This document shows, piece after piece, positions 1-42,836 of a stretch of DNA of 42,836 nucleotides. The notes beneath the pieces were generated by a model that had not been told where the DNA came from, did no database searches, and saw nothing but the letters and a program-made list of their open reading frames with translations. Position numbers and translations under genes: made by a program. Within the stretch, counting starts at the first letter, position 1, and each line of letters starts with the position of its first letter. This DNA is from a virus (lineage: Duplodnaviria > Caudoviricetes): the IMG/VR virus record IMGVR_UViG_3300037313_000201, positions 1 through 42,836 of that record; one strand, written 5' to 3'.

Positions 1-142
1 TGTGCCGCTGCTCGACGTAGTACAGCGCGCATGCGATGAAGTGGGGTTGCCACGGCCTGCGGCTGTGGCTTCCTCTACCGAACAGCTTGCGCGACAAATG
101 TTCAGCCTTGCCAATGCTGAACTCAATGAACTCAGCAAAAGG
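1..142. repeat. Terminal direct repeat / circular assembly overlap (copy at 42695-42836)
   Basis: 1-142 matches 42695-42836 except one synonymous C/T at position 16/42710. The join falls between the lipoprotein gene and the adaptor gene within a continuous late operon. Confidence 0.95.
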
Positions 143-712
143 TTTAACTGGCCCGTACTAACGCGCGAGTACAATTTTGTGACTGTGGTGGATCAGGCGC
201 AGTATGACTTGCCAGCCGATTACCGCAAGTTCTTGCAAGAAACGATCTATGAGAGTTCGCGGTACTACCAGATGCGCGGTTCCATTTCGGCGGGGGAATG
301 GCAGCGTACGAAGGCGCTGAACCTAGGATCGCTTAGCACGGCGCGGGTGCGCATTTACGGGCATCCGCTAAAGCTGAATATCGTGCCTACCCCGGTGTCC
401 GCAGAGAACGTCGTGTTTGAGTACATGACGAAGAACTTTGCGGTGAACAACGCCAATGAAGAGATACTGCGGTACTCCGGCGATGCGGACACGGCACTGG
501 TCGATGAAGAACTCATACGTCTAGGGCTTAAATGGCGCATCAAGCACGCCAAGGGATTAGAGTTCAGCGCCGACATTGCGGAGTACGAAGCTGTCGTGGC
601 GCGCGAGTTCGCTTCCGCGCTGGCCGGACCTTCCATCCCTGTCGGTTTCAGCCGTAATAGCGAACTGCCGCTTACACGCGGCTACGTTCCCGAAAACGGC
701 TTCGGCGCATAA
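2..712 (+). CDS. Head-tail adaptor / tail tubular protein A-like
   Basis: 236 aa with GTG start. N-terminal LLDVVQRACDEVG and C-terminal LIRLGLKWR...GLEFS are typical of podovirus adaptors. Lies directly before the nozzle gene. Confidence 0.7.
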   Translation: MPLLDVVQRACDEVGLPRPAAVASSTEQLARQMFSLANAELNELSKRFNWPVLTREYNFVTVVDQAQYDLPADYRKFLQETIYESSRYYQMRGSISAGEWQRTKALNLGSLSTARVRIYGHPLKLNIVPTPVSAENVVFEYMTKNFAVNNANEEILRYSGDADTALVDEELIRLGLKWRIKHAKGLEFSADIAEYEAVVAREFASALAGPSIPVGFSRNSELPLTRGYVPENGFGA

Positions 713-2278
713 ATGCTGGCACCGAAAGTCAATACTCGGCAGACGGCCCGCCCGCTAACGATCCCTGCACCCGTAGGCGGATTGAACGGGCGTGACAGCC
801 TCGCGGCCATGCCACAGAAGGATGCGTTCGTACTCGACAACTGGATACCGGGTACTGCAACGGTCGATGCGCGAGGCGGCCATGACGAGCATGTGGCGGC
901 GGCCAGTGTGGGCGGCCCGGTCGAAAGCCTTGTCGCTTACGTAGGCGGCGCTGTCGCCAACAAGAAGCTATTGGCGTTCGGCAACGGTAAGATTGTTGAC
1001 GTTACAACGAGCGCACCGCCAGCACCGTTGCAAACCGGTCGCAACGGGAACCGCATTGTTTCCACCATGTTCAGCAACGCTGGCGCGCAGTTCCTTATCG
1101 GTGTGTCCGGCCTAGACGTGGCATTTTCGTACGATGGTACAACTGTCAACAACCTAGTCATTACGGGCCTTACAGGCTCGGCGGCTACGCTGTCGCATGT
1201 ATTCGCTTTTAAGGGGCGACTGTACTTTGCGCAGAAAGATCAGCTAGGTTTCTATTACTTAGGTGTCGGCGCAATTCAAGGTGCGGCGCAGTACTTTGAC
1301 CTGTCGCAAATCGCGAAGAAAGGTGGCTACCTAGTCGCCACTGCTTCGTTTAGCACCGATAGCGGCAACGGCCCTGCGGATTACATTGTGTTCATCACGT
1401 CGGAAGGCGAATACATTGTGTACGCCGGTACCGATCCGTCAAATGCCGCCACGTGGGCGCTAGTTAGCCGATACTATTCCGCACCGCCTATTGGCCGCAA
1501 CTGCGCGTTCAACTACGGCTCGGAACTGGTGGTACTGACGCTAGAGGGCGCGCTACCCTTTTCCGCCATTCGGCGCGAAGGCGGGATAAAGGACGACGAC
1601 GCCCTGACGTACAAGCTAGGTTCGTACATTCAAGAAAAGAATGTGAACGCCAGTGTGCACGGGTGGCAAGTAGCCTTTTACCCGCGCAAGGGACTTATGT
1701 TCGTGAACGTGCCCGCTACGTCTAGCATCGCCGGGGCGTTTGTGCAATTCGTGCAAAACACCGTCACAAAGGCGTGGACACGTTTCACGAACCTAAACGG
1801 TATATGCTGGTGTGAGTTCAACGGCGACCTGTATTTCGGCAAGTACGACGGTCGTGTTATGAAGTACGACACGGGGCAGCTAGACGACGGCGCTCCGATC
1901 CTGCTAGATTGCAAGCAGGCGTACAACTATTTCGAGGACGGCAGCGGAAGTACGAACTCGAACAAGCACTTTCATTTCGCCAAACTACTGCTAGGGTGCG
2001 ACGGCGACCCGCCGTTAAACGCACAGTTTAATGTCGATTACCTAGAGGATCAACCGGAGTACATTGCCGGTGTGCCGGATGAAACCGGCTCCGCTTGGGA
2101 TATATCGTCATGGGACATTTCGGCGTGGGGTAACGACGTAAGCACCAAGTTCTTCATGGTGAGCATAGGCAAGTTCGGTGTGGCCGGATCGCTTTGGGTA
2201 CGCGCGTCATTGAACGGGCTAAGCCTCAAGTGGTACGCCACTCAGTACATTTTCAGCAAGGCACAAGGCGTACTATAA
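713..2278 (+). CDS. Tail nozzle / packaged-DNA stabilisation protein (P22 gp10 / T7 gp12-like)
   Basis: 521 aa, beta-rich, with PAPVGGLN at the N-terminus and FKGRLYF. Position follows the adaptor. Confidence 0.7.
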   Translation: MLAPKVNTRQTARPLTIPAPVGGLNGRDSLAAMPQKDAFVLDNWIPGTATVDARGGHDEHVAAASVGGPVESLVAYVGGAVANKKLLAFGNGKIVDVTTSAPPAPLQTGRNGNRIVSTMFSNAGAQFLIGVSGLDVAFSYDGTTVNNLVITGLTGSAATLSHVFAFKGRLYFAQKDQLGFYYLGVGAIQGAAQYFDLSQIAKKGGYLVATASFSTDSGNGPADYIVFITSEGEYIVYAGTDPSNAATWALVSRYYSAPPIGRNCAFNYGSELVVLTLEGALPFSAIRREGGIKDDDALTYKLGSYIQEKNVNASVHGWQVAFYPRKGLMFVNVPATSSIAGAFVQFVQNTVTKAWTRFTNLNGICWCEFNGDLYFGKYDGRVMKYDTGQLDDGAPILLDCKQAYNYFEDGSGSTNSNKHFHFAKLLLGCDGDPPLNAQFNVDYLEDQPEYIAGVPDETGSAWDISSWDISAWGNDVSTKFFMVSIGKFGVAGSLWVRASLNGLSLKWYATQYIFSKAQGVL

Positions 2279-2742
2279 TGCTAGCAGTTCCAGCGGGTGA
2301 CAAGGCCGATATGGTGGCCGCGTACATTTCGTCGAAGGTTGAAGGTTCATCGCCACGGTTCGCACCGGGGCAGTTCCAAGCGTTCGCGTTCCTGTCGGAT
2401 AAACAGGAGTTTGTTGGCGGCGCTGTAATCTCCAACTTTCGGCGCGGCCAGTTCAGTAATGATTGTGAGATTAGCTGCGCGGCGGAAAGTTCAATGGCGT
2501 TCCGTCCCCACGTCTGTGCAGCGGTCTTTCAGTATATCTTCGTACAACTGGAATGCGGGCGCTGTACGGCGATTACAACTAAGAAAAACCGGCGCACAAG
2601 GGCCTTTTTAGAGGCCCTAGGATTTGTGCTTGAAGGCTGCGTAAGACGTGGATACGACGGCAAACGGGATGCGCTAGTCTATGGCCTTTTGGTCGAGGAT
2701 TGCCGCTTTTTGGGGGTCGGGGGGCCGCCGCTGAATGGGTAA
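2278..2742 (+). CDS. GNAT-like acetyltransferase of the tail operon
   Basis: ATG overlaps the upstream TAA. N..TRAFLEALGFVLEG..R is a RimJ/L-type GNAT motif. Confidence 0.7.
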   Translation: MLAVPAGDKADMVAAYISSKVEGSSPRFAPGQFQAFAFLSDKQEFVGGAVISNFRRGQFSNDCEISCAAESSMAFRPHVCAAVFQYIFVQLECGRCTAITTKKNRRTRAFLEALGFVLEGCVRRGYDGKRDALVYGLLVEDCRFLGVGGPPLNG

Positions 2743-4087
2743 GGACACACCTTCGCCACCGCCGCCGCCCGATCCAAGGGCAGTAGCGCAGGCGCAGTCA
2801 CAGTACAGTCGTGAGGCCGCGATTGCGCAGGCCAACATGAACCGTATTGACCAGTACACGCCGCAAGGATCAATCACGTATAGGCAGATCGGCACGAACG
2901 CCGACGGTACGCCGCAGTACAGGCAGGACCAGACGTACTCGCCTGAACAGCAGGCGCTGTACGAACAGCAAAATCAAATCGCGCAGGCGCTCGGTACTAC
3001 GGCGCAGGGCCAGATTGGCCGCGTCAATCAGACCATGGGCGCGAACTTCAATTACGACGGCATGACGCCGATGGTGACTAGCGTTGCCGGACAGCCCGTG
3101 CAGCGCGTCAACGGTACAACTAACCTGCAAACGTCCCTGCCGAACGCGGGCAACATCCAACAGAACGTCGGCCCCACAGATTTCAGTGCGGACGGTCGCC
3201 GTGTCGCGGACAGCGTGTACAATCAGGCAACGTCGCGCCTTGATCCGCAGTTCGCGCAGCAAAATTCCGACATGGAAGCCAAGCTGGCGGCGCAGGGCAT
3301 CGCCAAGGGTTCGGAAGCATACAACCGCGAACTCGACAATTTCAATCGTGCGCGTAACGACGCGTACAATCAGGCCAACTACTCGGCTATTCAGGCTGGC
3401 GGCAATGAGCAGTCGCGCCTGTTCGGCTTGCAGTTGCAGCAGGGCCAGTTCCACAATCAGGCGCAGGATCAGCAGTTCACGCAAAACCTCGGCGCTGGCG
3501 AGTTCGGGAACAACGCGCAGACGCAACAGCAGCAGAACAACATGGCAACGGCGGGTTTCAACAACCAAGCCGGTGCACAGCAGTTCAATCAGGACGTGCA
3601 GAACGCGAACTTCGCGAACACGGGGCGTCAGCAGCAAATACAGGAAGCGACGTATCTCCGCAACCTGCCGCTTAACGACATTGCGGCGTTGCTTGGTACG
3701 GGCGGCGGTGTGCAGCAGCCGCAGTTCAGCAGCGTATCGCAAGTCGGCGTTGCCGCTCCCGATTATCAGGGTGCGGTGTACAATACGTTCAACGCGCAGC
3801 AAAATCAGTACAATCAGGCGCAGGCAAACCGCTCGGCGGGCCTAGGTTCGATCTTCGGCTTGGCTGGCAGTCTCGCACCGTTGGCGTTCTCCGATATTCG
3901 CCTCAAGTACGATATCAAGCGTATCGGCATGTTGGCGAACGGGCTTGCGACGTACACGTTCAGCTACATCGGCAGCAAGGCTCGCCAGTTCGGTGTCATG
4001 GCGCAAGAAGCGCTTGACGTGGTACCGGAAGCTGTTGTGGTCGCACCGAACGGCTATCTGGCCGTCGATTACAGGAAGGTGTGGTAA
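2735..4087 (+). CDS. Ejection/pilot internal virion protein with C-terminal peptidase S74-like chaperone
   Basis: MGK..P-rich start, Q/N-rich body, hydrophobic GLGSIFGLAG segment, then SDIRLKYDI...GVMAQE...YLAVDY. Confidence 0.7.
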   Translation: MGKDTPSPPPPPDPRAVAQAQSQYSREAAIAQANMNRIDQYTPQGSITYRQIGTNADGTPQYRQDQTYSPEQQALYEQQNQIAQALGTTAQGQIGRVNQTMGANFNYDGMTPMVTSVAGQPVQRVNGTTNLQTSLPNAGNIQQNVGPTDFSADGRRVADSVYNQATSRLDPQFAQQNSDMEAKLAAQGIAKGSEAYNRELDNFNRARNDAYNQANYSAIQAGGNEQSRLFGLQLQQGQFHNQAQDQQFTQNLGAGEFGNNAQTQQQQNNMATAGFNNQAGAQQFNQDVQNANFANTGRQQQIQEATYLRNLPLNDIAALLGTGGGVQQPQFSSVSQVGVAAPDYQGAVYNTFNAQQNQYNQAQANRSAGLGSIFGLAGSLAPLAFSDIRLKYDIKRIGMLANGLATYTFSYIGSKARQFGVMAQEALDVVPEAVVVAPNGYLAVDYRKVW

Positions 4088-6190
4088 ATGCCGACGTTTG
4101 TTCCTGAAATCACCAAAGCGTATCAGGATGATCCGCGTACGAAGCTGGCGCAGGCTCTCGTACAAACCGGCGCGAACACCGGCCCCGTAGCTGGCGGCGG
4201 ATGGGCGTGGGCTGACGGTATTGCGCGTGCCTTGTCCGGCCTTGCTGGCGGCTATGTACAGCACAAGCAGGAACAGAAGTTCGAAAAGCTGGATCAGGCC
4301 GCGAACTCCGATGCGAAGAAGGCCATGAACGACGCCATTGCGCAGGCCCTTGCCGGGAACGGTGCAGCATCGGCACCGGCAGGCCCGCCGCAAGCCGCCG
4401 CCGCCGTGCCTCAGGGCGGCCCTGTACCGGCTCAGCAGCCCGCGCAGGCACCGGTACAGGCACCCCCGCCGCAGCCGGACCCTCTGGCACCGCTGCCGGA
4501 CGGCTCACAGGCCCCACAGGGCGCTCCGCAAGGCATGCCGCCCGCGTCCATCGCTCAAGCGCCTCAGGCGGCTCCTGCGGCCCCTCAGGGGCCTTCCCCG
4601 GCTGCACAGGCCATGCCCGCCGCTGCCCCGGCTGCTGCCGCTCAAATCGCCGCCGCGCTTGGCGGGGGGAGCGCGGCTAACCCCGCAACCCCTTTCGGGC
4701 AACCGAAGCCGCGCGTAAGCGGCGCGAGCGTGGTACAGGCTATGCTCCCGATTACACGAGCTACGGAGAGTAACAACAAAGACTTCACCGCGTCCGGTAC
4801 TCCTGTTACTAGCGTCAAGGGCGCTAAGTACGCCATGCAAGTCATGCCTGCCACGGCCCGTAAGCCGGGGTTCGGCATTCGCCCCGCCGCGAACGATAGC
4901 CCGGAAGAGTACAATCGCGTCGGCACCGAACTGCTAGGCAAGTTGGTGGAGAAGTACGGCGACCCGGCAAAGGGATGGGCCGCGTACAACGCCGGTACAG
5001 GCCGCGTTAATCATGCAATCGCCAAGCATGGCGACGATTGGCTACAGCACTTGCCCGCCGAAACGCAAGCGTACGTCAAAAAGAACGTGGAAGCGCTCGG
5101 CAACACCGATCCGTCGCAGGGCGGGTACTACCCCGAGACGCAACAGGCGGAACTTAAGCCCACGGGTCCGATCCAGTATCAGACGCCGGAACCGGAAACC
5201 CCGACGCTTCCCGACCGTCCGGCAGATCGCGGCTCCGCGCGTTCGCTTCGCCTACTGGCAGGCCGTAATCTGTTGAACGCCAATCCGGCGCTGTTCACGC
5301 GCGCCATGGAAATGCTCGATACCGGCATGGGCGAACAGTTCGCCGCCGACCGTGACGCGCTTGCGGAAAACAACAACCGCGACGATACTCTGTACAAGGC
5401 TGGCATTGACGATCATTTCAATGCCACTAGCCAGAAGCGCTCGGCGGCGTATGATACGCGCGGTCGCGAGCAGACGGAAGGCTACGCGTACGGTCGCGAA
5501 ATGCGTGGTTACGCTCACGACGATAACAACCGCGAGGACACGCAATCGTTCACGGCGGGCGAGAGCGCCAAGGATCGCGCAGCTACTGCGGCCAACATAC
5601 AGGCGCAGATTGAAGGCAGGCACGAGGACGCGCAGACGAAAGCCGCCGCACGTATGCAAAATTTCCTGAACACGCCTGCCGGTACGCGCATGTACCAGCA
5701 GACGACGGACACGATGAAACAGAACGATGATATCGTGAACCAGATAAATTCGTTCATGGAACTTAACGAGGCGCATCCGAACGCCACTGGCGGCTTCATT
5801 ATGAACTCCGCTCCCGAGTGGATCGCGCGTAACATGTCGCAGTCCACTCAGGCGATGGATGCGATTACAAACAAGATCGCACCGCTTATGCGCCAAGCGG
5901 GGCAGGGTTCCATGTCCGATAGCGACCTTAAGAAGTTCGAACGTTCCGTGCCGAACGTACGTAACCTCATTGGCGCGAACCGCCAAACGGCTGCGCGGCT
6001 CAAGGCGGGCATGGCGCGCATCAACGATTTTGAACTGCACAAGCTGCAAGCCGCAGCGGAAGGCCGCCAAGTGCAGTTCCTTCAAGAATGGAACATGTAC
6101 AAGAGCCAAGTTCCGTTTGAGAAGGGTATCAGCTTCGACGACTGGAAAAGCAGCGTACCGCAGTACGGCGCAGACGGGAAGCGTAAGTAA
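4088..6190 (+). CDS. Internal virion protein with lytic transglycosylase (SLT) domain
   Basis: SLT motifs TES, GAKYAMQVMPATA and AAYNAG.G, with a P/A/Q-rich linker. Confidence 0.8.
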   Translation: MPTFVPEITKAYQDDPRTKLAQALVQTGANTGPVAGGGWAWADGIARALSGLAGGYVQHKQEQKFEKLDQAANSDAKKAMNDAIAQALAGNGAASAPAGPPQAAAAVPQGGPVPAQQPAQAPVQAPPPQPDPLAPLPDGSQAPQGAPQGMPPASIAQAPQAAPAAPQGPSPAAQAMPAAAPAAAAQIAAALGGGSAANPATPFGQPKPRVSGASVVQAMLPITRATESNNKDFTASGTPVTSVKGAKYAMQVMPATARKPGFGIRPAANDSPEEYNRVGTELLGKLVEKYGDPAKGWAAYNAGTGRVNHAIAKHGDDWLQHLPAETQAYVKKNVEALGNTDPSQGGYYPETQQAELKPTGPIQYQTPEPETPTLPDRPADRGSARSLRLLAGRNLLNANPALFTRAMEMLDTGMGEQFAADRDALAENNNRDDTLYKAGIDDHFNATSQKRSAAYDTRGREQTEGYAYGREMRGYAHDDNNREDTQSFTAGESAKDRAATAANIQAQIEGRHEDAQTKAAARMQNFLNTPAGTRMYQQTTDTMKQNDDIVNQINSFMELNEAHPNATGGFIMNSAPEWIARNMSQSTQAMDAITNKIAPLMRQAGQGSMSDSDLKKFERSVPNVRNLIGANRQTAARLKAGMARINDFELHKLQAAAEGRQVQFLQEWNMYKSQVPFEKGISFDDWKSSVPQYGADGKRK

Positions 6191-8292
6191 TGCCTCTGGT
6201 CAACACTCCAAACGGGTCGTTCTACATTGACGACAACGCTTCGCCGGATGCTATTGCAGCGGCGAAGCAGGATTTCATGCGTACGCATCAGCGTAAGGTG
6301 AGCGCCGCGCCACCGCCGCCTAAGCTGAGCGCGGAGCAGCAGGAAGTACAGCGCCGCGTAGCAGCGGGGCGTAAGGTTAACCAGAGCGGTATCTTTGGTG
6401 AAACCGGCGCTGGCATACTGCGCAAGGCTGCGCAAGGTTTCACGTTCAACCTCATGGACGAAGGTATCGGCGCGGCGCATGCGCTTGGTAAGGTGTTCCA
6501 AGGCAAGGACGCCATGGAGCGCGAGTACCGCATCGCGCGCGATACCGAACGGCAACTCAACGAAACACAGGCGAACGGCACTGGCGGAGCCATTGCGGAG
6601 ATTGCTGGCGCACTTGCCAACCCTATCGGAACCGGCGCGAAAGCGTTGCAGTTCATCGGCAAGGCAGGCAAGTTCGCGGCCCCGGTCGCCAAAATCGGTC
6701 AACGGCTAGAGCGCGCACCGGCTGTTGTACAGGGAATTGCAGCCGGTGCGAACCAAGGCGCGCTGAACGCCGTAGGCGCAGACGAAAGCGCAAACGGCGT
6801 AGGCGATCTGGTAACGCGCGCCGGACAAGGGGCAATCGCGGGTGGTATCGGTGGTGGCGTGCTAGGCGCTGCTACCACCGGTGTCCGCAGGGCTGCGCAA
6901 ATTCTGTCGGATCGCGCGCCTGCTGCCGCCGAACGTGTCGCGTACGGTAAAATCGGCAACATGCTCGAAAGGGCTGGGGTCACGCCCGCCCGCGCTGAGC
7001 GCGAGATTGCCGTTACCAACGCACGCGGCGGCGATGCAGTACTAGGCGATATGTCGCCCGGCCTTGCAAGCCAGACTGGCGCACTCGCTAAGCGCCCCGA
7101 CGTTGCTCCTTCCAACGACATGATTAAGCGGTCGCGCGGGCGGCTTGCGGATCGGGGCGAACGGTTCGATGCGGAACTACGCCGCCATGTCGGTAACGCC
7201 GACGCGGACGCGCACATTGACGCGATCAACGCCGCGCGCAAGGGGCAGGGTAAGGTCGATTACGAGCAAGCGCTCGACGGCAAGTTTCACTGGAACCAGC
7301 AGCTACAGGATTTCGTGGACAAGGCCGATCCTGAAATTCACGACGCGTTTCGTAAGGGCGCGCACCTTGCCAGTCTGCACGATCAGGACATTGCGCAGCT
7401 AGGCATGAAAATTGGTGAGGACGGGAAGCCGATTATCACCAGTACTACGCCGTCCATGCGTGTGTTCGATTACACAAAACGCGCTATGGATACGAAAATC
7501 GGCGCTGCGCTACGCGCGGGTGACGAACCTCTCGCGGCGGGCCTGTCCAATCAGCTTGGCAAGTTCAAGCAGATGATTATGGGCGCTAACCCGGATTACG
7601 CCCCGGCGCTCGCCAAGCAGCGTGACGCATTCGAGCGTGTATCTGCTACGCAACTCGGCCTCGACGTTGTAAGTCGTATGCGCAAAGAACCGCGCAAGGT
7701 ACTAAAAGAATTGCAAGCGCTCGATCCTTCGAAACATGCCGACGCGCGGCAGGGTATCGCGGATGCGCTTATTGACCTTCGTACTCAGAAGGTCGATCCT
7801 GTCGCGTTCTTGCAGAGCGTGTCGCGTTCGCCGGAACAGCGCAAAATTCTCGAATTTATGTTCAACGGCAAAGGCAACCTTGGCCGGTTCCGTCGCTTCA
7901 TGGATCGCGAAACCCGTACTGCCGATACAGACAAGTTGGTAGCGCCGGGGTACCAGTCGGCTACGCACGCGTACAAAATGGCCGATGAAAGCCTAGGCGC
8001 TGGCGACGATCTTATGGGGATCGCGGAGCATGGTTTGCGCGGTGGTGCATTCGGCGGCCCTGCCGGTGCCTCGGCGGGCATCACACGCAAGTTCATGGAC
8101 CTCAAAAACAACATGTCGCCTAGCGCTCTTGACGCCATGGCGCAGGCACTTATGAGTGACGGCAAGGGGGTAGCCGAAAAGGTTTCGGCAGCGCGCACGT
8201 ACGCCAAGGTGCGGAAGGCGCGCAACGCCAAGTACGCTATCAAGGCGGCGAAAGCGGGCCAGCAGCCTTTCACCGACTACGCGGGGGAGTAG
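6190..8292 (+). CDS. Large internal virion (ejection) protein
   Basis: 700 aa, Ala/Gly-rich helical protein with QGFTFNLMDE motif. Position between SLT protein and tail fibre. Confidence 0.6.
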   Translation: MPLVNTPNGSFYIDDNASPDAIAAAKQDFMRTHQRKVSAAPPPPKLSAEQQEVQRRVAAGRKVNQSGIFGETGAGILRKAAQGFTFNLMDEGIGAAHALGKVFQGKDAMEREYRIARDTERQLNETQANGTGGAIAEIAGALANPIGTGAKALQFIGKAGKFAAPVAKIGQRLERAPAVVQGIAAGANQGALNAVGADESANGVGDLVTRAGQGAIAGGIGGGVLGAATTGVRRAAQILSDRAPAAAERVAYGKIGNMLERAGVTPARAEREIAVTNARGGDAVLGDMSPGLASQTGALAKRPDVAPSNDMIKRSRGRLADRGERFDAELRRHVGNADADAHIDAINAARKGQGKVDYEQALDGKFHWNQQLQDFVDKADPEIHDAFRKGAHLASLHDQDIAQLGMKIGEDGKPIITSTTPSMRVFDYTKRAMDTKIGAALRAGDEPLAAGLSNQLGKFKQMIMGANPDYAPALAKQRDAFERVSATQLGLDVVSRMRKEPRKVLKELQALDPSKHADARQGIADALIDLRTQKVDPVAFLQSVSRSPEQRKILEFMFNGKGNLGRFRRFMDRETRTADTDKLVAPGYQSATHAYKMADESLGAGDDLMGIAEHGLRGGAFGGPAGASAGITRKFMDLKNNMSPSALDAMAQALMSDGKGVAEKVSAARTYAKVRKARNAKYAIKAAKAGQQPFTDYAGE

Positions 8293-8295
8293 TAC

Positions 8296-9852
8296 ATGCC
8301 TTTCGACGCATCAGGCAATTTCACGCGGAACTACAATTTCGAACAGGACCGCGATAACGGCATCAAAATCCTCGCGTCGCGCGTGGACGGCGAGTTCGAC
8401 AACTTCGCCACAGGCATGAACTTGGTGTTCTTCCGCGACGGTCGCGTGCCGATGCAGGCCGACTTGCGCATGAACATCAACCGCATTACCGGCATTGCGG
8501 ACGGCAGCGCGGCATCCCCGGCGCTCAAGTTCAATACCGACGCCAGCACGGGACCGTATCTTCCCGGCCTTAGCCAGTACGGTATTTCAGTCAATGGTAC
8601 GCAACGCGCGGTGTTCAACACCACCGGCATGACGGTTACTGGCGATGCGTCGGCCACCACGTTCACCGAAGGCGGCACGCTGCTGTCGGCCAAGTACGCG
8701 CAGAAAGCCGCGCCTACGTTCACCGGCATTACTGTGTTCAAGAACGGGCAGACGGACACGTACGCACTTTCTGCGCAGTCACAGCTTCGTTTCGAGTTCA
8801 ATACTGGCGGGTACGCCCATGCCGTAGTTTCGCGGCACAACGTTGCGGGGGCGGCTAACAACGCGCTCGACTTCTGGCTTAACAACGGTACGCTGGCGGG
8901 CGATCCGTCTATCAAAGCTGCTACGCTAGACGCATCGGCGGGCCTTACGGTCAACGTCGGCAGTGTAACCGCTCCGATTGTAGCGTCCGCGCCTGTTGCT
9001 GGCGGCGGGCTGTTCATCGGGGCACGCAACGGCGGCAGTCCGTCCGGTATCATCTATGCCCCAACGCCGGGGGATATTCGCATCAACAACGGTGGCGGCG
9101 CGGACTTGCTTACCGCGAATGGCACTACTGTTGATTTCAAGAACCATACGACGCTGTATCTGAACGCGCAAAAGATACTTATGCAGCATGATGGTAGCAA
9201 CGGTTTTTTCCGTTCGCAAACCGGTGGGCTGTACTTGGGTGGCGGCGGACTATCATCGCTAGTCCTTACATCGGGCGGTGACATACAATTTCCGATAAAC
9301 GGTAAGAAGATGTTTTTTACCGATACTGGTGCATCGAACCCGTACTTCTCAGCGGAAGCTGGCGGCAACTTCGCGTTTTATACGACCAGCAGCACAGGTA
9401 CGTTCATTTCGGCGTACCATGTTTCCACCCGTGCCGTCGGCACGCCGACGTTCTTTTTCGACGTGCCGGTGCAGTTGCCTCCCGGCTCTGTTGCCGTTAC
9501 TCAAGCGGCAGGCGATGCTACCACGAACATTGCCACTACGGCGTTCGCGGATCGGTTGCGCGGCCTGCCCTCGCGCACCGTTGCGGGTACCACGCTTGTC
9601 GTTGCCGACCGTGGCGGCATGGTCAAATCGTCCGGCGCTGTAACGGTTCCGGCCAACGTGTTCGCGGCGGACGACGTGGTAGTGGTGTACAACAACAGCG
9701 GTGTTGCCATTTCGCTTACGCAAGGCGCGTCCCTCACGCTGCGGCAGTCCGGTACTGCTAACACGGGTACGCGCTCTATCGCGCAGCGCGGCTTCGCCAC
9801 TATCACGTTCATTTCGGCCACTGAGGCGGTCGCCAGCGGGGACGTGTCCTAA
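8296..9852 (+). CDS. Tail fibre / receptor-binding protein
   Basis: Podovirus N-terminal anchor (MPFDASGNFTR...RVDGEFDNFATG...RDG), G/T/S-rich beta body, C-terminal module ending SGDVS. Confidence 0.75.
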   Translation: MPFDASGNFTRNYNFEQDRDNGIKILASRVDGEFDNFATGMNLVFFRDGRVPMQADLRMNINRITGIADGSAASPALKFNTDASTGPYLPGLSQYGISVNGTQRAVFNTTGMTVTGDASATTFTEGGTLLSAKYAQKAAPTFTGITVFKNGQTDTYALSAQSQLRFEFNTGGYAHAVVSRHNVAGAANNALDFWLNNGTLAGDPSIKAATLDASAGLTVNVGSVTAPIVASAPVAGGGLFIGARNGGSPSGIIYAPTPGDIRINNGGGADLLTANGTTVDFKNHTTLYLNAQKILMQHDGSNGFFRSQTGGLYLGGGGLSSLVLTSGGDIQFPINGKKMFFTDTGASNPYFSAEAGGNFAFYTTSSTGTFISAYHVSTRAVGTPTFFFDVPVQLPPGSVAVTQAAGDATTNIATTAFADRLRGLPSRTVAGTTLVVADRGGMVKSSGAVTVPANVFAADDVVVVYNNSGVAISLTQGASLTLRQSGTANTGTRSIAQRGFATITFISATEAVASGDVS

Positions 9853-10394
9853 TGTCTGGCGTACTGGCAGCGCGCGTTGGTAGCGGTAAGCCGTTTGTGC
9901 CTGTAGTTCACACTCTTACAGGTGCGGGTACAGAAACAGTGCCTATGGGCGCAACGTCTGTTACAATCGAAGTGTGGGGGGCAGGCGGACATGGCGGCGC
10001 GGGTTCCGGCGCGTCCAACACGGGCGGCGGTGGCGGCGCTGGCGGCTATTCCAAATCAATTTACGCCTGTTCGGGCGGGCAAACCATAGCCTATTCAGGC
10101 GGCGCAGCAGGGCTTGGGGCCGGGGGCAGTTCAAGCGCCAGTAGTGGCACGCTTACTATCAGTACTATGACTTGCGGTGGCGGTACTGCGGGTAACTCTG
10201 GCGGTTCCGCAGGCGTAGGTGGAACGGCCTCAGGTGGCAACACGACCAATACCACAGGTAGTTCGGGCCAGACCGGTACCTTAGGCGGCGCTGGCGGTGG
10301 CAGTATCTACGGTTACGGGGGTAACGGTGGTACGGGGTCTATTGACCAAGGCACCAGCGGCGGCCCCGGTACAGTACAGTTTTCGTACACGTAA
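9852..10394 (+). CDS. Glycine-rich tail-fibre tip / adhesin
   Basis: VP.GATSVTIEVWGAGG...GGGGGAGGY glycine-rich domain, translationally coupled to the fibre gene. Confidence 0.7.
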   Translation: MSGVLAARVGSGKPFVPVVHTLTGAGTETVPMGATSVTIEVWGAGGHGGAGSGASNTGGGGGAGGYSKSIYACSGGQTIAYSGGAAGLGAGGSSSASSGTLTISTMTCGGGTAGNSGGSAGVGGTASGGNTTNTTGSSGQTGTLGGAGGGSIYGYGGNGGTGSIDQGTSGGPGTVQFSYT

Positions 10395-10423
10395 CGCGTA
10401 CACTACGGGGCAGGGGGAGTACA

Positions 10424-10720
10424 TTGGCGGGGGATAGCATGGATGCGGAAAGCCGCGTGAAGCTGGCCGAAATCGGCGGCGACATTAAGCGCATTTTCGA
10501 CTTCATTACAAGGCAGGCACAGGATCAGGCGCGCGTCGATCAGCGCTTGAACCACCATGGTGAGCGCCTTACCGCAGTCGAAGCCCATATCAACAAGAGC
10601 GCTGGCGAAGCGCAGGGCGTTGGTAAGACGGTGAAGGTTATGTGGGCCGTACTTGGCGGCTCAGGCGGCGTAATCGTGGCGGGCGTTGCCGCGATCATCG
10701 CACGGGCACAGGGGTTGTAA
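10424..10720 (+). CDS. Holin-like membrane protein (coiled coil plus C-terminal TM)
   Basis: Strong SD GGGGGAG, C-terminal hydrophobic helix, immediately upstream of the endolysin. Confidence 0.55.
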   Translation: MAGDSMDAESRVKLAEIGGDIKRIFDFITRQAQDQARVDQRLNHHGERLTAVEAHINKSAGEAQGVGKTVKVMWAVLGGSGGVIVAGVAAIIARAQGL

Positions 10721-10724
10721 ACAT

Positions 10725-11222
10725 ATGGGATGCGTTACTCGGGTACTGCCGCACAAGTTCAAGCTACCGGCGCTCGGCACGCCGCGCGTAATCACGATCC
10801 ATTGCACGGCAACGCCGGAAGGTAAGCACTTTTCGGCTGAACAGATTGTCGCCATGGACGTGCAGACGTACCACCAGCCCTCGTACCACTACGTTGTAGA
10901 ACTCGACGGCTCTATCGTGAAGTGCCTGACGCTTACCGAAAAGGGTGCGCACGTACGGAACCACAATACCAGCAATATCGGCATCGGCTATGTTGGCGGT
11001 GTGGACGTGCCCGGTAAGAAGGGCAAACCGAAGGACACGCGCACCCCGGACCAGAAGGCGGCGCTGCGCGCGTTGGTCGCGGAGTTGCGCCGGGGGTACA
11101 AAACCATTACCACCGTCAAGGGTCACAGGGATTGGTCGCCCGACCTTGACCATGACGGCGTAATCGAACCGCACGAGTGGATGAAGGTCTGCCCGTGCTT
11201 CGACGTGGCGACACAACTTTAG
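10725..11222 (+). CDS. Endolysin, N-acetylmuramoyl-L-alanine amidase (T7 lysozyme-like)
   Basis: Zn-amidase motifs HCTAT, YHY, GAH, GHRD and KVCP. Confidence 0.9.
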   Translation: MGCVTRVLPHKFKLPALGTPRVITIHCTATPEGKHFSAEQIVAMDVQTYHQPSYHYVVELDGSIVKCLTLTEKGAHVRNHNTSNIGIGYVGGVDVPGKKGKPKDTRTPDQKAALRALVAELRRGYKTITTVKGHRDWSPDLDHDGVIEPHEWMKVCPCFDVATQL

Positions 11223-11235
11223 GGGAGTACGGAAC

Positions 11236-11412
11236 ATGCAGGGTAAGTTCAAAGGGTACAAGACGTACATCGTGGCGGGCCTCGCTATTCTCGGCGCGGT
11301 CGCGGGGTACCTCGACGGCGACCTCGGCAAAGTGGCGGCGGGGCAGGCCATTCTCACGGCGGTCCTCGGGGTCACGATCCGCCACGGGATCAAGACGGAC
11401 CTCGCCTCTTAA
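11236..11412 (+). CDS. Small 2-TM holin-like protein (58 aa, not in ORF track)
   Basis: MQGKFKGYKTYIVAGLAILGAVAGYLDGDLGKVAAGQAILTAVLGVTIRHGIKTDLAS with SD AGGGGAG, directly after the endolysin. Confidence 0.7.
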   Translation: MQGKFKGYKTYIVAGLAILGAVAGYLDGDLGKVAAGQAILTAVLGVTIRHGIKTDLAS

Positions 11413-11489
11413 AATCGACGGCAGGCCGGTTTTCCGGCCCGCTCAGAAGGTCTAGGCGCTTCCGGGTGTCAGACAGCCAGAAACGAGAG

Positions 11490-11522
11490 AAGGCCCTAGG
11501 ATCGCACCCTAGGGCCTTTTTC
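11490..11522 (+). terminator. Intrinsic terminator at the convergence of the two arms
   Basis: AAGGCCCTAGG-atcgcac-CCTAGGGCCTT stem followed by a T run. Confidence 0.8.
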
Positions 11523-11792
11523 TTATACGTCGGCTTCCGATATTCCGGGTCCGCTTGGCCGGGTCCGCTTGGCCGGGGCCGCCATGGCCCGCTCCGCGTC
11601 CCGTAGTACTTTCAGTCCTGTGTCCAAGTCGGCCAGCATCGCCCTGTACTTCGTCATAGCTTGCTTGTGACGTATGTAACACCCCGGCTTATCTTCGCCC
11701 GTTTTGATCCAGCGGGCAATCTTTGCACGATCCCGGTTCACCACCTTAATGGACAGTTCAAGCCCCGGCCATGCAACACCATTGTATGCCAT
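11523..11792 (-). CDS. Hypothetical protein (MAYNGVAW...)
   Basis: ATG with SD GAAAGG. Last gene of the - arm. Confidence 0.55.
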   Translation of the reverse strand: MAYNGVAWPGLELSIKVVNRDRAKIARWIKTGEDKPGCYIRHKQAMTKYRAMLADLDTGLKVLRDAERAMAAPAKRTRPSGPGISEADV

Positions 11793-11877
11793 AGTACAGT
11801 ACCTTTCAAAGAGCCGTACCCAAACCCTGAGTACGCATGCAGTGTACCATAGGTACTGTACTACGGTCAAGTACCCC

Positions 11878-12162
11878 CTACTTCATCTGCGCGATGATTG
11901 TACTCCAACTCGCCTGTTCATCGGCTCCGTTCAGCGCGTCCACGATACAGTTCGCCGCATCCGGGTGCACCGCATCGGCGTAATGCGCGCCCTCGAAAAG
12001 CACTTGCTTGCCTAGCGCCTGAAAGCGCTTTTGCGACGGGCTGGCGGCGGGTATCCCCGGCAACCCTCGCTGCACCGGCTCTGGCGGCACTATCCCCGGC
12101 AAGACTGCTTGGCAGTCCCGGCAAGTGCATTCGTCCCCGTGATCTACGCGCGATACTTCCAT
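11878..12162 (-). CDS. Hypothetical protein with H..ECTCRDC motif
   Basis: Tightly packed in the - operon. Confidence 0.5.
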   Translation of the reverse strand: MEVSRVDHGDECTCRDCQAVLPGIVPPEPVQRGLPGIPAASPSQKRFQALGKQVLFEGAHYADAVHPDAANCIVDALNGADEQASWSTIIAQMK

Positions 12163-12449
12163 GACTTGTACTCCCCACCCTCTAGCTTGCGCCACACGTA
12201 CCACTCCAATAAGCACTGCTCGACCTCTGCATTAGACAATCCGCAGTACCCTCGCTCGCAAACACGTGTGACACACTCTGCGAGCGCAACCGATAGTTCA
12301 TTGCAATCGAAGCCGCACAGCGCCAGTGCACGGCGCAACCGCGCATTGCTGGCCTGCCACAGCAAGTCGTAATTCTTGTACGTCATATCGTGCCACAGCC
12401 TGCCGCTGTCGTACTTCTCGACGTACTCTAGGAACTCCCCGAACTTCAC
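12144..12449 (-). CDS. Hypothetical protein
   Basis: GTG start overlaps the upstream stop. Confidence 0.55.
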   Translation of the reverse strand: MKFGEFLEYVEKYDSGRLWHDMTYKNYDLLWQASNARLRRALALCGFDCNELSVALAECVTRVCERGYCGLSNAEVEQCLLEWYVWRKLEGGEYKSWKYRA

Positions 12450-12610
12450 GCCAGTAAGTCCCTTCCCGCCTCGTACAGCCGCCTACGGGCTTCCCATTGC
12501 GCTTTCAGGCCGGGGTACTTGTCTCCGTACCATTCGATCAGCTTGGCGCAGCCCTCATAATCCTCTTTCGAGGGGAAGCGCTCAAAGTATGTCGGGCAAC
12601 GTCTGTCCAT
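12446..12610 (-). CDS. Hypothetical protein (MDRRCPTYF...)
   Basis: ATG with SD GGGGA. Stop overlaps the next start. Confidence 0.5.
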   Translation of the reverse strand: MDRRCPTYFERFPSKEDYEGCAKLIEWYGDKYPGLKAQWEARRRLYEAGRDLLA

Positions 12611-12767
12611 GGCTATCCCCCGTAGGTGCATGCGCCGCGTGTAGCTTGGCGATGTACTCAGCAAACTCGACACTATTAACCAGATGCTCAGTGTTGCACT
12701 GGTCACACCAATAGCGCACAAGTACATACGGCGTTCCTTCGCCTAAGTCCTTACCGCAGCATTTCAT
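12582..12767 (-). CDS. Small Cys-rich (Zn-ribbon-like) protein ending LPDIL
   Basis: MKCCGK...WCDQC...H, with TAATG coupling to the upstream gene. Confidence 0.55.
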   Translation of the reverse strand: MKCCGKDLGEGTPYVLVRYWCDQCNTEHLVNSVEFAEYIAKLHAAHAPTGDSHGQTLPDIL

Positions 12768-12988
12768 TACCACCGTCTCCCGCATGTACTGCAATACGCC
12801 TCTACGCGTACCGGGTTAGTGTTTAGTTCGTCGCTGTACCCTACCTTCATGGGCGGGTGCACAGGCACAAAGTGGCACTCGACGCATCGGGGTTTGGGAA
12901 GGTGTTCGCCGCATAGTTGGCATTTCAGCGTATCGAACTGTACTTCTCTCAAGTGCGACTTAGGATGCTTGCACCGTCTTTCGGTCAT
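12767..12988 (-). CDS. Multi-CxxC zinc-binding protein
   Basis: CKH, CQLC, CVEC and CSTC motifs. ATGA overlap with the helicase stop. Confidence 0.6.
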   Translation of the reverse strand: MTERRCKHPKSHLREVQFDTLKCQLCGEHLPKPRCVECHFVPVHPPMKVGYSDELNTNPVRVEAYCSTCGRRW

Positions 12989-14664
12989 AGTCCTAGCCCT
13001 TCTAGTGGATTGGTACCGTACAGCCCCATACCACGTAACTGTTGGTACTGGCGTAGCGCCGACCGAAACCGGGTTTGATCGTCGCCGTTCTCGCCTAAGT
13101 TCGTGAACATGAGTTCATCGGTAGTATTCCGTGTAAGTAGAGAGTGTATCCCGACAATGTTCTTTTGCCCACTTCTCGCAAGCCTTGCGTTCGTCTGCAA
13201 GTAGCGCTCTAGGCTCCACAACATAGTGAACCATACTAGATGGTGCCCCCCAAATTGTAAGTTCAAGCCGTGCGCCGCGCTCTGAGGGTGAATTAAAAGA
13301 ATAGGTATGTAACCGCCGTTCCATTGGTCAACTATCCTTTCCGCGTTCTTCTGGCCGAAGCAAGAATACGCCATGCCTTCCTTGTCGAACCGGGCTTTCA
13401 GTCGCGCCAGATCATGCTTGAAGTAATACGGCACTAGAACGTTGGCGTTCAGCATGTCGATTAGTTCAATACACTTATCCAGCTTGGCATCGTGAAGCTG
13501 TACCCAATCCTTCTTACCGAACTCGTCTGTACGGTAGATCGCACCGTTCGCGAACTGCCAGCACATCATAGACTTAGCGCCGCCATTCTGCGCCATGATA
13601 ACGTCTTTTTGCAGTTCAAGGATCGCTTCGGCCTCTAGCATGTCGTACTGCGGCCTGAGTTCGGCGGGCATGTCCACGTAATGCTTGTGCGACGGCGGCA
13701 CGGGCGCTTGTCGGTTCTTACTGGCATCACCGATGGTCTGCGGGAGTACGCCATAATCTTCGGCGTTCAACTCCACAGTAATGTCCGCAATCAATTCGTG
13801 TATCCGCTCGGGCGCTCCGTTACGAGCCTGCCAATCGGGGCGGCTTTCCGTCTCTTCTTCATTGGCTTCGTACTTGTGTACGTGTTCCGCGACTTGCTGT
13901 GTTTTGTGGAAGAACCGGTTGCGGTACGTATCGAACTTGCGGTGCAGACGTTCGCCATGATCGATTAGGTAGAACGGCGACCACAGGTTCATCATGCTTT
14001 GCGGCGATGGAGTACCCGTCAGCACGCCGCTGCGCACGAACCTGTGAGGCGGCACCCGGAGAATGTGACCGTCTGCATCCTTACCCCACGGGCGGCCCGT
14101 AATAGGATCGCGTAAGTGCGCCTGTGTGCCGTAGTTTGAGAGGACGCGAAACCGCTGCGAACGGTTGTCCTTGAACATGCTGCTTTCGTCTATCAGCATG
14201 GCGTCAAAATGGCCCCACTCGCCGCGTAAGTACTTGTGTAGCCATTTTAACCCTTCCGGGTTAATCAGGTACACGTCTGCCGGTCTAGCGAGCGCGAACG
14301 CGCGGGCCTTTTCATCGCCCCGTACTAGGCTGAAAGTCAGGTGGCGCGTGTGCGTCCATTGCTGCGCTTCCTGCCGCCACACGGTTTCGCACACCTTGAT
14401 AGGCGCTACCAGCAACACGGGGCGCTTTGTAATGCCGTGCGCTTTCCAGTTCACTATGGCGGTAAGGCCGATGATCGTCTTACCTAGGCCCATATCAATG
14501 TGTACAGCTACGCCATTCCGGCGCTCCCATTGCACGAACTGGCCGGAAGCCATATCGCGAATAGGGTACCCTTGGTACAGCTGATACGCGGCCCTAATCT
14601 GGTACGCACGCATGTGATCGCCCGTGCGTAGCAGATCGCCGGTAATGAACTGCGGTTGTGTCAC
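12985..14664 (-). CDS. SNF2-family DEAD/H helicase
   Basis: DMGLGKT, LLVAP, IDESS, LTGTP, HGLNLQ and QTNARLARSGQ motifs. Confidence 0.92.
   Translation of the reverse strand: MTQPQFITGDLLRTGDHMRAYQIRAAYQLYQGYPIRDMASGQFVQWERRNGVAVHIDMGLGKTIIGLTAIVNWKAHGITKRPVLLVAPIKVCETVWRQEAQQWTHTRHLTFSLVRGDEKARAFALARPADVYLINPEGLKWLHKYLRGEWGHFDAMLIDESSMFKDNRSQRFRVLSNYGTQAHLRDPITGRPWGKDADGHILRVPPHRFVRSGVLTGTPSPQSMMNLWSPFYLIDHGERLHRKFDTYRNRFFHKTQQVAEHVHKYEANEEETESRPDWQARNGAPERIHELIADITVELNAEDYGVLPQTIGDASKNRQAPVPPSHKHYVDMPAELRPQYDMLEAEAILELQKDVIMAQNGGAKSMMCWQFANGAIYRTDEFGKKDWVQLHDAKLDKCIELIDMLNANVLVPYYFKHDLARLKARFDKEGMAYSCFGQKNAERIVDQWNGGYIPILLIHPQSAAHGLNLQFGGHHLVWFTMLWSLERYLQTNARLARSGQKNIVGIHSLLTRNTTDELMFTNLGENGDDQTRFRSALRQYQQLRGMGLYGTNPLEGLGL
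13115..13324 (-). CDS. Candidate overprinted 69-aa protein inside the helicase
   Basis: AAGGA about 10 nt upstream of ATG. Helicase codon usage is atypical over this interval. Sequence is protein-like. Confidence 0.35.
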   Translation of the reverse strand: MERRLHTYSFNSPSERGARLELTIWGAPSSMVHYVVEPRALLADERKACEKWAKEHCRDTLSTYTEYYR

Positions 14665-14858
14665 TTGGCGCGCTTAATCCGCCAAAAACCGAACGCCTTT
14701 TGCTGGCGCGCAACGTTCTTTGCAACGCCGCGTCCGCATACCGCGTACGAGTACCCACGATACGGCACAACAGCCATATCAACCTTGCGTATGTTACGCA
14801 CGCCCGCCATGCCCGAACTGAACCTAAAGTTGTTCGTGGTACCTTTTTGTACTAGCAT
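14661..14858 (-). CDS. Small basic hypothetical protein
   Basis: SD AGGGGG. GTGA overlap with the helicase start. Confidence 0.5.
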   Translation of the reverse strand: MLVQKGTTNNFRFSSGMAGVRNIRKVDMAVVPYRGYSYAVCGRGVAKNVARQQKAFGFWRIKRAK

Positions 14859-14871
14859 AGTCACTACCCCC

Positions 14872-15138
14872 TCAGTTTGGAATAACCAGCCCGCCCGGTG
14901 GCAGGATGATTTTCTTGTTCTGGCGCTCCACGTGTTGTTCGATTACTCGACGCATCATCATAGTAAGCAAATCGAGCGGAACCGTCACAGCAGCGCTTCC
15001 GGCAACTTCGTTACCAAGAGATACAGTAACGTTCGTGTCGAGCATTTCCTGCGGCATGTCCGCCGACAACTCGACAAACGTGGCGATGCTATCCTGTCCC
15101 TTGCTGTGCAGTACCACGCGGATGAATGATCCCGACAT
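14872..15138 (-). CDS. Hypothetical protein
   Basis: SD GGGGAG and operon packing. Confidence 0.55.
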   Translation of the reverse strand: MSGSFIRVVLHSKGQDSIATFVELSADMPQEMLDTNVTVSLGNEVAGSAAVTVPLDLLTMMMRRVIEQHVERQNKKIILPPGGLVIPN

Positions 15139-15141
15139 TGT

Positions 15142-15342
15142 TTATGCTCCCCTAGCTGGGGCCGGTCCCCACTGTTCGGTTACAACAATGTCGTGCGATA
15201 AGGTACAGTTGGAATGCGCCGGGTTGACCGTACCGCTGATACGCACCTTATGGCCTTGGTCTTTCAGGTACTCCGCAAGGTGGCGCGCGAGCACGCTCTT
15301 ACCAGCCCCACGCGGACCCTTCACGCTAATCTCTATTGACAT
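15142..15342 (-). CDS. Tiny P-loop protein
   Basis: ISVKGPRGAGKS Walker A motif in only 66 aa. Confidence 0.6.
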   Translation of the reverse strand: MSIEISVKGPRGAGKSVLARHLAEYLKDQGHKVRISGTVNPAHSNCTLSHDIVVTEQWGPAPARGA

Positions 15343-15647
15343 TACTTAATCCACTTCGTCTCTTCTAGCAGTTTATGAACTAAAGCGCTCACCTTTTCGA
15401 CGGTATCGCAATACTCCCGTACATCCAAGCCGCGAGCGCGCCAATCGTTCGCTACAGCTACTTGCAGCGGGCGCGGTTCTTCGCCGGGACGTTTGAGTTC
15501 AACGAACGTAGGCGGACGCGGGGCGTACTTCGGCCACAGGATCATTCGATCCATAGGGCCGTTGTACCCCGGCGTACGCAGCTTAAGTACTTTGAAGCCG
15601 TGACGCTCCAAGCGCTTAAGCGCGTCCTCTACTACGGCCTCTTTCAC
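15342..15647 (-). CDS. VRR-NUC domain nuclease
   Basis: E..VE...G.MDR...FVELKRPG...RPLQ. GTG start overlaps the upstream TGA. Confidence 0.85.
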   Translation of the reverse strand: MKEAVVEDALKRLERHGFKVLKLRTPGYNGPMDRMILWPKYAPRPPTFVELKRPGEEPRPLQVAVANDWRARGLDVREYCDTVEKVSALVHKLLEETKWIK

Positions 15648-16045
15648 CGCCCCGCCAGTTCGAGAGTGTACCCCCACGCACGGCACAGCGCGCCGCAGTA
15701 GGCGATTTCGGGCGTAGCGCCGAACGCGAACTTTTCCATCTTCAAGCCGCCGTCGCGCCACAGGGCAAAACCGGCAGTGCATTTCAGATCGCTTGTCGTG
15801 TTAGGTAGTTCCTGCATGTACAAGAACCACTCGGGGCCGGGGTGGTACACCTTCGCCTTATCGTAGTACAGCGACGTTGTAACCACCATGCCGGGGTACG
15901 GATTGCTGCGGCCAAGGAACGTTTGCATTGGTTCCAAAAGCGCGCGCTGCATCCTGCCGTCAAGGTGAATGTCGGACGCCGTAAGGGCTTCGTACTCGGC
16001 AGCAAGACCGTACAGGATACCAGACGTTGTAGGAACTGACACCAT
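15644..16045 (-). CDS. Hypothetical phage protein
   Basis: SD GGAG. C-terminal ATPEIAYCGALCRA pattern. Confidence 0.55.
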   Translation of the reverse strand: MVSVPTTSGILYGLAAEYEALTASDIHLDGRMQRALLEPMQTFLGRSNPYPGMVVTTSLYYDKAKVYHPGPEWFLYMQELPNTTSDLKCTAGFALWRDGGLKMEKFAFGATPEIAYCGALCRAWGYTLELAGR

Positions 16046-16047
16046 GA

Positions 16048-16245
16048 TTAGAACTCCAAGCTGTTATCTAGGCGCGACCGGCGCGTTACGTGGATCGCGT
16101 ACAACGGTCTGAACGTCTCGTTGCCGGGATGCTGCGAATAGCGATGCACGCCCGGTTCGCGTTCGTACACGTACCATTTCTGTGTCGCGTACGGTAAGCG
16201 TATAGTTGCCTGCCAGCGAAAGCCGGTTTCTGTCATTGAACACAT
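16048..16245 (-). CDS. Hypothetical protein
   Basis: TAATG coupling. Confidence 0.5.
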   Translation of the reverse strand: MCSMTETGFRWQATIRLPYATQKWYVYEREPGVHRYSQHPGNETFRPLYAIHVTRRSRLDNSLEF

Positions 16246-16727
16246 TACAACCGCCCCCTTTCGATGATGTACGGAGCGCCGCCACCAGCGCGGGTGAATA
16301 TCTCATACGAACAGCCCTTGCAGCCCATGGCGTGCATTCCTAGCTGTTGGCGGGCGTCGATTTTTAGCTTCATGCGGTCGCCCTCTAACGCGTTCGCCCA
16401 TGTGTCCTTGTGTATCTCGGCTTTCAGTTGCACCGTGATATTGATAGGGTTGAACGTGTCCTGTTCGACCGGGTAGGATCGCGCGACGTACGGGATGGTT
16501 TTGTCGCCCGATGGAAACACAGGGTCCGGTACCAACCTGAGTACCACGAACACGGCTCCCATGGGCTTAGCCTTTTTCGCCCACGTTTCGAAGCAATGTT
16601 CCTGCCCGGCCTTATCGTACCGGTTCCACAAGTCCTCATCGTATTCGACAAGGTAGCAGGGTTGGCCCGCATGGTTCTCCACGATCCGTGGCGAACTCGC
16701 CACAGGCCGCGATGTTTCGGCATTCAT
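16245..16727 (-). CDS. Hypothetical protein
   Basis: SD AGGG, 160 aa, directly downstream of the polymerase. Confidence 0.6.
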   Translation of the reverse strand: MNAETSRPVASSPRIVENHAGQPCYLVEYDEDLWNRYDKAGQEHCFETWAKKAKPMGAVFVVLRLVPDPVFPSGDKTIPYVARSYPVEQDTFNPINITVQLKAEIHKDTWANALEGDRMKLKIDARQQLGMHAMGCKGCSYEIFTRAGGGAPYIIERGRL

Positions 16728-16750
16728 TGTACATTTCCCTTCCCTAGCAG

Positions 16751-18934
16751 TTACTTACCGTACCGGACCATTTCAGCGCCTTCCGCTTCCACCGGCAGGT
16801 CCGTAATCCACGGTGGTAGCATACACATAAGCTGTACAAGATGGTCGCTACTGCCGAAGCCGTCGTCCGGCAACGTAATAACTTCGTCGTGTACTAGCCC
16901 AACAACCGGGTATCCGGCTTCGTCAACGTTCAAAGCCCCAATCGCGCACACGTCACGCGCCGTGCCCTGAACAATGTTTTCAACTAGCTTTCCGCCGTAA
17001 GTATCCTCACGGTAAGACTTGCCGCCCCACTCCGTACGGAAACTCAGCTTCTCGACTGTACGACCAAATCGTTCCCCAAGCCGAATTTTCGGTCGGTAGT
17101 AAGCAATATGGCGTCCGCTCGGCAGAGTGCAAATAAGCCAGTACCGTTCGGTGTCAAGCCGATGTACATGGAAAGTAACACCGGTACCGGTAAGCCCGAA
17201 CTGTTGCCCCTCATTAGCAGTGGCGAGTATTGCGGCTTTTTCCACGCGCGCCCATATGCCAGTTGTGTAGTCGGCAATCTCAGGGTGAGCGCCCCTGTAC
17301 TTTTTGACAATTTCATCGGCTTCCTCGCGTGAAATAATCAAGTCAATGTTATCACAGTACTCCACGAACGTGCGACCGCCGACGCCGAAGCCGCAACCTA
17401 GCTGCGCGGACTTGGCTTTCTGCCGGTGGCCTTCCCATTGTTTGAGTACTTTGGGCTTGCCGTTCTTGATTGTAATGCAATCCTCATACGATCCCATCAA
17501 CTGCGGATACATGTACTGCGCCGCGAACCGGGTGTACACGTCGTCACCGTTGCGAAACGCTTCCAGTACCCATAGGCACCGGGCGAGCCATACCAGCACG
17601 CGCGCTTCGATCTGCGCGTAGTCGCCTGACACAATCCGCGTGCCCTTGGGAGCCGCGATAAACCCCCTCATAGCCTTCGCCAGAGCGCCTAGGGGACGCG
17701 GGAAGCGCAGTCCGGCCTCAAACACCCATTCAGGGATCGCGGGCATTTCGTCGAGCGGCGGGCCGCCGTTATGGCCCACCATGCCGGGGTTGCTCCACCA
17801 CGGCCCTTCTAAGTACTCGAAGATCGCTTTCAGTACGGCCATATCAGGCCGGGTGAAATTCTGCGGCTGGATACGCTTGGCGCTCCACCGTAGCGTGTGC
17901 GCGCCGCCGTACAGCAGCAACCCGCGAGCGCGCCCGTCGCTATCCGTACAGCGCACCATGGCGTCTAGCTTCTTGATCGACGCTTTTGACGTTTCAAGCC
18001 GTATGCTGATTACGTCCTGCAAGTCGGCGGGCAAGTCGTCAAGCACCACGCGCTTTAGCGTCTTACTGCGCAAATCGCCTAGGTCGTCAATTTCCTCACG
18101 TTGTTTGATGTACTCAAGTATCTTATCGCGCTGTGTGGGGTTGACGCCTGTAATCTCGTTGAACCGGGCAGTATTGATTTGCGTGTAGTACTCCGAGAAC
18201 TGTATGGCGCGCTTTACAGATACGGTATCAATAGGCAGACCCCGCGTGTTAATGCGAAAGTCCAAATCCCACACCCGTTGCTCGAAATCAGGTAAGTCAG
18301 GTAATACCCTATCAATGCCATGCTCAGTAAGAACATCGTCAATGCAATAAGCCTTACCCTTCGCGTATAGTTCCGGCTGTTCATGTGGTTCATACCACAT
18401 TTCCTTGATTATGCCTAGTTTCTTCGCGCCCTTGTACTTACGCGGCTTGCAGAAGTTGTTTATGAACTCCTTGCCCGCTTCGTTCTTTAGGAAGTTCAGT
18501 TCAAGGTCACTTGCGGAGCCTTCAAGACTGGCGCGGATACCCCAATACCGCGACCGGGCGGCAGTACATGACCAATGCCGGGGCATGGGCCAGCCCCACT
18601 GACATACCAAAATCCAGAACGCAATCGCCTGTTCGAACCGCGCATTGTGTGCCACGAACTTGTCGCCGCGCTCGTGCGCCTCATGCCACCAATCGGGGCA
18701 GGGCGGCTTGTACGAGTTCAGCAGTAGGCTGTCCGGCTGTTGCGCCGGGAAGCGCGTTGCCGCGTAATCTGGATCGGCGAAGAAGTCGAGCAGCCCCGGC
18801 AGCATGTCTTTGCCGTCCGTGAAATGTGCGAGCATTAGGGGGCTTGTACTAAAATGTTGTGCGTAGGCGTCCCCGCCGATTTTCGGCAGGTCGGCCAGCG
18901 ACCGTGTTTCAAAGTCTAGGTGAGTTCGGTACAC
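16751..18934 (-). CDS. DNA polymerase family A with 3'-5' exonuclease
   Basis: Exo motifs LDFETRS, VAHNARFE, YCIDDV. Pol motifs A GDYAQIEARV, B RQKAK...LGCGFG, C VHDE. GTG start with SD GGGAAGG. Confidence 0.95.
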   Translation of the reverse strand: MYRTHLDFETRSLADLPKIGGDAYAQHFSTSPLMLAHFTDGKDMLPGLLDFFADPDYAATRFPAQQPDSLLLNSYKPPCPDWWHEAHERGDKFVAHNARFEQAIAFWILVCQWGWPMPRHWSCTAARSRYWGIRASLEGSASDLELNFLKNEAGKEFINNFCKPRKYKGAKKLGIIKEMWYEPHEQPELYAKGKAYCIDDVLTEHGIDRVLPDLPDFEQRVWDLDFRINTRGLPIDTVSVKRAIQFSEYYTQINTARFNEITGVNPTQRDKILEYIKQREEIDDLGDLRSKTLKRVVLDDLPADLQDVISIRLETSKASIKKLDAMVRCTDSDGRARGLLLYGGAHTLRWSAKRIQPQNFTRPDMAVLKAIFEYLEGPWWSNPGMVGHNGGPPLDEMPAIPEWVFEAGLRFPRPLGALAKAMRGFIAAPKGTRIVSGDYAQIEARVLVWLARCLWVLEAFRNGDDVYTRFAAQYMYPQLMGSYEDCITIKNGKPKVLKQWEGHRQKAKSAQLGCGFGVGGRTFVEYCDNIDLIISREEADEIVKKYRGAHPEIADYTTGIWARVEKAAILATANEGQQFGLTGTGVTFHVHRLDTERYWLICTLPSGRHIAYYRPKIRLGERFGRTVEKLSFRTEWGGKSYREDTYGGKLVENIVQGTARDVCAIGALNVDEAGYPVVGLVHDEVITLPDDGFGSSDHLVQLMCMLPPWITDLPVEAEGAEMVRYGK
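18214..18393 (-). CDS. Candidate overprinted 59-aa membrane protein inside the polymerase (+1 frame)
   Basis: SD AAGGAA 7 nt before ATG. MNHMNSRNYTRRVRLIALTMFLLSMALIGYYLTYLISSNGCGIWTFALTRGVCLLIPYL. Local T-ending codon skew in pol. Confidence 0.5.
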   Translation of the reverse strand: MNHMNSRNYTRRVRLIALTMFLLSMALIGYYLTYLISSNGCGIWTFALTRGVCLLIPYL

Positions 18935-18951
18935 GCCCGCTGGCCTTCCCG

Positions 18952-19173
18952 TCAGAACTTGCCGGTGTTCAGGAAGTTCGCCGCCGCCGCGCACGCATCC
19001 GCCGTATCGGTCGCCACAGCCTCGAAAGACTGCGCCACCTTGACCGTCTGCGTGGCCTCGATCACGTACCGGATATTCCCGGCTAGTGCGAAGCCGTTGC
19101 TCACCTGACGCACGTTCACGTCATAGTGCGGCACGGTGCCCGCGATTGCTTCCTGAAACGTTGCTTCGTCCAT
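18952..19173 (-). CDS. Hypothetical protein
   Basis: SD AGGA, high-GC codon usage. Confidence 0.6.
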   Translation of the reverse strand: MDEATFQEAIAGTVPHYDVNVRQVSNGFALAGNIRYVIEATQTVKVAQSFEAVATDTADACAAAANFLNTGKF

Positions 19174-19313
19174 TACTTGTTTTCCTTTCCTGCTGCGCCA
19201 AAGACATTGACATGACCGGTAAGCAGGCGCGTATGCCTACCGGTAATCTTTTCCCACACAAGCGCGCAAATGTCGCGCCAAGTTGGGATATACGGTGTTC
19301 TCATTCCTGTCAT
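19173..19313 (-). CDS. Small hypothetical protein (46 aa, MTGMRTPYIPTW...)
   Basis: SD AAGGGG. Fills the gap exactly with TAATG coupling. Confidence 0.45.
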   Translation of the reverse strand: MTGMRTPYIPTWRDICALVWEKITGRHTRLLTGHVNVFGAAGKENK

Positions 19314-19324
19314 GCTTGTACCCC

Positions 19325-20059
19325 TTAAAGCATAGACGGCAGGCCGCCGCCCAGTGCGCCGAAACCCGGAACCGCAGTGTTAACGGGCGTAGCGCCCGGT
19401 GGCGGTACGATACCGGCGAGTGCGTCGAACTGTGACTTGGCATCGGGACGACCGCCGCCACCGAGCCGTTCGCCGTCCCATGCTTTCTGCACGTTGTTCA
19501 GGCGCACGCTGATGTAGCGCTTGCCGCTGTACTCGGTGCCGAACATGATACCAGACGCGCGGGCGAAGGAACCACTGTACACGTCAACCGGGAGCAAATC
19601 CTCGCGGTTCGGGCCGATGATACCGGGCTGTCCGCCCTGCGGTATCCACTTGGTAGGATCGGCGGGGTTGCGTACCATCTTCGCCTTCGATTTGATCGAA
19701 AGGTACACATGGCCGCGCAGTTCTTCCTTACCCTTCGTATTGTGTTCGGGATTGTCGCCGTCGCGAAGGAAGGGCTGTACGTGAAAGAAGTTCGGATCGT
19801 ACGACCCTACGGGCCATTTCAGGTCGCGCGCCTGCGCCGCCAAAGTACGGAGCGGGATAAGCGACGTATCCAGTTCCGCCTTCGGCCACATAAGCGTAAC
19901 CTTGTAGTGCATAATCGGCGCACCCGTTTCCGGGTCGAACTTCGGCTTCGGCGGGTTGCCGTCCGTGTCCTGCTGCGGCTCCGCAAGGCTCTCGAATACC
20001 ACACGCCCGATAGGCGTAAGGAACTCGATGAACTTCGGCTCGTTACCAGTTCTACTCAT
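19325..20059 (-). CDS. ssDNA-binding protein (DUF2815 / T7 gp2.5-like)
   Basis: PFLRDGD, VYSG..AR, ISVRLNNVQK..DGERLGG. Sits between nuclease and polymerase. Confidence 0.85.
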   Translation of the reverse strand: MSRTGNEPKFIEFLTPIGRVVFESLAEPQQDTDGNPPKPKFDPETGAPIMHYKVTLMWPKAELDTSLIPLRTLAAQARDLKWPVGSYDPNFFHVQPFLRDGDNPEHNTKGKEELRGHVYLSIKSKAKMVRNPADPTKWIPQGGQPGIIGPNREDLLPVDVYSGSFARASGIMFGTEYSGKRYISVRLNNVQKAWDGERLGGGGRPDAKSQFDALAGIVPPPGATPVNTAVPGFGALGGGLPSML

Positions 20060-21240
20060 AGCAATACCGTTCCATTCTGCTGATTGCCGGGGCCTGTAAT
20101 TGCACCGAACTCACTACCCCGCTTGTGAGCCGGTCGCGCGTCTGTAGCCCGTTCGAGTGTCAGGCCACCTACGTTCTCTTTGACGTACTCGGAAACATGG
20201 TTTTCCCATACTTGCTTCCATGCGCCACGCGGTAGGTTGTTCGCGCGGCTCCACGCCTTAATCAAATCTTCCACGCCCTTAACGCTCAGTGGCGATTGCG
20301 TGTACATTTTGTGTTCCGGTACATTGAATACGTCCCGCAGTACGCCTCGTACCGGCGCGTATTCTCCGAACTCGCGATCCTTACGGCCTTTGACGCATTT
20401 GTACCCGCGCAAGTTGCGGTCCATCTGCATAATACGCACCATGGCCGCCTTGCGCAGTTCATCGCGAATGCCTTGCAGAATGTCCGCGTGATCCAAAGCC
20501 TGCGCTAGCTGTTCGTCGGTTAGTGCGTTCACGTCGGCGGGGAACCACGCATCGGCAGCTTCGCTCTGCGCGTACTCTAGGAACGTGGCACAGTTACCAC
20601 GGTGGGGGCAGTACGACTTTTTGCAGTGCTTACCCGCCACGAATATGCTTTCGTTGGCGATGCTCCACGCTATCTGCGCACACCACTCAGTAATGTCAGC
20701 TTCGGTAACGGTATATGTACGTATCGGGCCGTCAATATGTGACGCATTAGGCTGCAAGACGGTGATGTAATAAACAGACCTTGGACCGTACTTGGCGATT
20801 GCCCCAAGCAGGTAAGTAAGCATCTGTTTGTTCTTCTCCACGTCCACGACCACGTAGCCATTTTTGTAATCGGCAACATGTAGAACGGACGGCGATACAA
20901 ATGTAATATCGGCAGTTCCGAACTCACCGGTCTGTGGTATGTCATACGACTGCTCCGCGTACACCTTGCACTCGGGGCCGTAGAGCGCACGCTGCTGTGC
21001 AATCCACTCCATCACGTTTGCAAGGTTTTCGTTCAAGTCCTCGTCCTCTGTAACCGGCTCCATAACGCCGAAGAGGATAGCTGTTTCAAGCTGATCGTGT
21101 GCGTAATCACCCTTAGTACTGGCATCACTTTCGTCGTTGGGGTACAACTGTGCGGCCAGTGAAGAACCGGGACACGAACCCCAGCGTTCGGCAGCGCTCG
21201 GGGGCCGCCTCTTCGCATGTGCCTTAGCTGGAATGTTCAT
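20056..21240 (-). CDS. DUF2800 Cas4-like PD-(D/E)XK exonuclease
   Basis: PSAAERW..CPGS, G...H, FGTAD, ADYKNG, NKQM..Y.LG and HC...YCPHR..C. Confidence 0.88.
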   Translation of the reverse strand: MNIPAKAHAKRRPPSAAERWGSCPGSSLAAQLYPNDESDASTKGDYAHDQLETAILFGVMEPVTEDEDLNENLANVMEWIAQQRALYGPECKVYAEQSYDIPQTGEFGTADITFVSPSVLHVADYKNGYVVVDVEKNKQMLTYLLGAIAKYGPRSVYYITVLQPNASHIDGPIRTYTVTEADITEWCAQIAWSIANESIFVAGKHCKKSYCPHRGNCATFLEYAQSEAADAWFPADVNALTDEQLAQALDHADILQGIRDELRKAAMVRIMQMDRNLRGYKCVKGRKDREFGEYAPVRGVLRDVFNVPEHKMYTQSPLSVKGVEDLIKAWSRANNLPRGAWKQVWENHVSEYVKENVGGLTLERATDARPAHKRGSEFGAITGPGNQQNGTVLL

Positions 21241-21256
21241 GTCCCGGTCCTAACGC

Positions 21257-21583
21257 TTACTTGGCCTGTTCGGGGCCGTTGTCCGACTGCGGCAGATTGG
21301 TACGACGGCGCTCTGCCAACGCGTACCCTTCAAGCAGCCAGATTTTGTCGAACGCGTTGCGGTACGCGATGCTGTCGCCAATCTCGCGGTTGTAATTCGT
21401 AGGATCGACGCACGCGCTCTCGCCGGTTACGTTGAAGCCGTTGCGCAGCGTGAGTACGCAAATGGTAAGCACGCCATGGTACAGGTAATCGACGGCGACG
21501 ATTGCGGCTTCAAGGTCCGCTTTCGTGACACGTTCACCGGTACCTTGCTCAATAGCTTCGGCGGTCTGTTCTTCGTTCAACAT
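21257..21583 (-). CDS. N4 Gp49 / Sf6 Gp66 family protein (Acb4-like nucleotide sponge candidate)
   Basis: LTICVLTLRNGF.VTGESACVDP.NYN.EIG..IA..NAFDKIW.LEGY family signature. Confidence 0.85.
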   Translation of the reverse strand: MLNEEQTAEAIEQGTGERVTKADLEAAIVAVDYLYHGVLTICVLTLRNGFNVTGESACVDPTNYNREIGDSIAYRNAFDKIWLLEGYALAERRRTNLPQSDNGPEQAK

Positions 21584-21616
21584 AGTACTTGGTGTTCCCT
21601 TCTAGGGCTTGAGGAT

Positions 21617-21889
21617 TTAAAGGTGTTCTTGCGGCGTAAGCAAGTACTGCACCTTACGGCGCGCAATGTCCGTAAGATTTTCCGCATCGTCCGCCATGGT
21701 GTCGGGGATAGCGGTATTCGCTTCTTCGAACTGTGCTTTAGGGCACCAGCTTTCGTACCCATCGGGGTACACCACCATGTAGCCTTCGTCGCCGGGATGA
21801 TCCGGTACGTCGTGGCCTTTGGCATCGCGGAACTCGCCATGCGTCATAGGTGTGGCCTCGACCAGCTTGACGCCGATGTACTTGGGCAT
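21617..21889 (-). CDS. Conserved phage domain often fused to DUF2829/Gp49
   Basis: KYIGVK.VEA.PM...GY.VVYPDGYESWCPK..FEEA. Confidence 0.7.
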   Translation of the reverse strand: MPKYIGVKLVEATPMTHGEFRDAKGHDVPDHPGDEGYMVVYPDGYESWCPKAQFEEANTAIPDTMADDAENLTDIARRKVQYLLTPQEHL

Positions 21890-21929
21890 AATTGCACTCT
21901 TCTTTCTACGCGCGCACGCGCGAGGGGTT

Positions 21930-22370
21930 TTAGATGATCGAAGCCGGGGTAGCGGCGGGCTGCTGTTGCGCGGCAGCGGCAGCGGTGAACTGCTGGATTA
22001 CTTGCTGGAACCGGGCGTACAGTTCACCGTACTGGTGCGGCTGTGTTTCCGGCAGAGCATTGATCCCCATCGCGGCCATTTGCTGCTGTAGCGCGGCCTT
22101 GATGTTCGGATCGCCGATGTGCGGAGTAATCAGCGTCGTCAGCATGTCCGCCGTCGCCGGGGGATAGCCAACGGGCTGCTGAGCGCCGCCAAGCACGCCA
22201 AGCCCGCCAGCTTGCGCCTGAGGCTGTGCGAGCGTCTGAGGCTGGTGCATAGCCTGATTGGCCTGCTGCTGCTGTGCGAGCGGCTGAGCGGCCACAGCGG
22301 CGACGTTTGCCCCGCCGCCAGCCAGAAGCCGGTCTAGCTTCTCTTCGATGCGTTCGAGAATGCCTGTCAT
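21930..22370 (-). CDS. Q/A-rich hypothetical protein of the replication module
   Basis: SD AAGGAAAGG. Low-complexity middle and C-terminal helical domain. Confidence 0.65.
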   Translation of the reverse strand: MTGILERIEEKLDRLLAGGGANVAAVAAQPLAQQQQANQAMHQPQTLAQPQAQAGGLGVLGGAQQPVGYPPATADMLTTLITPHIGDPNIKAALQQQMAAMGINALPETQPHQYGELYARFQQVIQQFTAAAAAQQQPAATPASII

Positions 22371-22397
22371 TGACTTGTACCTTTCCTTGATTGACCG

Positions 22398-24626
22398 CTA
22401 CATGCGCGCCAGTTGGTACCCGTGCTTAGTACTTGTAATCTCACCTTGGAACTTCATTTCTGTTAGCGCCTTGGTGATACGGGCCTTACTGACATTCGGC
22501 AGGAGCGCGGCGAGTTCCTGCTGATTTACGAACGGGTGAGCGCCTAGGATCGCACGTATAGCTACCTTGGCGTCTTGACGCGCGGCTGTAAGCCAACCGC
22601 CCCGCTCAGCATCAAAAGTCATGTCCACTTCGTAATCATGCGGTACGTCGCGACCGCTTATGTACAGCTTGCGACTTTCGTTTTCGTCCTGTACACCACG
22701 TCTGCCTTTGATGGAGATTACACCATCGGAGCCGCCAGTATTACCAGCACTACCTGTCACGTCCTCTAGAAAGTCGGCGCTGTCGTTACCCGCCAAGCCT
22801 TTCTTTTCGTGCGTGACCGGAATTATAAGTACTTCCTTGCGGGCCGCCAGCTTGGTTATCGGCATCATCGCTTCATAGTCGCGAGCGTACACGTCACGGT
22901 TCGTACTGTGTCCCTTGAAATGGGCCAGTGTGTCGATCACTATCATCGAAGTGTTCGGGAACTGTTCTAGGTACTGCTCTAGCGCATCAACCCCGGCCTC
23001 ACCCTTGGGGAACATGGCGAGCGTTTCAGCGGCCTCTTGCGGATCGGAAACGTACAGCTTGCCCTGCGCGTTCTCCGACATACCACCGGTCCAATACCGA
23101 AAGTTTGACAGATCGGGCGGGCATACGTCGAACGTCTGCAACGTACGAATACGCTCGCGTATGCGGCGCTCGTTATCTTCTAATCCTAGGAACAGTACAT
23201 CGCCTTGTTCACAGTTCCATTCTAGGAACTTACTGCCTGTGGCAACCGCCATGCCTAGCTGTAGCGCCAGCCATGTCTTGCGCATCTTAGGGCGCGCGGC
23301 CAGAATAATGTTCCCGGTAGGTAACACGCCCGGTATGACGAACTTGGTGTTCTTGAACGTCATACGTTGCAGGTCGGCTAGTGAACGGATATTTTTGAAG
23401 TTGTATTTCGGGCGCGGGCTATCAATTCCCGGTAGCACGCCAGCTTGCACGCTATGTACACTCGGTTGTTCAATCGGCGTGAACTCTGTAACCGGCGCTT
23501 TGAGTACGTCCGCAAGGCGGATCGCGGCAGCTTCCTTGTCTCCATCGGTACAGAACTCCGCTATGACGCTTATGGGCGTGCGCCGCCCTTCCGTGGCGTC
23601 ACCTTGGTCCGCTACCGCGAAGTCCTTGATACCAAGCGGCCACGGGTGGATTGTAAGATCTTCCTCGAAGATACGTCCTAGGTCGTTACTGGCAATGCGG
23701 TATCCCTCTTTATAGGGGCGTGCGTCAGGAAAGAATACTGGTACCCATTCCGGTATTCGTCGCATGGCATGGTCATTGAGCATCTTGTACTTGCGTTCAT
23801 CCGCTGGATACTCCGTACTAGTCTTGCTTGCGAGCGTCCCGGTCGGTCGGTCCTGTGCCTGTAAGAGATTTTCATGTGCCGCAATAAACGCCTGTACTTG
23901 GGCCAGCTTGACCACGGAAAGATGATGCACATGCGCGAGAATTTTAGCTTTCCGGTGGGGCCTGTCCGGTACACTATCACCTTTCCGCGACCATGTACCG
24001 GGAACTCGCCAAATGCGCGCAGCATTAAAAACGGTAATATCGACTTTGACCGTTGCCGTACTGAACTTGGCGGAAAGGCACTTGAGGAACTTGTGGATCG
24101 CATCGCGTACTTCTTCCGTGTTCGGTTCGTTGATCGGGTACAGGATATGCGCGCCATTGCCGCTGTCATTGTACATGGGATCGCAAAAGCCGTACAGCAG
24201 GGACAGGTAGCCCATGATCTGTTGCGCCTTGGCGTGCGCCTCAGAGTGTTCCGCGTCGGTCGCGGATATGCCACTCGGGCGTACAGGGTCCACGTCTATC
24301 AGGAGCCAATGACGGCGCGTCACGTCGGGGTCCATGGACGTGACTTGCGCCCATGGCGTAATGCGGTTAGCGGAGCGCGCCAGTAGGTCCGGCTGTACCG
24401 GGTTAGGCGTCAGGTATATGCCTAGGTAGTCGCCTTCAAGGCCAGCTAGGGCGGTGGCGGCAGCGGCGGGGCTATTGAAGTACCCGGCGTCGGTACGCTT
24501 GCGGTTCTTGCCTAGCAGGCGGATTTCAAAGACGGACCCGGCCTGTACTATGGCCGCGATTGACGCCTCTAGTTCCTGATAGACATGTTGCGCCGACAAA
24601 TCAGGCCCCCGCCTGTACGATCCCAA
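22398..24626 (-). CDS. Primase-helicase (AEP-like N-terminus plus AAA_25/RepA-like helicase)
   Basis: IDVD, DSGNGAH, RIWRVPGT; Walker A ARPKMRKT, LFLGLED, IVIDTL. Start codon uncertain. Confidence 0.85.
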   Translation of the reverse strand: MGSYRRGPDLSAQHVYQELEASIAAIVQAGSVFEIRLLGKNRKRTDAGYFNSPAAAATALAGLEGDYLGIYLTPNPVQPDLLARSANRITPWAQVTSMDPDVTRRHWLLIDVDPVRPSGISATDAEHSEAHAKAQQIMGYLSLLYGFCDPMYNDSGNGAHILYPINEPNTEEVRDAIHKFLKCLSAKFSTATVKVDITVFNAARIWRVPGTWSRKGDSVPDRPHRKAKILAHVHHLSVVKLAQVQAFIAAHENLLQAQDRPTGTLASKTSTEYPADERKYKMLNDHAMRRIPEWVPVFFPDARPYKEGYRIASNDLGRIFEEDLTIHPWPLGIKDFAVADQGDATEGRRTPISVIAEFCTDGDKEAAAIRLADVLKAPVTEFTPIEQPSVHSVQAGVLPGIDSPRPKYNFKNIRSLADLQRMTFKNTKFVIPGVLPTGNIILAARPKMRKTWLALQLGMAVATGSKFLEWNCEQGDVLFLGLEDNERRIRERIRTLQTFDVCPPDLSNFRYWTGGMSENAQGKLYVSDPQEAAETLAMFPKGEAGVDALEQYLEQFPNTSMIVIDTLAHFKGHSTNRDVYARDYEAMMPITKLAARKEVLIIPVTHEKKGLAGNDSADFLEDVTGSAGNTGGSDGVISIKGRRGVQDENESRKLYISGRDVPHDYEVDMTFDAERGGWLTAARQDAKVAIRAILGAHPFVNQQELAALLPNVSKARITKALTEMKFQGEITSTKHGYQLARM

Positions 24627-24711
24627 ACCCCTCTACCTGTACCGGGAGCGCATGGTGTCACAGGCCCCTACAGCCTCGACCAGCGCCGGTATTCCGGCAG
24701 GCAGAACCTTC

Positions 24712-24767
24712 CCGTATGCCGGTGGCGGCGCTGCTGTCAACCGCTGATTAACGCTATCTGTGGATAA
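24712..24767 (-). promoter_or_regulatory. TTGACA promoter for the replication genes with upstream DnaA box
   Basis: Minus strand reads TTATCCACAG-17 nt-TTGACA. The -10 element is weak. Confidence 0.55.
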
Positions 24768-24782
24768 CTCCCCGGCCCAACG

Positions 24783-24817
24783 AAAAGCCCCGCCCGGTTA
24801 GGAGCCGAGCGGGGCTT
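24783..24817 (-). terminator. Intrinsic terminator after the 250-aa gene
   Basis: AAGCCCCGC/GCGGGGCTT stem with TTTT on the minus strand. Confidence 0.7.
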
Positions 24818-24915
24818 AGGGTTTGGATCGGCTCTCGCGGTGCCGTCTGTCCACATACGGAAGGGGCGGGAAGCCGTCAAGCCCCCGCCCCAACTTTTTA
24901 GTACTGCCGGGTCCG

Positions 24916-25668
24916 TTACAGGATCGAAGGCAGCGCGGCCTGCGCCTTGCTCTGCTTCACGCCGAGCATGATCTGCGCCGGTTCGATGTACCGCGTATCG
25001 CGCTGCTTTTCCAGAGCCTTACGGAGTTCGGCCTGCTCCGCCTCGGGCGCCGCAGCGACCTTGGCATCGATCTGCGCATTGAGGTACTTGATACCGTCGC
25101 CGCCGACTTCCTTGGTGGCGTCGGGGAAGCCGTACGGACGCGTGCCGCCCTTGCCGTTGTCCACGGTACGGCCCGCCGCCTTGTTGGCTTCGTACACGGC
25201 CCGCGTAACGACGTTGGTGACAGCCGCCACCAGCGGGTCTTTCGGCGCGCGGCTCTTGCCCTCGCCCTTCTTGCCCTGCTGGCGCAGTTCGCCCTTGAGC
25301 AAGTCGGCAATGGCCTCGCCGGCCTTTTCGAGCGGATTGAGCGCAGCCGGGGCCTCGCCAGTCGGGCGGTCGCCCTCGGGCTTGGGAACCGCCGTCTGCA
25401 ACGGATCGGCGGCCTGCGCGGCGTCGTACGCGGCCCATGCGAGATACGGCGCACGCGCGGCCCGGTTGCGGACCATGGCGACGTTCACGCGGTTGGTAAC
25501 GATCGTGCGCACCTGAGCCTTCAGGAGTTCCAGCCGGGCGTCCTGCGGGATCGCCGCCAGATCGATGCTGACGGTCTGGTTCTCGCCGCCTTCGGTCGTC
25601 GCGGTGTTGGCGACCTCGATTGCGAGGTTCAGGTCCGGCGCGGCTTCGGTGTTCGTCTGTTCGGTCAT
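24916..25668 (-). CDS. Probably highly expressed Ala/Lys-rich hypothetical protein ending LPSIL
   Basis: Strong C/G-ending codon bias, its own promoter, AAGGA SD sites and a downstream terminator. Confidence 0.75.
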   Translation of the reverse strand: MTEQTNTEAAPDLNLAIEVANTATTEGGENQTVSIDLAAIPQDARLELLKAQVRTIVTNRVNVAMVRNRAARAPYLAWAAYDAAQAADPLQTAVPKPEGDRPTGEAPAALNPLEKAGEAIADLLKGELRQQGKKGEGKSRAPKDPLVAAVTNVVTRAVYEANKAAGRTVDNGKGGTRPYGFPDATKEVGGDGIKYLNAQIDAKVAAAPEAEQAELRKALEKQRDTRYIEPAQIMLGVKQSKAQAALPSIL

Positions 25669-25716
25669 TTCAAAAACCCTTCCTTGTTTCCTTGGTTTAC
25701 CCCGTGGGGTGCATCC

Positions 25717-25745
25717 CGTTTAGGTACTGTCGCATCCCCTGTCAA
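25717..25745 (-). promoter_or_regulatory. sigma70-type promoter
   Basis: TTGACA-17 nt-TAAACG preceding the 250-aa gene. Confidence 0.55.
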
Positions 25746-25770
25746 ACGGAAAAATACAGGCGATGTTTCT

Positions 25771-26352
25771 TTATAGTACAGGCGGCAGCTTGCCCGGTTC
25801 GTCGTCCTCGTTATCCACAGGGCGCGTGCCGACGAACATGGATACGCCTTCCGGCAATCCTTCCGGCTGTACTTGCTGGAAGCCAGCGGCTTGCAGATGC
25901 TCGCCAAGTTCGCCAGCGTCGAGCGGGGCCGCGTCGATTTCGTCATGTACCTGAGTGTACGCTGTGCCGCGATTTCCGAATAGGTTCTCGCCAGTACCCG
26001 GCCAGCGCACGTACGTTGTGTTGTCGTCCGTCGTCGTGGCCTCAATGACCATGCCCGCCAGTGTGGGCGGCGCGTCGAACGGCAGGCCCGCCGACTTGAG
26101 TGTGTTAAGTACCACGAACAGCGAGCGTGCAATGGCCTTGATGTAATCGCCCCATGCCCCATGGAACTTGTTGAACTTGACGGCAAAGCGCCCACTCTCG
26201 ACGTAGTACATAAGCGACACCATGCCGCCCGAACTTTCAAAGTGTACCACGTCGCCTGCGCCCGTGTTGCGCGCCCGGTTGACGTTGCGCGCCTTCCACG
26301 TGCGCTTGTCATTCTGCTGCATGAAAGCAGCGGCTATTTCAGGTCCGTTCAT
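25771..26352 (-). CDS. Hypothetical protein with acidic tail ending LPPVL
   Basis: SD GAAGGG, 193 aa. Confidence 0.65.
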   Translation of the reverse strand: MNGPEIAAAFMQQNDKRTWKARNVNRARNTGAGDVVHFESSGGMVSLMYYVESGRFAVKFNKFHGAWGDYIKAIARSLFVVLNTLKSAGLPFDAPPTLAGMVIEATTTDDNTTYVRWPGTGENLFGNRGTAYTQVHDEIDAAPLDAGELGEHLQAAGFQQVQPEGLPEGVSMFVGTRPVDNEDDEPGKLPPVL

Positions 26353-26415
26353 TACTTGGTCCCTTCGTCAGTTAATGCTAGTAGTACCAGCAACCCTACA
26401 AGCAACAGCACCGCA

Positions 26416-26640
26416 TTAGGCCGGGGTGCCGTTGCTGATCGCGGGGCGGCGCTTGCCTTCCCACTTGACGGCGGTAGTAGGCAGGGCCGTACTGATCCGC
26501 TCGAATATCTCGACCGTATCCGAGTACTGCTGTACATACTCTTCGGCCTTGTCGCACGCCTTGCCATAATCATGTTCGGCGGCGATTACTTCGTGCTTGT
26601 CGTTTACTGTGTCCGCCTTGACTACTATGTATCTGCACAT
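26416..26640 (-). CDS. Hypothetical protein
   Basis: SD AGGGAG. Confidence 0.6.
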   Translation of the reverse strand: MCRYIVVKADTVNDKHEVIAAEHDYGKACDKAEEYVQQYSDTVEIFERISTALPTTAVKWEGKRRPAISNGTPA

Positions 26641-26860
26641 GTTCTCTGCTCCCTTGTTCTACTGCGGCCCACAACCGGACCAGTTTTAAACGTTCGTCGT
26701 GCATGTACTTGAGCGCCGCTAGGGCTTGCTCTAGTTCGCGTATGTCGCCCCGGATACTTGGCAACTTGTAAGCCGACTTGCGGCCTTCGTCTGTCGCCTT
26801 GCGTAACCGGGCCTCGGCTTCGCGCTTGGCTTGCTCTAGGACTATGAACGCCTTTTGCAT
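26570..26860 (-). CDS. Coiled-coil hypothetical protein
   Basis: TAATG coupling. Confidence 0.5.
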   Translation of the reverse strand: MQKAFIVLEQAKREAEARLRKATDEGRKSAYKLPSIRGDIRELEQALAALKYMHDERLKLVRLWAAVEQGSREHVQIHSSQGGHSKRQARSNRRRT

Positions 26861-27099
26861 TACTTGAGGCGTCCGGCGATCTCGGGCGGGAACACGATAC
26901 CTTCACTGCGCTTCCACTCCCAAGATATGCAGTCGCCGCCGTCCGTAATGATAACGCGTTCGGTTGTGCCCAGCTTGGCCCCCACGCTAGTTGCGTAGTG
27001 TATGGCCGCCTTCACGGCCTCTTCGGCCTCTACATACCGTCGCGTGTATTCGTACGATCCATCAGGGAAGAACTGGCACACGCTGAACTCACCGCTCAT
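26860..27099 (-). CDS. Conserved hypothetical phage protein
   Basis: RVIITDGGDC..WEWK..EGIVFPP motif. ATGA coupling. Confidence 0.65.
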   Translation of the reverse strand: MSGEFSVCQFFPDGSYEYTRRYVEAEEAVKAAIHYATSVGAKLGTTERVIITDGGDCISWEWKRSEGIVFPPEIAGRLK

Positions 27100-27320
27100 A
27101 GCCCGTCCCTTTCGTACCGTAACAGCGTACGCTTGACCACGTACACGTTGTCTTTAACGTGAACTTCAACAAGCGTCAGCTTGTGCAGCCTGTACGTTTG
27201 GTCTGATAGAACGGCGGCGGCTTCCGCTAACGCGTGACTTTCGCTAAAGGTTAACGGCAGTACATCAACCGTTGCTTTGCGCCGGTCGCCGTGCGCGACC
27301 TCGTACGATAGCTGGAACAT
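27096..27320 (-). CDS. Hypothetical protein (MFQLSYEV...)
   Basis: SD GGGAAGGG. TGATG coupling. Confidence 0.55.
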   Translation of the reverse strand: MFQLSYEVAHGDRRKATVDVLPLTFSESHALAEAAAVLSDQTYRLHKLTLVEVHVKDNVYVVKRTLLRYERDGL

Positions 27321-27460
27321 CACCAGTTGCCCTTCCCGTAGCGTACGCGTCGGTACAGCAGCCCCACGCCTAGCACGATCCACATGCAGCCAAAGTACGC
27401 AGCCGCGATTAGTGCCATGGCTACGGTTACAAGTTCGATTAGTCCAAAGATAGCTTGCAT
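27320..27460 (-). CDS. Small membrane protein (46 aa, not in ORF track)
   Basis: MQAIFGLIELVTVAMALIAAAYFGCMWIVLGVGLLYRRVRYGKGNW with SD GGGG. Confidence 0.6.
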   Translation of the reverse strand: MQAIFGLIELVTVAMALIAAAYFGCMWIVLGVGLLYRRVRYGKGNW

Positions 27461-27461
27461 G

Positions 27462-27680
27462 TCAGTAACCCCCATTGTTGCGGCACGGTGGCCGGTCGTC
27501 GTGGATATCCCAACGCATGCCGCAGTGGCACACGTATTCGTCGCCCTCTTGTCGCCGGGAGCAAGCCCTAGGGCCTGCCGGGGTCGGTGCCGGGGGCTGT
27601 TGCGCCCCGTACATTGACGCGAACCTAGCGACCTTACGCGCTTGCAGCCTGCGTAGATAGGCGGGCTTGCGGCGCGTCAC
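27462..27680 (-). CDS. Small Cys-containing hypothetical protein
   Basis: C..RQEGDEYVCHCG.RWD.....PPC pattern. Confidence 0.55.
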   Translation of the reverse strand: MTRRKPAYLRRLQARKVARFASMYGAQQPPAPTPAGPRACSRRQEGDEYVCHCGMRWDIHDDRPPCRNNGGY

Positions 27681-27895
27681 TTGCCCGGTTCCTTACCGAA
27701 CGCTGTTGCCGTCGCGATAGCGCGCACTAGCGCGCTGCGCATTTGCGTAACGTCGCTTTCACTGCCGTTCGCAATCCACTCCATAGGCTCTGACAGCCTA
27801 GGTCCGGTGACGCGAATGACACGCCCTAAGCGCGGGTGTTGCGATACTTCGGCTGTGTACCCGTCGCGTTCGATCTTTTGAACCTCAACGCCCAT
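27677..27895 (-). CDS. Hypothetical protein
   Basis: SD AGGGAG. Confidence 0.55.
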   Translation of the reverse strand: MGVEVQKIERDGYTAEVSQHPRLGRVIRVTGPRLSEPMEWIANGSESDVTQMRSALVRAIATATAFGKEPGK

Positions 27896-28034
27896 TGCAG
27901 TACTCCCTATGCTCTTTTAGCGCGTACTTGCTGAGCGCTACATGGCCGCAGTCGGCGCAACGGTGCGCTTGCGGGACGGTGCCCTGCTTGTCGCGCTCGG
28001 CGCGCGTCGGTCGCTTGTTTGCTTTCTTCGCCAT
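27885..28034 (-). CDS. 49-aa basic protein with C-x2-C-x12-H-x3-C zinc finger (not in ORF track)
   Basis: MAKKANKRPTRAERDKQGTVPQAHRCADCGHVALSKYALKEHREYCNGR with SD GGGGTGGAG. Confidence 0.6.
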   Translation of the reverse strand: MAKKANKRPTRAERDKQGTVPQAHRCADCGHVALSKYALKEHREYCNGR

Positions 28035-28050
28035 TACTCCACCCCTTCCG

Positions 28051-28554
28051 TTACTTGCCGCTCAGGATCGCGCGGCGCAGTTCAATATGGATCGCATCGG
28101 CAATGTCGAGCGCTTGACGCTTCGGGAGCGCCTTAAGCGTTTCCAGTGTGCGCTCCATATCACGCATGAACACCGGCTCTTTGGCCTTGCGTTCGTTCTT
28201 CGCCCGGTACTCCGCATCGCGTGTGCGCGTATCATCGGCCTGAAAGGCGGCGATTAGCGGGTGTGCGCTCTGGCCGATGTACCGGGCGGTTCCAAACCAT
28301 ACGCTGCGGCGGTCGCCCCTGAACACGGCCTTGAGTTCGTACCGCCCGCCAATGGTGCGCTTTGTGTCGCTCTTGGCAGGATACCACAGTGCGGCCTCGC
28401 GTGCAGCGTTGTACGCGGTAGGCTCCATGGCCTCGAACACGTCGGCATCAATCCACAGCGCGCGTGCCTTGCCGTCGGTTGCCATGGCCGTGCCAAGGTA
28501 CACCATTTCGGCCTTGCCCTCTTCGGGGCTGAGAATGTCAGGCGTGTCAGTCAT
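28051..28554 (-). CDS. Hypothetical protein
   Basis: ATGA coupling, 167 aa. Confidence 0.65.
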   Translation of the reverse strand: MTDTPDILSPEEGKAEMVYLGTAMATDGKARALWIDADVFEAMEPTAYNAAREAALWYPAKSDTKRTIGGRYELKAVFRGDRRSVWFGTARYIGQSAHPLIAAFQADDTRTRDAEYRAKNERKAKEPVFMRDMERTLETLKALPKRQALDIADAIHIELRRAILSGK

Positions 28555-28808
28555 GCCACCTTGTCCTTCCCATGCATGTCAGGCGCGCGACGTGCGGCCT
28601 TGCGGAAGCGTTCGGCATCGAAGCCGCCGTTATCGCGCCGGAACACGGTGAGCAGCAGCGCTTCTACGGTCGTAACCGCAGTCTGCGCCGCCTCTAGTTG
28701 ATCGCGGCTTTGATACTGATAGTCGCGCTTCACGCTTTCCCGCGCGTTCGCCAGTACGTCTGCAATGGCGGCGTAGTGCCTATGCTGAAACTTGCTTGCC
28801 ATGTTCAA
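28551..28808 (-). CDS. Conserved early phage protein (N..FD.ERF..A motif)
   Basis: RHYAAIA..L...DNGGFDAERFRKA with SD AAGGAAGGG. Confidence 0.65.
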   Translation of the reverse strand: MNMASKFQHRHYAAIADVLANARESVKRDYQYQSRDQLEAAQTAVTTVEALLLTVFRRDNGGFDAERFRKAARRAPDMHGKDKVA

Positions 28809-28824
28809 TTCCCTTCCTTGCTTC

Positions 28825-28898
28825 GTACAGTACTAGAGTGAGCGCCGGGGCCGGGGTGGGGAGTTGGGAAAGCCCCGGCGCTCGCTGTAGTACTGCAC
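28825..28898 (-). other. Long intergenic hairpin (~27 bp) with C-rich loop
   Basis: Arms 28825-28851 and 28872-28898 are near-perfectly complementary. Confidence 0.75.
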
Positions 28899-28929
28899 CC
28901 CCTTTCTATGTCTGTTCCGAGCGGGCCGA

Positions 28930-29286
28930 TTAGAGCGGGTCGCCTTGAAACTGTTCGAACGGCTCCGTCCATTCGTCGGCGGCGAGCATACGCCTTAGCG
29001 TATCGCGGGCATCACCGCGCAGCGTCAATGCGATGGTGCGGGATGATGTACGGCCCTGCGCGCCGGTAGTAATCTCTTCCAGTTCGATCCGCGTCCAAGG
29101 CGTTGCGGTGTCGGAGCCTTTGAAGTCCTCAACGCTCAGCAGGCCAAGGCTCTTAACCTCACCGTGCCGCTTGTTATACGGCGTGTGCGCAGGATCGCGG
29201 TACTTAAACGTTGGCCGGTCCTTCGGGGCGGCTTTGTGGCCGTACGCGTCCCCTACGTGCCATGATTGGCGTTGAATGATGCGCAT
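28930..29286 (-). CDS. Hypothetical protein (MRIIQRQSW...)
   Basis: SD AAGGGAG. Confidence 0.6.
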   Translation of the reverse strand: MRIIQRQSWHVGDAYGHKAAPKDRPTFKYRDPAHTPYNKRHGEVKSLGLLSVEDFKGSDTATPWTRIELEEITTGAQGRTSSRTIALTLRGDARDTLRRMLAADEWTEPFEQFQGDPL

Positions 29287-29299
29287 TGTCTGTACTCCC

Positions 29300-29557
29300 T
29301 TAAATGGCCGCTTCGCCAATCTGAAACACAACGCCAGTGCGCGCCGGGACGATAGGCGTAAGCACGTAGTACCCCGGTTCAGCCTGCAACAGCCGGTGCG
29401 TCTTATGATGCTGTACAAGGCTGCTCGCATAGCCGTGCGTTGTGTCTATGCAGATCGGGCTACCTTTGTCGTTCAGGTATGGCAGCTGAACGCTGAAATG
29501 CGCTGCCGTGTACCGGTCGGGATCGTTGAACAGTTCTTCTACCTGCTGCGCGTTCAT
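29300..29557 (-). CDS. Hypothetical protein
   Basis: ATGA coupling. Confidence 0.55.
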   Translation of the reverse strand: MNAQQVEELFNDPDRYTAAHFSVQLPYLNDKGSPICIDTTHGYASSLVQHHKTHRLLQAEPGYYVLTPIVPARTGVVFQIGEAAI

Positions 29558-29784
29558 TTCATGTATCCTTCCATTGCGTTAGGTGCACATTCGCCTTCGG
29601 GCACGTCCTCAAAGGCGAATAGCCAGCCGTGAACGATTATGTACTCTTGTTGATCCATATCCCACGCGACGAACGAGCCGTCTAAGTCTGTATCGGGCTT
29701 AATCAGCAAGTTCAGGTCCGGCCCGTCGCTAGTGCCGAAAACTTCGCGGGTGTATCCGTCGAGTACTGCCACGTTGTCAGTCAT
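29554..29784 (-). CDS. Small acidic hypothetical protein
   Basis: SD AGGGGAG. D/E-rich. Confidence 0.6.
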   Translation of the reverse strand: MTDNVAVLDGYTREVFGTSDGPDLNLLIKPDTDLDGSFVAWDMDQQEYIIVHGWLFAFEDVPEGECAPNAMEGYMK

Positions 29785-29799
29785 GTCCCGTTACTCCCC

Positions 29800-30051
29800 T
29801 TAGTTCTTCGGTGTGATGCTGATTGCGAACGCGCCGCTATCCATCAGCAGGCTACGGATCGCGCCCTCGGGCGTGGCCTGATAGTTCCCGCAGCCAAAAC
29901 GCGGGGCGCTGGCGTACCATGACGGGTTGCCCTGTGTATCCTGCTGTGGGGTGACGCGGTAATCGCCCCACTCGCCCTTAGACGTATCCGCGAAATCCTC
30001 TCCGTGCAGGGTCCACTCCGTAGCCGCATGGCAGCATGTAACATGAAACAT
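29800..30051 (-). CDS. Hypothetical protein
   Basis: Operon packing. Confidence 0.55.
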   Translation of the reverse strand: MFHVTCCHAATEWTLHGEDFADTSKGEWGDYRVTPQQDTQGNPSWYASAPRFGCGNYQATPEGAIRSLLMDSGAFAISITPKN

Positions 30052-30056
30052 GTTCG

Positions 30057-30431
30057 TTACTTCCCAAGAAACCGGTTAAGTTCGCGCGCCGTACCGCGTG
30101 CCAGCACGGCATAGCGCGGAGCGAAGAACCATTTACGCAGCAGCGTGCCGTCTATCGCGTACAGCGTCCATACGGGGCCGGTGCGGCTGATAACCGGGCG
30201 GCGCTGCAAGGTGCCTACCGGACGATCATTGCGGTACACCGTGGCATACTGCGCAGCGTCATCTAGGCGGCCCATGAAGTCGAAGCTATCCACGCCCGTG
30301 ACGTACGGGTTAGTTGCGTCATATTCATTGGCCTCAGTGCGAACGTCCATCATTCCCCGTACTCCCATAGCAGCGGCCTCGCGGGCCTCATTTCCCAACG
30401 CCCTTAGATCATAGTTCAGGTACGTCCACAA
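30057..30431 (-). CDS. Hypothetical protein
   Basis: ORF at the head of an early sub-operon. Start uncertain. Confidence 0.5.
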   Translation of the reverse strand: MWTYLNYDLRALGNEAREAAAMGVRGMMDVRTEANEYDATNPYVTGVDSFDFMGRLDDAAQYATVYRNDRPVGTLQRRPVISRTGPVWTLYAIDGTLLRKWFFAPRYAVLARGTARELNRFLGK

Positions 30432-30710
30432 GCCCCTATTTTCAGTACATGCTCAGCCGTGCCTGTACTGCCACACTCCCCGCCAACTGCACCTTTTAGA
30501 ACCGCGCGCCGTGCGGGCGCACACGCGTAGCAAGTACTATGCCAATCGCAACATGCCCGTAATCGCCCGGAAACGGCCCGTACAGCGCCTCTAGTACTTC
30601 CGGGTACGATTACACCTAGAAGGCCCCTAGAGGCGCTGTACGGCGATTTCCCCTGTTTGTTCACGTTACAGACCTGTCAAGCGGAACGGTTGTGTACATG
30701 CGCGGAACGC

Positions 30711-31151
30711 TCACTTTTCGCCGTACTGATGCAAGTTTACCTCGTCGCCCTCGAACGGCGGCAGTGATGGAGCGCGTACGTAGTGCAGTGCCACGGATCG
30801 CGAGCGGAAGTTGTCCGGCACACGCGCCGCCATGGGCAACACGTACTTATGATGGAGCGCGTTCAGTTCATCGAACCGGGGCCATTCGGCCTTGTCGTGC
30901 ATTGTGATCGGCTCAGCTTCGCTCGGGATCGCCGCCGCGTAACGCATCCTGCCGTTCTCCACGATGTACTCATGTTCCGTCAGCAGTTCTCGCCCGCCCT
31001 TCCGCGTCTGTATCTTTACGTACAGCACGCCTGTGACCGGGTGCCGCAGCATCCACGCATCGAAATGCCAGCATGTGCCTCTGCCGATTAACTCCATCGC
31101 CAACATGGATGGACGTACATGAGGACGTGTAGGGATTGCATTGTAAGCCAT
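30711..31151 (-). CDS. First early gene, hypothetical (MAYNAIPT...)
   Basis: SD GAGGT before ATG at 31151. Confidence 0.6.
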   Translation of the reverse strand: MAYNAIPTRPHVRPSMLAMELIGRGTCWHFDAWMLRHPVTGVLYVKIQTRKGGRELLTEHEYIVENGRMRYAAAIPSEAEPITMHDKAEWPRFDELNALHHKYVLPMAARVPDNFRSRSVALHYVRAPSLPPFEGDEVNLHQYGEK

Positions 31152-32088
31152 TGCCAGACCTCGCGAGCTAAAGTTGCACAGGTTGTTTTGGCTCAGCCGT
31201 ACAGATCGGCCCGTAATCGCGTGCAATTATATCTCGCGACGAAACAACGGGGTGGAAACTGTCGAGACTGAACGTGTTTAACAGCATAGTTTCGTATCCC
31301 CGTTAGTCAAAAACGGCGGATTTCCTCGGGAAAATATAAGTGCGATCTGTCGAACGCGTTGGGGTCTATATGTGTGTAGGTGTCGCCGGGAATAGATACG
31401 AATAGACGGAGATATCTACGTATATATGTGTGAAGTTGCCCTATATATACATACCTACATATTAGGGGTTACTGGCACGGTGTGCAGTTTTAAGTGAGAT
31501 ATTATAGACGAAGTACACGAATAGCCGTGCAGGCAAGCAGTACAGGTGTGGATAGTGGCGTTTCCCTAGCTAACGCGCTCGAAACCTCGTTGAAATGTTG
31601 CGAAGAGTTCGCAGTAAGGAAAGTATGATAAGGTCCATTATGTTAAGTACAATACGTTATAACATTACATGTTCCCCCTATGTGCTAGAAATGTTCACGT
31701 TTGGATCGCACCCCCACCGGGTCGAGCGGCAGGCGGGGTGTACTTATAGGTGTATCCCAACGCACACAATATAGTACAAAAATGAACACTAGAGTTTGTA
31801 CACCCCACCCCCGGTAATTGCGATCTAACGTCCCTAAGCGCGCTGAGTACACCCCACCCCCATTGTAATTTTCGGTTACACATCCGAGAGAGTACTTATC
31901 CACAGGCAATACAGCAACTTCTCACTTAAAAATTCATAATTGCTATCCCGCTCTCGCGCGTATAAAGAGGCCAGAGCGGAGCGCTCCGGGTCTAGGCCCT
32001 TCCTCTCGGAGCGCTCCCACGGGGCGGGATAACCAAGTACATTACACACCCGTGGCAAGGCGAAGGAAAGGGCCGGAAGGGTACTGGT
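31152..32088. other. Divergent non-coding control region (candidate origin / genome end)
   Basis: ~0.9 kb, AT-richer, between oppositely oriented arms. Contains repeats and a DnaA box. Confidence 0.6.
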
Positions 32089-32442
32089 ATGGACAAGGCA
32101 CACATACAGGCCATAGTGGAAGGTCGCGATTACAAGGCACCCCTCAAAGCGATCAACGAAACAGTCGAGGGTCTGGTACACTGCGCGCTGGTCGTACGTG
32201 AAAGCGAACACGGTGTACTGCTGACACCCGAGGCCCGTGCGTTGGACGCTATCGGCGTACAGGTGGAGCGCGAACTACGTAACCGTAAGGAAATGATCCT
32301 CGCGCTTACCGACCGGCTGAACACCGTGGAAGCTGAACTGAAAGCTGCGCTGAACCGCATGGATGAAATGAATAAGGCGGCAGCGTACGCTATGGCCCCG
32401 CAAGAACTGCCGGGTCAAACAACCGTCGAATTACAAGCCTAA
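32089..32442 (+). CDS. Coiled-coil hypothetical protein
   Basis: SD GGAAGGG. First gene of the + arm. Confidence 0.65.
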   Translation: MDKAHIQAIVEGRDYKAPLKAINETVEGLVHCALVVRESEHGVLLTPEARALDAIGVQVERELRNRKEMILALTDRLNTVEAELKAALNRMDEMNKAAAYAMAPQELPGQTTVELQA

Positions 32443-32450
32443 GGCTCCCC

Positions 32451-32524
32451 GTACCGCAGTCTCCCTACCCCACTGCGGTACACCCCCGACCGGGCGGCAA
32501 CTTCCCGTCTCCTGCCGCCCGGTC
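32451..32524 (+). ncRNA. Tandem hairpins with C-rich (anti-SD-like) loops, candidate sRNA
   Basis: Perfect 10-bp and 12-bp stems. Loops CTCCCTACCCC and ACTTCCCGTCTCC. Confidence 0.35.
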
Positions 32525-32595
32525 CCCTCTCAAACATTAACCATGTTGCAACCCGTTGAAATCGGGCGTACATCGTATGCCGGGAGAGGGTTTCC

Positions 32596-32790
32596 ATGGG
32601 GAAGTACGCAACGCTAACCGGCGACCTCGTACGAAGGGGCGTTACCATGCGCCCGGTGCGGATCATCGGCCCTGACGGCGAGTTCCTGAGGGTCATGCAG
32701 CCGGTCGAGCAAGACGTGGCCCAAGAGCGCCGCCAGTGCCGCATCTGCGGCCATTCAATCGCTGTGGATAAGTCGCCCGCTGCGGCTTGA
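32596..32790 (+). CDS. Small hypothetical protein with CRICGH
   Basis: SD GGGAGAGGG. Confidence 0.55.
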   Translation: MGKYATLTGDLVRRGVTMRPVRIIGPDGEFLRVMQPVEQDVAQERRQCRICGHSIAVDKSPAAA

Positions 32791-32818
32791 CAATTTTGAA
32801 CGGACCCGGCCAGCCTAG
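32762..32818 (+). promoter_or_regulatory. Candidate late promoter upstream of terS with DnaA box
   Basis: CTGTGGATAA-15 nt-TTGACAATTTTGAACGG, 15/17 identical to the site at 38445. Confidence 0.55.
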
Positions 32819-32841
32819 CCCTCTGAGCGGGGGTTCAGGGG

Positions 32842-33402
32842 TTGACACGTACACAGGCCACACTTGACGCGTTAGTACAGGCGTTGCAGGTAAACTGCGG
32901 CGACCGTTTCGACGCGTGCCAGCGTGTACGGGTATCCCCCATGTTCCTACAGCAGTGGATGAAGGACGACAAGGACGTACACGCACAGATTACGGAAGCC
33001 GAGCGTGTCGGCGCCCTCTCGTTACAGTCCGAAGCGATCCGCCGCGCCGTTCATGGCGTCGAGAAAGGCGTGTACTTCAAAGGCGAGCGGGTCGATACCG
33101 AAATCCAGTACAGTGACGGCCTGCTTACGACGCTGCTAAAAGGCCGCCTGCCGGAAACGTTCGGTGCCGACGCCGCCGAGAACCGGGGCAATACGTTCAA
33201 CGGCCCCACACAGATCAACATCATGCCGCGTGCGAACTCGTACGACGAGTGGCTGGCGATGAAAGACGCCACGCTTACACGCCGTGACAAGCTAGACGCC
33301 GAAGATGCAGCCGCCAAGGCTCTGCCCGCACCCCCCGTTACGCTGGAAGCAGAAGCGGCGTACAGGATCATGGCTAACCCGCTAGAAGGGTTGGGCCTGT
33401 GA
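32842..33402 (+). CDS. terS: Terminase small subunit
   Basis: N-terminal HTH-like segment, EAIRRAVHGVEKGVYFKGERV...YSDGLL..LLKG..PE.F signature. Confidence 0.85.
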   Translation: MTRTQATLDALVQALQVNCGDRFDACQRVRVSPMFLQQWMKDDKDVHAQITEAERVGALSLQSEAIRRAVHGVEKGVYFKGERVDTEIQYSDGLLTTLLKGRLPETFGADAAENRGNTFNGPTQINIMPRANSYDEWLAMKDATLTRRDKLDAEDAAAKALPAPPVTLEAEAAYRIMANPLEGLGL

Positions 33403-33599
33403 ACACAACCCGCCTTCTTCGCCGCATAGCCAAGTACCTCGACAAGCACTCTGGCGGTCGCAAACAGACCGGTGAAACCGCGTTCGGGCTGAACGCCACC
33501 GGGGATGCACAAGTAATTCGCCGTTTGCGCAACGGAGCCGAACTAGGCCCCGAAATTCTGCGCAACATCGATAACTTTCTCAAGGCAGCGGGGTACTGA
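33399..33599 (+). CDS. Cro-like HTH DNA-binding protein (alphaproteobacterial phage type)
   Basis: LL.RI..YL......ETAFG..A.GD..VI.RLR.G......L..I..F pattern. Confidence 0.75.
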   Translation: MNTTRLLRRIAKYLDKHSGGRKQTGETAFGLNATGDAQVIRRLRNGAELGPEILRNIDNFLKAAGY

Positions 33600-33600
33600 T

Positions 33601-33753
33601 ATGCAAGGCATCGATGAAGCGTACGTGTTCAATGCACGTACAAACGAAGATCGCGTTCGTGACATGCTGCGAGCGTGCTTCCCGCCGCGCCGTCCGTCCA
33701 TTCGTGCGCTGAAACTAACCGGCACGTGCCTACACCCGGCAAGGATCGGGTAG
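33601..33753 (+). CDS. Small hypothetical protein (50 aa, MQGIDEAY...)
   Basis: SD GGGG. Fills the gap, with TAGTG overlap to the next gene. Confidence 0.45.
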   Translation: MQGIDEAYVFNARTNEDRVRDMLRACFPPRRPSIRALKLTGTCLHPARIG

Positions 33754-33968
33754 TGGGCCGCGACGGATCGTTCAGCGAGACGTTCATTCTGCGGAGTGAG
33801 CACAAGCGCGTACTGGAAAATGCGCAGCAGCGCGGCGACCAGCACGCAAAAGCCGAGTTCAAGCGCGGGTACTGGCAAGGTATCGCGCAAACAGTGTGGA
33901 TCGTCGGTTTCGTGGCGCTGTTCGCGCTCGTAATCGGCTTTAATGTGGGGGCAGAGTTAGTACAGTGA
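33753..33968 (+). CDS. Tail-anchored membrane protein
   Basis: SD AAGGA. C-terminal TM VWIVGFVALFALVIGFNVG. Confidence 0.55.
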   Translation: MGRDGSFSETFILRSEHKRVLENAQQRGDQHAKAEFKRGYWQGIAQTVWIVGFVALFALVIGFNVGAELVQ

Positions 33969-34345
33969 GTTACGGGCAACAACTCAACATTTTCAAGGCG
34001 CAGTCGAACCGGTACGGGCCGGATTGGCGTGGCGTGATCGTGTGCGAAAGCCGACCGCAGCTAGACATAGCCGCGAGGGACGCTGTGGACGCGCTTGGTG
34101 GCAGTTACAGCCCCGCAGGGCAGACATTGCACATGCCGAACGGCTCCACGCTGCTGTTCCGTGTGGTTTCATGCCGCATGGAAGCCGAGCGGGTGTTCAG
34201 CGGACGCGAGTTCACACAAATTTCATGGCTGTACCGCCCGACCGGCGATCATGCCGAGTACCTAATCGACAGGGCGCGAGCGCAACTGCGGTCCCGTAGC
34301 GTTCCTGCCGCCGATTGGCGGTACGAATACTGCATGGTGCGCTAA
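33965..34345 (+). CDS. Degenerate paralogue of the terL ATPase subdomain
   Basis: Aligns by eye to terL residues ~58-155. Lacks Walker A, and the Walker B DE is replaced. Confidence 0.7.
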   Translation: MSYGQQLNIFKAQSNRYGPDWRGVIVCESRPQLDIAARDAVDALGGSYSPAGQTLHMPNGSTLLFRVVSCRMEAERVFSGREFTQISWLYRPTGDHAEYLIDRARAQLRSRSVPAADWRYEYCMVR

Positions 34346-34485
34346 TGGTAAAGCTGTTCCTTATCGCATCGGCGCTGCTGAACTTCATGTTGCTCGCCGC
34401 ACTGGCGCAACCGGAAATACAGGCCGCGTCGGATCGCATTTGTGTACCGCTGTACAATGAAACTGGCTACGAGTGTTGCCAGTGA
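34345..34485 (+). CDS. Small secreted or membrane-anchored Cys peptide (46 aa, not in ORF track)
   Basis: MVKLFLIASALLNFMLLAALAQPEIQAASDRICVPLYNETGYECCQ, coupled at both ends. Confidence 0.55.
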   Translation: MVKLFLIASALLNFMLLAALAQPEIQAASDRICVPLYNETGYECCQ

Positions 34486-34664
34486 GGCAGTGTTCGGCCT
34501 GTAATCGAAAACCGTGCGTTTGTAACGACGCAAACGGGCCTAAGCAGCCGTACGAGGAACCGTGCGATCATGATTACGACGAGGACGAGGACGCGGCTGA
34601 GTTCGTTTGCGTACTTTGTGGTGATCGTGAGCCTATGCCTCTTGATCGGATAATGCGTCAGTAA
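34482..34664 (+). CDS. Small acidic Cys-rich (Zn) protein
   Basis: CSAC..PCVC, CDH and CVLCG motifs. TAATG coupling to terL. Confidence 0.55.
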   Translation: MRQCSACNRKPCVCNDANGPKQPYEEPCDHDYDEDEDAAEFVCVLCGDREPMPLDRIMRQ

Positions 34665-36169
34665 TGGACGAGGAGGCGCAAACCTCTGTATTTACTCCAT
34701 GGGAGCCGCAACCGGGGCCGCAAAGTCTCGCAATCGCCGCGCATTTCGTCACCGAAATCATGTACGGTGGTGCACGTGGTGGCGGTAAGTCAGACTTCCT
34801 GCTTGGCGACTTCTTACAGGACGTGTGGCAGGGTGCGAAATGGCGCGGGATCATCTTCCGGCGTTCGCACCCGGAACTCGAAGAACTAATTACACGTGCG
34901 CAGGAAATTTACATTCCGCTAGGTGCGGTGTGGAAGGCCAGTAAGAGTACCTTCATCTTTCCGTCCGGTGCAACGCTCAAAATGCGCCACGTGGAAACGG
35001 AAGAGGACTGTAATAAGTATCAGGGCCACCAGTACACGTGGATCGGCTGGGACGAACTTACCAACTGGCCGAACCTTAAGTCGTACAAGAAGCTAAAGGC
35101 GTGTTTGCGCTCCGCAGGCAACGTCCCGAACAAGCGCATACGCTGTTCCGCCAACCCCGGCGGTGTCGGCCACCATGAAGTCAAAGAGTACTTTGTGGAC
35201 CCGGCACCGAAGGGCATGGAACTCATTACGAATACCGACGAGGACGGGTTCCAGACGACGAAAATGTTCATCCCGTCGCGGGTGTACGACAACAAGAAAT
35301 TGCTAGACAACGATCCGGGGTACATTGCACGTTTGCGCGAGATTGGTTCGCCCGAACTCGTACGTGCATGGTTGGAAGGTGACTGGAATGTTATTACTGG
35401 TGCTTACTTTCCTGAGTTTAGTACTGCTAAGCATGTGCTTGAGCCTTTTGAGATACCGGGTCACTGGCTCCGATTTAAGAGTGCTGATTGGGGTACTGCT
35501 TCTCCTTTTTGTGTACTGTGGCACGCTGTCAGCGACGGCTATCAAGTACCGGGTGGACCGTTTATCCCATCTGGTGCAATCGTTACGTACCGTGAGTTCT
35601 ACGGATGGAACGGACACGCTAATCAGGGATTAAGGTGGCCCGCCGCGCGTGTCGCGCAGAACGTCGTAAAGATGGAAACTGCCGCCAACGAGAATGTTCC
35701 TACCAGTCCGGTGCGCGTAACCTACGGTGTGATCGATCCTGCCGCGTACAAGCAAGACGGCGGCCCCTCGGTTGCTGAAAGTATGGCCGTTAACGGTGCG
35801 TACTTCCGCAAGGCGGACAATCAGCGCATCAACGGTTGGAACCAAGTACGCGAGCGTCTGTGCGGAGAGGACGGCGACCCTGAAAAGGATAACGGCGTCG
35901 GCACTCCTATGTGGTATGTGTTTAAAACATGTACGCATATCATCCGTACACTACCGGCGTTGCAACATGATATAAACAACCCGGAAGATTGCGATACGGA
36001 CGGCGAGGATCACGCCCCGGATGCGCTGCGCTACGGCCTCATGTCGCGCCCGTGGAAGAGGAAGAAACCGGCGAACGATCCTCTGCCACCAAAGACCTTG
36101 CAGAATATCACTATGAATGACATTTGGGAAGCAACCGATGCGCGGGATACCGCGTACTCGCAGATTTAG
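34664..36169 (+). CDS. terL: Terminase large subunit
   Basis: PQPGPQ, GGARGGGKS, WIGWDEL, SANPGG, SADWG and EDHAPDALRYG motifs. Confidence 0.95.
   Translation: MDEEAQTSVFTPWEPQPGPQSLAIAAHFVTEIMYGGARGGGKSDFLLGDFLQDVWQGAKWRGIIFRRSHPELEELITRAQEIYIPLGAVWKASKSTFIFPSGATLKMRHVETEEDCNKYQGHQYTWIGWDELTNWPNLKSYKKLKACLRSAGNVPNKRIRCSANPGGVGHHEVKEYFVDPAPKGMELITNTDEDGFQTTKMFIPSRVYDNKKLLDNDPGYIARLREIGSPELVRAWLEGDWNVITGAYFPEFSTAKHVLEPFEIPGHWLRFKSADWGTASPFCVLWHAVSDGYQVPGGPFIPSGAIVTYREFYGWNGHANQGLRWPAARVAQNVVKMETAANENVPTSPVRVTYGVIDPAAYKQDGGPSVAESMAVNGAYFRKADNQRINGWNQVRERLCGEDGDPEKDNGVGTPMWYVFKTCTHIIRTLPALQHDINNPEDCDTDGEDHAPDALRYGLMSRPWKRKKPANDPLPPKTLQNITMNDIWEATDARDTAYSQI
35388..35633 (+). CDS. Overprinted 81-aa two-TM membrane protein inside terL (+1 frame)
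   Basis: SD GGAAGGTGA 5 nt before ATG. T-ending terL codons are concentrated under the two hydrophobic segments. Confidence 0.65.
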   Translation: MLLLVLTFLSLVLLSMCLSLLRYRVTGSDLRVLIGVLLLLFVYCGTLSATAIKYRVDRLSHLVQSLRTVSSTDGTDTLIRD

Positions 36170-36183
36170 GGGTAGGGGGACAC

Positions 36184-38448
36184 ATGGCACGTAAGGCGAC
36201 CGCGAAGGCGGAAGGTACCGCTGCAAGTTCAACTGTCAGCAAGGCCGCTTACTGGCGCGAGCAGATCGCCAAGCAACAGAATGCGTATCAGGACTTCCAG
36301 ATGGGCGGCGACCGTGTAATCGACCGGTACCGCATCGAAAAGGCCAACGCGCAACAGTCGTCGCTACAGGACCGGTACAACATGCTGTACTCGTCCACCG
36401 AAACCATGCGCCCGTCCCTGTACGCACAGACCCCGAAAGTGCAGGTAACGAAGCGCCACCGCGACCGTAAGCAACCGGTCGTTCAGCAGGCCGTGGACCT
36501 GTTGGAAACCACCGTGGCATACGCGGTCGAGGAAATCGACTTCGATGAAGTCATGGAGAACGTTGTCGAGGATTACTTGCTCCCCGGCCTCGGCTTTGCG
36601 TGGGTTCGGTACGAACCGACGTTCAAAGATCAAGTGGACAGCAGCGGAAAGGCTGTCAACGACAATCAGGGCAAGCCAGCGCAAGTTCTCGACGCGGAGA
36701 ACGTTCACGTCGATTACATTTCGTGGAAGGACGCGCTGTTCGGCCCGTGTCGTACGTTCAAAGAACTGCCGTGGGCCGCCAAGCGCGTGTACATGGGCAA
36801 AACAAAGGTCGCTACGCGCTTTGGAAACAAAATCGCCAACGCGTTGCAGTACGTGGACAACGCCGCGAATAAAAATGGCGACCGCTCTCCTGTTGTCGAG
36901 GACAAGCAGGCTGTCATTTGGGAGATTTGGGACAAGGACAGCCGAACTGTAATCTGGATTGCCGACGGGTACGATGATGTACTCGACGAAAAGGACGATC
37001 CGCTGCGGCTCAAGAAGTTTTGGCCGTTCCCGAAGCCGATGCGCGCCATTTCGAACACTCGTACGTTCGTGCCGCGTCCCTTCTACTCGCAGTACCAGTC
37101 GCAGGCGGAAGAACTCGACAACATTACGGCGCGTATCCGCCACCTTACGAACGCTTTGAACGTTCGCGGTGTGTTTGATGGTAGCGTGTCGCAGTTGCAA
37201 GCGCTGCTGTCGCCTACGGGCGGTAACAAGATGATCCCGGTCGAAAACTGGCATCAGTTCTTGGGGCAGTCCGGCGTGAACGGCGCAATTCAGTGGGTAC
37301 CGATCGATATGATCGTTAAGGTACTCATGGAACTGTACAAGGCGCGTGACGCTGCCAAGGCCGAAATTTACGAGATTACCGGTTTCTCGGATATCGTACG
37401 CGGGCTATCGAAGGCATCCGAAACGCTCGGCGCGCAGCAGATCAAACAGGATTGGGCTACCGGTCGCCTGCGGATCATGCAGAAAGAAGTACAGCGCTTC
37501 TGCCGCGATCTAATCCAGATCATAGCGGAAATTGCGGCTGAACATTTTTCGGAAGAGACGTTCGCGCTGTACAGCGGCTTCGACCTTCCGCCGCCACCGC
37601 CACCGCCGTCACCGCCACTACCGGGACAGCCCCCCGCACCGCCGCCGCCCGACCCGCGCGCTGTGGCCGTGCAACAGTTTCGGGCGGCGTTGGAACTGCT
37701 ACGGAAAGAGCGCGAGCGTTGCGCGAACATCGGGATCGAGACGGACAGTACTATTCTGCCCGACGAAGAGAACGAACGTAAGGCGCGTTTGGAGTTCCTA
37801 GGCCAAATTGGTGCGTTCATGCAGCAGGCCGCGCCTACCATACAGCAGTTCCCGCAAATGGCCGGGCTGCTAGGTGCGATGATGATGTTCAGCGTGCGCA
37901 GCTTCCGTGCGGCTAGACCGATTGAGGAAGAGTTCGAGAAGTTTCAGGAAGCGCTTGTCAGTAATCCACCACCGCCTGCCAACAAGGACGGCGACGGCAA
38001 GGCCGCTGCTGCGCAATCCGCAGTACAGGTAGCGCAGCTTAAAGAACAAGGCGCGGCTACCCGTCAACAGGCCGAACTGGCGCACAAGTCGCAAGAAAGC
38101 CAAGCCGACCGCGCACTGGAACTGCAAAAATTACAGGCGCAGGCCGCTGTCGAACAAACCAAGCTGGAAATCGCGCGAGTACAGCTTGAAATCAAGAAAG
38201 CCGAACTGGCGCTCAAACAGCAGGCCGCGAACGACCAAGCGGCGGGCGCTGCACAGGACCGCGCCTTGAAGGCCGACGATCAGGCCCACCGGCAGGAAAT
38301 GGAGCGCACAGGGGCCGCACAGGGCGCGTACGAGTTCGAGGCGACCGGCGCGCGGGACGACCAGCGGGCCGCCGAAGCCGGGGCGCGCGAGGATCGCCAG
38401 TTCGAGGCTCAGCAACAAAATCCACAGGAAAATTCGCCGGGGGGTTGA
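36184..38448 (+). CDS. Portal protein
   Basis: N.LYS..ET..P.LY..TPK, LLPGLG..WVRY, IYEITG.SDIVRG, TLGAQQIK, and a long Q/A-rich C-terminal barrel. Follows terL. Confidence 0.9.
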   Translation: MARKATAKAEGTAASSTVSKAAYWREQIAKQQNAYQDFQMGGDRVIDRYRIEKANAQQSSLQDRYNMLYSSTETMRPSLYAQTPKVQVTKRHRDRKQPVVQQAVDLLETTVAYAVEEIDFDEVMENVVEDYLLPGLGFAWVRYEPTFKDQVDSSGKAVNDNQGKPAQVLDAENVHVDYISWKDALFGPCRTFKELPWAAKRVYMGKTKVATRFGNKIANALQYVDNAANKNGDRSPVVEDKQAVIWEIWDKDSRTVIWIADGYDDVLDEKDDPLRLKKFWPFPKPMRAISNTRTFVPRPFYSQYQSQAEELDNITARIRHLTNALNVRGVFDGSVSQLQALLSPTGGNKMIPVENWHQFLGQSGVNGAIQWVPIDMIVKVLMELYKARDAAKAEIYEITGFSDIVRGLSKASETLGAQQIKQDWATGRLRIMQKEVQRFCRDLIQIIAEIAAEHFSEETFALYSGFDLPPPPPPPSPPLPGQPPAPPPPDPRAVAVQQFRAALELLRKERERCANIGIETDSTILPDEENERKARLEFLGQIGAFMQQAAPTIQQFPQMAGLLGAMMMFSVRSFRAARPIEEEFEKFQEALVSNPPPPANKDGDGKAAAAQSAVQVAQLKEQGAATRQQAELAHKSQESQADRALELQKLQAQAAVEQTKLEIARVQLEIKKAELALKQQAANDQAAGAAQDRALKADDQAHRQEMERTGAAQGAYEFEATGARDDQRAAEAGAREDRQFEAQQQNPQENSPGG

Positions 38449-38476
38449 CGATTTTCAACGGCCTTGGCTTCGGTAG
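38418..38476 (+). promoter_or_regulatory. Candidate late promoter for the head genes
   Basis: AAATCCACAG-17 nt-TTGACGATTTTCAACGG, matching the motif upstream of terS. Confidence 0.55.
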
Positions 38477-38517
38477 AAGCTACCGCAAGGGGAGCGGGGG
38501 CGCACGGGGGAGTTACA

Positions 38518-38904
38518 GTGTCGGGGTTTGACTTGTACGAGTTTCCAGCGGGACACGAAGGTCGCAAGACTTACGTATCCGTGCAAGGTCACTCCAAGTC
38601 GATCCCGGCACTGTACACTTACAAAGGTACTGACGGGCGCAACCATGTACTGCCGGAGTACGGCGGTACGGACGAGTACTTCGCCAAGGGTAGCGGGCCT
38701 ATGATTATGCCCGGTATCCAGTCGTTCCGTTCTCCCATTGACGGTACTGTGATCCACAGCCGCGCAGGCGTGCGCGAACATGAGCGTAAGCACAACGTAA
38801 TTCAAGTCGGTGACGATAAGTTCCCGACCCGTACCGAAGCGGCACCAATGCCCCGCGCCGGTTACGATATCAAGCGGGCGTTGGACACTGCTAGGAGCGC
38901 GTAA
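38518..38904 (+). CDS. Conserved hypothetical protein between portal and scaffold
   Basis: GTG with SD GGGGAG. PMIMP.I..FRSPIDGT.I.SR...REHE.KHN..QVG motif. Confidence 0.7.
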   Translation: MSGFDLYEFPAGHEGRKTYVSVQGHSKSIPALYTYKGTDGRNHVLPEYGGTDEYFAKGSGPMIMPGIQSFRSPIDGTVIHSRAGVREHERKHNVIQVGDDKFPTRTEAAPMPRAGYDIKRALDTARSA

Positions 38905-40082
38905 TGGACATTGATGTGGACCTGACTTCCGACATTAACGACGGTAGTCTTGATGCGGGTATTACCCCAGCGTCACCGGCTCCTGTCGGTACTGTCCCGG
39001 CCCACGGTACCGATGCGGTACACCAGAATGCGCAGGCTGGCGGGCAGCATGGCAATCATGCCCAACCTAAGCCCTCAGGTGAACGGCCCGCCAGCCTGCG
39101 CGACCAGCTAAGCGCCGCTTTCAAGGGCGAGGACGGCCAGCCTACCGACCAACAGAATGCGCAGCCGCGCGGGCCGGACGGTAAGTTTGCGCCGAAAGAG
39201 CCGGGGCAGCAGCCCGGTACAGAGGCACAGCCGGGGCAGCAGCCCGGTACAGAACAACAGGGTCAACAGCCCGCAGCCGTACAGGCTCCGCAGGGCATTG
39301 ATCCAGCAGTATTCGCGGCACTACCGGCGGAAACGCAACAGCACGTTGCGCGTACTATGGCAGCCGTCGAAGAACAAGCCGCACGTTACCGTGGGTACGA
39401 ACAGCTTGAACAGGTGATCGGCCAGCGCAGGCAGGCATGGGCCATGCAGGGCATGTCTGAGGCAACCGCCGTAAACCAGTTACTCGCTCTTTCGGACTTT
39501 GCCGGACGCGACCCTGCGCAGTTTGTGCAGTGGTTTTCCGGACAGCATGGTATCGACCTTGCCGCGCTAGCGGACCAAGGTGGCGGCGACGACGAGTACA
39601 TCGATCCTGCCGTACAGGAACTACGCCAACAGGTTGCGGACCTCACCGGTACCATTACCTCAATGACGCAGGGCCAGCAGGCAGCGCAGCATAAGAACCT
39701 TGTTGATTTCACCGCGCAGTTCGCGACGGAAGCGGGAGAGGACGGACAGCCCTTGCGCCCGTATTTCGCGGAACTCGGTAACGGTATTGTACCGTTCATT
39801 CAACAGGTGAAAGCCGAAAACCCGTCTGCGTCTCACAAGGACGTACTGAGCGAGGCGTACGAGCGGGCGTGTTGGGCTAACCCCCAAGTACGCCAAAAAC
39901 TGCTCGCCGCGCAGGATGCTCAGCGCCTTGCGGAACAGCGGGAACGGGCGGGCCGCGCTCAGCATGCGGGTAGCAGCGTTACGGGGCAGGCACCGGCAGC
40001 GGGTAGTACGCAGCCCAAGGACATTGGTTCCGGGTCCGTTCGGGATACCATTCGCGCTGCAATGGTGCAGCACTCCGTTTAA
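38904..40082 (+). CDS. Capsid scaffolding protein
   Basis: SLRDQL.AA, RGPDGKFA, AYERACWANP.VR, C-terminal SVRDTIRAAM. Precedes the MCP. Confidence 0.8.
   Translation: MDIDVDLTSDINDGSLDAGITPASPAPVGTVPAHGTDAVHQNAQAGGQHGNHAQPKPSGERPASLRDQLSAAFKGEDGQPTDQQNAQPRGPDGKFAPKEPGQQPGTEAQPGQQPGTEQQGQQPAAVQAPQGIDPAVFAALPAETQQHVARTMAAVEEQAARYRGYEQLEQVIGQRRQAWAMQGMSEATAVNQLLALSDFAGRDPAQFVQWFSGQHGIDLAALADQGGGDDEYIDPAVQELRQQVADLTGTITSMTQGQQAAQHKNLVDFTAQFATEAGEDGQPLRPYFAELGNGIVPFIQQVKAENPSASHKDVLSEAYERACWANPQVRQKLLAAQDAQRLAEQRERAGRAQHAGSSVTGQAPAAGSTQPKDIGSGSVRDTIRAAMVQHSV
39199..39254 (+). repeat. 30-bp-period tandem duplication (PGQQPGTE x2) in the scaffold
   Basis: agccggggcagcagcccggtacaga occurs twice, 30 bp apart. 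Confidence 0.8.
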
Positions 40083-40126
40083 CATCAATTACGTGGCGGG
40101 GGCCACGTGGGGGATAAGTACAAGAA

Positions 40127-41098
40127 ATGGCAACTCCGAACCTCTCGGAAATCGTCACCACGACGATTGAGGCGCGTAGCGGCAAGCTGGCCGATAACGT
40201 GTCGAAGAACCACGCGCTGCTCGACCGGCTCGAACGCAAGGGCAAGCGCAAGCCTGTCTCTGGCGGACGGCAGATCGTGCAGGAACTCGAATACGGCGAG
40301 AACGGCACGTTCGGATGGTACAGCGGCTACGACCCGCTGAACATTTCGCCGTCCGAAGTGTTCAGCGCGGCGCAGTACGACTGGAAACAGGCGTCTGTTG
40401 CCGTCAGCGTCAGCGGCCTCGAAGAACTGATGAACGCCGGCGAGGAACAGATCATCGATCTGCTGGAAAGCCGCATCGAAAACGCCGAACGTACCATGAA
40501 GAACCGCATGGGCGCCGCTGTGTACGCGGACGGCACCGGCAGCGGCGGCAAGGAAATTGGCGGCCTCGGCCTGCTTGTTCCCGACGCTCCGAACGCCGGT
40601 ACTGTCGGCGGTATCAATCGCGCGACGTGGGCTTTCTGGCGCAGCCAGAAGTTCGGCGGCGTGGCGGATGGTGGCGCGGCCATTACGACCGCGAACATCA
40701 TCACGTACATGAACCGGCTGTACCTGAACCTCGTGCGCGGTACCGACCGTCCCGATATCATCGTCGCGGACAACAACTACTACCGCACGTACATGGAAGC
40801 CCTGCAACCGCAGCAGCGCTTCACGAACGCCGAAATGGCGCAGGCGGGCTTCGAGAACTTGAAGTTCCAGAGCGCGGACGTGGTGTTCGACGGCGGTATC
40901 GGCGGCGCGTGCCCGGCGAACCACATGTTCTTCCTGAACACCGATTACATTTACCTTCGGCCGCACAGCAAGCGTCAGTACGTGCCGCTTGCACCGGATC
41001 GGTTCTCGACCAATCAGGACGCGATGGTGAAGCTGATCGGCTGGGCGGGTAACATGACCCTCTCGGGCGCGCAGTTCCAAGGCGTTCTGATCGCGTAA
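40127..41098 (+). CDS. Major capsid protein
   Basis: TTTIE.RSG.LADNV..N.ALL, WYSGYD.L, Y.DGTG..GK.I.GL and GGI.RA.W.FW motifs. Strong codon bias. Confidence 0.92.
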   Translation: MATPNLSEIVTTTIEARSGKLADNVSKNHALLDRLERKGKRKPVSGGRQIVQELEYGENGTFGWYSGYDPLNISPSEVFSAAQYDWKQASVAVSVSGLEELMNAGEEQIIDLLESRIENAERTMKNRMGAAVYADGTGSGGKEIGGLGLLVPDAPNAGTVGGINRATWAFWRSQKFGGVADGGAAITTANIITYMNRLYLNLVRGTDRPDIIVADNNYYRTYMEALQPQQRFTNAEMAQAGFENLKFQSADVVFDGGIGGACPANHMFFLNTDYIYLRPHSKRQYVPLAPDRFSTNQDAMVKLIGWAGNMTLSGAQFQGVLIA

Positions 41099-41114
41099 TC
41101 GCCCGGCTTCTCTC

Positions 41115-41140
41115 GTACAGGGGGCTTCGGCTCCCTGTAC
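41115..41140 (+). terminator. TTCG-capped hairpin after the MCP (attenuator/terminator)
   Basis: GTACAGGGGGC-TTCG-GCTCCCTGTAC, with a second short TTCG hairpin at ~41152. No strong U-tract. Confidence 0.5.
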
Positions 41141-41182
41141 ATCCTTCTTACGGGCTTCGGCCTAGAAAGTGAGTACGTTAAG

Positions 41183-41509
41183 ATGGGTATTCGTCCCGGT
41201 ACTGTCAATCCGGCTCTTGGGCTTCCGCTGTTCACCGACGTTGCCGATACGGTGGCGAACGGTGGCACCGGCCCCAAAGTCCCGCTCGGCACCATCACCA
41301 TCGGTTACGATGATGTGGCGGGCAAGAACAATGAGTACATTTATTTGCAGTCGCCTGCCGCAATCGTGGCTGGGGACGAAATGACGTACGACAACAACTT
41401 CCTCGGTACGGAAGTCGGCGCTGGCACCGGCCAAGTTACCGCAATCAACACGTCCGGCGCTAACCAGTTCACGTGGTTCCGCCTCAAGCGTCGTGGTGTG
41501 ATCGCCTAA
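41183..41509 (+). CDS. Capsid decoration/cement protein candidate
   Basis: Small beta-rich protein after the MCP with LGT...EYIYLQ...FTWF. Confidence 0.6.
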   Translation: MGIRPGTVNPALGLPLFTDVADTVANGGTGPKVPLGTITIGYDDVAGKNNEYIYLQSPAAIVAGDEMTYDNNFLGTEVGAGTGQVTAINTSGANQFTWFRLKRRGVIA

Positions 41510-41551
41510 CGATCTTTCGCGCTTGTGCCCTAGCAGGCAGCGCGTGAGCCT

Positions 41552-41586
41552 GAGGGGGAGTATTAGCCTTGGTACTCCCCCTCTTG
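41552..41586 (+). terminator. Hairpin/terminator after the decoration gene
   Basis: GAGGGGGAGTA/TACTCCCCCTC 11-bp stem. Confidence 0.5.
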
Positions 41587-41624
41587 TAATACAAGGCAAG
41601 GTTTCAACCAAGGAGTAATTCGCA

Positions 41625-42350
41625 ATGCTCAATCAGGGACTGTACAAGGGCAAGGACGGCGAGGCAGTACGTCTCTACGTCGAGCCGGAAGAGAACCCTG
41701 CGGCCAGTGCACGGTCTGGCCGCCCAATCTTCGACGAAGTTCTGTACGCCGAAGTGACCTCACCCGGCCAGAAGGAAAGTTCGCCGGTATTCATCCTCGA
41801 ACGCAAGTACGCGCCGGAAGTCGGCGTGGACGAACCGTATCGGTCGCCGAAGTACGAACAGTACAAGGAACTGATCGACGCGTACCGCAACGGTACCGAA
41901 AGCGTGGACGTTCGCGGTACGCCGCTTTCCGCATGGCCGCGCATGTCCGTTTCCATGGTCGCCACCGCCGCGCATGCTGGCATCCATACGGTCGAAGCGC
42001 TCGCCGCGCTCCCCGAAACCCGGTTCTCCGCGTTCGGCCCCGGCGCGCGTACTTTGGTCGAACAGGCCAAGGCGTTCGTGGAAGCCGCAGCCGGTAACGC
42101 GCCGACCGAAGCACTCGCCGCCGAGAACGAACAGCTACGCACCGACGTGGCCGACCTTCGCAAGCAGATCGCGGACCTGTCGGCCCGCCTGACGGCTCAG
42201 GACAGCCAGCCAGCGCCCAAGACGGACCCGGAGCCTGCCAAGGCCACGGAAGGCGCTGGCGAGGCTCCTACGGCCACTCAGACGGCTCCTGAGGCCGCCA
42301 AGGGCGGCAAGGCCAAGCCGGGCGGCGGTAACGCCCTGCCGATCATCTAA
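41625..42350 (+). CDS. Conserved late-region protein ending ALPII
   Basis: SD AAGGAG. GRPIFDEV, GTPL..WP, GIHTVEALA motifs and a coiled coil. Confidence 0.7.
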   Translation: MLNQGLYKGKDGEAVRLYVEPEENPAASARSGRPIFDEVLYAEVTSPGQKESSPVFILERKYAPEVGVDEPYRSPKYEQYKELIDAYRNGTESVDVRGTPLSAWPRMSVSMVATAAHAGIHTVEALAALPETRFSAFGPGARTLVEQAKAFVEAAAGNAPTEALAAENEQLRTDVADLRKQIADLSARLTAQDSQPAPKTDPEPAKATEGAGEAPTATQTAPEAAKGGKAKPGGGNALPII

Positions 42351-42358
42351 CGCGAACG

Positions 42359-42392
42359 GGGGGCCGCCGTTTCTCGGGTCGCGGCGGCCCCC
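42359..42392 (+). other. GC-rich intergenic hairpin
   Basis: GGGGGCCGCCG/CGGCGGCCCCC. Confidence 0.55.
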
Positions 42393-42422
42393 AACTTACA
42401 GGCCGGGGTAAAGGGGGTGAAC

Positions 42423-42689
42423 ATGCGTAAGTCAATTCTTCTCTGTACGGTATCGTGTGCAGCGCTTGCCGTGTCGGGCTGTACGCACATGACCACCGCG
42501 CAGAAGGTGGACTTCGGCTGCGAACTCGCCGTACTTGCGGCACAGACGACCGGCACTGTCGCTCAGGTGGCTGTGCAGCATGGCGCGGACCCGGCGAAGG
42601 CGCAGAAACTGGCGGATCGTGCCGCCGCTGGCGAAAGCGTCGTTACCGCTATCTGTCTGACGGCCAACGCCGTCACGCCGGAACTGTAA
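42423..42689 (+). CDS. Lipoprotein (spanin or exclusion candidate)
   Basis: MRKS, hydrophobic core, lipobox VSG-C. SD AGGGGGTG. Confidence 0.7.
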   Translation: MRKSILLCTVSCAALAVSGCTHMTTAQKVDFGCELAVLAAQTTGTVAQVAVQHGADPAKAQKLADRAAAGESVVTAICLTANAVTPEL

Positions 42690-42694
42690 CCAAC

Positions 42695-42836
42695 TGTGCC
42701 GCTGCTCGATGTAGTACAGCGCGCATGCGATGAAGTGGGGTTGCCACGGCCTGCGGCTGTGGCTTCCTCTACCGAACAGCTTGCGCGACAAATGTTCAGC
42801 CTTGCCAATGCTGAACTCAATGAACTCAGCAAAAGG
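42695..42836. repeat. Copy of 1-142 (circular overlap)
   Basis: Direct match with one mismatch. Confidence 0.95.

What the first reader, a model, noticed from the sequence alone, without database searches (positions are those of the whole stretch)
12985..33402. Identical 8-residue C-terminus NPLEGLGL on the SNF2 helicase and terS
Seen: the helicase (12985-13011, -) ends AAT CCA CTA GAA GGG CTA GGA CTA TGA and terS (33376-33402, +) ends AAC CCG CTA GAA GGG TTG GGC CTG TGA. The peptide is identical, but five of eight codons differ synonymously, which points to protein-level selection rather than a recent DNA duplication. Inference: both proteins bind the same pocket (terL, polymerase, primase or a host factor), coupling or handing off replication/recombination to packaging. 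I know of no described precedent.
Basis: partly seen in the sequence, partly recalled or inferred. Interest (0 to 1): 0.8.

Follow-up and report, generated by a model that had tools for sequence, protein, structure and literature searches.

The report
Shared docking tail across phage proteins
The helicase and the small DNA-packaging subunit of this uncultured phage end in the same eight amino acids, one spelling of a short tail that several of its other proteins also carry and that related phages respell together, likely a common docking tag for a still unidentified partner that would tie DNA packaging to replication.

Summary
Confirmed: the SNF2-like helicase and TerS both end NPLEGLGL, with 5 of 8 codons different. 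The tail is conserved after a variable linker in 117/120 TerS and 89/120 helicase homologs. It is absent from 59/59 distant helicases. Within a genome the two tails share a subtype in 12/16 cases (0/20,000 shuffles), but this rests on only 3-4 clade-level switches.

It is not a private helicase-TerS code. The general form is hydrophobic-x-[G/D/S]-hydrophobic-(x)-Leu. It also ends SSB (LPSML), two unknown proteins (LPSIL, LPDIL) and, in relatives, the primase-helicase, the DUF2800 nuclease and an HNH nuclease. The E-G pair doubles as the ribosome-binding site of the overlapping next gene, which partly explains the exact identity.

Best reading: a multi-client docking tag, most likely read by the phage's own family-A polymerase, which never carries it. 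The partner is inferred, not shown. Rivals are the host clamp, a degron and TerL. Shared tails are known (T4 gp45 ligands, T7 gp4); one on TerS was not found in print.

The parts
12985..14664 (-). SNF2-like phage helicase, 559 aa; tail carrier
   Evidence: PHROG 62, PF00176; AF2 model folded to helix 529-543, coil after it
12985..13011 (-). helicase tail NPLEGLGL + stop; the stop overlaps the ATG of ORF 12767-12988; GAAGGG (13002-12997) lies 8 nt upstream of that ATG
   Evidence: pLDDT 49-61 over the last 19 residues
13021..13038 (-). inner copy of the motif in the helicase (LRGMGL), at the end of the last helix
   Evidence: its middle residue follows the outer subtype: Gly in 16/23 type A, Asp in 35/45 type B
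32842..33402 (+). small terminase (TerS), 186 aa from TTG; tail carrier
   Evidence: PHROG 4044 E 1.9e-17; homologs align from residue 1-3
33376..33402 (+). TerS tail NPLEGLGL + stop; the stop overlaps the GTG of ORF 33399-33599; GAAGGG (33385-33390) lies 8 nt upstream
12582..12785 (-). 67-aa Cys-rich unknown protein ending LPDIL (same tail family)
   Evidence: ortholog in L005 (67% identical) keeps LPDIL after a changed linker
19325..20059 (-). gp2.5-like/Enc34 SSB ending LPSML
   Evidence: PHROG 112, PF10991; orthologs end MRDVL, LPDIL, LPDIL in G011-G013
24916..25668 (-). conserved unknown helical protein ending LPSIL
   Evidence: present in all near-complete relatives; AF2 mostly helical, no fold match
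20056..21240 (-). DUF2800 nuclease; ends GTVLL (doubtful form here; LPTIL in G001, LKDVL in G011)
21930..22370 (-). unknown protein ending ASII (short form of the tail)
25771..26352 (-). unknown protein ending LPPVL (weak form; not kept in most orthologs)
41625..42350 (+). head-region unknown (PHROG 20268) ending LPII (short form)
22398..24626 (-). primase-helicase; no tail here, but LPDVL/LPDLI/LRDVL in clade-D relatives
   Evidence: PF13481, PHROG 19
16751..18994 (-). family-A DNA polymerase; candidate reader of the tail (inferred); never carries it
   Evidence: PF00476; none of 120 homologs ends in the tail, 99 end RYGK
34664..36169 (+). large terminase; rival candidate reader; no C-terminal tail
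   Evidence: PHROG 2/979, PF03237
33965..34345 (+). truncated TerL-ATPase paralogue without Walker A; no tail
   Evidence: 30% identity over 74 aa to TerL 57-129, E 1e-8

Best explanation
NPLEGLGL is one spelling of a short hydrophobic tail shared by several unrelated proteins of this phage clade, and it likely acts as a docking tag that plugs TerS, the helicase, SSB and others into one pocket, most likely on the phage's own DNA polymerase. Shown: the tail is appended to unrelated genes after a variable linker, is kept at protein level, and is respelled together within a lineage. Inferred: the carriers would compete for, or take turns at, one hydrophobic pocket. TerS would thereby be brought to newly made DNA, and the helicase to the same place to clear branches or bound proteins. 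The Glu-Gly pair and the last codon are additionally shaped by the ribosome-binding site and start codon of the overlapping next gene. Odds: about 0.75 that it is a docking tag for a common partner; about 0.4 that the partner is the phage replisome, polymerase first.
For: Conservation: 117/120 TerS and 89/120 helicase homologs fit the motif. In TerS, positions -1, -4, -6 carry 3.9, 2.8, 2.5 bits against 0.7-1.3 in the linker. Protein-level selection: five Leu codons at -1 in each of the two main subtypes, and both Phe and both Asp codons. Co-variation: last-6 BLOSUM sum 261 against 51.5+-41.8, 0/20,000 shuffles, 16 genomes; same subtype 12/16; G016 has VLKDIL on both. Many carriers: 19/812 other called genes end in the strict motif against 134/179,410 internal positions and 1/224 in four distant phages. 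G011 has L-x-D-V-L on TerS, helicase, SSB, DUF2800 and primase. An HNH nuclease carries it in G024. Clade-specific: 0/59 distant helicases, 0/21 distant TerS, 0/189 genes of three phages with the same head module. The tail is coil at low confidence in AF2. For the polymerase: it never has the tail. The PolA + gp2.5-like SSB + primase-helicase set is the T7 layout, in which gp4 tails bind gp5 (PMC12593628 passages).
Against: Nothing here identifies the partner; the polymerase is chosen by analogy and by absence, and VRR-NUC, TerL, portal and capsid also lack the tail. Co-variation rests on 3-4 changes on the tree. It is not significant within clade B (p 0.09-0.13) and is modest within the D group (p 0.019). 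Four of 16 genomes mismatch, and 31/120 helicases have lost or blurred the tail while TerS keeps it. T7 tails are acidic; these are not. Small early proteins and a head-region protein are odd clients for a polymerase. The motif patterns were defined after seeing the tails, and orthologs are not independent counts.
Confidence: 0.4

Rival explanations
1. The tail docks on a host factor, most plausibly the beta sliding clamp, which would bring all carriers to replicating DNA.
For: Five- and six-residue forms alternate (L-x-D-V-L, F-x-G-I-x-L), as clamp motifs do (six-residue form recalled). [DS]-hydrophobic-hydrophobic ends match the end of QL(S/D)LF (PMC9690074 passages). M-LPD[LI]L begins 21/120 helicases, so a free carboxyl end seems not to be needed. 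The identified carriers act on DNA. An unchecked note reports a similar F-x-D-[IV]-[LF] tag in an unrelated phage.
Against: The first motif position is hydrophobic, not Gln. No canonical clamp motif was found in the polymerase of any of the 20 clade records scanned. Subtypes follow phage clades, which fits a phage-encoded pocket better than a conserved host one.
Confidence: 0.2
2. The tail is a C-terminal signal for a host protease or chaperone (nonpolar-tail degron) that times turnover of these proteins.
For: Nonpolar ends on floppy linkers, including small early proteins and short -II/-IL/-VL forms: 75/698 genes against 1/224 in controls. Nonpolar C-termini are known degrons (recalled, no paper read).
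Against: Position-specific conservation six residues deep, matched respelling of helicase and TerS, and N-terminal and inner copies exceed what such degrons need.
Confidence: 0.15
3. TerL (or the TerS ring itself) is the reader: the tail is the TerS-TerL contact, and the helicase and others mimic it to hand DNA to the packaging motor (closest to the first reader's idea).
For: TerS keeps the tail most strictly (117/120 against 89/120). TerS C-termini bind TerL in P22 and lambda (PMC9611059 passages). T4 gp17 binds gp32 and gp55 (PMC9026906 passages). A truncated TerL paralogue lies between terS and terL.
Against: SSB, primase, DUF2800 and small early-strand proteins carry the same tail family, which is hard to square with a late motor. 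The TerL N-terminus, the TerS-binding part in P22, is short and unconserved here.
Confidence: 0.12
4. The likeness is an mRNA-level by-product of translational coupling: an embedded Shine-Dalgarno and an ATGA/GTGA overlap fix similar codons at both gene ends.
For: Both window tails have GAAGGG 8 nt before an overlapped start. Gly-type TerS tails overlap a downstream ORF in 20/29 cases against 6/25 for Asp-type (p 0.001). GGG is 11/24 at that Gly against 138/563 in TerS bodies.
Against: It cannot fix the hydrophobic residues at -6, -3 and -1, which vary synonymously. Gly is kept without overlap in L103, L123 and L242. Asp-type tails and N-terminal copies exist without it.
Confidence: 0.05

Closest known systems
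T4/RB69 gp45 clamp-binding tails of gp43, gp55, gp33 (LDFL(F)), with the internal loop of T4 ligase
   Same: Unrelated proteins share a short hydrophobic motif on a variable linker; it can be terminal or internal and is interchangeable (PMC2988020, PMC9690074, PMC6212786 passages).
   Different: Different spacing; no clamp family among 60 window ORFs scanned. The polymerase is not a carrier here. TerS and an SNF2-like helicase are carriers, which I did not find described.
T7 gp4 (and gp2.5) acidic C-terminal tails binding gp5 polymerase
   Same: Same replication layout: PolA, gp2.5-like SSB, primase-helicase; tails on SSB and (clade D) primase-helicase, none on the polymerase. gp4-gp5 contact from PMC12593628 passages; that the gp2.5 tail mediates binding is recalled.
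   Different: Tails here are hydrophobic, mostly with one acidic residue at most, and end in Leu. They extend to TerS, a second helicase, nucleases and small proteins.
Bacterial beta-clamp binding motif QL(S/D)LF
   Same: Short motif ending in [SD]-hydrophobic-hydrophobic, with a form one residue longer (longer form recalled).
   Different: No Gln; a hydrophobic residue stands where Gln should be, and a variable one where Leu should be.
TerS C-terminal moiety binding TerL (P22 residues 140-162; lambda)
   Same: Flexible C-terminal extension of TerS (PMC9611059 passages).
   Different: There it is private to TerS; here the end is shared with replication proteins.

Membership tests
Phage SNF2-like helicase (PHROG 62 / PF00176) | Profile match over both domains, with Walker A/B and motif VI | tested here: met
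   E 3.5e-110, residues 38-532; GLGKT, DESS, QTNARLARSGQ
Small terminase (PHROG 4044) | Profile match and position upstream of TerL | tested here: met
   E 1.9e-17, residues 3-132; no Pfam hit and no PDB relative under E 0.1
T4 gp45-type clamp-binding tail | Short hydrophobic motif on a variable linker shared by unrelated proteins | tested here: met
T4 gp45-type clamp-binding tail | LDFL(F) sequence | tested here: not met
   tails read EGLGL, GIEL, EGLL, PDIL
T4 gp45-type clamp-binding tail | Phage-encoded sliding clamp | tested here: not met
   no clamp family among 60 window ORFs in PHROGs; the largest conserved unknown is mostly helical; a very diverged clamp among small unknowns is not excluded
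T7-type acidic tail | PolA + gp2.5-like SSB + primase-helicase, polymerase without tail | tested here: met
T7-type acidic tail | Strongly acidic tail | tested here: not met
   the motif is hydrophobic, with mostly one acidic residue at most
T7-type acidic tail | Binding to the polymerase | not testable with these tools
   no complex model or assay obtained
Beta-clamp binding motif | Gln at the first position | tested here: not met
   first position F/L in six-residue and L/M in five-residue tails of 54 TerS
Beta-clamp binding motif | Binding to DnaN | not testable with these tools
   host unknown; no model obtained
TerL-binding TerS C-terminal moiety | Binding to the TerL N-terminal region | not testable with these tools
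   no complex model obtained

The most novel reading that the evidence does not exclude
This phage clade runs a genome-wide address code: one pocket on the replisome reads a five- or six-residue tail that lineages respell in concert. Any gene that gains the tail (helicase, SSB, primase, nucleases, small early proteins) joins a replication-packaging factory. TerS is the obligatory client, so packaging starts by TerS docking on the replication machinery rather than by a free search for a pac site. A second shared peptide (GHNGGP) on polymerase and TerL may be a parallel code.
Probability: 0.3. Interest if true: 0.8.

Novelty: new variant of a known kind. Interest (0 to 1): 0.56.

Why it matters
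How packaging finds replicating DNA is known in outline only for T4 (gp17-gp55-gp45-gp32). A defined 5-8 residue tail on TerS, shared with replication proteins, makes the question testable with peptides. Four natural subtypes give built-in specificity controls, and the concerted respelling should point to the pocket once it is modelled. Unchecked notes of this scan report the same habit with other tails in unrelated phages, so the principle may be general; that raises its reach and lowers the uniqueness of this case.

Tried and rejected
The profile search over protein representatives was not available either, so distant relatives of ORF 24916 were not seen.

Recent DNA duplication of the tail: rejected, 6/24 bases differ and the flanks are unrelated. 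Assembly artefact: rejected, both tails recur in other contigs. A DNA element under LPDIL: rejected, codons vary freely.

The primase found no relatives in viral contigs. The helicase alignment scan was swamped by distant families: 2 of 80 loci were close; the rest served as controls. No cultured relative reached 60% identity. Four metagenome loci could not be searched whole.

ORF 24916 as hub: no family and no fold match. ORF 41625: only unnamed viral clusters. No RNA holder listed. Contigs laid on the helicase end gave nothing usable on the tail, because variant contigs end in identical flanks by construction. The capsid-protein tree did not finish. The inner-copy counts were faulty and are replaced (108 of 120 helicases parsed). 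Papers: passages only, no whole texts and no supplements; PMC5872134 passages added nothing.
Full report
Setting. The window is a whole 42.8-kb virus record, estimated complete. The plus strand carries a podophage-type head and tail block. The minus strand carries a replication block: primase-helicase, DUF2800 nuclease, gp2.5-like SSB, family-A polymerase, VRR-NUC-type endonuclease and SNF2-like helicase. No cultured relative reaches 60% identity. Leaving out three possible source runs, seven soil or rhizosphere studies hold half or more of a 9-kb stretch. The host is unknown.

The observation. Both genes end in NPLEGLGL and a stop, as stated; 5/8 codons and 6/24 bases differ. These are the only exact matches in six frames, and chance is of order 1e-7 or less. 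The exact degenerate pattern hit three viral contigs: two are copies of these genes, and one lies antisense to a long ORF of an unrelated virus.

Conservation. Among the best 120 of 236 TerS homologs, 117 end in hydrophobic-x-[G/D/S]-hydrophobic-(x)-Leu/Ile; among the best 120 of 6,921 helicase homologs, 89 do. The linker before the tail varies in length and sequence: 0.7-1.3 bits per position, against 2.3-3.9 bits at -6 and -4 to -1 in TerS. Four subtypes occur: A (P[FL]EGLGL), B (FxGIxL), C (LxGLL) and D (LxD[VI]L). Among 82 distinct TerS from 116 loci, 54/61 close ones (120 bits or more) fit and 0/21 distant ones do. None of 59 distant helicases has it; most end at the last helix. AF2 places the helicase tail in low-confidence coil after helix 529-543. 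The helicase has an inner copy whose middle residue follows the outer subtype (16/23 Gly in A, 35/45 Asp in B). M-LPD[LI]L also begins 21/120 helicases.

Co-variation. Sixteen records hold both C-termini: the window and 15 relatives fetched in stretches. One further record with a distant helicase (G018) was kept as a control. Within-genome similarity of the last six residues is 261 against 51.5+-41.8 for shuffled pairings, with 0/20,000 reaching it. Subtypes agree in 12/16. Examples are G005 FAGIDL/FAGIEL, G011 LEDVL/LRDVL and G016 VLKDIL/VLKDIL. G002, G010, G012 and G014 do not agree. The signal is clade-level: 3 changes for the helicase and 4 for TerS on the tree, p 0.09-0.13 inside clade B and 0.019 inside the D group. 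Seven further pairs inferred from equal contig length agree in 4 cases; in the other three the helicase tail is short or blurred.

It is a genome-wide tail. In the window, SSB ends LPSML, ORF 24916 ends LPSIL, and a 67-aa ORF at 12582 ends LPDIL, which its 67%-identical ortholog keeps after a changed linker. Shorter forms end ORFs 21930, 25771 and 41625. In clade D the same LxD[VI]L ends TerS, helicase, SSB, primase-helicase and DUF2800, and an HNH nuclease in G024. Leaving out helicase and TerS, 19/812 called genes in 20 clade records end in the strict motif, against 134/179,410 internal positions, 1/224 genes of four distant phages and 9/4,654 uncalled ORFs. Three of those nine belong to gene families seen in other genomes. 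Three phages with the same head module but other replication genes have 0/189. Caveats: my own simple gene caller, patterns set after seeing the tails, and non-independent orthologs. Subtypes interconvert within orthologs (ORF 24916 LPSILGL in G005; SSB FGGVTF in G008), which favours one pocket over two (inference).

An mRNA contribution. Both window tails overlap the start of the next gene, with GAAGGG 8 nt upstream. Gly-type TerS tails overlap a downstream ORF in 20/29 cases, Asp-type in 6/25 (p 0.001), and GGG is enriched at that Gly. This probably explains why these two genes use E-G. It cannot explain the hydrophobic positions, which vary synonymously, and Gly persists without overlap in L103, L123 and L242.

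Mechanism. A short motif on floppy ends of unrelated proteins, respelled in concert, is best read as a ligand for one pocket (inference). The partner was not identified. I rank the phage polymerase first. It never has the tail (0/120 homologs), the gene set is the T7 layout in which gp4 tails bind gp5 (PMC12593628, passages), and clade-linked subtypes suit a phage-encoded pocket. The host clamp comes next: five/six-residue alternation and terminus-independence fit, but Gln is missing (PMC9690074, passages). A degron and TerL follow. TerS C-termini bind TerL in P22 and lambda (PMC9611059, passages), T4 gp17 binds gp32 and gp55 (PMC9026906, passages), and TerS is the strictest carrier. But SSB, primase and early proteins are unlikely TerL clients.

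Comparison. It works like the T4 gp45 ligands, whose C-terminal motifs sit on variable linkers and are interchangeable (PMC2988020, PMC6212786, passages), and like the T7 tails. It is a member of neither: no LDFL, no clamp family among 60 ORFs scanned, no acidic run. Nine searches of the held library (listings, with passages of seven papers) showed no description of a tail shared by TerS and replication proteins. Subscription journals are largely missing from that library. Earlier notes of this scan report the same habit with other tails in unrelated phages; I did not check them and count them as leads only.

Verdict.

Noticed in passing
window 17759-17779 (-), polymerase residues 406-412; TerL N-termini in L192, L194, L197, L201, L093, L110, L112, L120; polymerase N-terminus in L188: A second shared peptide, [ILMVF]GHNGGP, sits in a variable loop of the polymerase (G[HD]N in 69/120 homologs) and at the floppy N-terminus of TerL in several relatives. 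Unexplained; possibly a second docking code linking polymerase and TerL.
   Followed up: partly
window 33965-34345 (+): Truncated TerL-ATPase paralogue without Walker A between terS and terL, also in L089, L090, L242, L093; possible dominant-negative or decoy.
   Followed up: partly
helicase N-termini in L185, L191, L195, L200, L202 and 21/120 homologs: Clade-B helicases begin with M-LPD[LI]L, the pentamer found at other proteins' C-termini.
   Followed up: partly
window 34664-36169 (+), last 20 residues: TerL keeps a T-[LM]-x-D-[LI]-[WF] motif near its variable C-terminus across 32 relatives; candidate portal-binding element (inference).
   Followed up: no
window 38904-40082 (+) and 38464-38904 (+): The putative scaffold has S-[LV]-R-D-x-[LI] twice (N-terminal part and C-terminus), and the ORF before it ends in a similar G-x-D-I-x-x-A helix; likely coat-binding elements.
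   Followed up: no
window 19325-21240 (-): SSB and DUF2800 share an S-[QE]-F-[DG] motif just before their tails, conserved in most relatives.
   Followed up: no
window 24916-25668 (-): Conserved 250-aa helical protein in all near-complete relatives, with no family, atlas or fold match.
   Followed up: partly
G001-G015, G022, G024 early region (e.g. G003 29533-32370): Most relatives appear to carry three adjacent ORFs of about 200, 430 and 280 aa that the window lacks (judged by size and position).
   Followed up: no
L125 6031-8544 (+): TerL ORF of 837 aa against about 500 in relatives; possible intein or insertion.
   Followed up: no
L277 / G032: A phage contig with the same genes as G008 lies in a MAG titled Burkholderiaceae; may be mis-binning, not taken as host evidence.
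   Followed up: no

Follow-up and report, generated by a model that had tools for sequence, protein, structure and literature searches.

A probable young membrane-protein gene overprinted on the DNA polymerase gene of a soil phage, and similar frames in other conserved genes of its clade

An open reading frame (ORF) of 59 codons, running from ATG to TAA at 18214-18393 of the minus strand and shifted by +1 relative to the family A DNA polymerase gene (pol) that contains it, is very probably a real gene under selection, probably young and functional. The initial annotation had proposed at this place a hidden membrane protein overprinted on the polymerase, and the proposal was supported by a local excess of T, by the intact frame in a relative of 89% identity and by a clade-wide pattern of comparable ORFs.

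The window, i.e. the stretch of DNA analysed (42,836 nt), is the whole 42.8 kb record of an uncultured phage from soil, with a 142-nt repeat at each end. By PHROG annotation, the minus strand carries the replication genes as an operon (primase-helicase, exonuclease, SSB, family A polymerase and helicase) and the plus strand those of the virion. The host gene pol covers 16751-18994 of the minus strand (PHROG 17, E 6.6e-79); its frame is open from 18994 and its likely start is the GTG at 18934. No close annotated phage was found, the best identities being 34% for pol, 57% for the capsid protein and 42% for terL. The capsid matches were to phages of Bradyrhizobium, Stenotrophomonas and Myxococcus (52-57%) and the lysin matches to Bacteroides phages (42-44%), and two clade contigs are contained in bins of Alphaproteobacteria and Burkholderiaceae. 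Residues 404-415 of the window polymerase (about 17750-17785) hold a GHNGGPPLD insert, where short DNA matches from other organisms accumulate among the Logan contig matches listed; the insert is presumably linked to alphaproteobacterial proteins. A 27-bp inverted repeat, 89% complementary with a spacing of 20 nt, was detected in the early region at 28825-28898.

The coordinates 18214-18393 of the initial annotation were correct. It had named no strand; the plus strand is full of stops there, and the minus strand is open for 59 aa. Translation verified the +1 frame relative to pol, whose codons 201-260 underlie the ORF, and AAGGAA-7 nt-ATG, RRVR, a 22-residue hydrophobic run (residues 15-36) and an apolar tail were all found as claimed. 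The SD-like AAGGAA (18401-18406, minus strand) lies 7 nt before the ATG and is encoded by Lys-Glu codons of pol. The basic RRVR (18352-18363) precedes the helix, and the net charge of the peptide ahead of the helix is +4; from these basic residues, the N-terminus is predicted to be inside. The transmembrane helix predicted at residues 15-36 (18286-18351) has a KD19 of 1.94 and is a helix in the AlphaFold model as well. It overlies the YCIDD motif of pol, which we take to be exonuclease motif III, and the Y192 and D196 columns of this motif are invariant in 65 aligned polymerases. A second, weaker apolar helix covers residues 43-59 (18217-18267; KD19 1.4, and 1.7 in the relative). The AlphaFold model, a single-sequence prediction with a pTM of 0.43, consists of two helices, 3-39 and 43-58. 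A weak hairpin of 7 bp, the loop of which contains the AUG (18383-18400), is absent as a general feature of other embedded ORFs, and an AUG hairpin was rejected as a common control device (z of -2.1 in the window and 0.11 in the relative, mean of +0.42 over 18 ORFs). The T-rich part of pol at 17044-17316 (minus strand) contains another +1 ORF of 90 aa with GAGGAAG 3 nt before its ATG; this ATG is missing in L009, and the ORF is probably not a gene.

Third-position T, the local elevation of which had been set as a check, peaks in pol on the ORF itself: 24 of 60 codons end in T, the maximum of the gene, versus 19% gene-wide (0.19), and 13 of the 22 codons at pol 215-236 do so. Among 3000 synonymous shuffles of pol, 13 of 22 was reached anywhere in 19 and 24 of 60 anywhere in 20. 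An ATG-started ORF of at least 40 aa, led by an SD of 5 bases and matching the pol ORF in hydropathy, arose in one of these shuffles at the strict thresholds, which were derived from the observed ORF, and in 28 at looser ones (SD 4, KD 1.6). Another T-rich stretch of pol, codons 586-660, is without a comparable ORF. When 22 genes of the window were scanned, SD-led hydrophobic embedded ORFs were found only in pol and terL.

The full comparison at 85-90% identity comprises one lineage, represented by a single IMG/VR contig (recorded as L001, L009 and G015; pol 89%). The contig retains the ATG, AAGGA of the SD-like sequence, the 59-codon frame, the same stop and the helix; it has a KVKR region in place of RRVR and two Leu-to-Arg changes at the edges of the helix. 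Where the residue is the same, the relative retains T-ending codons at 18 of 23 sites within the ORF versus 45 of 103 elsewhere in pol (p 0.005), and the difference was smaller against the N-terminal half of pol alone (18/23 vs 22/43, p 0.04). Synonymous divergence across the ORF overall was not clearly below that of the N-terminal half of pol. Under simulated neutral synonymous drift, all the features were retained in 0.1-0.8% of 20000 runs. Logan contigs in three sequencing runs carry L001-like changes over the start region and look like the same lineage, not an independent one; this comparison covers differences away from the contig ends, with the ATG itself outside the view. Among the matches listed, runs X9 and X10 represent a further lineage with the stop codon lost and the Leu-to-Arg change at the helix end, the start region of which did not align. 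Two further scans for close relatives returned already known loci alone.

More distant loci date the ORF. Thirty-eight clade loci were examined, one of which was unmapped and one of which was L009 itself, and the ORF was present at the homologous site in none of the remaining 36 (54-66% identity, some duplicates). The conservation check posed by the initial annotation, which would have the frame closed in relatives if the idea were wrong, was answered in two ways: the 89% relative keeps an open frame and the ORF is missing at 54-66%, an absence by which it is dated as young and not refuted. The putative gene is young and has a narrower distribution than pol. In one of these loci, L039, the SD and ATG are shared but the frame behind them is hydrophilic, which means that SD and ATG prove little alone; the start signals are cheap, being provided by pol's own codons, and the selected feature would be the run of T. 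In four further loci (L023, L055, L056, L058), a different +1 frame overlaps this part of pol; it is open and weakly hydrophobic, starts from an ATG eight codons upstream (codon 168 of pol in the 723 numbering) and extends to 103 codons in L055 and L056. Homologues of the peptide were found neither in IMG/VR, nor among 5.8 billion proteins, nor in PHROGs; an exact look-up in a collection of 15 billion proteins gave no match, and Pfam returned only DUF7472 at E 0.094. The 11 runs listed, of which four could be sources, were all DNA from soil or rhizosphere, with no RNA dataset among them.

The sister ORF in terL (34664-36169) provides a second case within the window. It has 81 codons and two helices, lies in the +1 frame at 35388-35633 of the plus strand, is SD-led and lies over a T peak higher than any other in the genome. 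The ORF is intact in L002, L004 and L005 and was lost in L003, which is 92% identical. The T codons were kept where the ORF is intact (24 of 32 in L004, 29 of 33 in L005), and the 12 of 32 kept in L003 equal the background; the loss in L003 is a natural control for T retention. An insertion or intron in the terL genes of L002 and L004 was considered and rejected, the signal being a weak second tblastn match.

That the terL-embedded ORF points to a repeated strategy, as the initial annotation suggested, was supported, and the pattern proved broader, extending over pol, helicase and terL of the clade. A +1 SD-ATG ORF of at least 40 codons with a KD19 of at least 1.9 was found in 8 of 27 clade polymerases including the window's, with 0.25 expected; the count leaves out L009, L048 and L056 as close kin, and likewise identical copies and genes shorter than 400 codons. 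Unrelated +1 membrane ORFs at other sites were thus carried by 7 of the 26 other polymerases, and since L048 has no match, 7 of 27 without the window is the fairer figure. The +2 frame of the 27 polymerases had no such ORF. Outside the clade, none was found in 20 polymerases (p 0.014) or in 8 helicases, and one of 6 terL genes carried an ORF, that of the nearest outside relative. This gene, the terL of MW202489 (L132), is the nearest annotated terL relative, and its hydrophobic SD-led +1 ORF at codon 115 is unannotated. Carriers do not group together in the pol tree but are scattered over it, with sisters having no ORF or an ORF elsewhere.

The window and 16 other clade records (G001-G016; three of the 17 incomplete) were also scanned gene by gene. 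Embedded ORFs were observed in pol of 7 of 17 records (0.22 expected), in helicase of 4 of 17 (0.0), in terL of 6 of 15 (0.15) and in the capsid gene of 2 of 12 (0.18), where pol and terL had been chosen beforehand from the finding and helicase was included after data inspection. None occurred in 16 portal, 14 primase, 15 exonuclease and 13 SSB genes. Five of the 17 records were without any embedded ORF, and the sole match of G013 is outside the core genes. Common sites were determined for helicase in G001 and G005 and in G002 and G016, and for terL in the window, G002 and G014, which use the same start site, and in G010 and G011; not all the ORFs are therefore independent. The helicase ORFs at these two common sites, SD-led and hydrophobic, lie at L074:2824-3039, L087:6549-6737, L076:7321-7587 and L116:15272-15430. 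Across sites, the embedded peptides have no common sequence, and the membrane ORFs of the clade suggest a series born independently, in which viruses keep inventing genes inside old ones. Room for hydrophobic frames was rejected as the cause of the hot genes, the primase and several virion genes having equal room.

A simpler reading, in which there is no gene and the hydrophobic frame is a by-product of a T-rich patch (mosaic DNA, mutation bias or a DNA/RNA signal), is considered quite unlikely. It gains from T peaks without an SD-ATG, which exist in the clade and in outside genes among the rows listed, and from the confinement of the ORF to one narrow lineage. With every T fixed, the window ORF was moreover open in 23% of shuffles, a per-ORF probability in which selection for open frames introduces a bias. 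Against it stands the composition of the excess. In pol, helicase and terL, 20 T peaks were counted versus 5.8 expected (13 versus 10.3 in other conserved genes), whereas the peaks of A and G were near expectation and those of C were 7 versus 3.3. Within 18 embedded ORFs, T reached 513 versus 349 expected and A was not raised, whereas the flanks gave 145/169 and 172/171, so that the T excess ends at the ORF ends. At four-fold sites T was up (253/146) and G, C and A were down (100/156, 118/154 and 99/114, respectively). An excess confined to T, with G, C and A all reduced in exchange, argues against both an AT-rich mosaic and a C-to-T bias. In one case, an ORF embedded in the capsid gene, there was no T excess. 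The number of SD-led ORFs also exceeded the null that retains T: 16 were seen in 47 pol, helicase and terL genes, compared with 0.37 under free shuffles and with 5.5 (maximum 9 in 200 rounds) under T-fixed ones. Among start-bearing hydrophobic frames, an SD was present in 16 of 19 in pol, helicase and terL versus 3 of 16 in other conserved genes. The release of T where the terL ORF was lost speaks against the by-product reading as well, as do the lack of an internal promoter (0 found) or promoter consensus at the pol ORF and the lack of repeats at the site among those listed.

Access to the frame by +1 frameshifting from pol, which would yield a membrane-anchored exonuclease domain, appears highly improbable. 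The SD-like sequence is just upstream, and the frame starts near the end of the exonuclease domain, the boundary of which we place near the ORF start. However, the +1 stops at codons 193 and 195 of pol would confine such an event to five codons, among which there is no slippery run, and every sibling ORF has an SD and a start of its own, at a site unrelated to the others.

An overprinted gene under selection, the preferred reading, has several known counterparts. The features of de novo overprinted genes were found here, namely start signals in the other frame, a narrower distribution, no homologues and a synonymous constraint on the host gene, the last in one lineage pair. Gene E of phiX174, an ssDNA phage, is the only lysis gene there and is fixed within the group. 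It is described as a +1 overprint in which third-position T of gene D becomes second-position T and thereby encodes a transmembrane helix (PMC8227390). The pol ORF has the same T-shift design; unlike E, it is young, resides in a dsDNA phage with an amidase and holin-like genes, and has no sequence match. The Sgl genes of ssRNA leviviruses are described in PMC7693330 as SD-led transmembrane ORFs in the +1 frame of the replicase gene, born de novo at many positions and sometimes more than one per genome. The sequence criteria used there (an SD, at least 25 codons, a predicted transmembrane domain, the +1 frame of the replicase) are all found in the pol ORF. Lysis depends on the Sgl genes, most of which occupy variable regions of the replicase; in contrast, the pol ORF covers invariant pol residues and its phage has an endolysin. 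An Sgl-type sole lysis gene without endolysin was therefore rejected, Amidase_2 being present.

Among dsDNA phages, T7 has annotated hypothetical +1 genes, 4.2, 4.1, 19.2 and 19.3, inside its primase-helicase and terminase genes. The gp4.2 product is hydrophobic (KD19 2.33), whereas 19.2, 19.3 and 4.1 are not strongly so (1.12, 1.02 and 0.26, respectively), and no marked T peak was found in any of them. A low-essentiality score has been given to 4.2, according to PMC11482910. The T7 record annotates no nested gene inside its polymerase gene. Its embedded o-spanin 18.7, within 18.5, is likewise membrane-targeted and in the +1 frame of another gene. Rz1 in Rz of lambda is also an embedded o-spanin. 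Such o-spanins are lipoproteins within the partner gene, whereas the window peptide has no lipobox and lies in pol; the o-spanin (Rz1-type) assignment was rejected on the absence of a lipobox match in a genome-wide scan and on the host gene. A holin was also rejected: the peptide has no PHROG match and only the DUF7472 hit in Pfam, and its ORF and the amidase gene are some 7 kb apart and on opposite strands. T4 Imm and HK97 gp15 are small membrane exclusion proteins. These, together with MgrB-type regulators, resemble the pol peptide in size, in the basic N-terminus and in having one or two helices; they are, however, stand-alone genes, with no recognised homology to it. MgrB was the nearest ESM Atlas cluster at 0.83, a score within the range attained by one in three shuffled proteins, and membership of the MgrB family was rejected with no PF13998 match at E 0.1.

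As to function, the young overprinted gene may encode a small inner-membrane peptide which alters a host envelope protein and shields the infected cell from competing phages. This exclusion role is our tentative preference, somewhat short of probable, and functions of the exclusion type take up about half of the likelihood given to the gene being real. The K-E-x-W-Y codons of pol would provide the SD and ATG nearly free. Switching of third positions to T would bring T to the middle of the +1 codons and create the hydrophobic helix with the polymerase unchanged. Ribosomes would then initiate at the internal site on the mRNA of the replication operon, and the peptide would insert N-in, with its basic end inside, and act on a host envelope protein. 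Hydropathy and the single-sequence model are compatible with a predicted small inner-membrane protein, and the ORF sits in the replication operon, apart from the stand-alone lysis cassette. The siblings' lack of a common sequence and their fast turnover suggest a job open to many hydrophobic peptides; genes of this kind would appear, be of use against a particular host or rival, and then be lost. According to PMC12557735, random hydrophobic 51-aa proteins readily confer phage resistance via envelope responses; the Rip proteins localised there were two, both cytosolic. The choice of pol, helicase and terL over primase or exonuclease is left unexplained by exclusion.

An accessory part in lysis, as an Sgl-like inhibitor of wall synthesis, a holin modulator or a spanin stand-in, is a rather unlikely alternative. 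The design does agree with that of phiX174 E and of the +1 replicase Sgl genes (PMC8227390, PMC7693330), and a genome-wide lipobox scan and PHROGs recognised no spanin in the window. Embedded ORFs in pol, helicase, terL or the capsid gene were present in one of the four spanin-bearing records and in 10 of the 13 others, a split which was not significant (p 0.10); in addition, no lysin was located with the queries used in seven of the 13 spanin-less records, and G005 combines a spanin with three embedded ORFs. The window also has its own lysis genes, which form a stand-alone cassette at 10424-11412 of the plus strand: a holin-like ORF, an amidase (Amidase_2 at 10725-11222, E 8.6e-17 in Pfam) and another holin-like ORF, as judged from hydropathy, position and Pfam, the two presumed holins being so named from hydropathy and position. 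Location in pol would moreover suggest expression alongside the replication genes. The content of lysis cassettes elsewhere in the clade (L073, L076, L087, L092, L096, L110, L117) is variable in endolysin type, holin and spanin. In the virion operon of the window, an 88-aa lipoprotein-like ORF (42423-42689, plus strand) without a PHROG match or a counterpart in other clade records could be an unrecognised outer-membrane lysis protein.

Counter-defence encoded inside the very gene sensed by the host, with trigger and antidote expressed and inherited jointly, is doubtful to about the same degree as a lysis role. It would account for the concentration of the ORFs in pol, helicase, terL and the capsid gene, for which hydrophobic room is no explanation, and an arms race would be in keeping with the fast turnover. 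According to PMC13581612, Avs receptors respond to family A polymerase, terminase and capsid protein. That work also names the portal and the RecA-fold primase-helicase as triggers, yet these genes hold no ORFs (0 of 16 and 0 of 14, respectively), and the peptides lack a common sequence across sites. A wider version, in which the third codon positions of pol, helicase and terL would serve the clade as a permanent source of new membrane peptides that come and go over a few per cent of protein divergence, each disarming the defence that senses its enzyme, seems less likely still.

In tiny RNA phages, where it is required for lysis, the repeated de novo origin of membrane genes through overprinting has been documented. 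This signature is seen here in a clade of 40-kb dsDNA phages with ordinary lysis genes and spare room, and in their most conserved enzymes. The pattern was not found described for dsDNA phages in the literature consulted, the coverage of which leaves most subscription papers outside. Gains and losses between close relatives form a natural series for the study of gene birth, and about twenty short unrelated peptides are suited to synthesis and assay. The ORFs are also a warning that such genes are missed by gene callers, and they may be a lead on the long-unexplained nested genes of T7 such as 4.2. Finally, three clade records carry a stand-alone two-helix gene of 54-57 aa immediately 5' of pol (L083:16348-16518, L100:58-231 and L115:8981-9145), the first of which matches phrog_23151.

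Follow-up and report, generated by a model that had tools for sequence, protein, structure and literature searches.

A candidate membrane-protein gene overprinted in the +1 frame of the large terminase gene of a podovirus-type genome

Does the terminase large-subunit gene (terL) of this virus carry a second gene, for a small membrane protein, in its +1 frame, and what might such a product do? We analysed the whole IMGVR_UViG_3300037313_000201 virus record (42,836 bases, hereafter the window), in which Pfam and PHROG searches identified head, tail and replication genes of podovirus type and to which near-identical DNA is carried by soil and rhizosphere metagenome runs. A sequence-only reading of the locus had proposed an 81-residue, two-helix protein read within terL behind its own SD; the ORF was confirmed with the same amino acid sequence, and the SD-like motif GGAAGGTGA was found where it had been placed, ahead of the ATG (Table 1).

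Table 1. Features of the terL locus and other parts of the window discussed in the text
Feature	Position	Strand	Remarks
terL, terminase large subunit, 501 aa	34664..36169	+	ancestral host frame
SD-like GGAAGGTGA	35374..35382	+	made by terL codons L-E-G-D; 5 nt before ATG
Overprinted +1 ORF, 81 aa, ATG to TAA	35388..35633	+	frame +1 of terL
Hydrophobic segment 1, residues 1-21, predicted TM helix	35388..35450	+	over terL ATPase-nuclease linker
Basic loop, residues 22-31	35451..35480	+	charge +3/-1
Hydrophobic segment 2, residues 32-52, predicted TM helix	35481..35543	+	over first predicted nuclease strands, including conserved D-W-G
Polar tail, residues 53-81, and stop	35544..35633	+	16/28 codons variable; stop position common to three lineages
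Candidate +1 overprint, 59 aa, basic N-terminus then hydrophobic	18393-18214	-	inside DNA polymerase 18994-16751
126-aa gene upstream of terL	33965-34345	+	like terL residues 57-129, 30% identity, E 1e-8
Two small genes, single hydrophobic segment each	33675-33968, 34315-34485	+	between terS and terL; conserved in L002, L003
Lipobox-bearing ORF, hydrophobic C-terminal part	42417-42689	+	sole lipobox scan match in genome; Rz-like PHROG E 0.3, weak
Lysis cassette: XhlA-like small protein (E 0.06), amidase, 58-aa DUF7439-like holin candidate	10424-11412	+	

The host gene was identified as terL by Pfam (Terminase_6N, residues 33-252), by PHROG (terL, E 5e-38) and by Foldseek matches to large terminases (D6E terminase, E 7e-11); a sequence search of the PDB found no relative of it, and cultured phages all share less than 60% terL identity with the window. 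The ORF begins at terL codon 242 and covers the boundary between the ATPase and nuclease parts as well as the earliest nuclease strands that the terL model predicts (E269-275 and E283-294), and the terL residues beneath its helices are largely invariant among 32 relatives.

Codon use in terL changes abruptly at this point. The genome, at 58% GC, disfavours T endings as had been claimed (T at 18.3% of third codon positions, T3), and 28 of the 42 terL codons over the start of the ORF end in T, comprising 16/21 over segment 1, 1/8 over the loop and 11/13 over segment 2, a recount that reproduced the earlier figures exactly. When only codons that can end in T are counted (T-able codons), T is used in 16/18, 1/6 and 11/11 of them, respectively, against 0.25 in the rest of terL, and the two helices differ sharply from the loop between them (27/29 vs. 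1/6, p = 4e-4). The onset of the skew coincides exactly with the ATG of the ORF, and the region is the highest-T3 stretch of 42 codons among 19 genes, the best stretch outside terL reaching 20. Synonymous permutation within terL reached the T3 peak in 1 of 100,000 shuffles and the 19-residue hydrophobicity in 27 of 100,000, and matched the 50-residue hydrophobicity of the +1 frame in none of 100,000; the permutation signal at the ORF is the strongest of the 29 genes of the window.

The start signals are less telling. The SD-like motif has an anti-SD duplex energy of -11.2 kcal/mol, which makes it the strongest internal start in terL, and it beats the 19 gene starts compared, one of which is misplaced. 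On their own, SD and ATG are weak evidence because a conserved terL motif, LEGDWNV (LEGDW-N-V), supplies both. The SD-like motif recurs in many relatives that lack the T skew, and an ATG stands at the start site of the ORF in 17 of 30 sequences of at least 55% identity, the window included. Codon resampling yields the ATG by chance in 21.6% of cases and 81 open codons in 7.4%, and +1 stops are under-represented here across the terL family. Among wider relatives this ATG and an open frame seem to go together (11 of 14 frames open, where 1.1 would be expected); we did not take this as proof of an older gene, because the stop deficit is also present without the ATG, upstream of it and in distant genes.

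Close relatives proved more informative. Scans for relatives covered 16/64, 14/64 and 54/64 parts and returned at least four viral contigs at 90% or above (L001, L002, L003 and L004), and many relatives with 80-95% terL identity are known from proteins only. L001 is identical to the window, and the independent lineages carrying the ORF number three (the window, L003 and L004). At 92-93% terL identity, L003 and L004 have the same ATG, the same TAA and the same 81 codons, retain the T sites (skews of 24/35 and 25/35), and encode products with 62% and 74% identity to that of the window, while their flanking synonymous sites have diverged by 0.27-0.41. L002 (the L008 contig; 93% terL identity) has ACG in place of ATG, 12/35 T and a stop after 64 codons; since it lacks the ORF, the +1 gene is dispensable. 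The earlier reading had named a +1 frame closed in related terL genes as evidence against a gene, and the frame is open over all 81 codons in L003 and L004 and over 64 in L002. Shuffles matched the 50-codon hydrophobicity in 0 of 100,000 cases for L004, 2 of 100,000 for L003 and 1430 of 50,000 for L002, and the loop has T in 0/6 of its T-able codons in both L003 and L004, as against 1/6 in the window.

The same three lineages also allowed a comparison of synonymous variation, which is reduced in the helices (8/32 codons variable) relative to the flanks (135/254, p = 0.004) and to the loop and tail together (19/34, p = 0.013). T was retained among carriers at 85-96% of helix codons compared with 31-55% in flanks. 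Synonymous constraint in terL homologues, which the sequence-only reading had put forward as a check, is thus present over the helices of three lineages; it was not detected in the tail (16 of 28 codons variable), and in L002 the ORF itself is missing. At the protein level, residues vary among the three lineages at 4/21 positions of helix 1 and 12/21 of helix 2, and +1 identity over residues 1-52 exceeds that of the flanks in only one of three pairs. A near strain carries L3S (Leu3Ser) in helix 1; in X9/X10 it differs from the window at 3 of the 246 bases of the ORF and at 21 of 1260 outside it, a comparison that carries no information on constraint. Contigs from runs X12-X15 were mixed distant relatives.

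The four-member clade is star-like and mosaic with unsettled branching, and either a gain or a loss of the ORF with respect to L002 is compatible with the data (AU p 0.128). Within L002, positions 5706-5768, which correspond to helix 1, share a series of T-ending codons with the carriers (8 T where 4.5 are expected, z 2.0); this is possibly an ORF remnant or a recombined segment.

Such mosaicism lends some weight to an account in which the T-rich block, shared through recombination or local mutation, is neutral or in decay and the ORF is under no current selection. A shared recombined tract may indeed add to the low divergence among carriers, and the family-wide scarcity of +1 stops at this site, the unconstrained tail and the shortness of the T block (126 nt) fit as well. 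An AT-rich donor, however, would have raised A along with T, whereas the four-fold sites read T15, G1 and A0 and the Glu/Lys codons are G-ending in 4/4 cases; C-to-T deamination would have spared G-ending codons, which make up 46/138 in the flanks but 1/16 in the T block; and the interhelical loop, poor in T in each of the three lineages, shows ordinary divergence (3/6). We consider a neutral tract improbable.

Still less probable is a non-coding signal, such as a U-rich RNA element, pausing codons at a domain boundary, a promoter or a packaging site. The skew does sit at the ATPase-nuclease junction, and it is followed by an unexplained A3 excess shared with two relatives that lack the ORF. 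Against such a signal, 226 other terL genes are not enriched in T3 at the corresponding site (mean z -0.17 and 0.00), RNA folding is unexceptional (z -0.54) with ordinary local folding energy, no promoter-like site or meaningful repeat was found, and L002 encodes the same terL protein without the skew.

The A excess is a separate observation. It affects four-fold sites at 35513-35632 (terL codons 284-323) and was also seen in L003, L004, L002 and L168; as L002 and L168 are without the ORF, the excess is not tied to it.

Least credible of the alternatives is a product other than the one initiated at the ATG, either a frameshift into +1 that would yield a membrane-anchored terL ATPase fragment or a selected antisense ORF (104 aa, 35617-35303). 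The +1 frame is open for 27 codons ahead of the ATG in the window and in L004, and +1 stops are scarce just upstream of the ATG in relatives too; in L003, however, a stop interrupts the +1 frame 10 codons ahead of the ATG, and the skew starts at the ATG rather than ahead of it. Neither the antisense frame nor the +2 frame stays open in L003 or L004.

We therefore return to the +1 ORF as a gene. An alternative frame with its own start and SD lies inside an older gene, terL being family-wide and the ORF lineage-restricted, and host codon use is distorted beyond chance, as expected of an overprinted gene. From these sequence comparisons we judge it likely that the ORF is a real, accessory overprinted membrane gene.

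The predicted product has two hydrophobic segments (KD 2.66 for segment 1 and 2.25 for segment 2) and was modelled as a helical hairpin (pLDDT 71, pTM 0.36, three-sequence alignment), and segment 2 is marginal as a TM helix in L003. The loop and the start of the tail both carry +3/-1 charge, a pattern that leaves the topology ambiguous and speaks neither for nor against the N-in, C-in arrangement of a class II holin. Searches with the product did not identify a family: sequence searches gave 58 candidate homologs with none at E 0.1, a profile of the three ORF sequences gave 0 matches at E 0.001 among 1.84 billion proteins, a fold search gave 0 at E 0.001, an Atlas (language-model) search gave no match, the protein collection does not contain the ORF, and PADLOC, PHROG, NCBIfam and Pfam gave sub-threshold matches only. 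A small protein with two predicted TM helices is what a class II holin would look like; neither holin-family homology (best Pfam holin match sub-threshold, E 0.15) nor endolysin adjacency was found for the ORF. A spanin subunit, which the sequence-only reading had listed among its options, does not fit a product with two hydrophobic segments and no conserved lipobox. An o-spanin of Rz1 type was rejected, as Cys17 is Tyr in L003, Cys44 is Tyr in L004 and the host gene is not an i-spanin, and so was an i-spanin of Rz type, given the two hydrophobic segments, the 29-residue tail and the lack of a linked lipoprotein.

How such a gene could arise and act can be sketched. The conserved LEGDW-N-V motif of terL would have given a ready-made SD and ATG. 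Codons of terL that mutated silently to a T ending would place T at the second position of +1 codons, and second-position T would build helices of Leu, Val, Ile and Phe at no cost to the terminase. The ORF would share a late mRNA with terL and be translated from its own SD-ATG, and its product would build up in the inner membrane late in infection, where it would help or time lysis. The idea that the ORF is locked to terminase expression is conjectural: no sigma-70-like promoter was found inside terL, but the ORF has its own start and is dispensable, as L002 shows. Taken as a whole, the chain from a real, young, translated gene to a two-helix inner-membrane protein and an auxiliary lysis factor is one to which we would give somewhat less than an even chance on sequence grounds.

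On the question of function, a lysis aid (a holin-like helper or timing modulator) is our tentative preference, by analogy and likewise short of an even chance. It is favoured because of the precedents of phiX174 E, the leviviral Sgl genes and T7 19.2/19.3; E was born by the same route according to the accessible part of PMC8227390, the +1 frame of rep harbours 21 of the 33 leviviral lysis candidates that proved active according to that of PMC7693330, and 19.2/19.3 are named as candidate lysis factors in that of PMC8365609. This prior is biased because known embedded membrane genes mostly came from lysis screens. Next to its amidase the window already encodes a candidate holin (11236-11412; among 41 homologs one is named a phage-related holin, Atlas leads 0.86-0.87), which lessens the need for a lysis role of the ORF. 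No Rz/Rz1 pair was recognised beside the lysis cassette.

Given this holin candidate and the dispensability of the gene, a late membrane product that keeps out superinfecting phages or acts against a membrane-based defence of the host fits nearly equally well, and taken by itself we rate exclusion or anti-defence as rather unlikely. Presence of the ORF in three of four close relatives of a mosaic clade suits an accessory conflict gene, and terminases are themselves defence triggers (Avs3-terminase structure). Small two-helix exclusion proteins exist, for example T4 Imm. Against such a role, the PADLOC, PHROG, NCBIfam and Pfam matches all fall below threshold, and, with no integrase or repressor among the ORFs scanned in the window and no internal promoter, lysogenic expression is unlikely; late expression would come rather late for exclusion.

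Elsewhere in the window, a second, weaker candidate overprint inside the DNA polymerase gene has a gene-wise p of 0.03-0.04, within chance for 29 genes; in L294 (89% identity) its ATG, stop position and T skew (16/36) are kept. The gene upstream of terL that resembles part of it is without the Walker A region and is 68-72% conserved in L002 and L003, and is possibly a truncated terminase paralog or decoy. The lipobox-bearing ORF suggests a Gram-negative host.

Is the terL overprint an isolated case? An earlier unrestricted scan of 732 long ORFs was dropped, many of its matches being shadows of real genes, and an unbiased permutation scan was applied to aligned terL (229) and portal (78) genes for open hydrophobic +1 stretches at p <=0.001. 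Such stretches were found in 9 of 229 terL genes vs. 0 of 78 portals (one-sided Fisher 0.07). All nine lie past codon 238, three are the carriers described above, and seven are among the 28 closest genes. They fall at two sites, codons 240-330 (the carriers, L013 and L064) and codons 335-430 (L014, L095, L096 and L288), and L268 has a T-skewed open hydrophobic +1 frame at about codons 335-430 as well. Several of these further genes with skewed +1 frames have an SD and a start; L013 (62% identity) has the same SD-ATG as the window, and its 95% relative L088 is without the skew. The portal control is mildly overdispersed (14/78 at p 0.05), and each terL case beyond the carriers rests on one sequence; for these reasons, and because any local T-rich patch gives such a stretch, the terL excess stays a lead. 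It is conceivable, and on balance doubtful, that in this podophage family membrane genes have repeatedly arisen de novo in the nuclease half of terL, with unrelated hydrophobic +1 proteins appearing several times at two sites and coming and going between phages with 93-95% identical terminases. If recurrence holds, new membrane proteins would have a hot spot in terL as they do in leviviral rep, and several unrelated proteins would become candidates for a part in lysis or exclusion. In the present clade the apparent gene birth is still polymorphic: near-identical terminases occur with and without the ORF, so a direct comparison reveals the silent changes that build the two predicted membrane helices. 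Membrane genes of this kind escape gene callers inside terL, the most used phage marker gene.

Genes inside terL are already known. T7 19.2 and 19.3 lie in the +1 frame of gene 19 (terL), and T3-like phages are annotated alike in the accessible text of PMC4925675; the hydrophobic ORF described here is unrelated to those, with no BLASTP match at E 10. Unlike it, 19.2 and 19.3 have no TM segment (max KD 1.12 and 1.02) and no T3 skew (28/70 and 18/42 vs. 188/468). In the literature covered, chiefly listings and opening lines of abstracts of openly accessible papers, no membrane protein overprinted in a terminase gene was found.

The closest likenesses lie in other gene contexts. Among class II holins and antiholins (phage 21 S and T7 gp17.5, as described in the open part of PMC9636201), the ORF product matches in size and in its two predicted TM helices, but it lies outside the lysis cassette and no dual start was seen. 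With Rz1-type o-spanins it shares being an out-of-frame envelope gene embedded in another (PMC6139136, accessible portion), but its host gene is terL rather than an i-spanin gene and it has no conserved lipobox cysteine. Leviviral Sgl genes are likewise small SD- and TM-bearing ORFs that overlap an essential enzyme gene, rep, in its +1 frame, and in the part of PMC7693330 available they are described as born repeatedly, clustered at hot spots and different between close relatives; the ORF differs in belonging to a dsDNA tailed phage, in overlapping highly conserved terL residues and in being dispensable. The phiX174 E analogy drawn in the sequence-only reading is apt: E inside D is likewise a +1 overprint that turns T-ending host codons into a Leu-rich TM domain (PMC8227390, in the text accessible), and in both products basic residues come after a hydrophobic N-terminus free of charge. 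E acts alone in lysis, belongs to a T-rich ssDNA phage, has one TM and has no homology that we found to the ORF, whereas in the window, at 58% GC, the skew is local, the product has two hydrophobic segments and an amidase-holin-like cassette is present.
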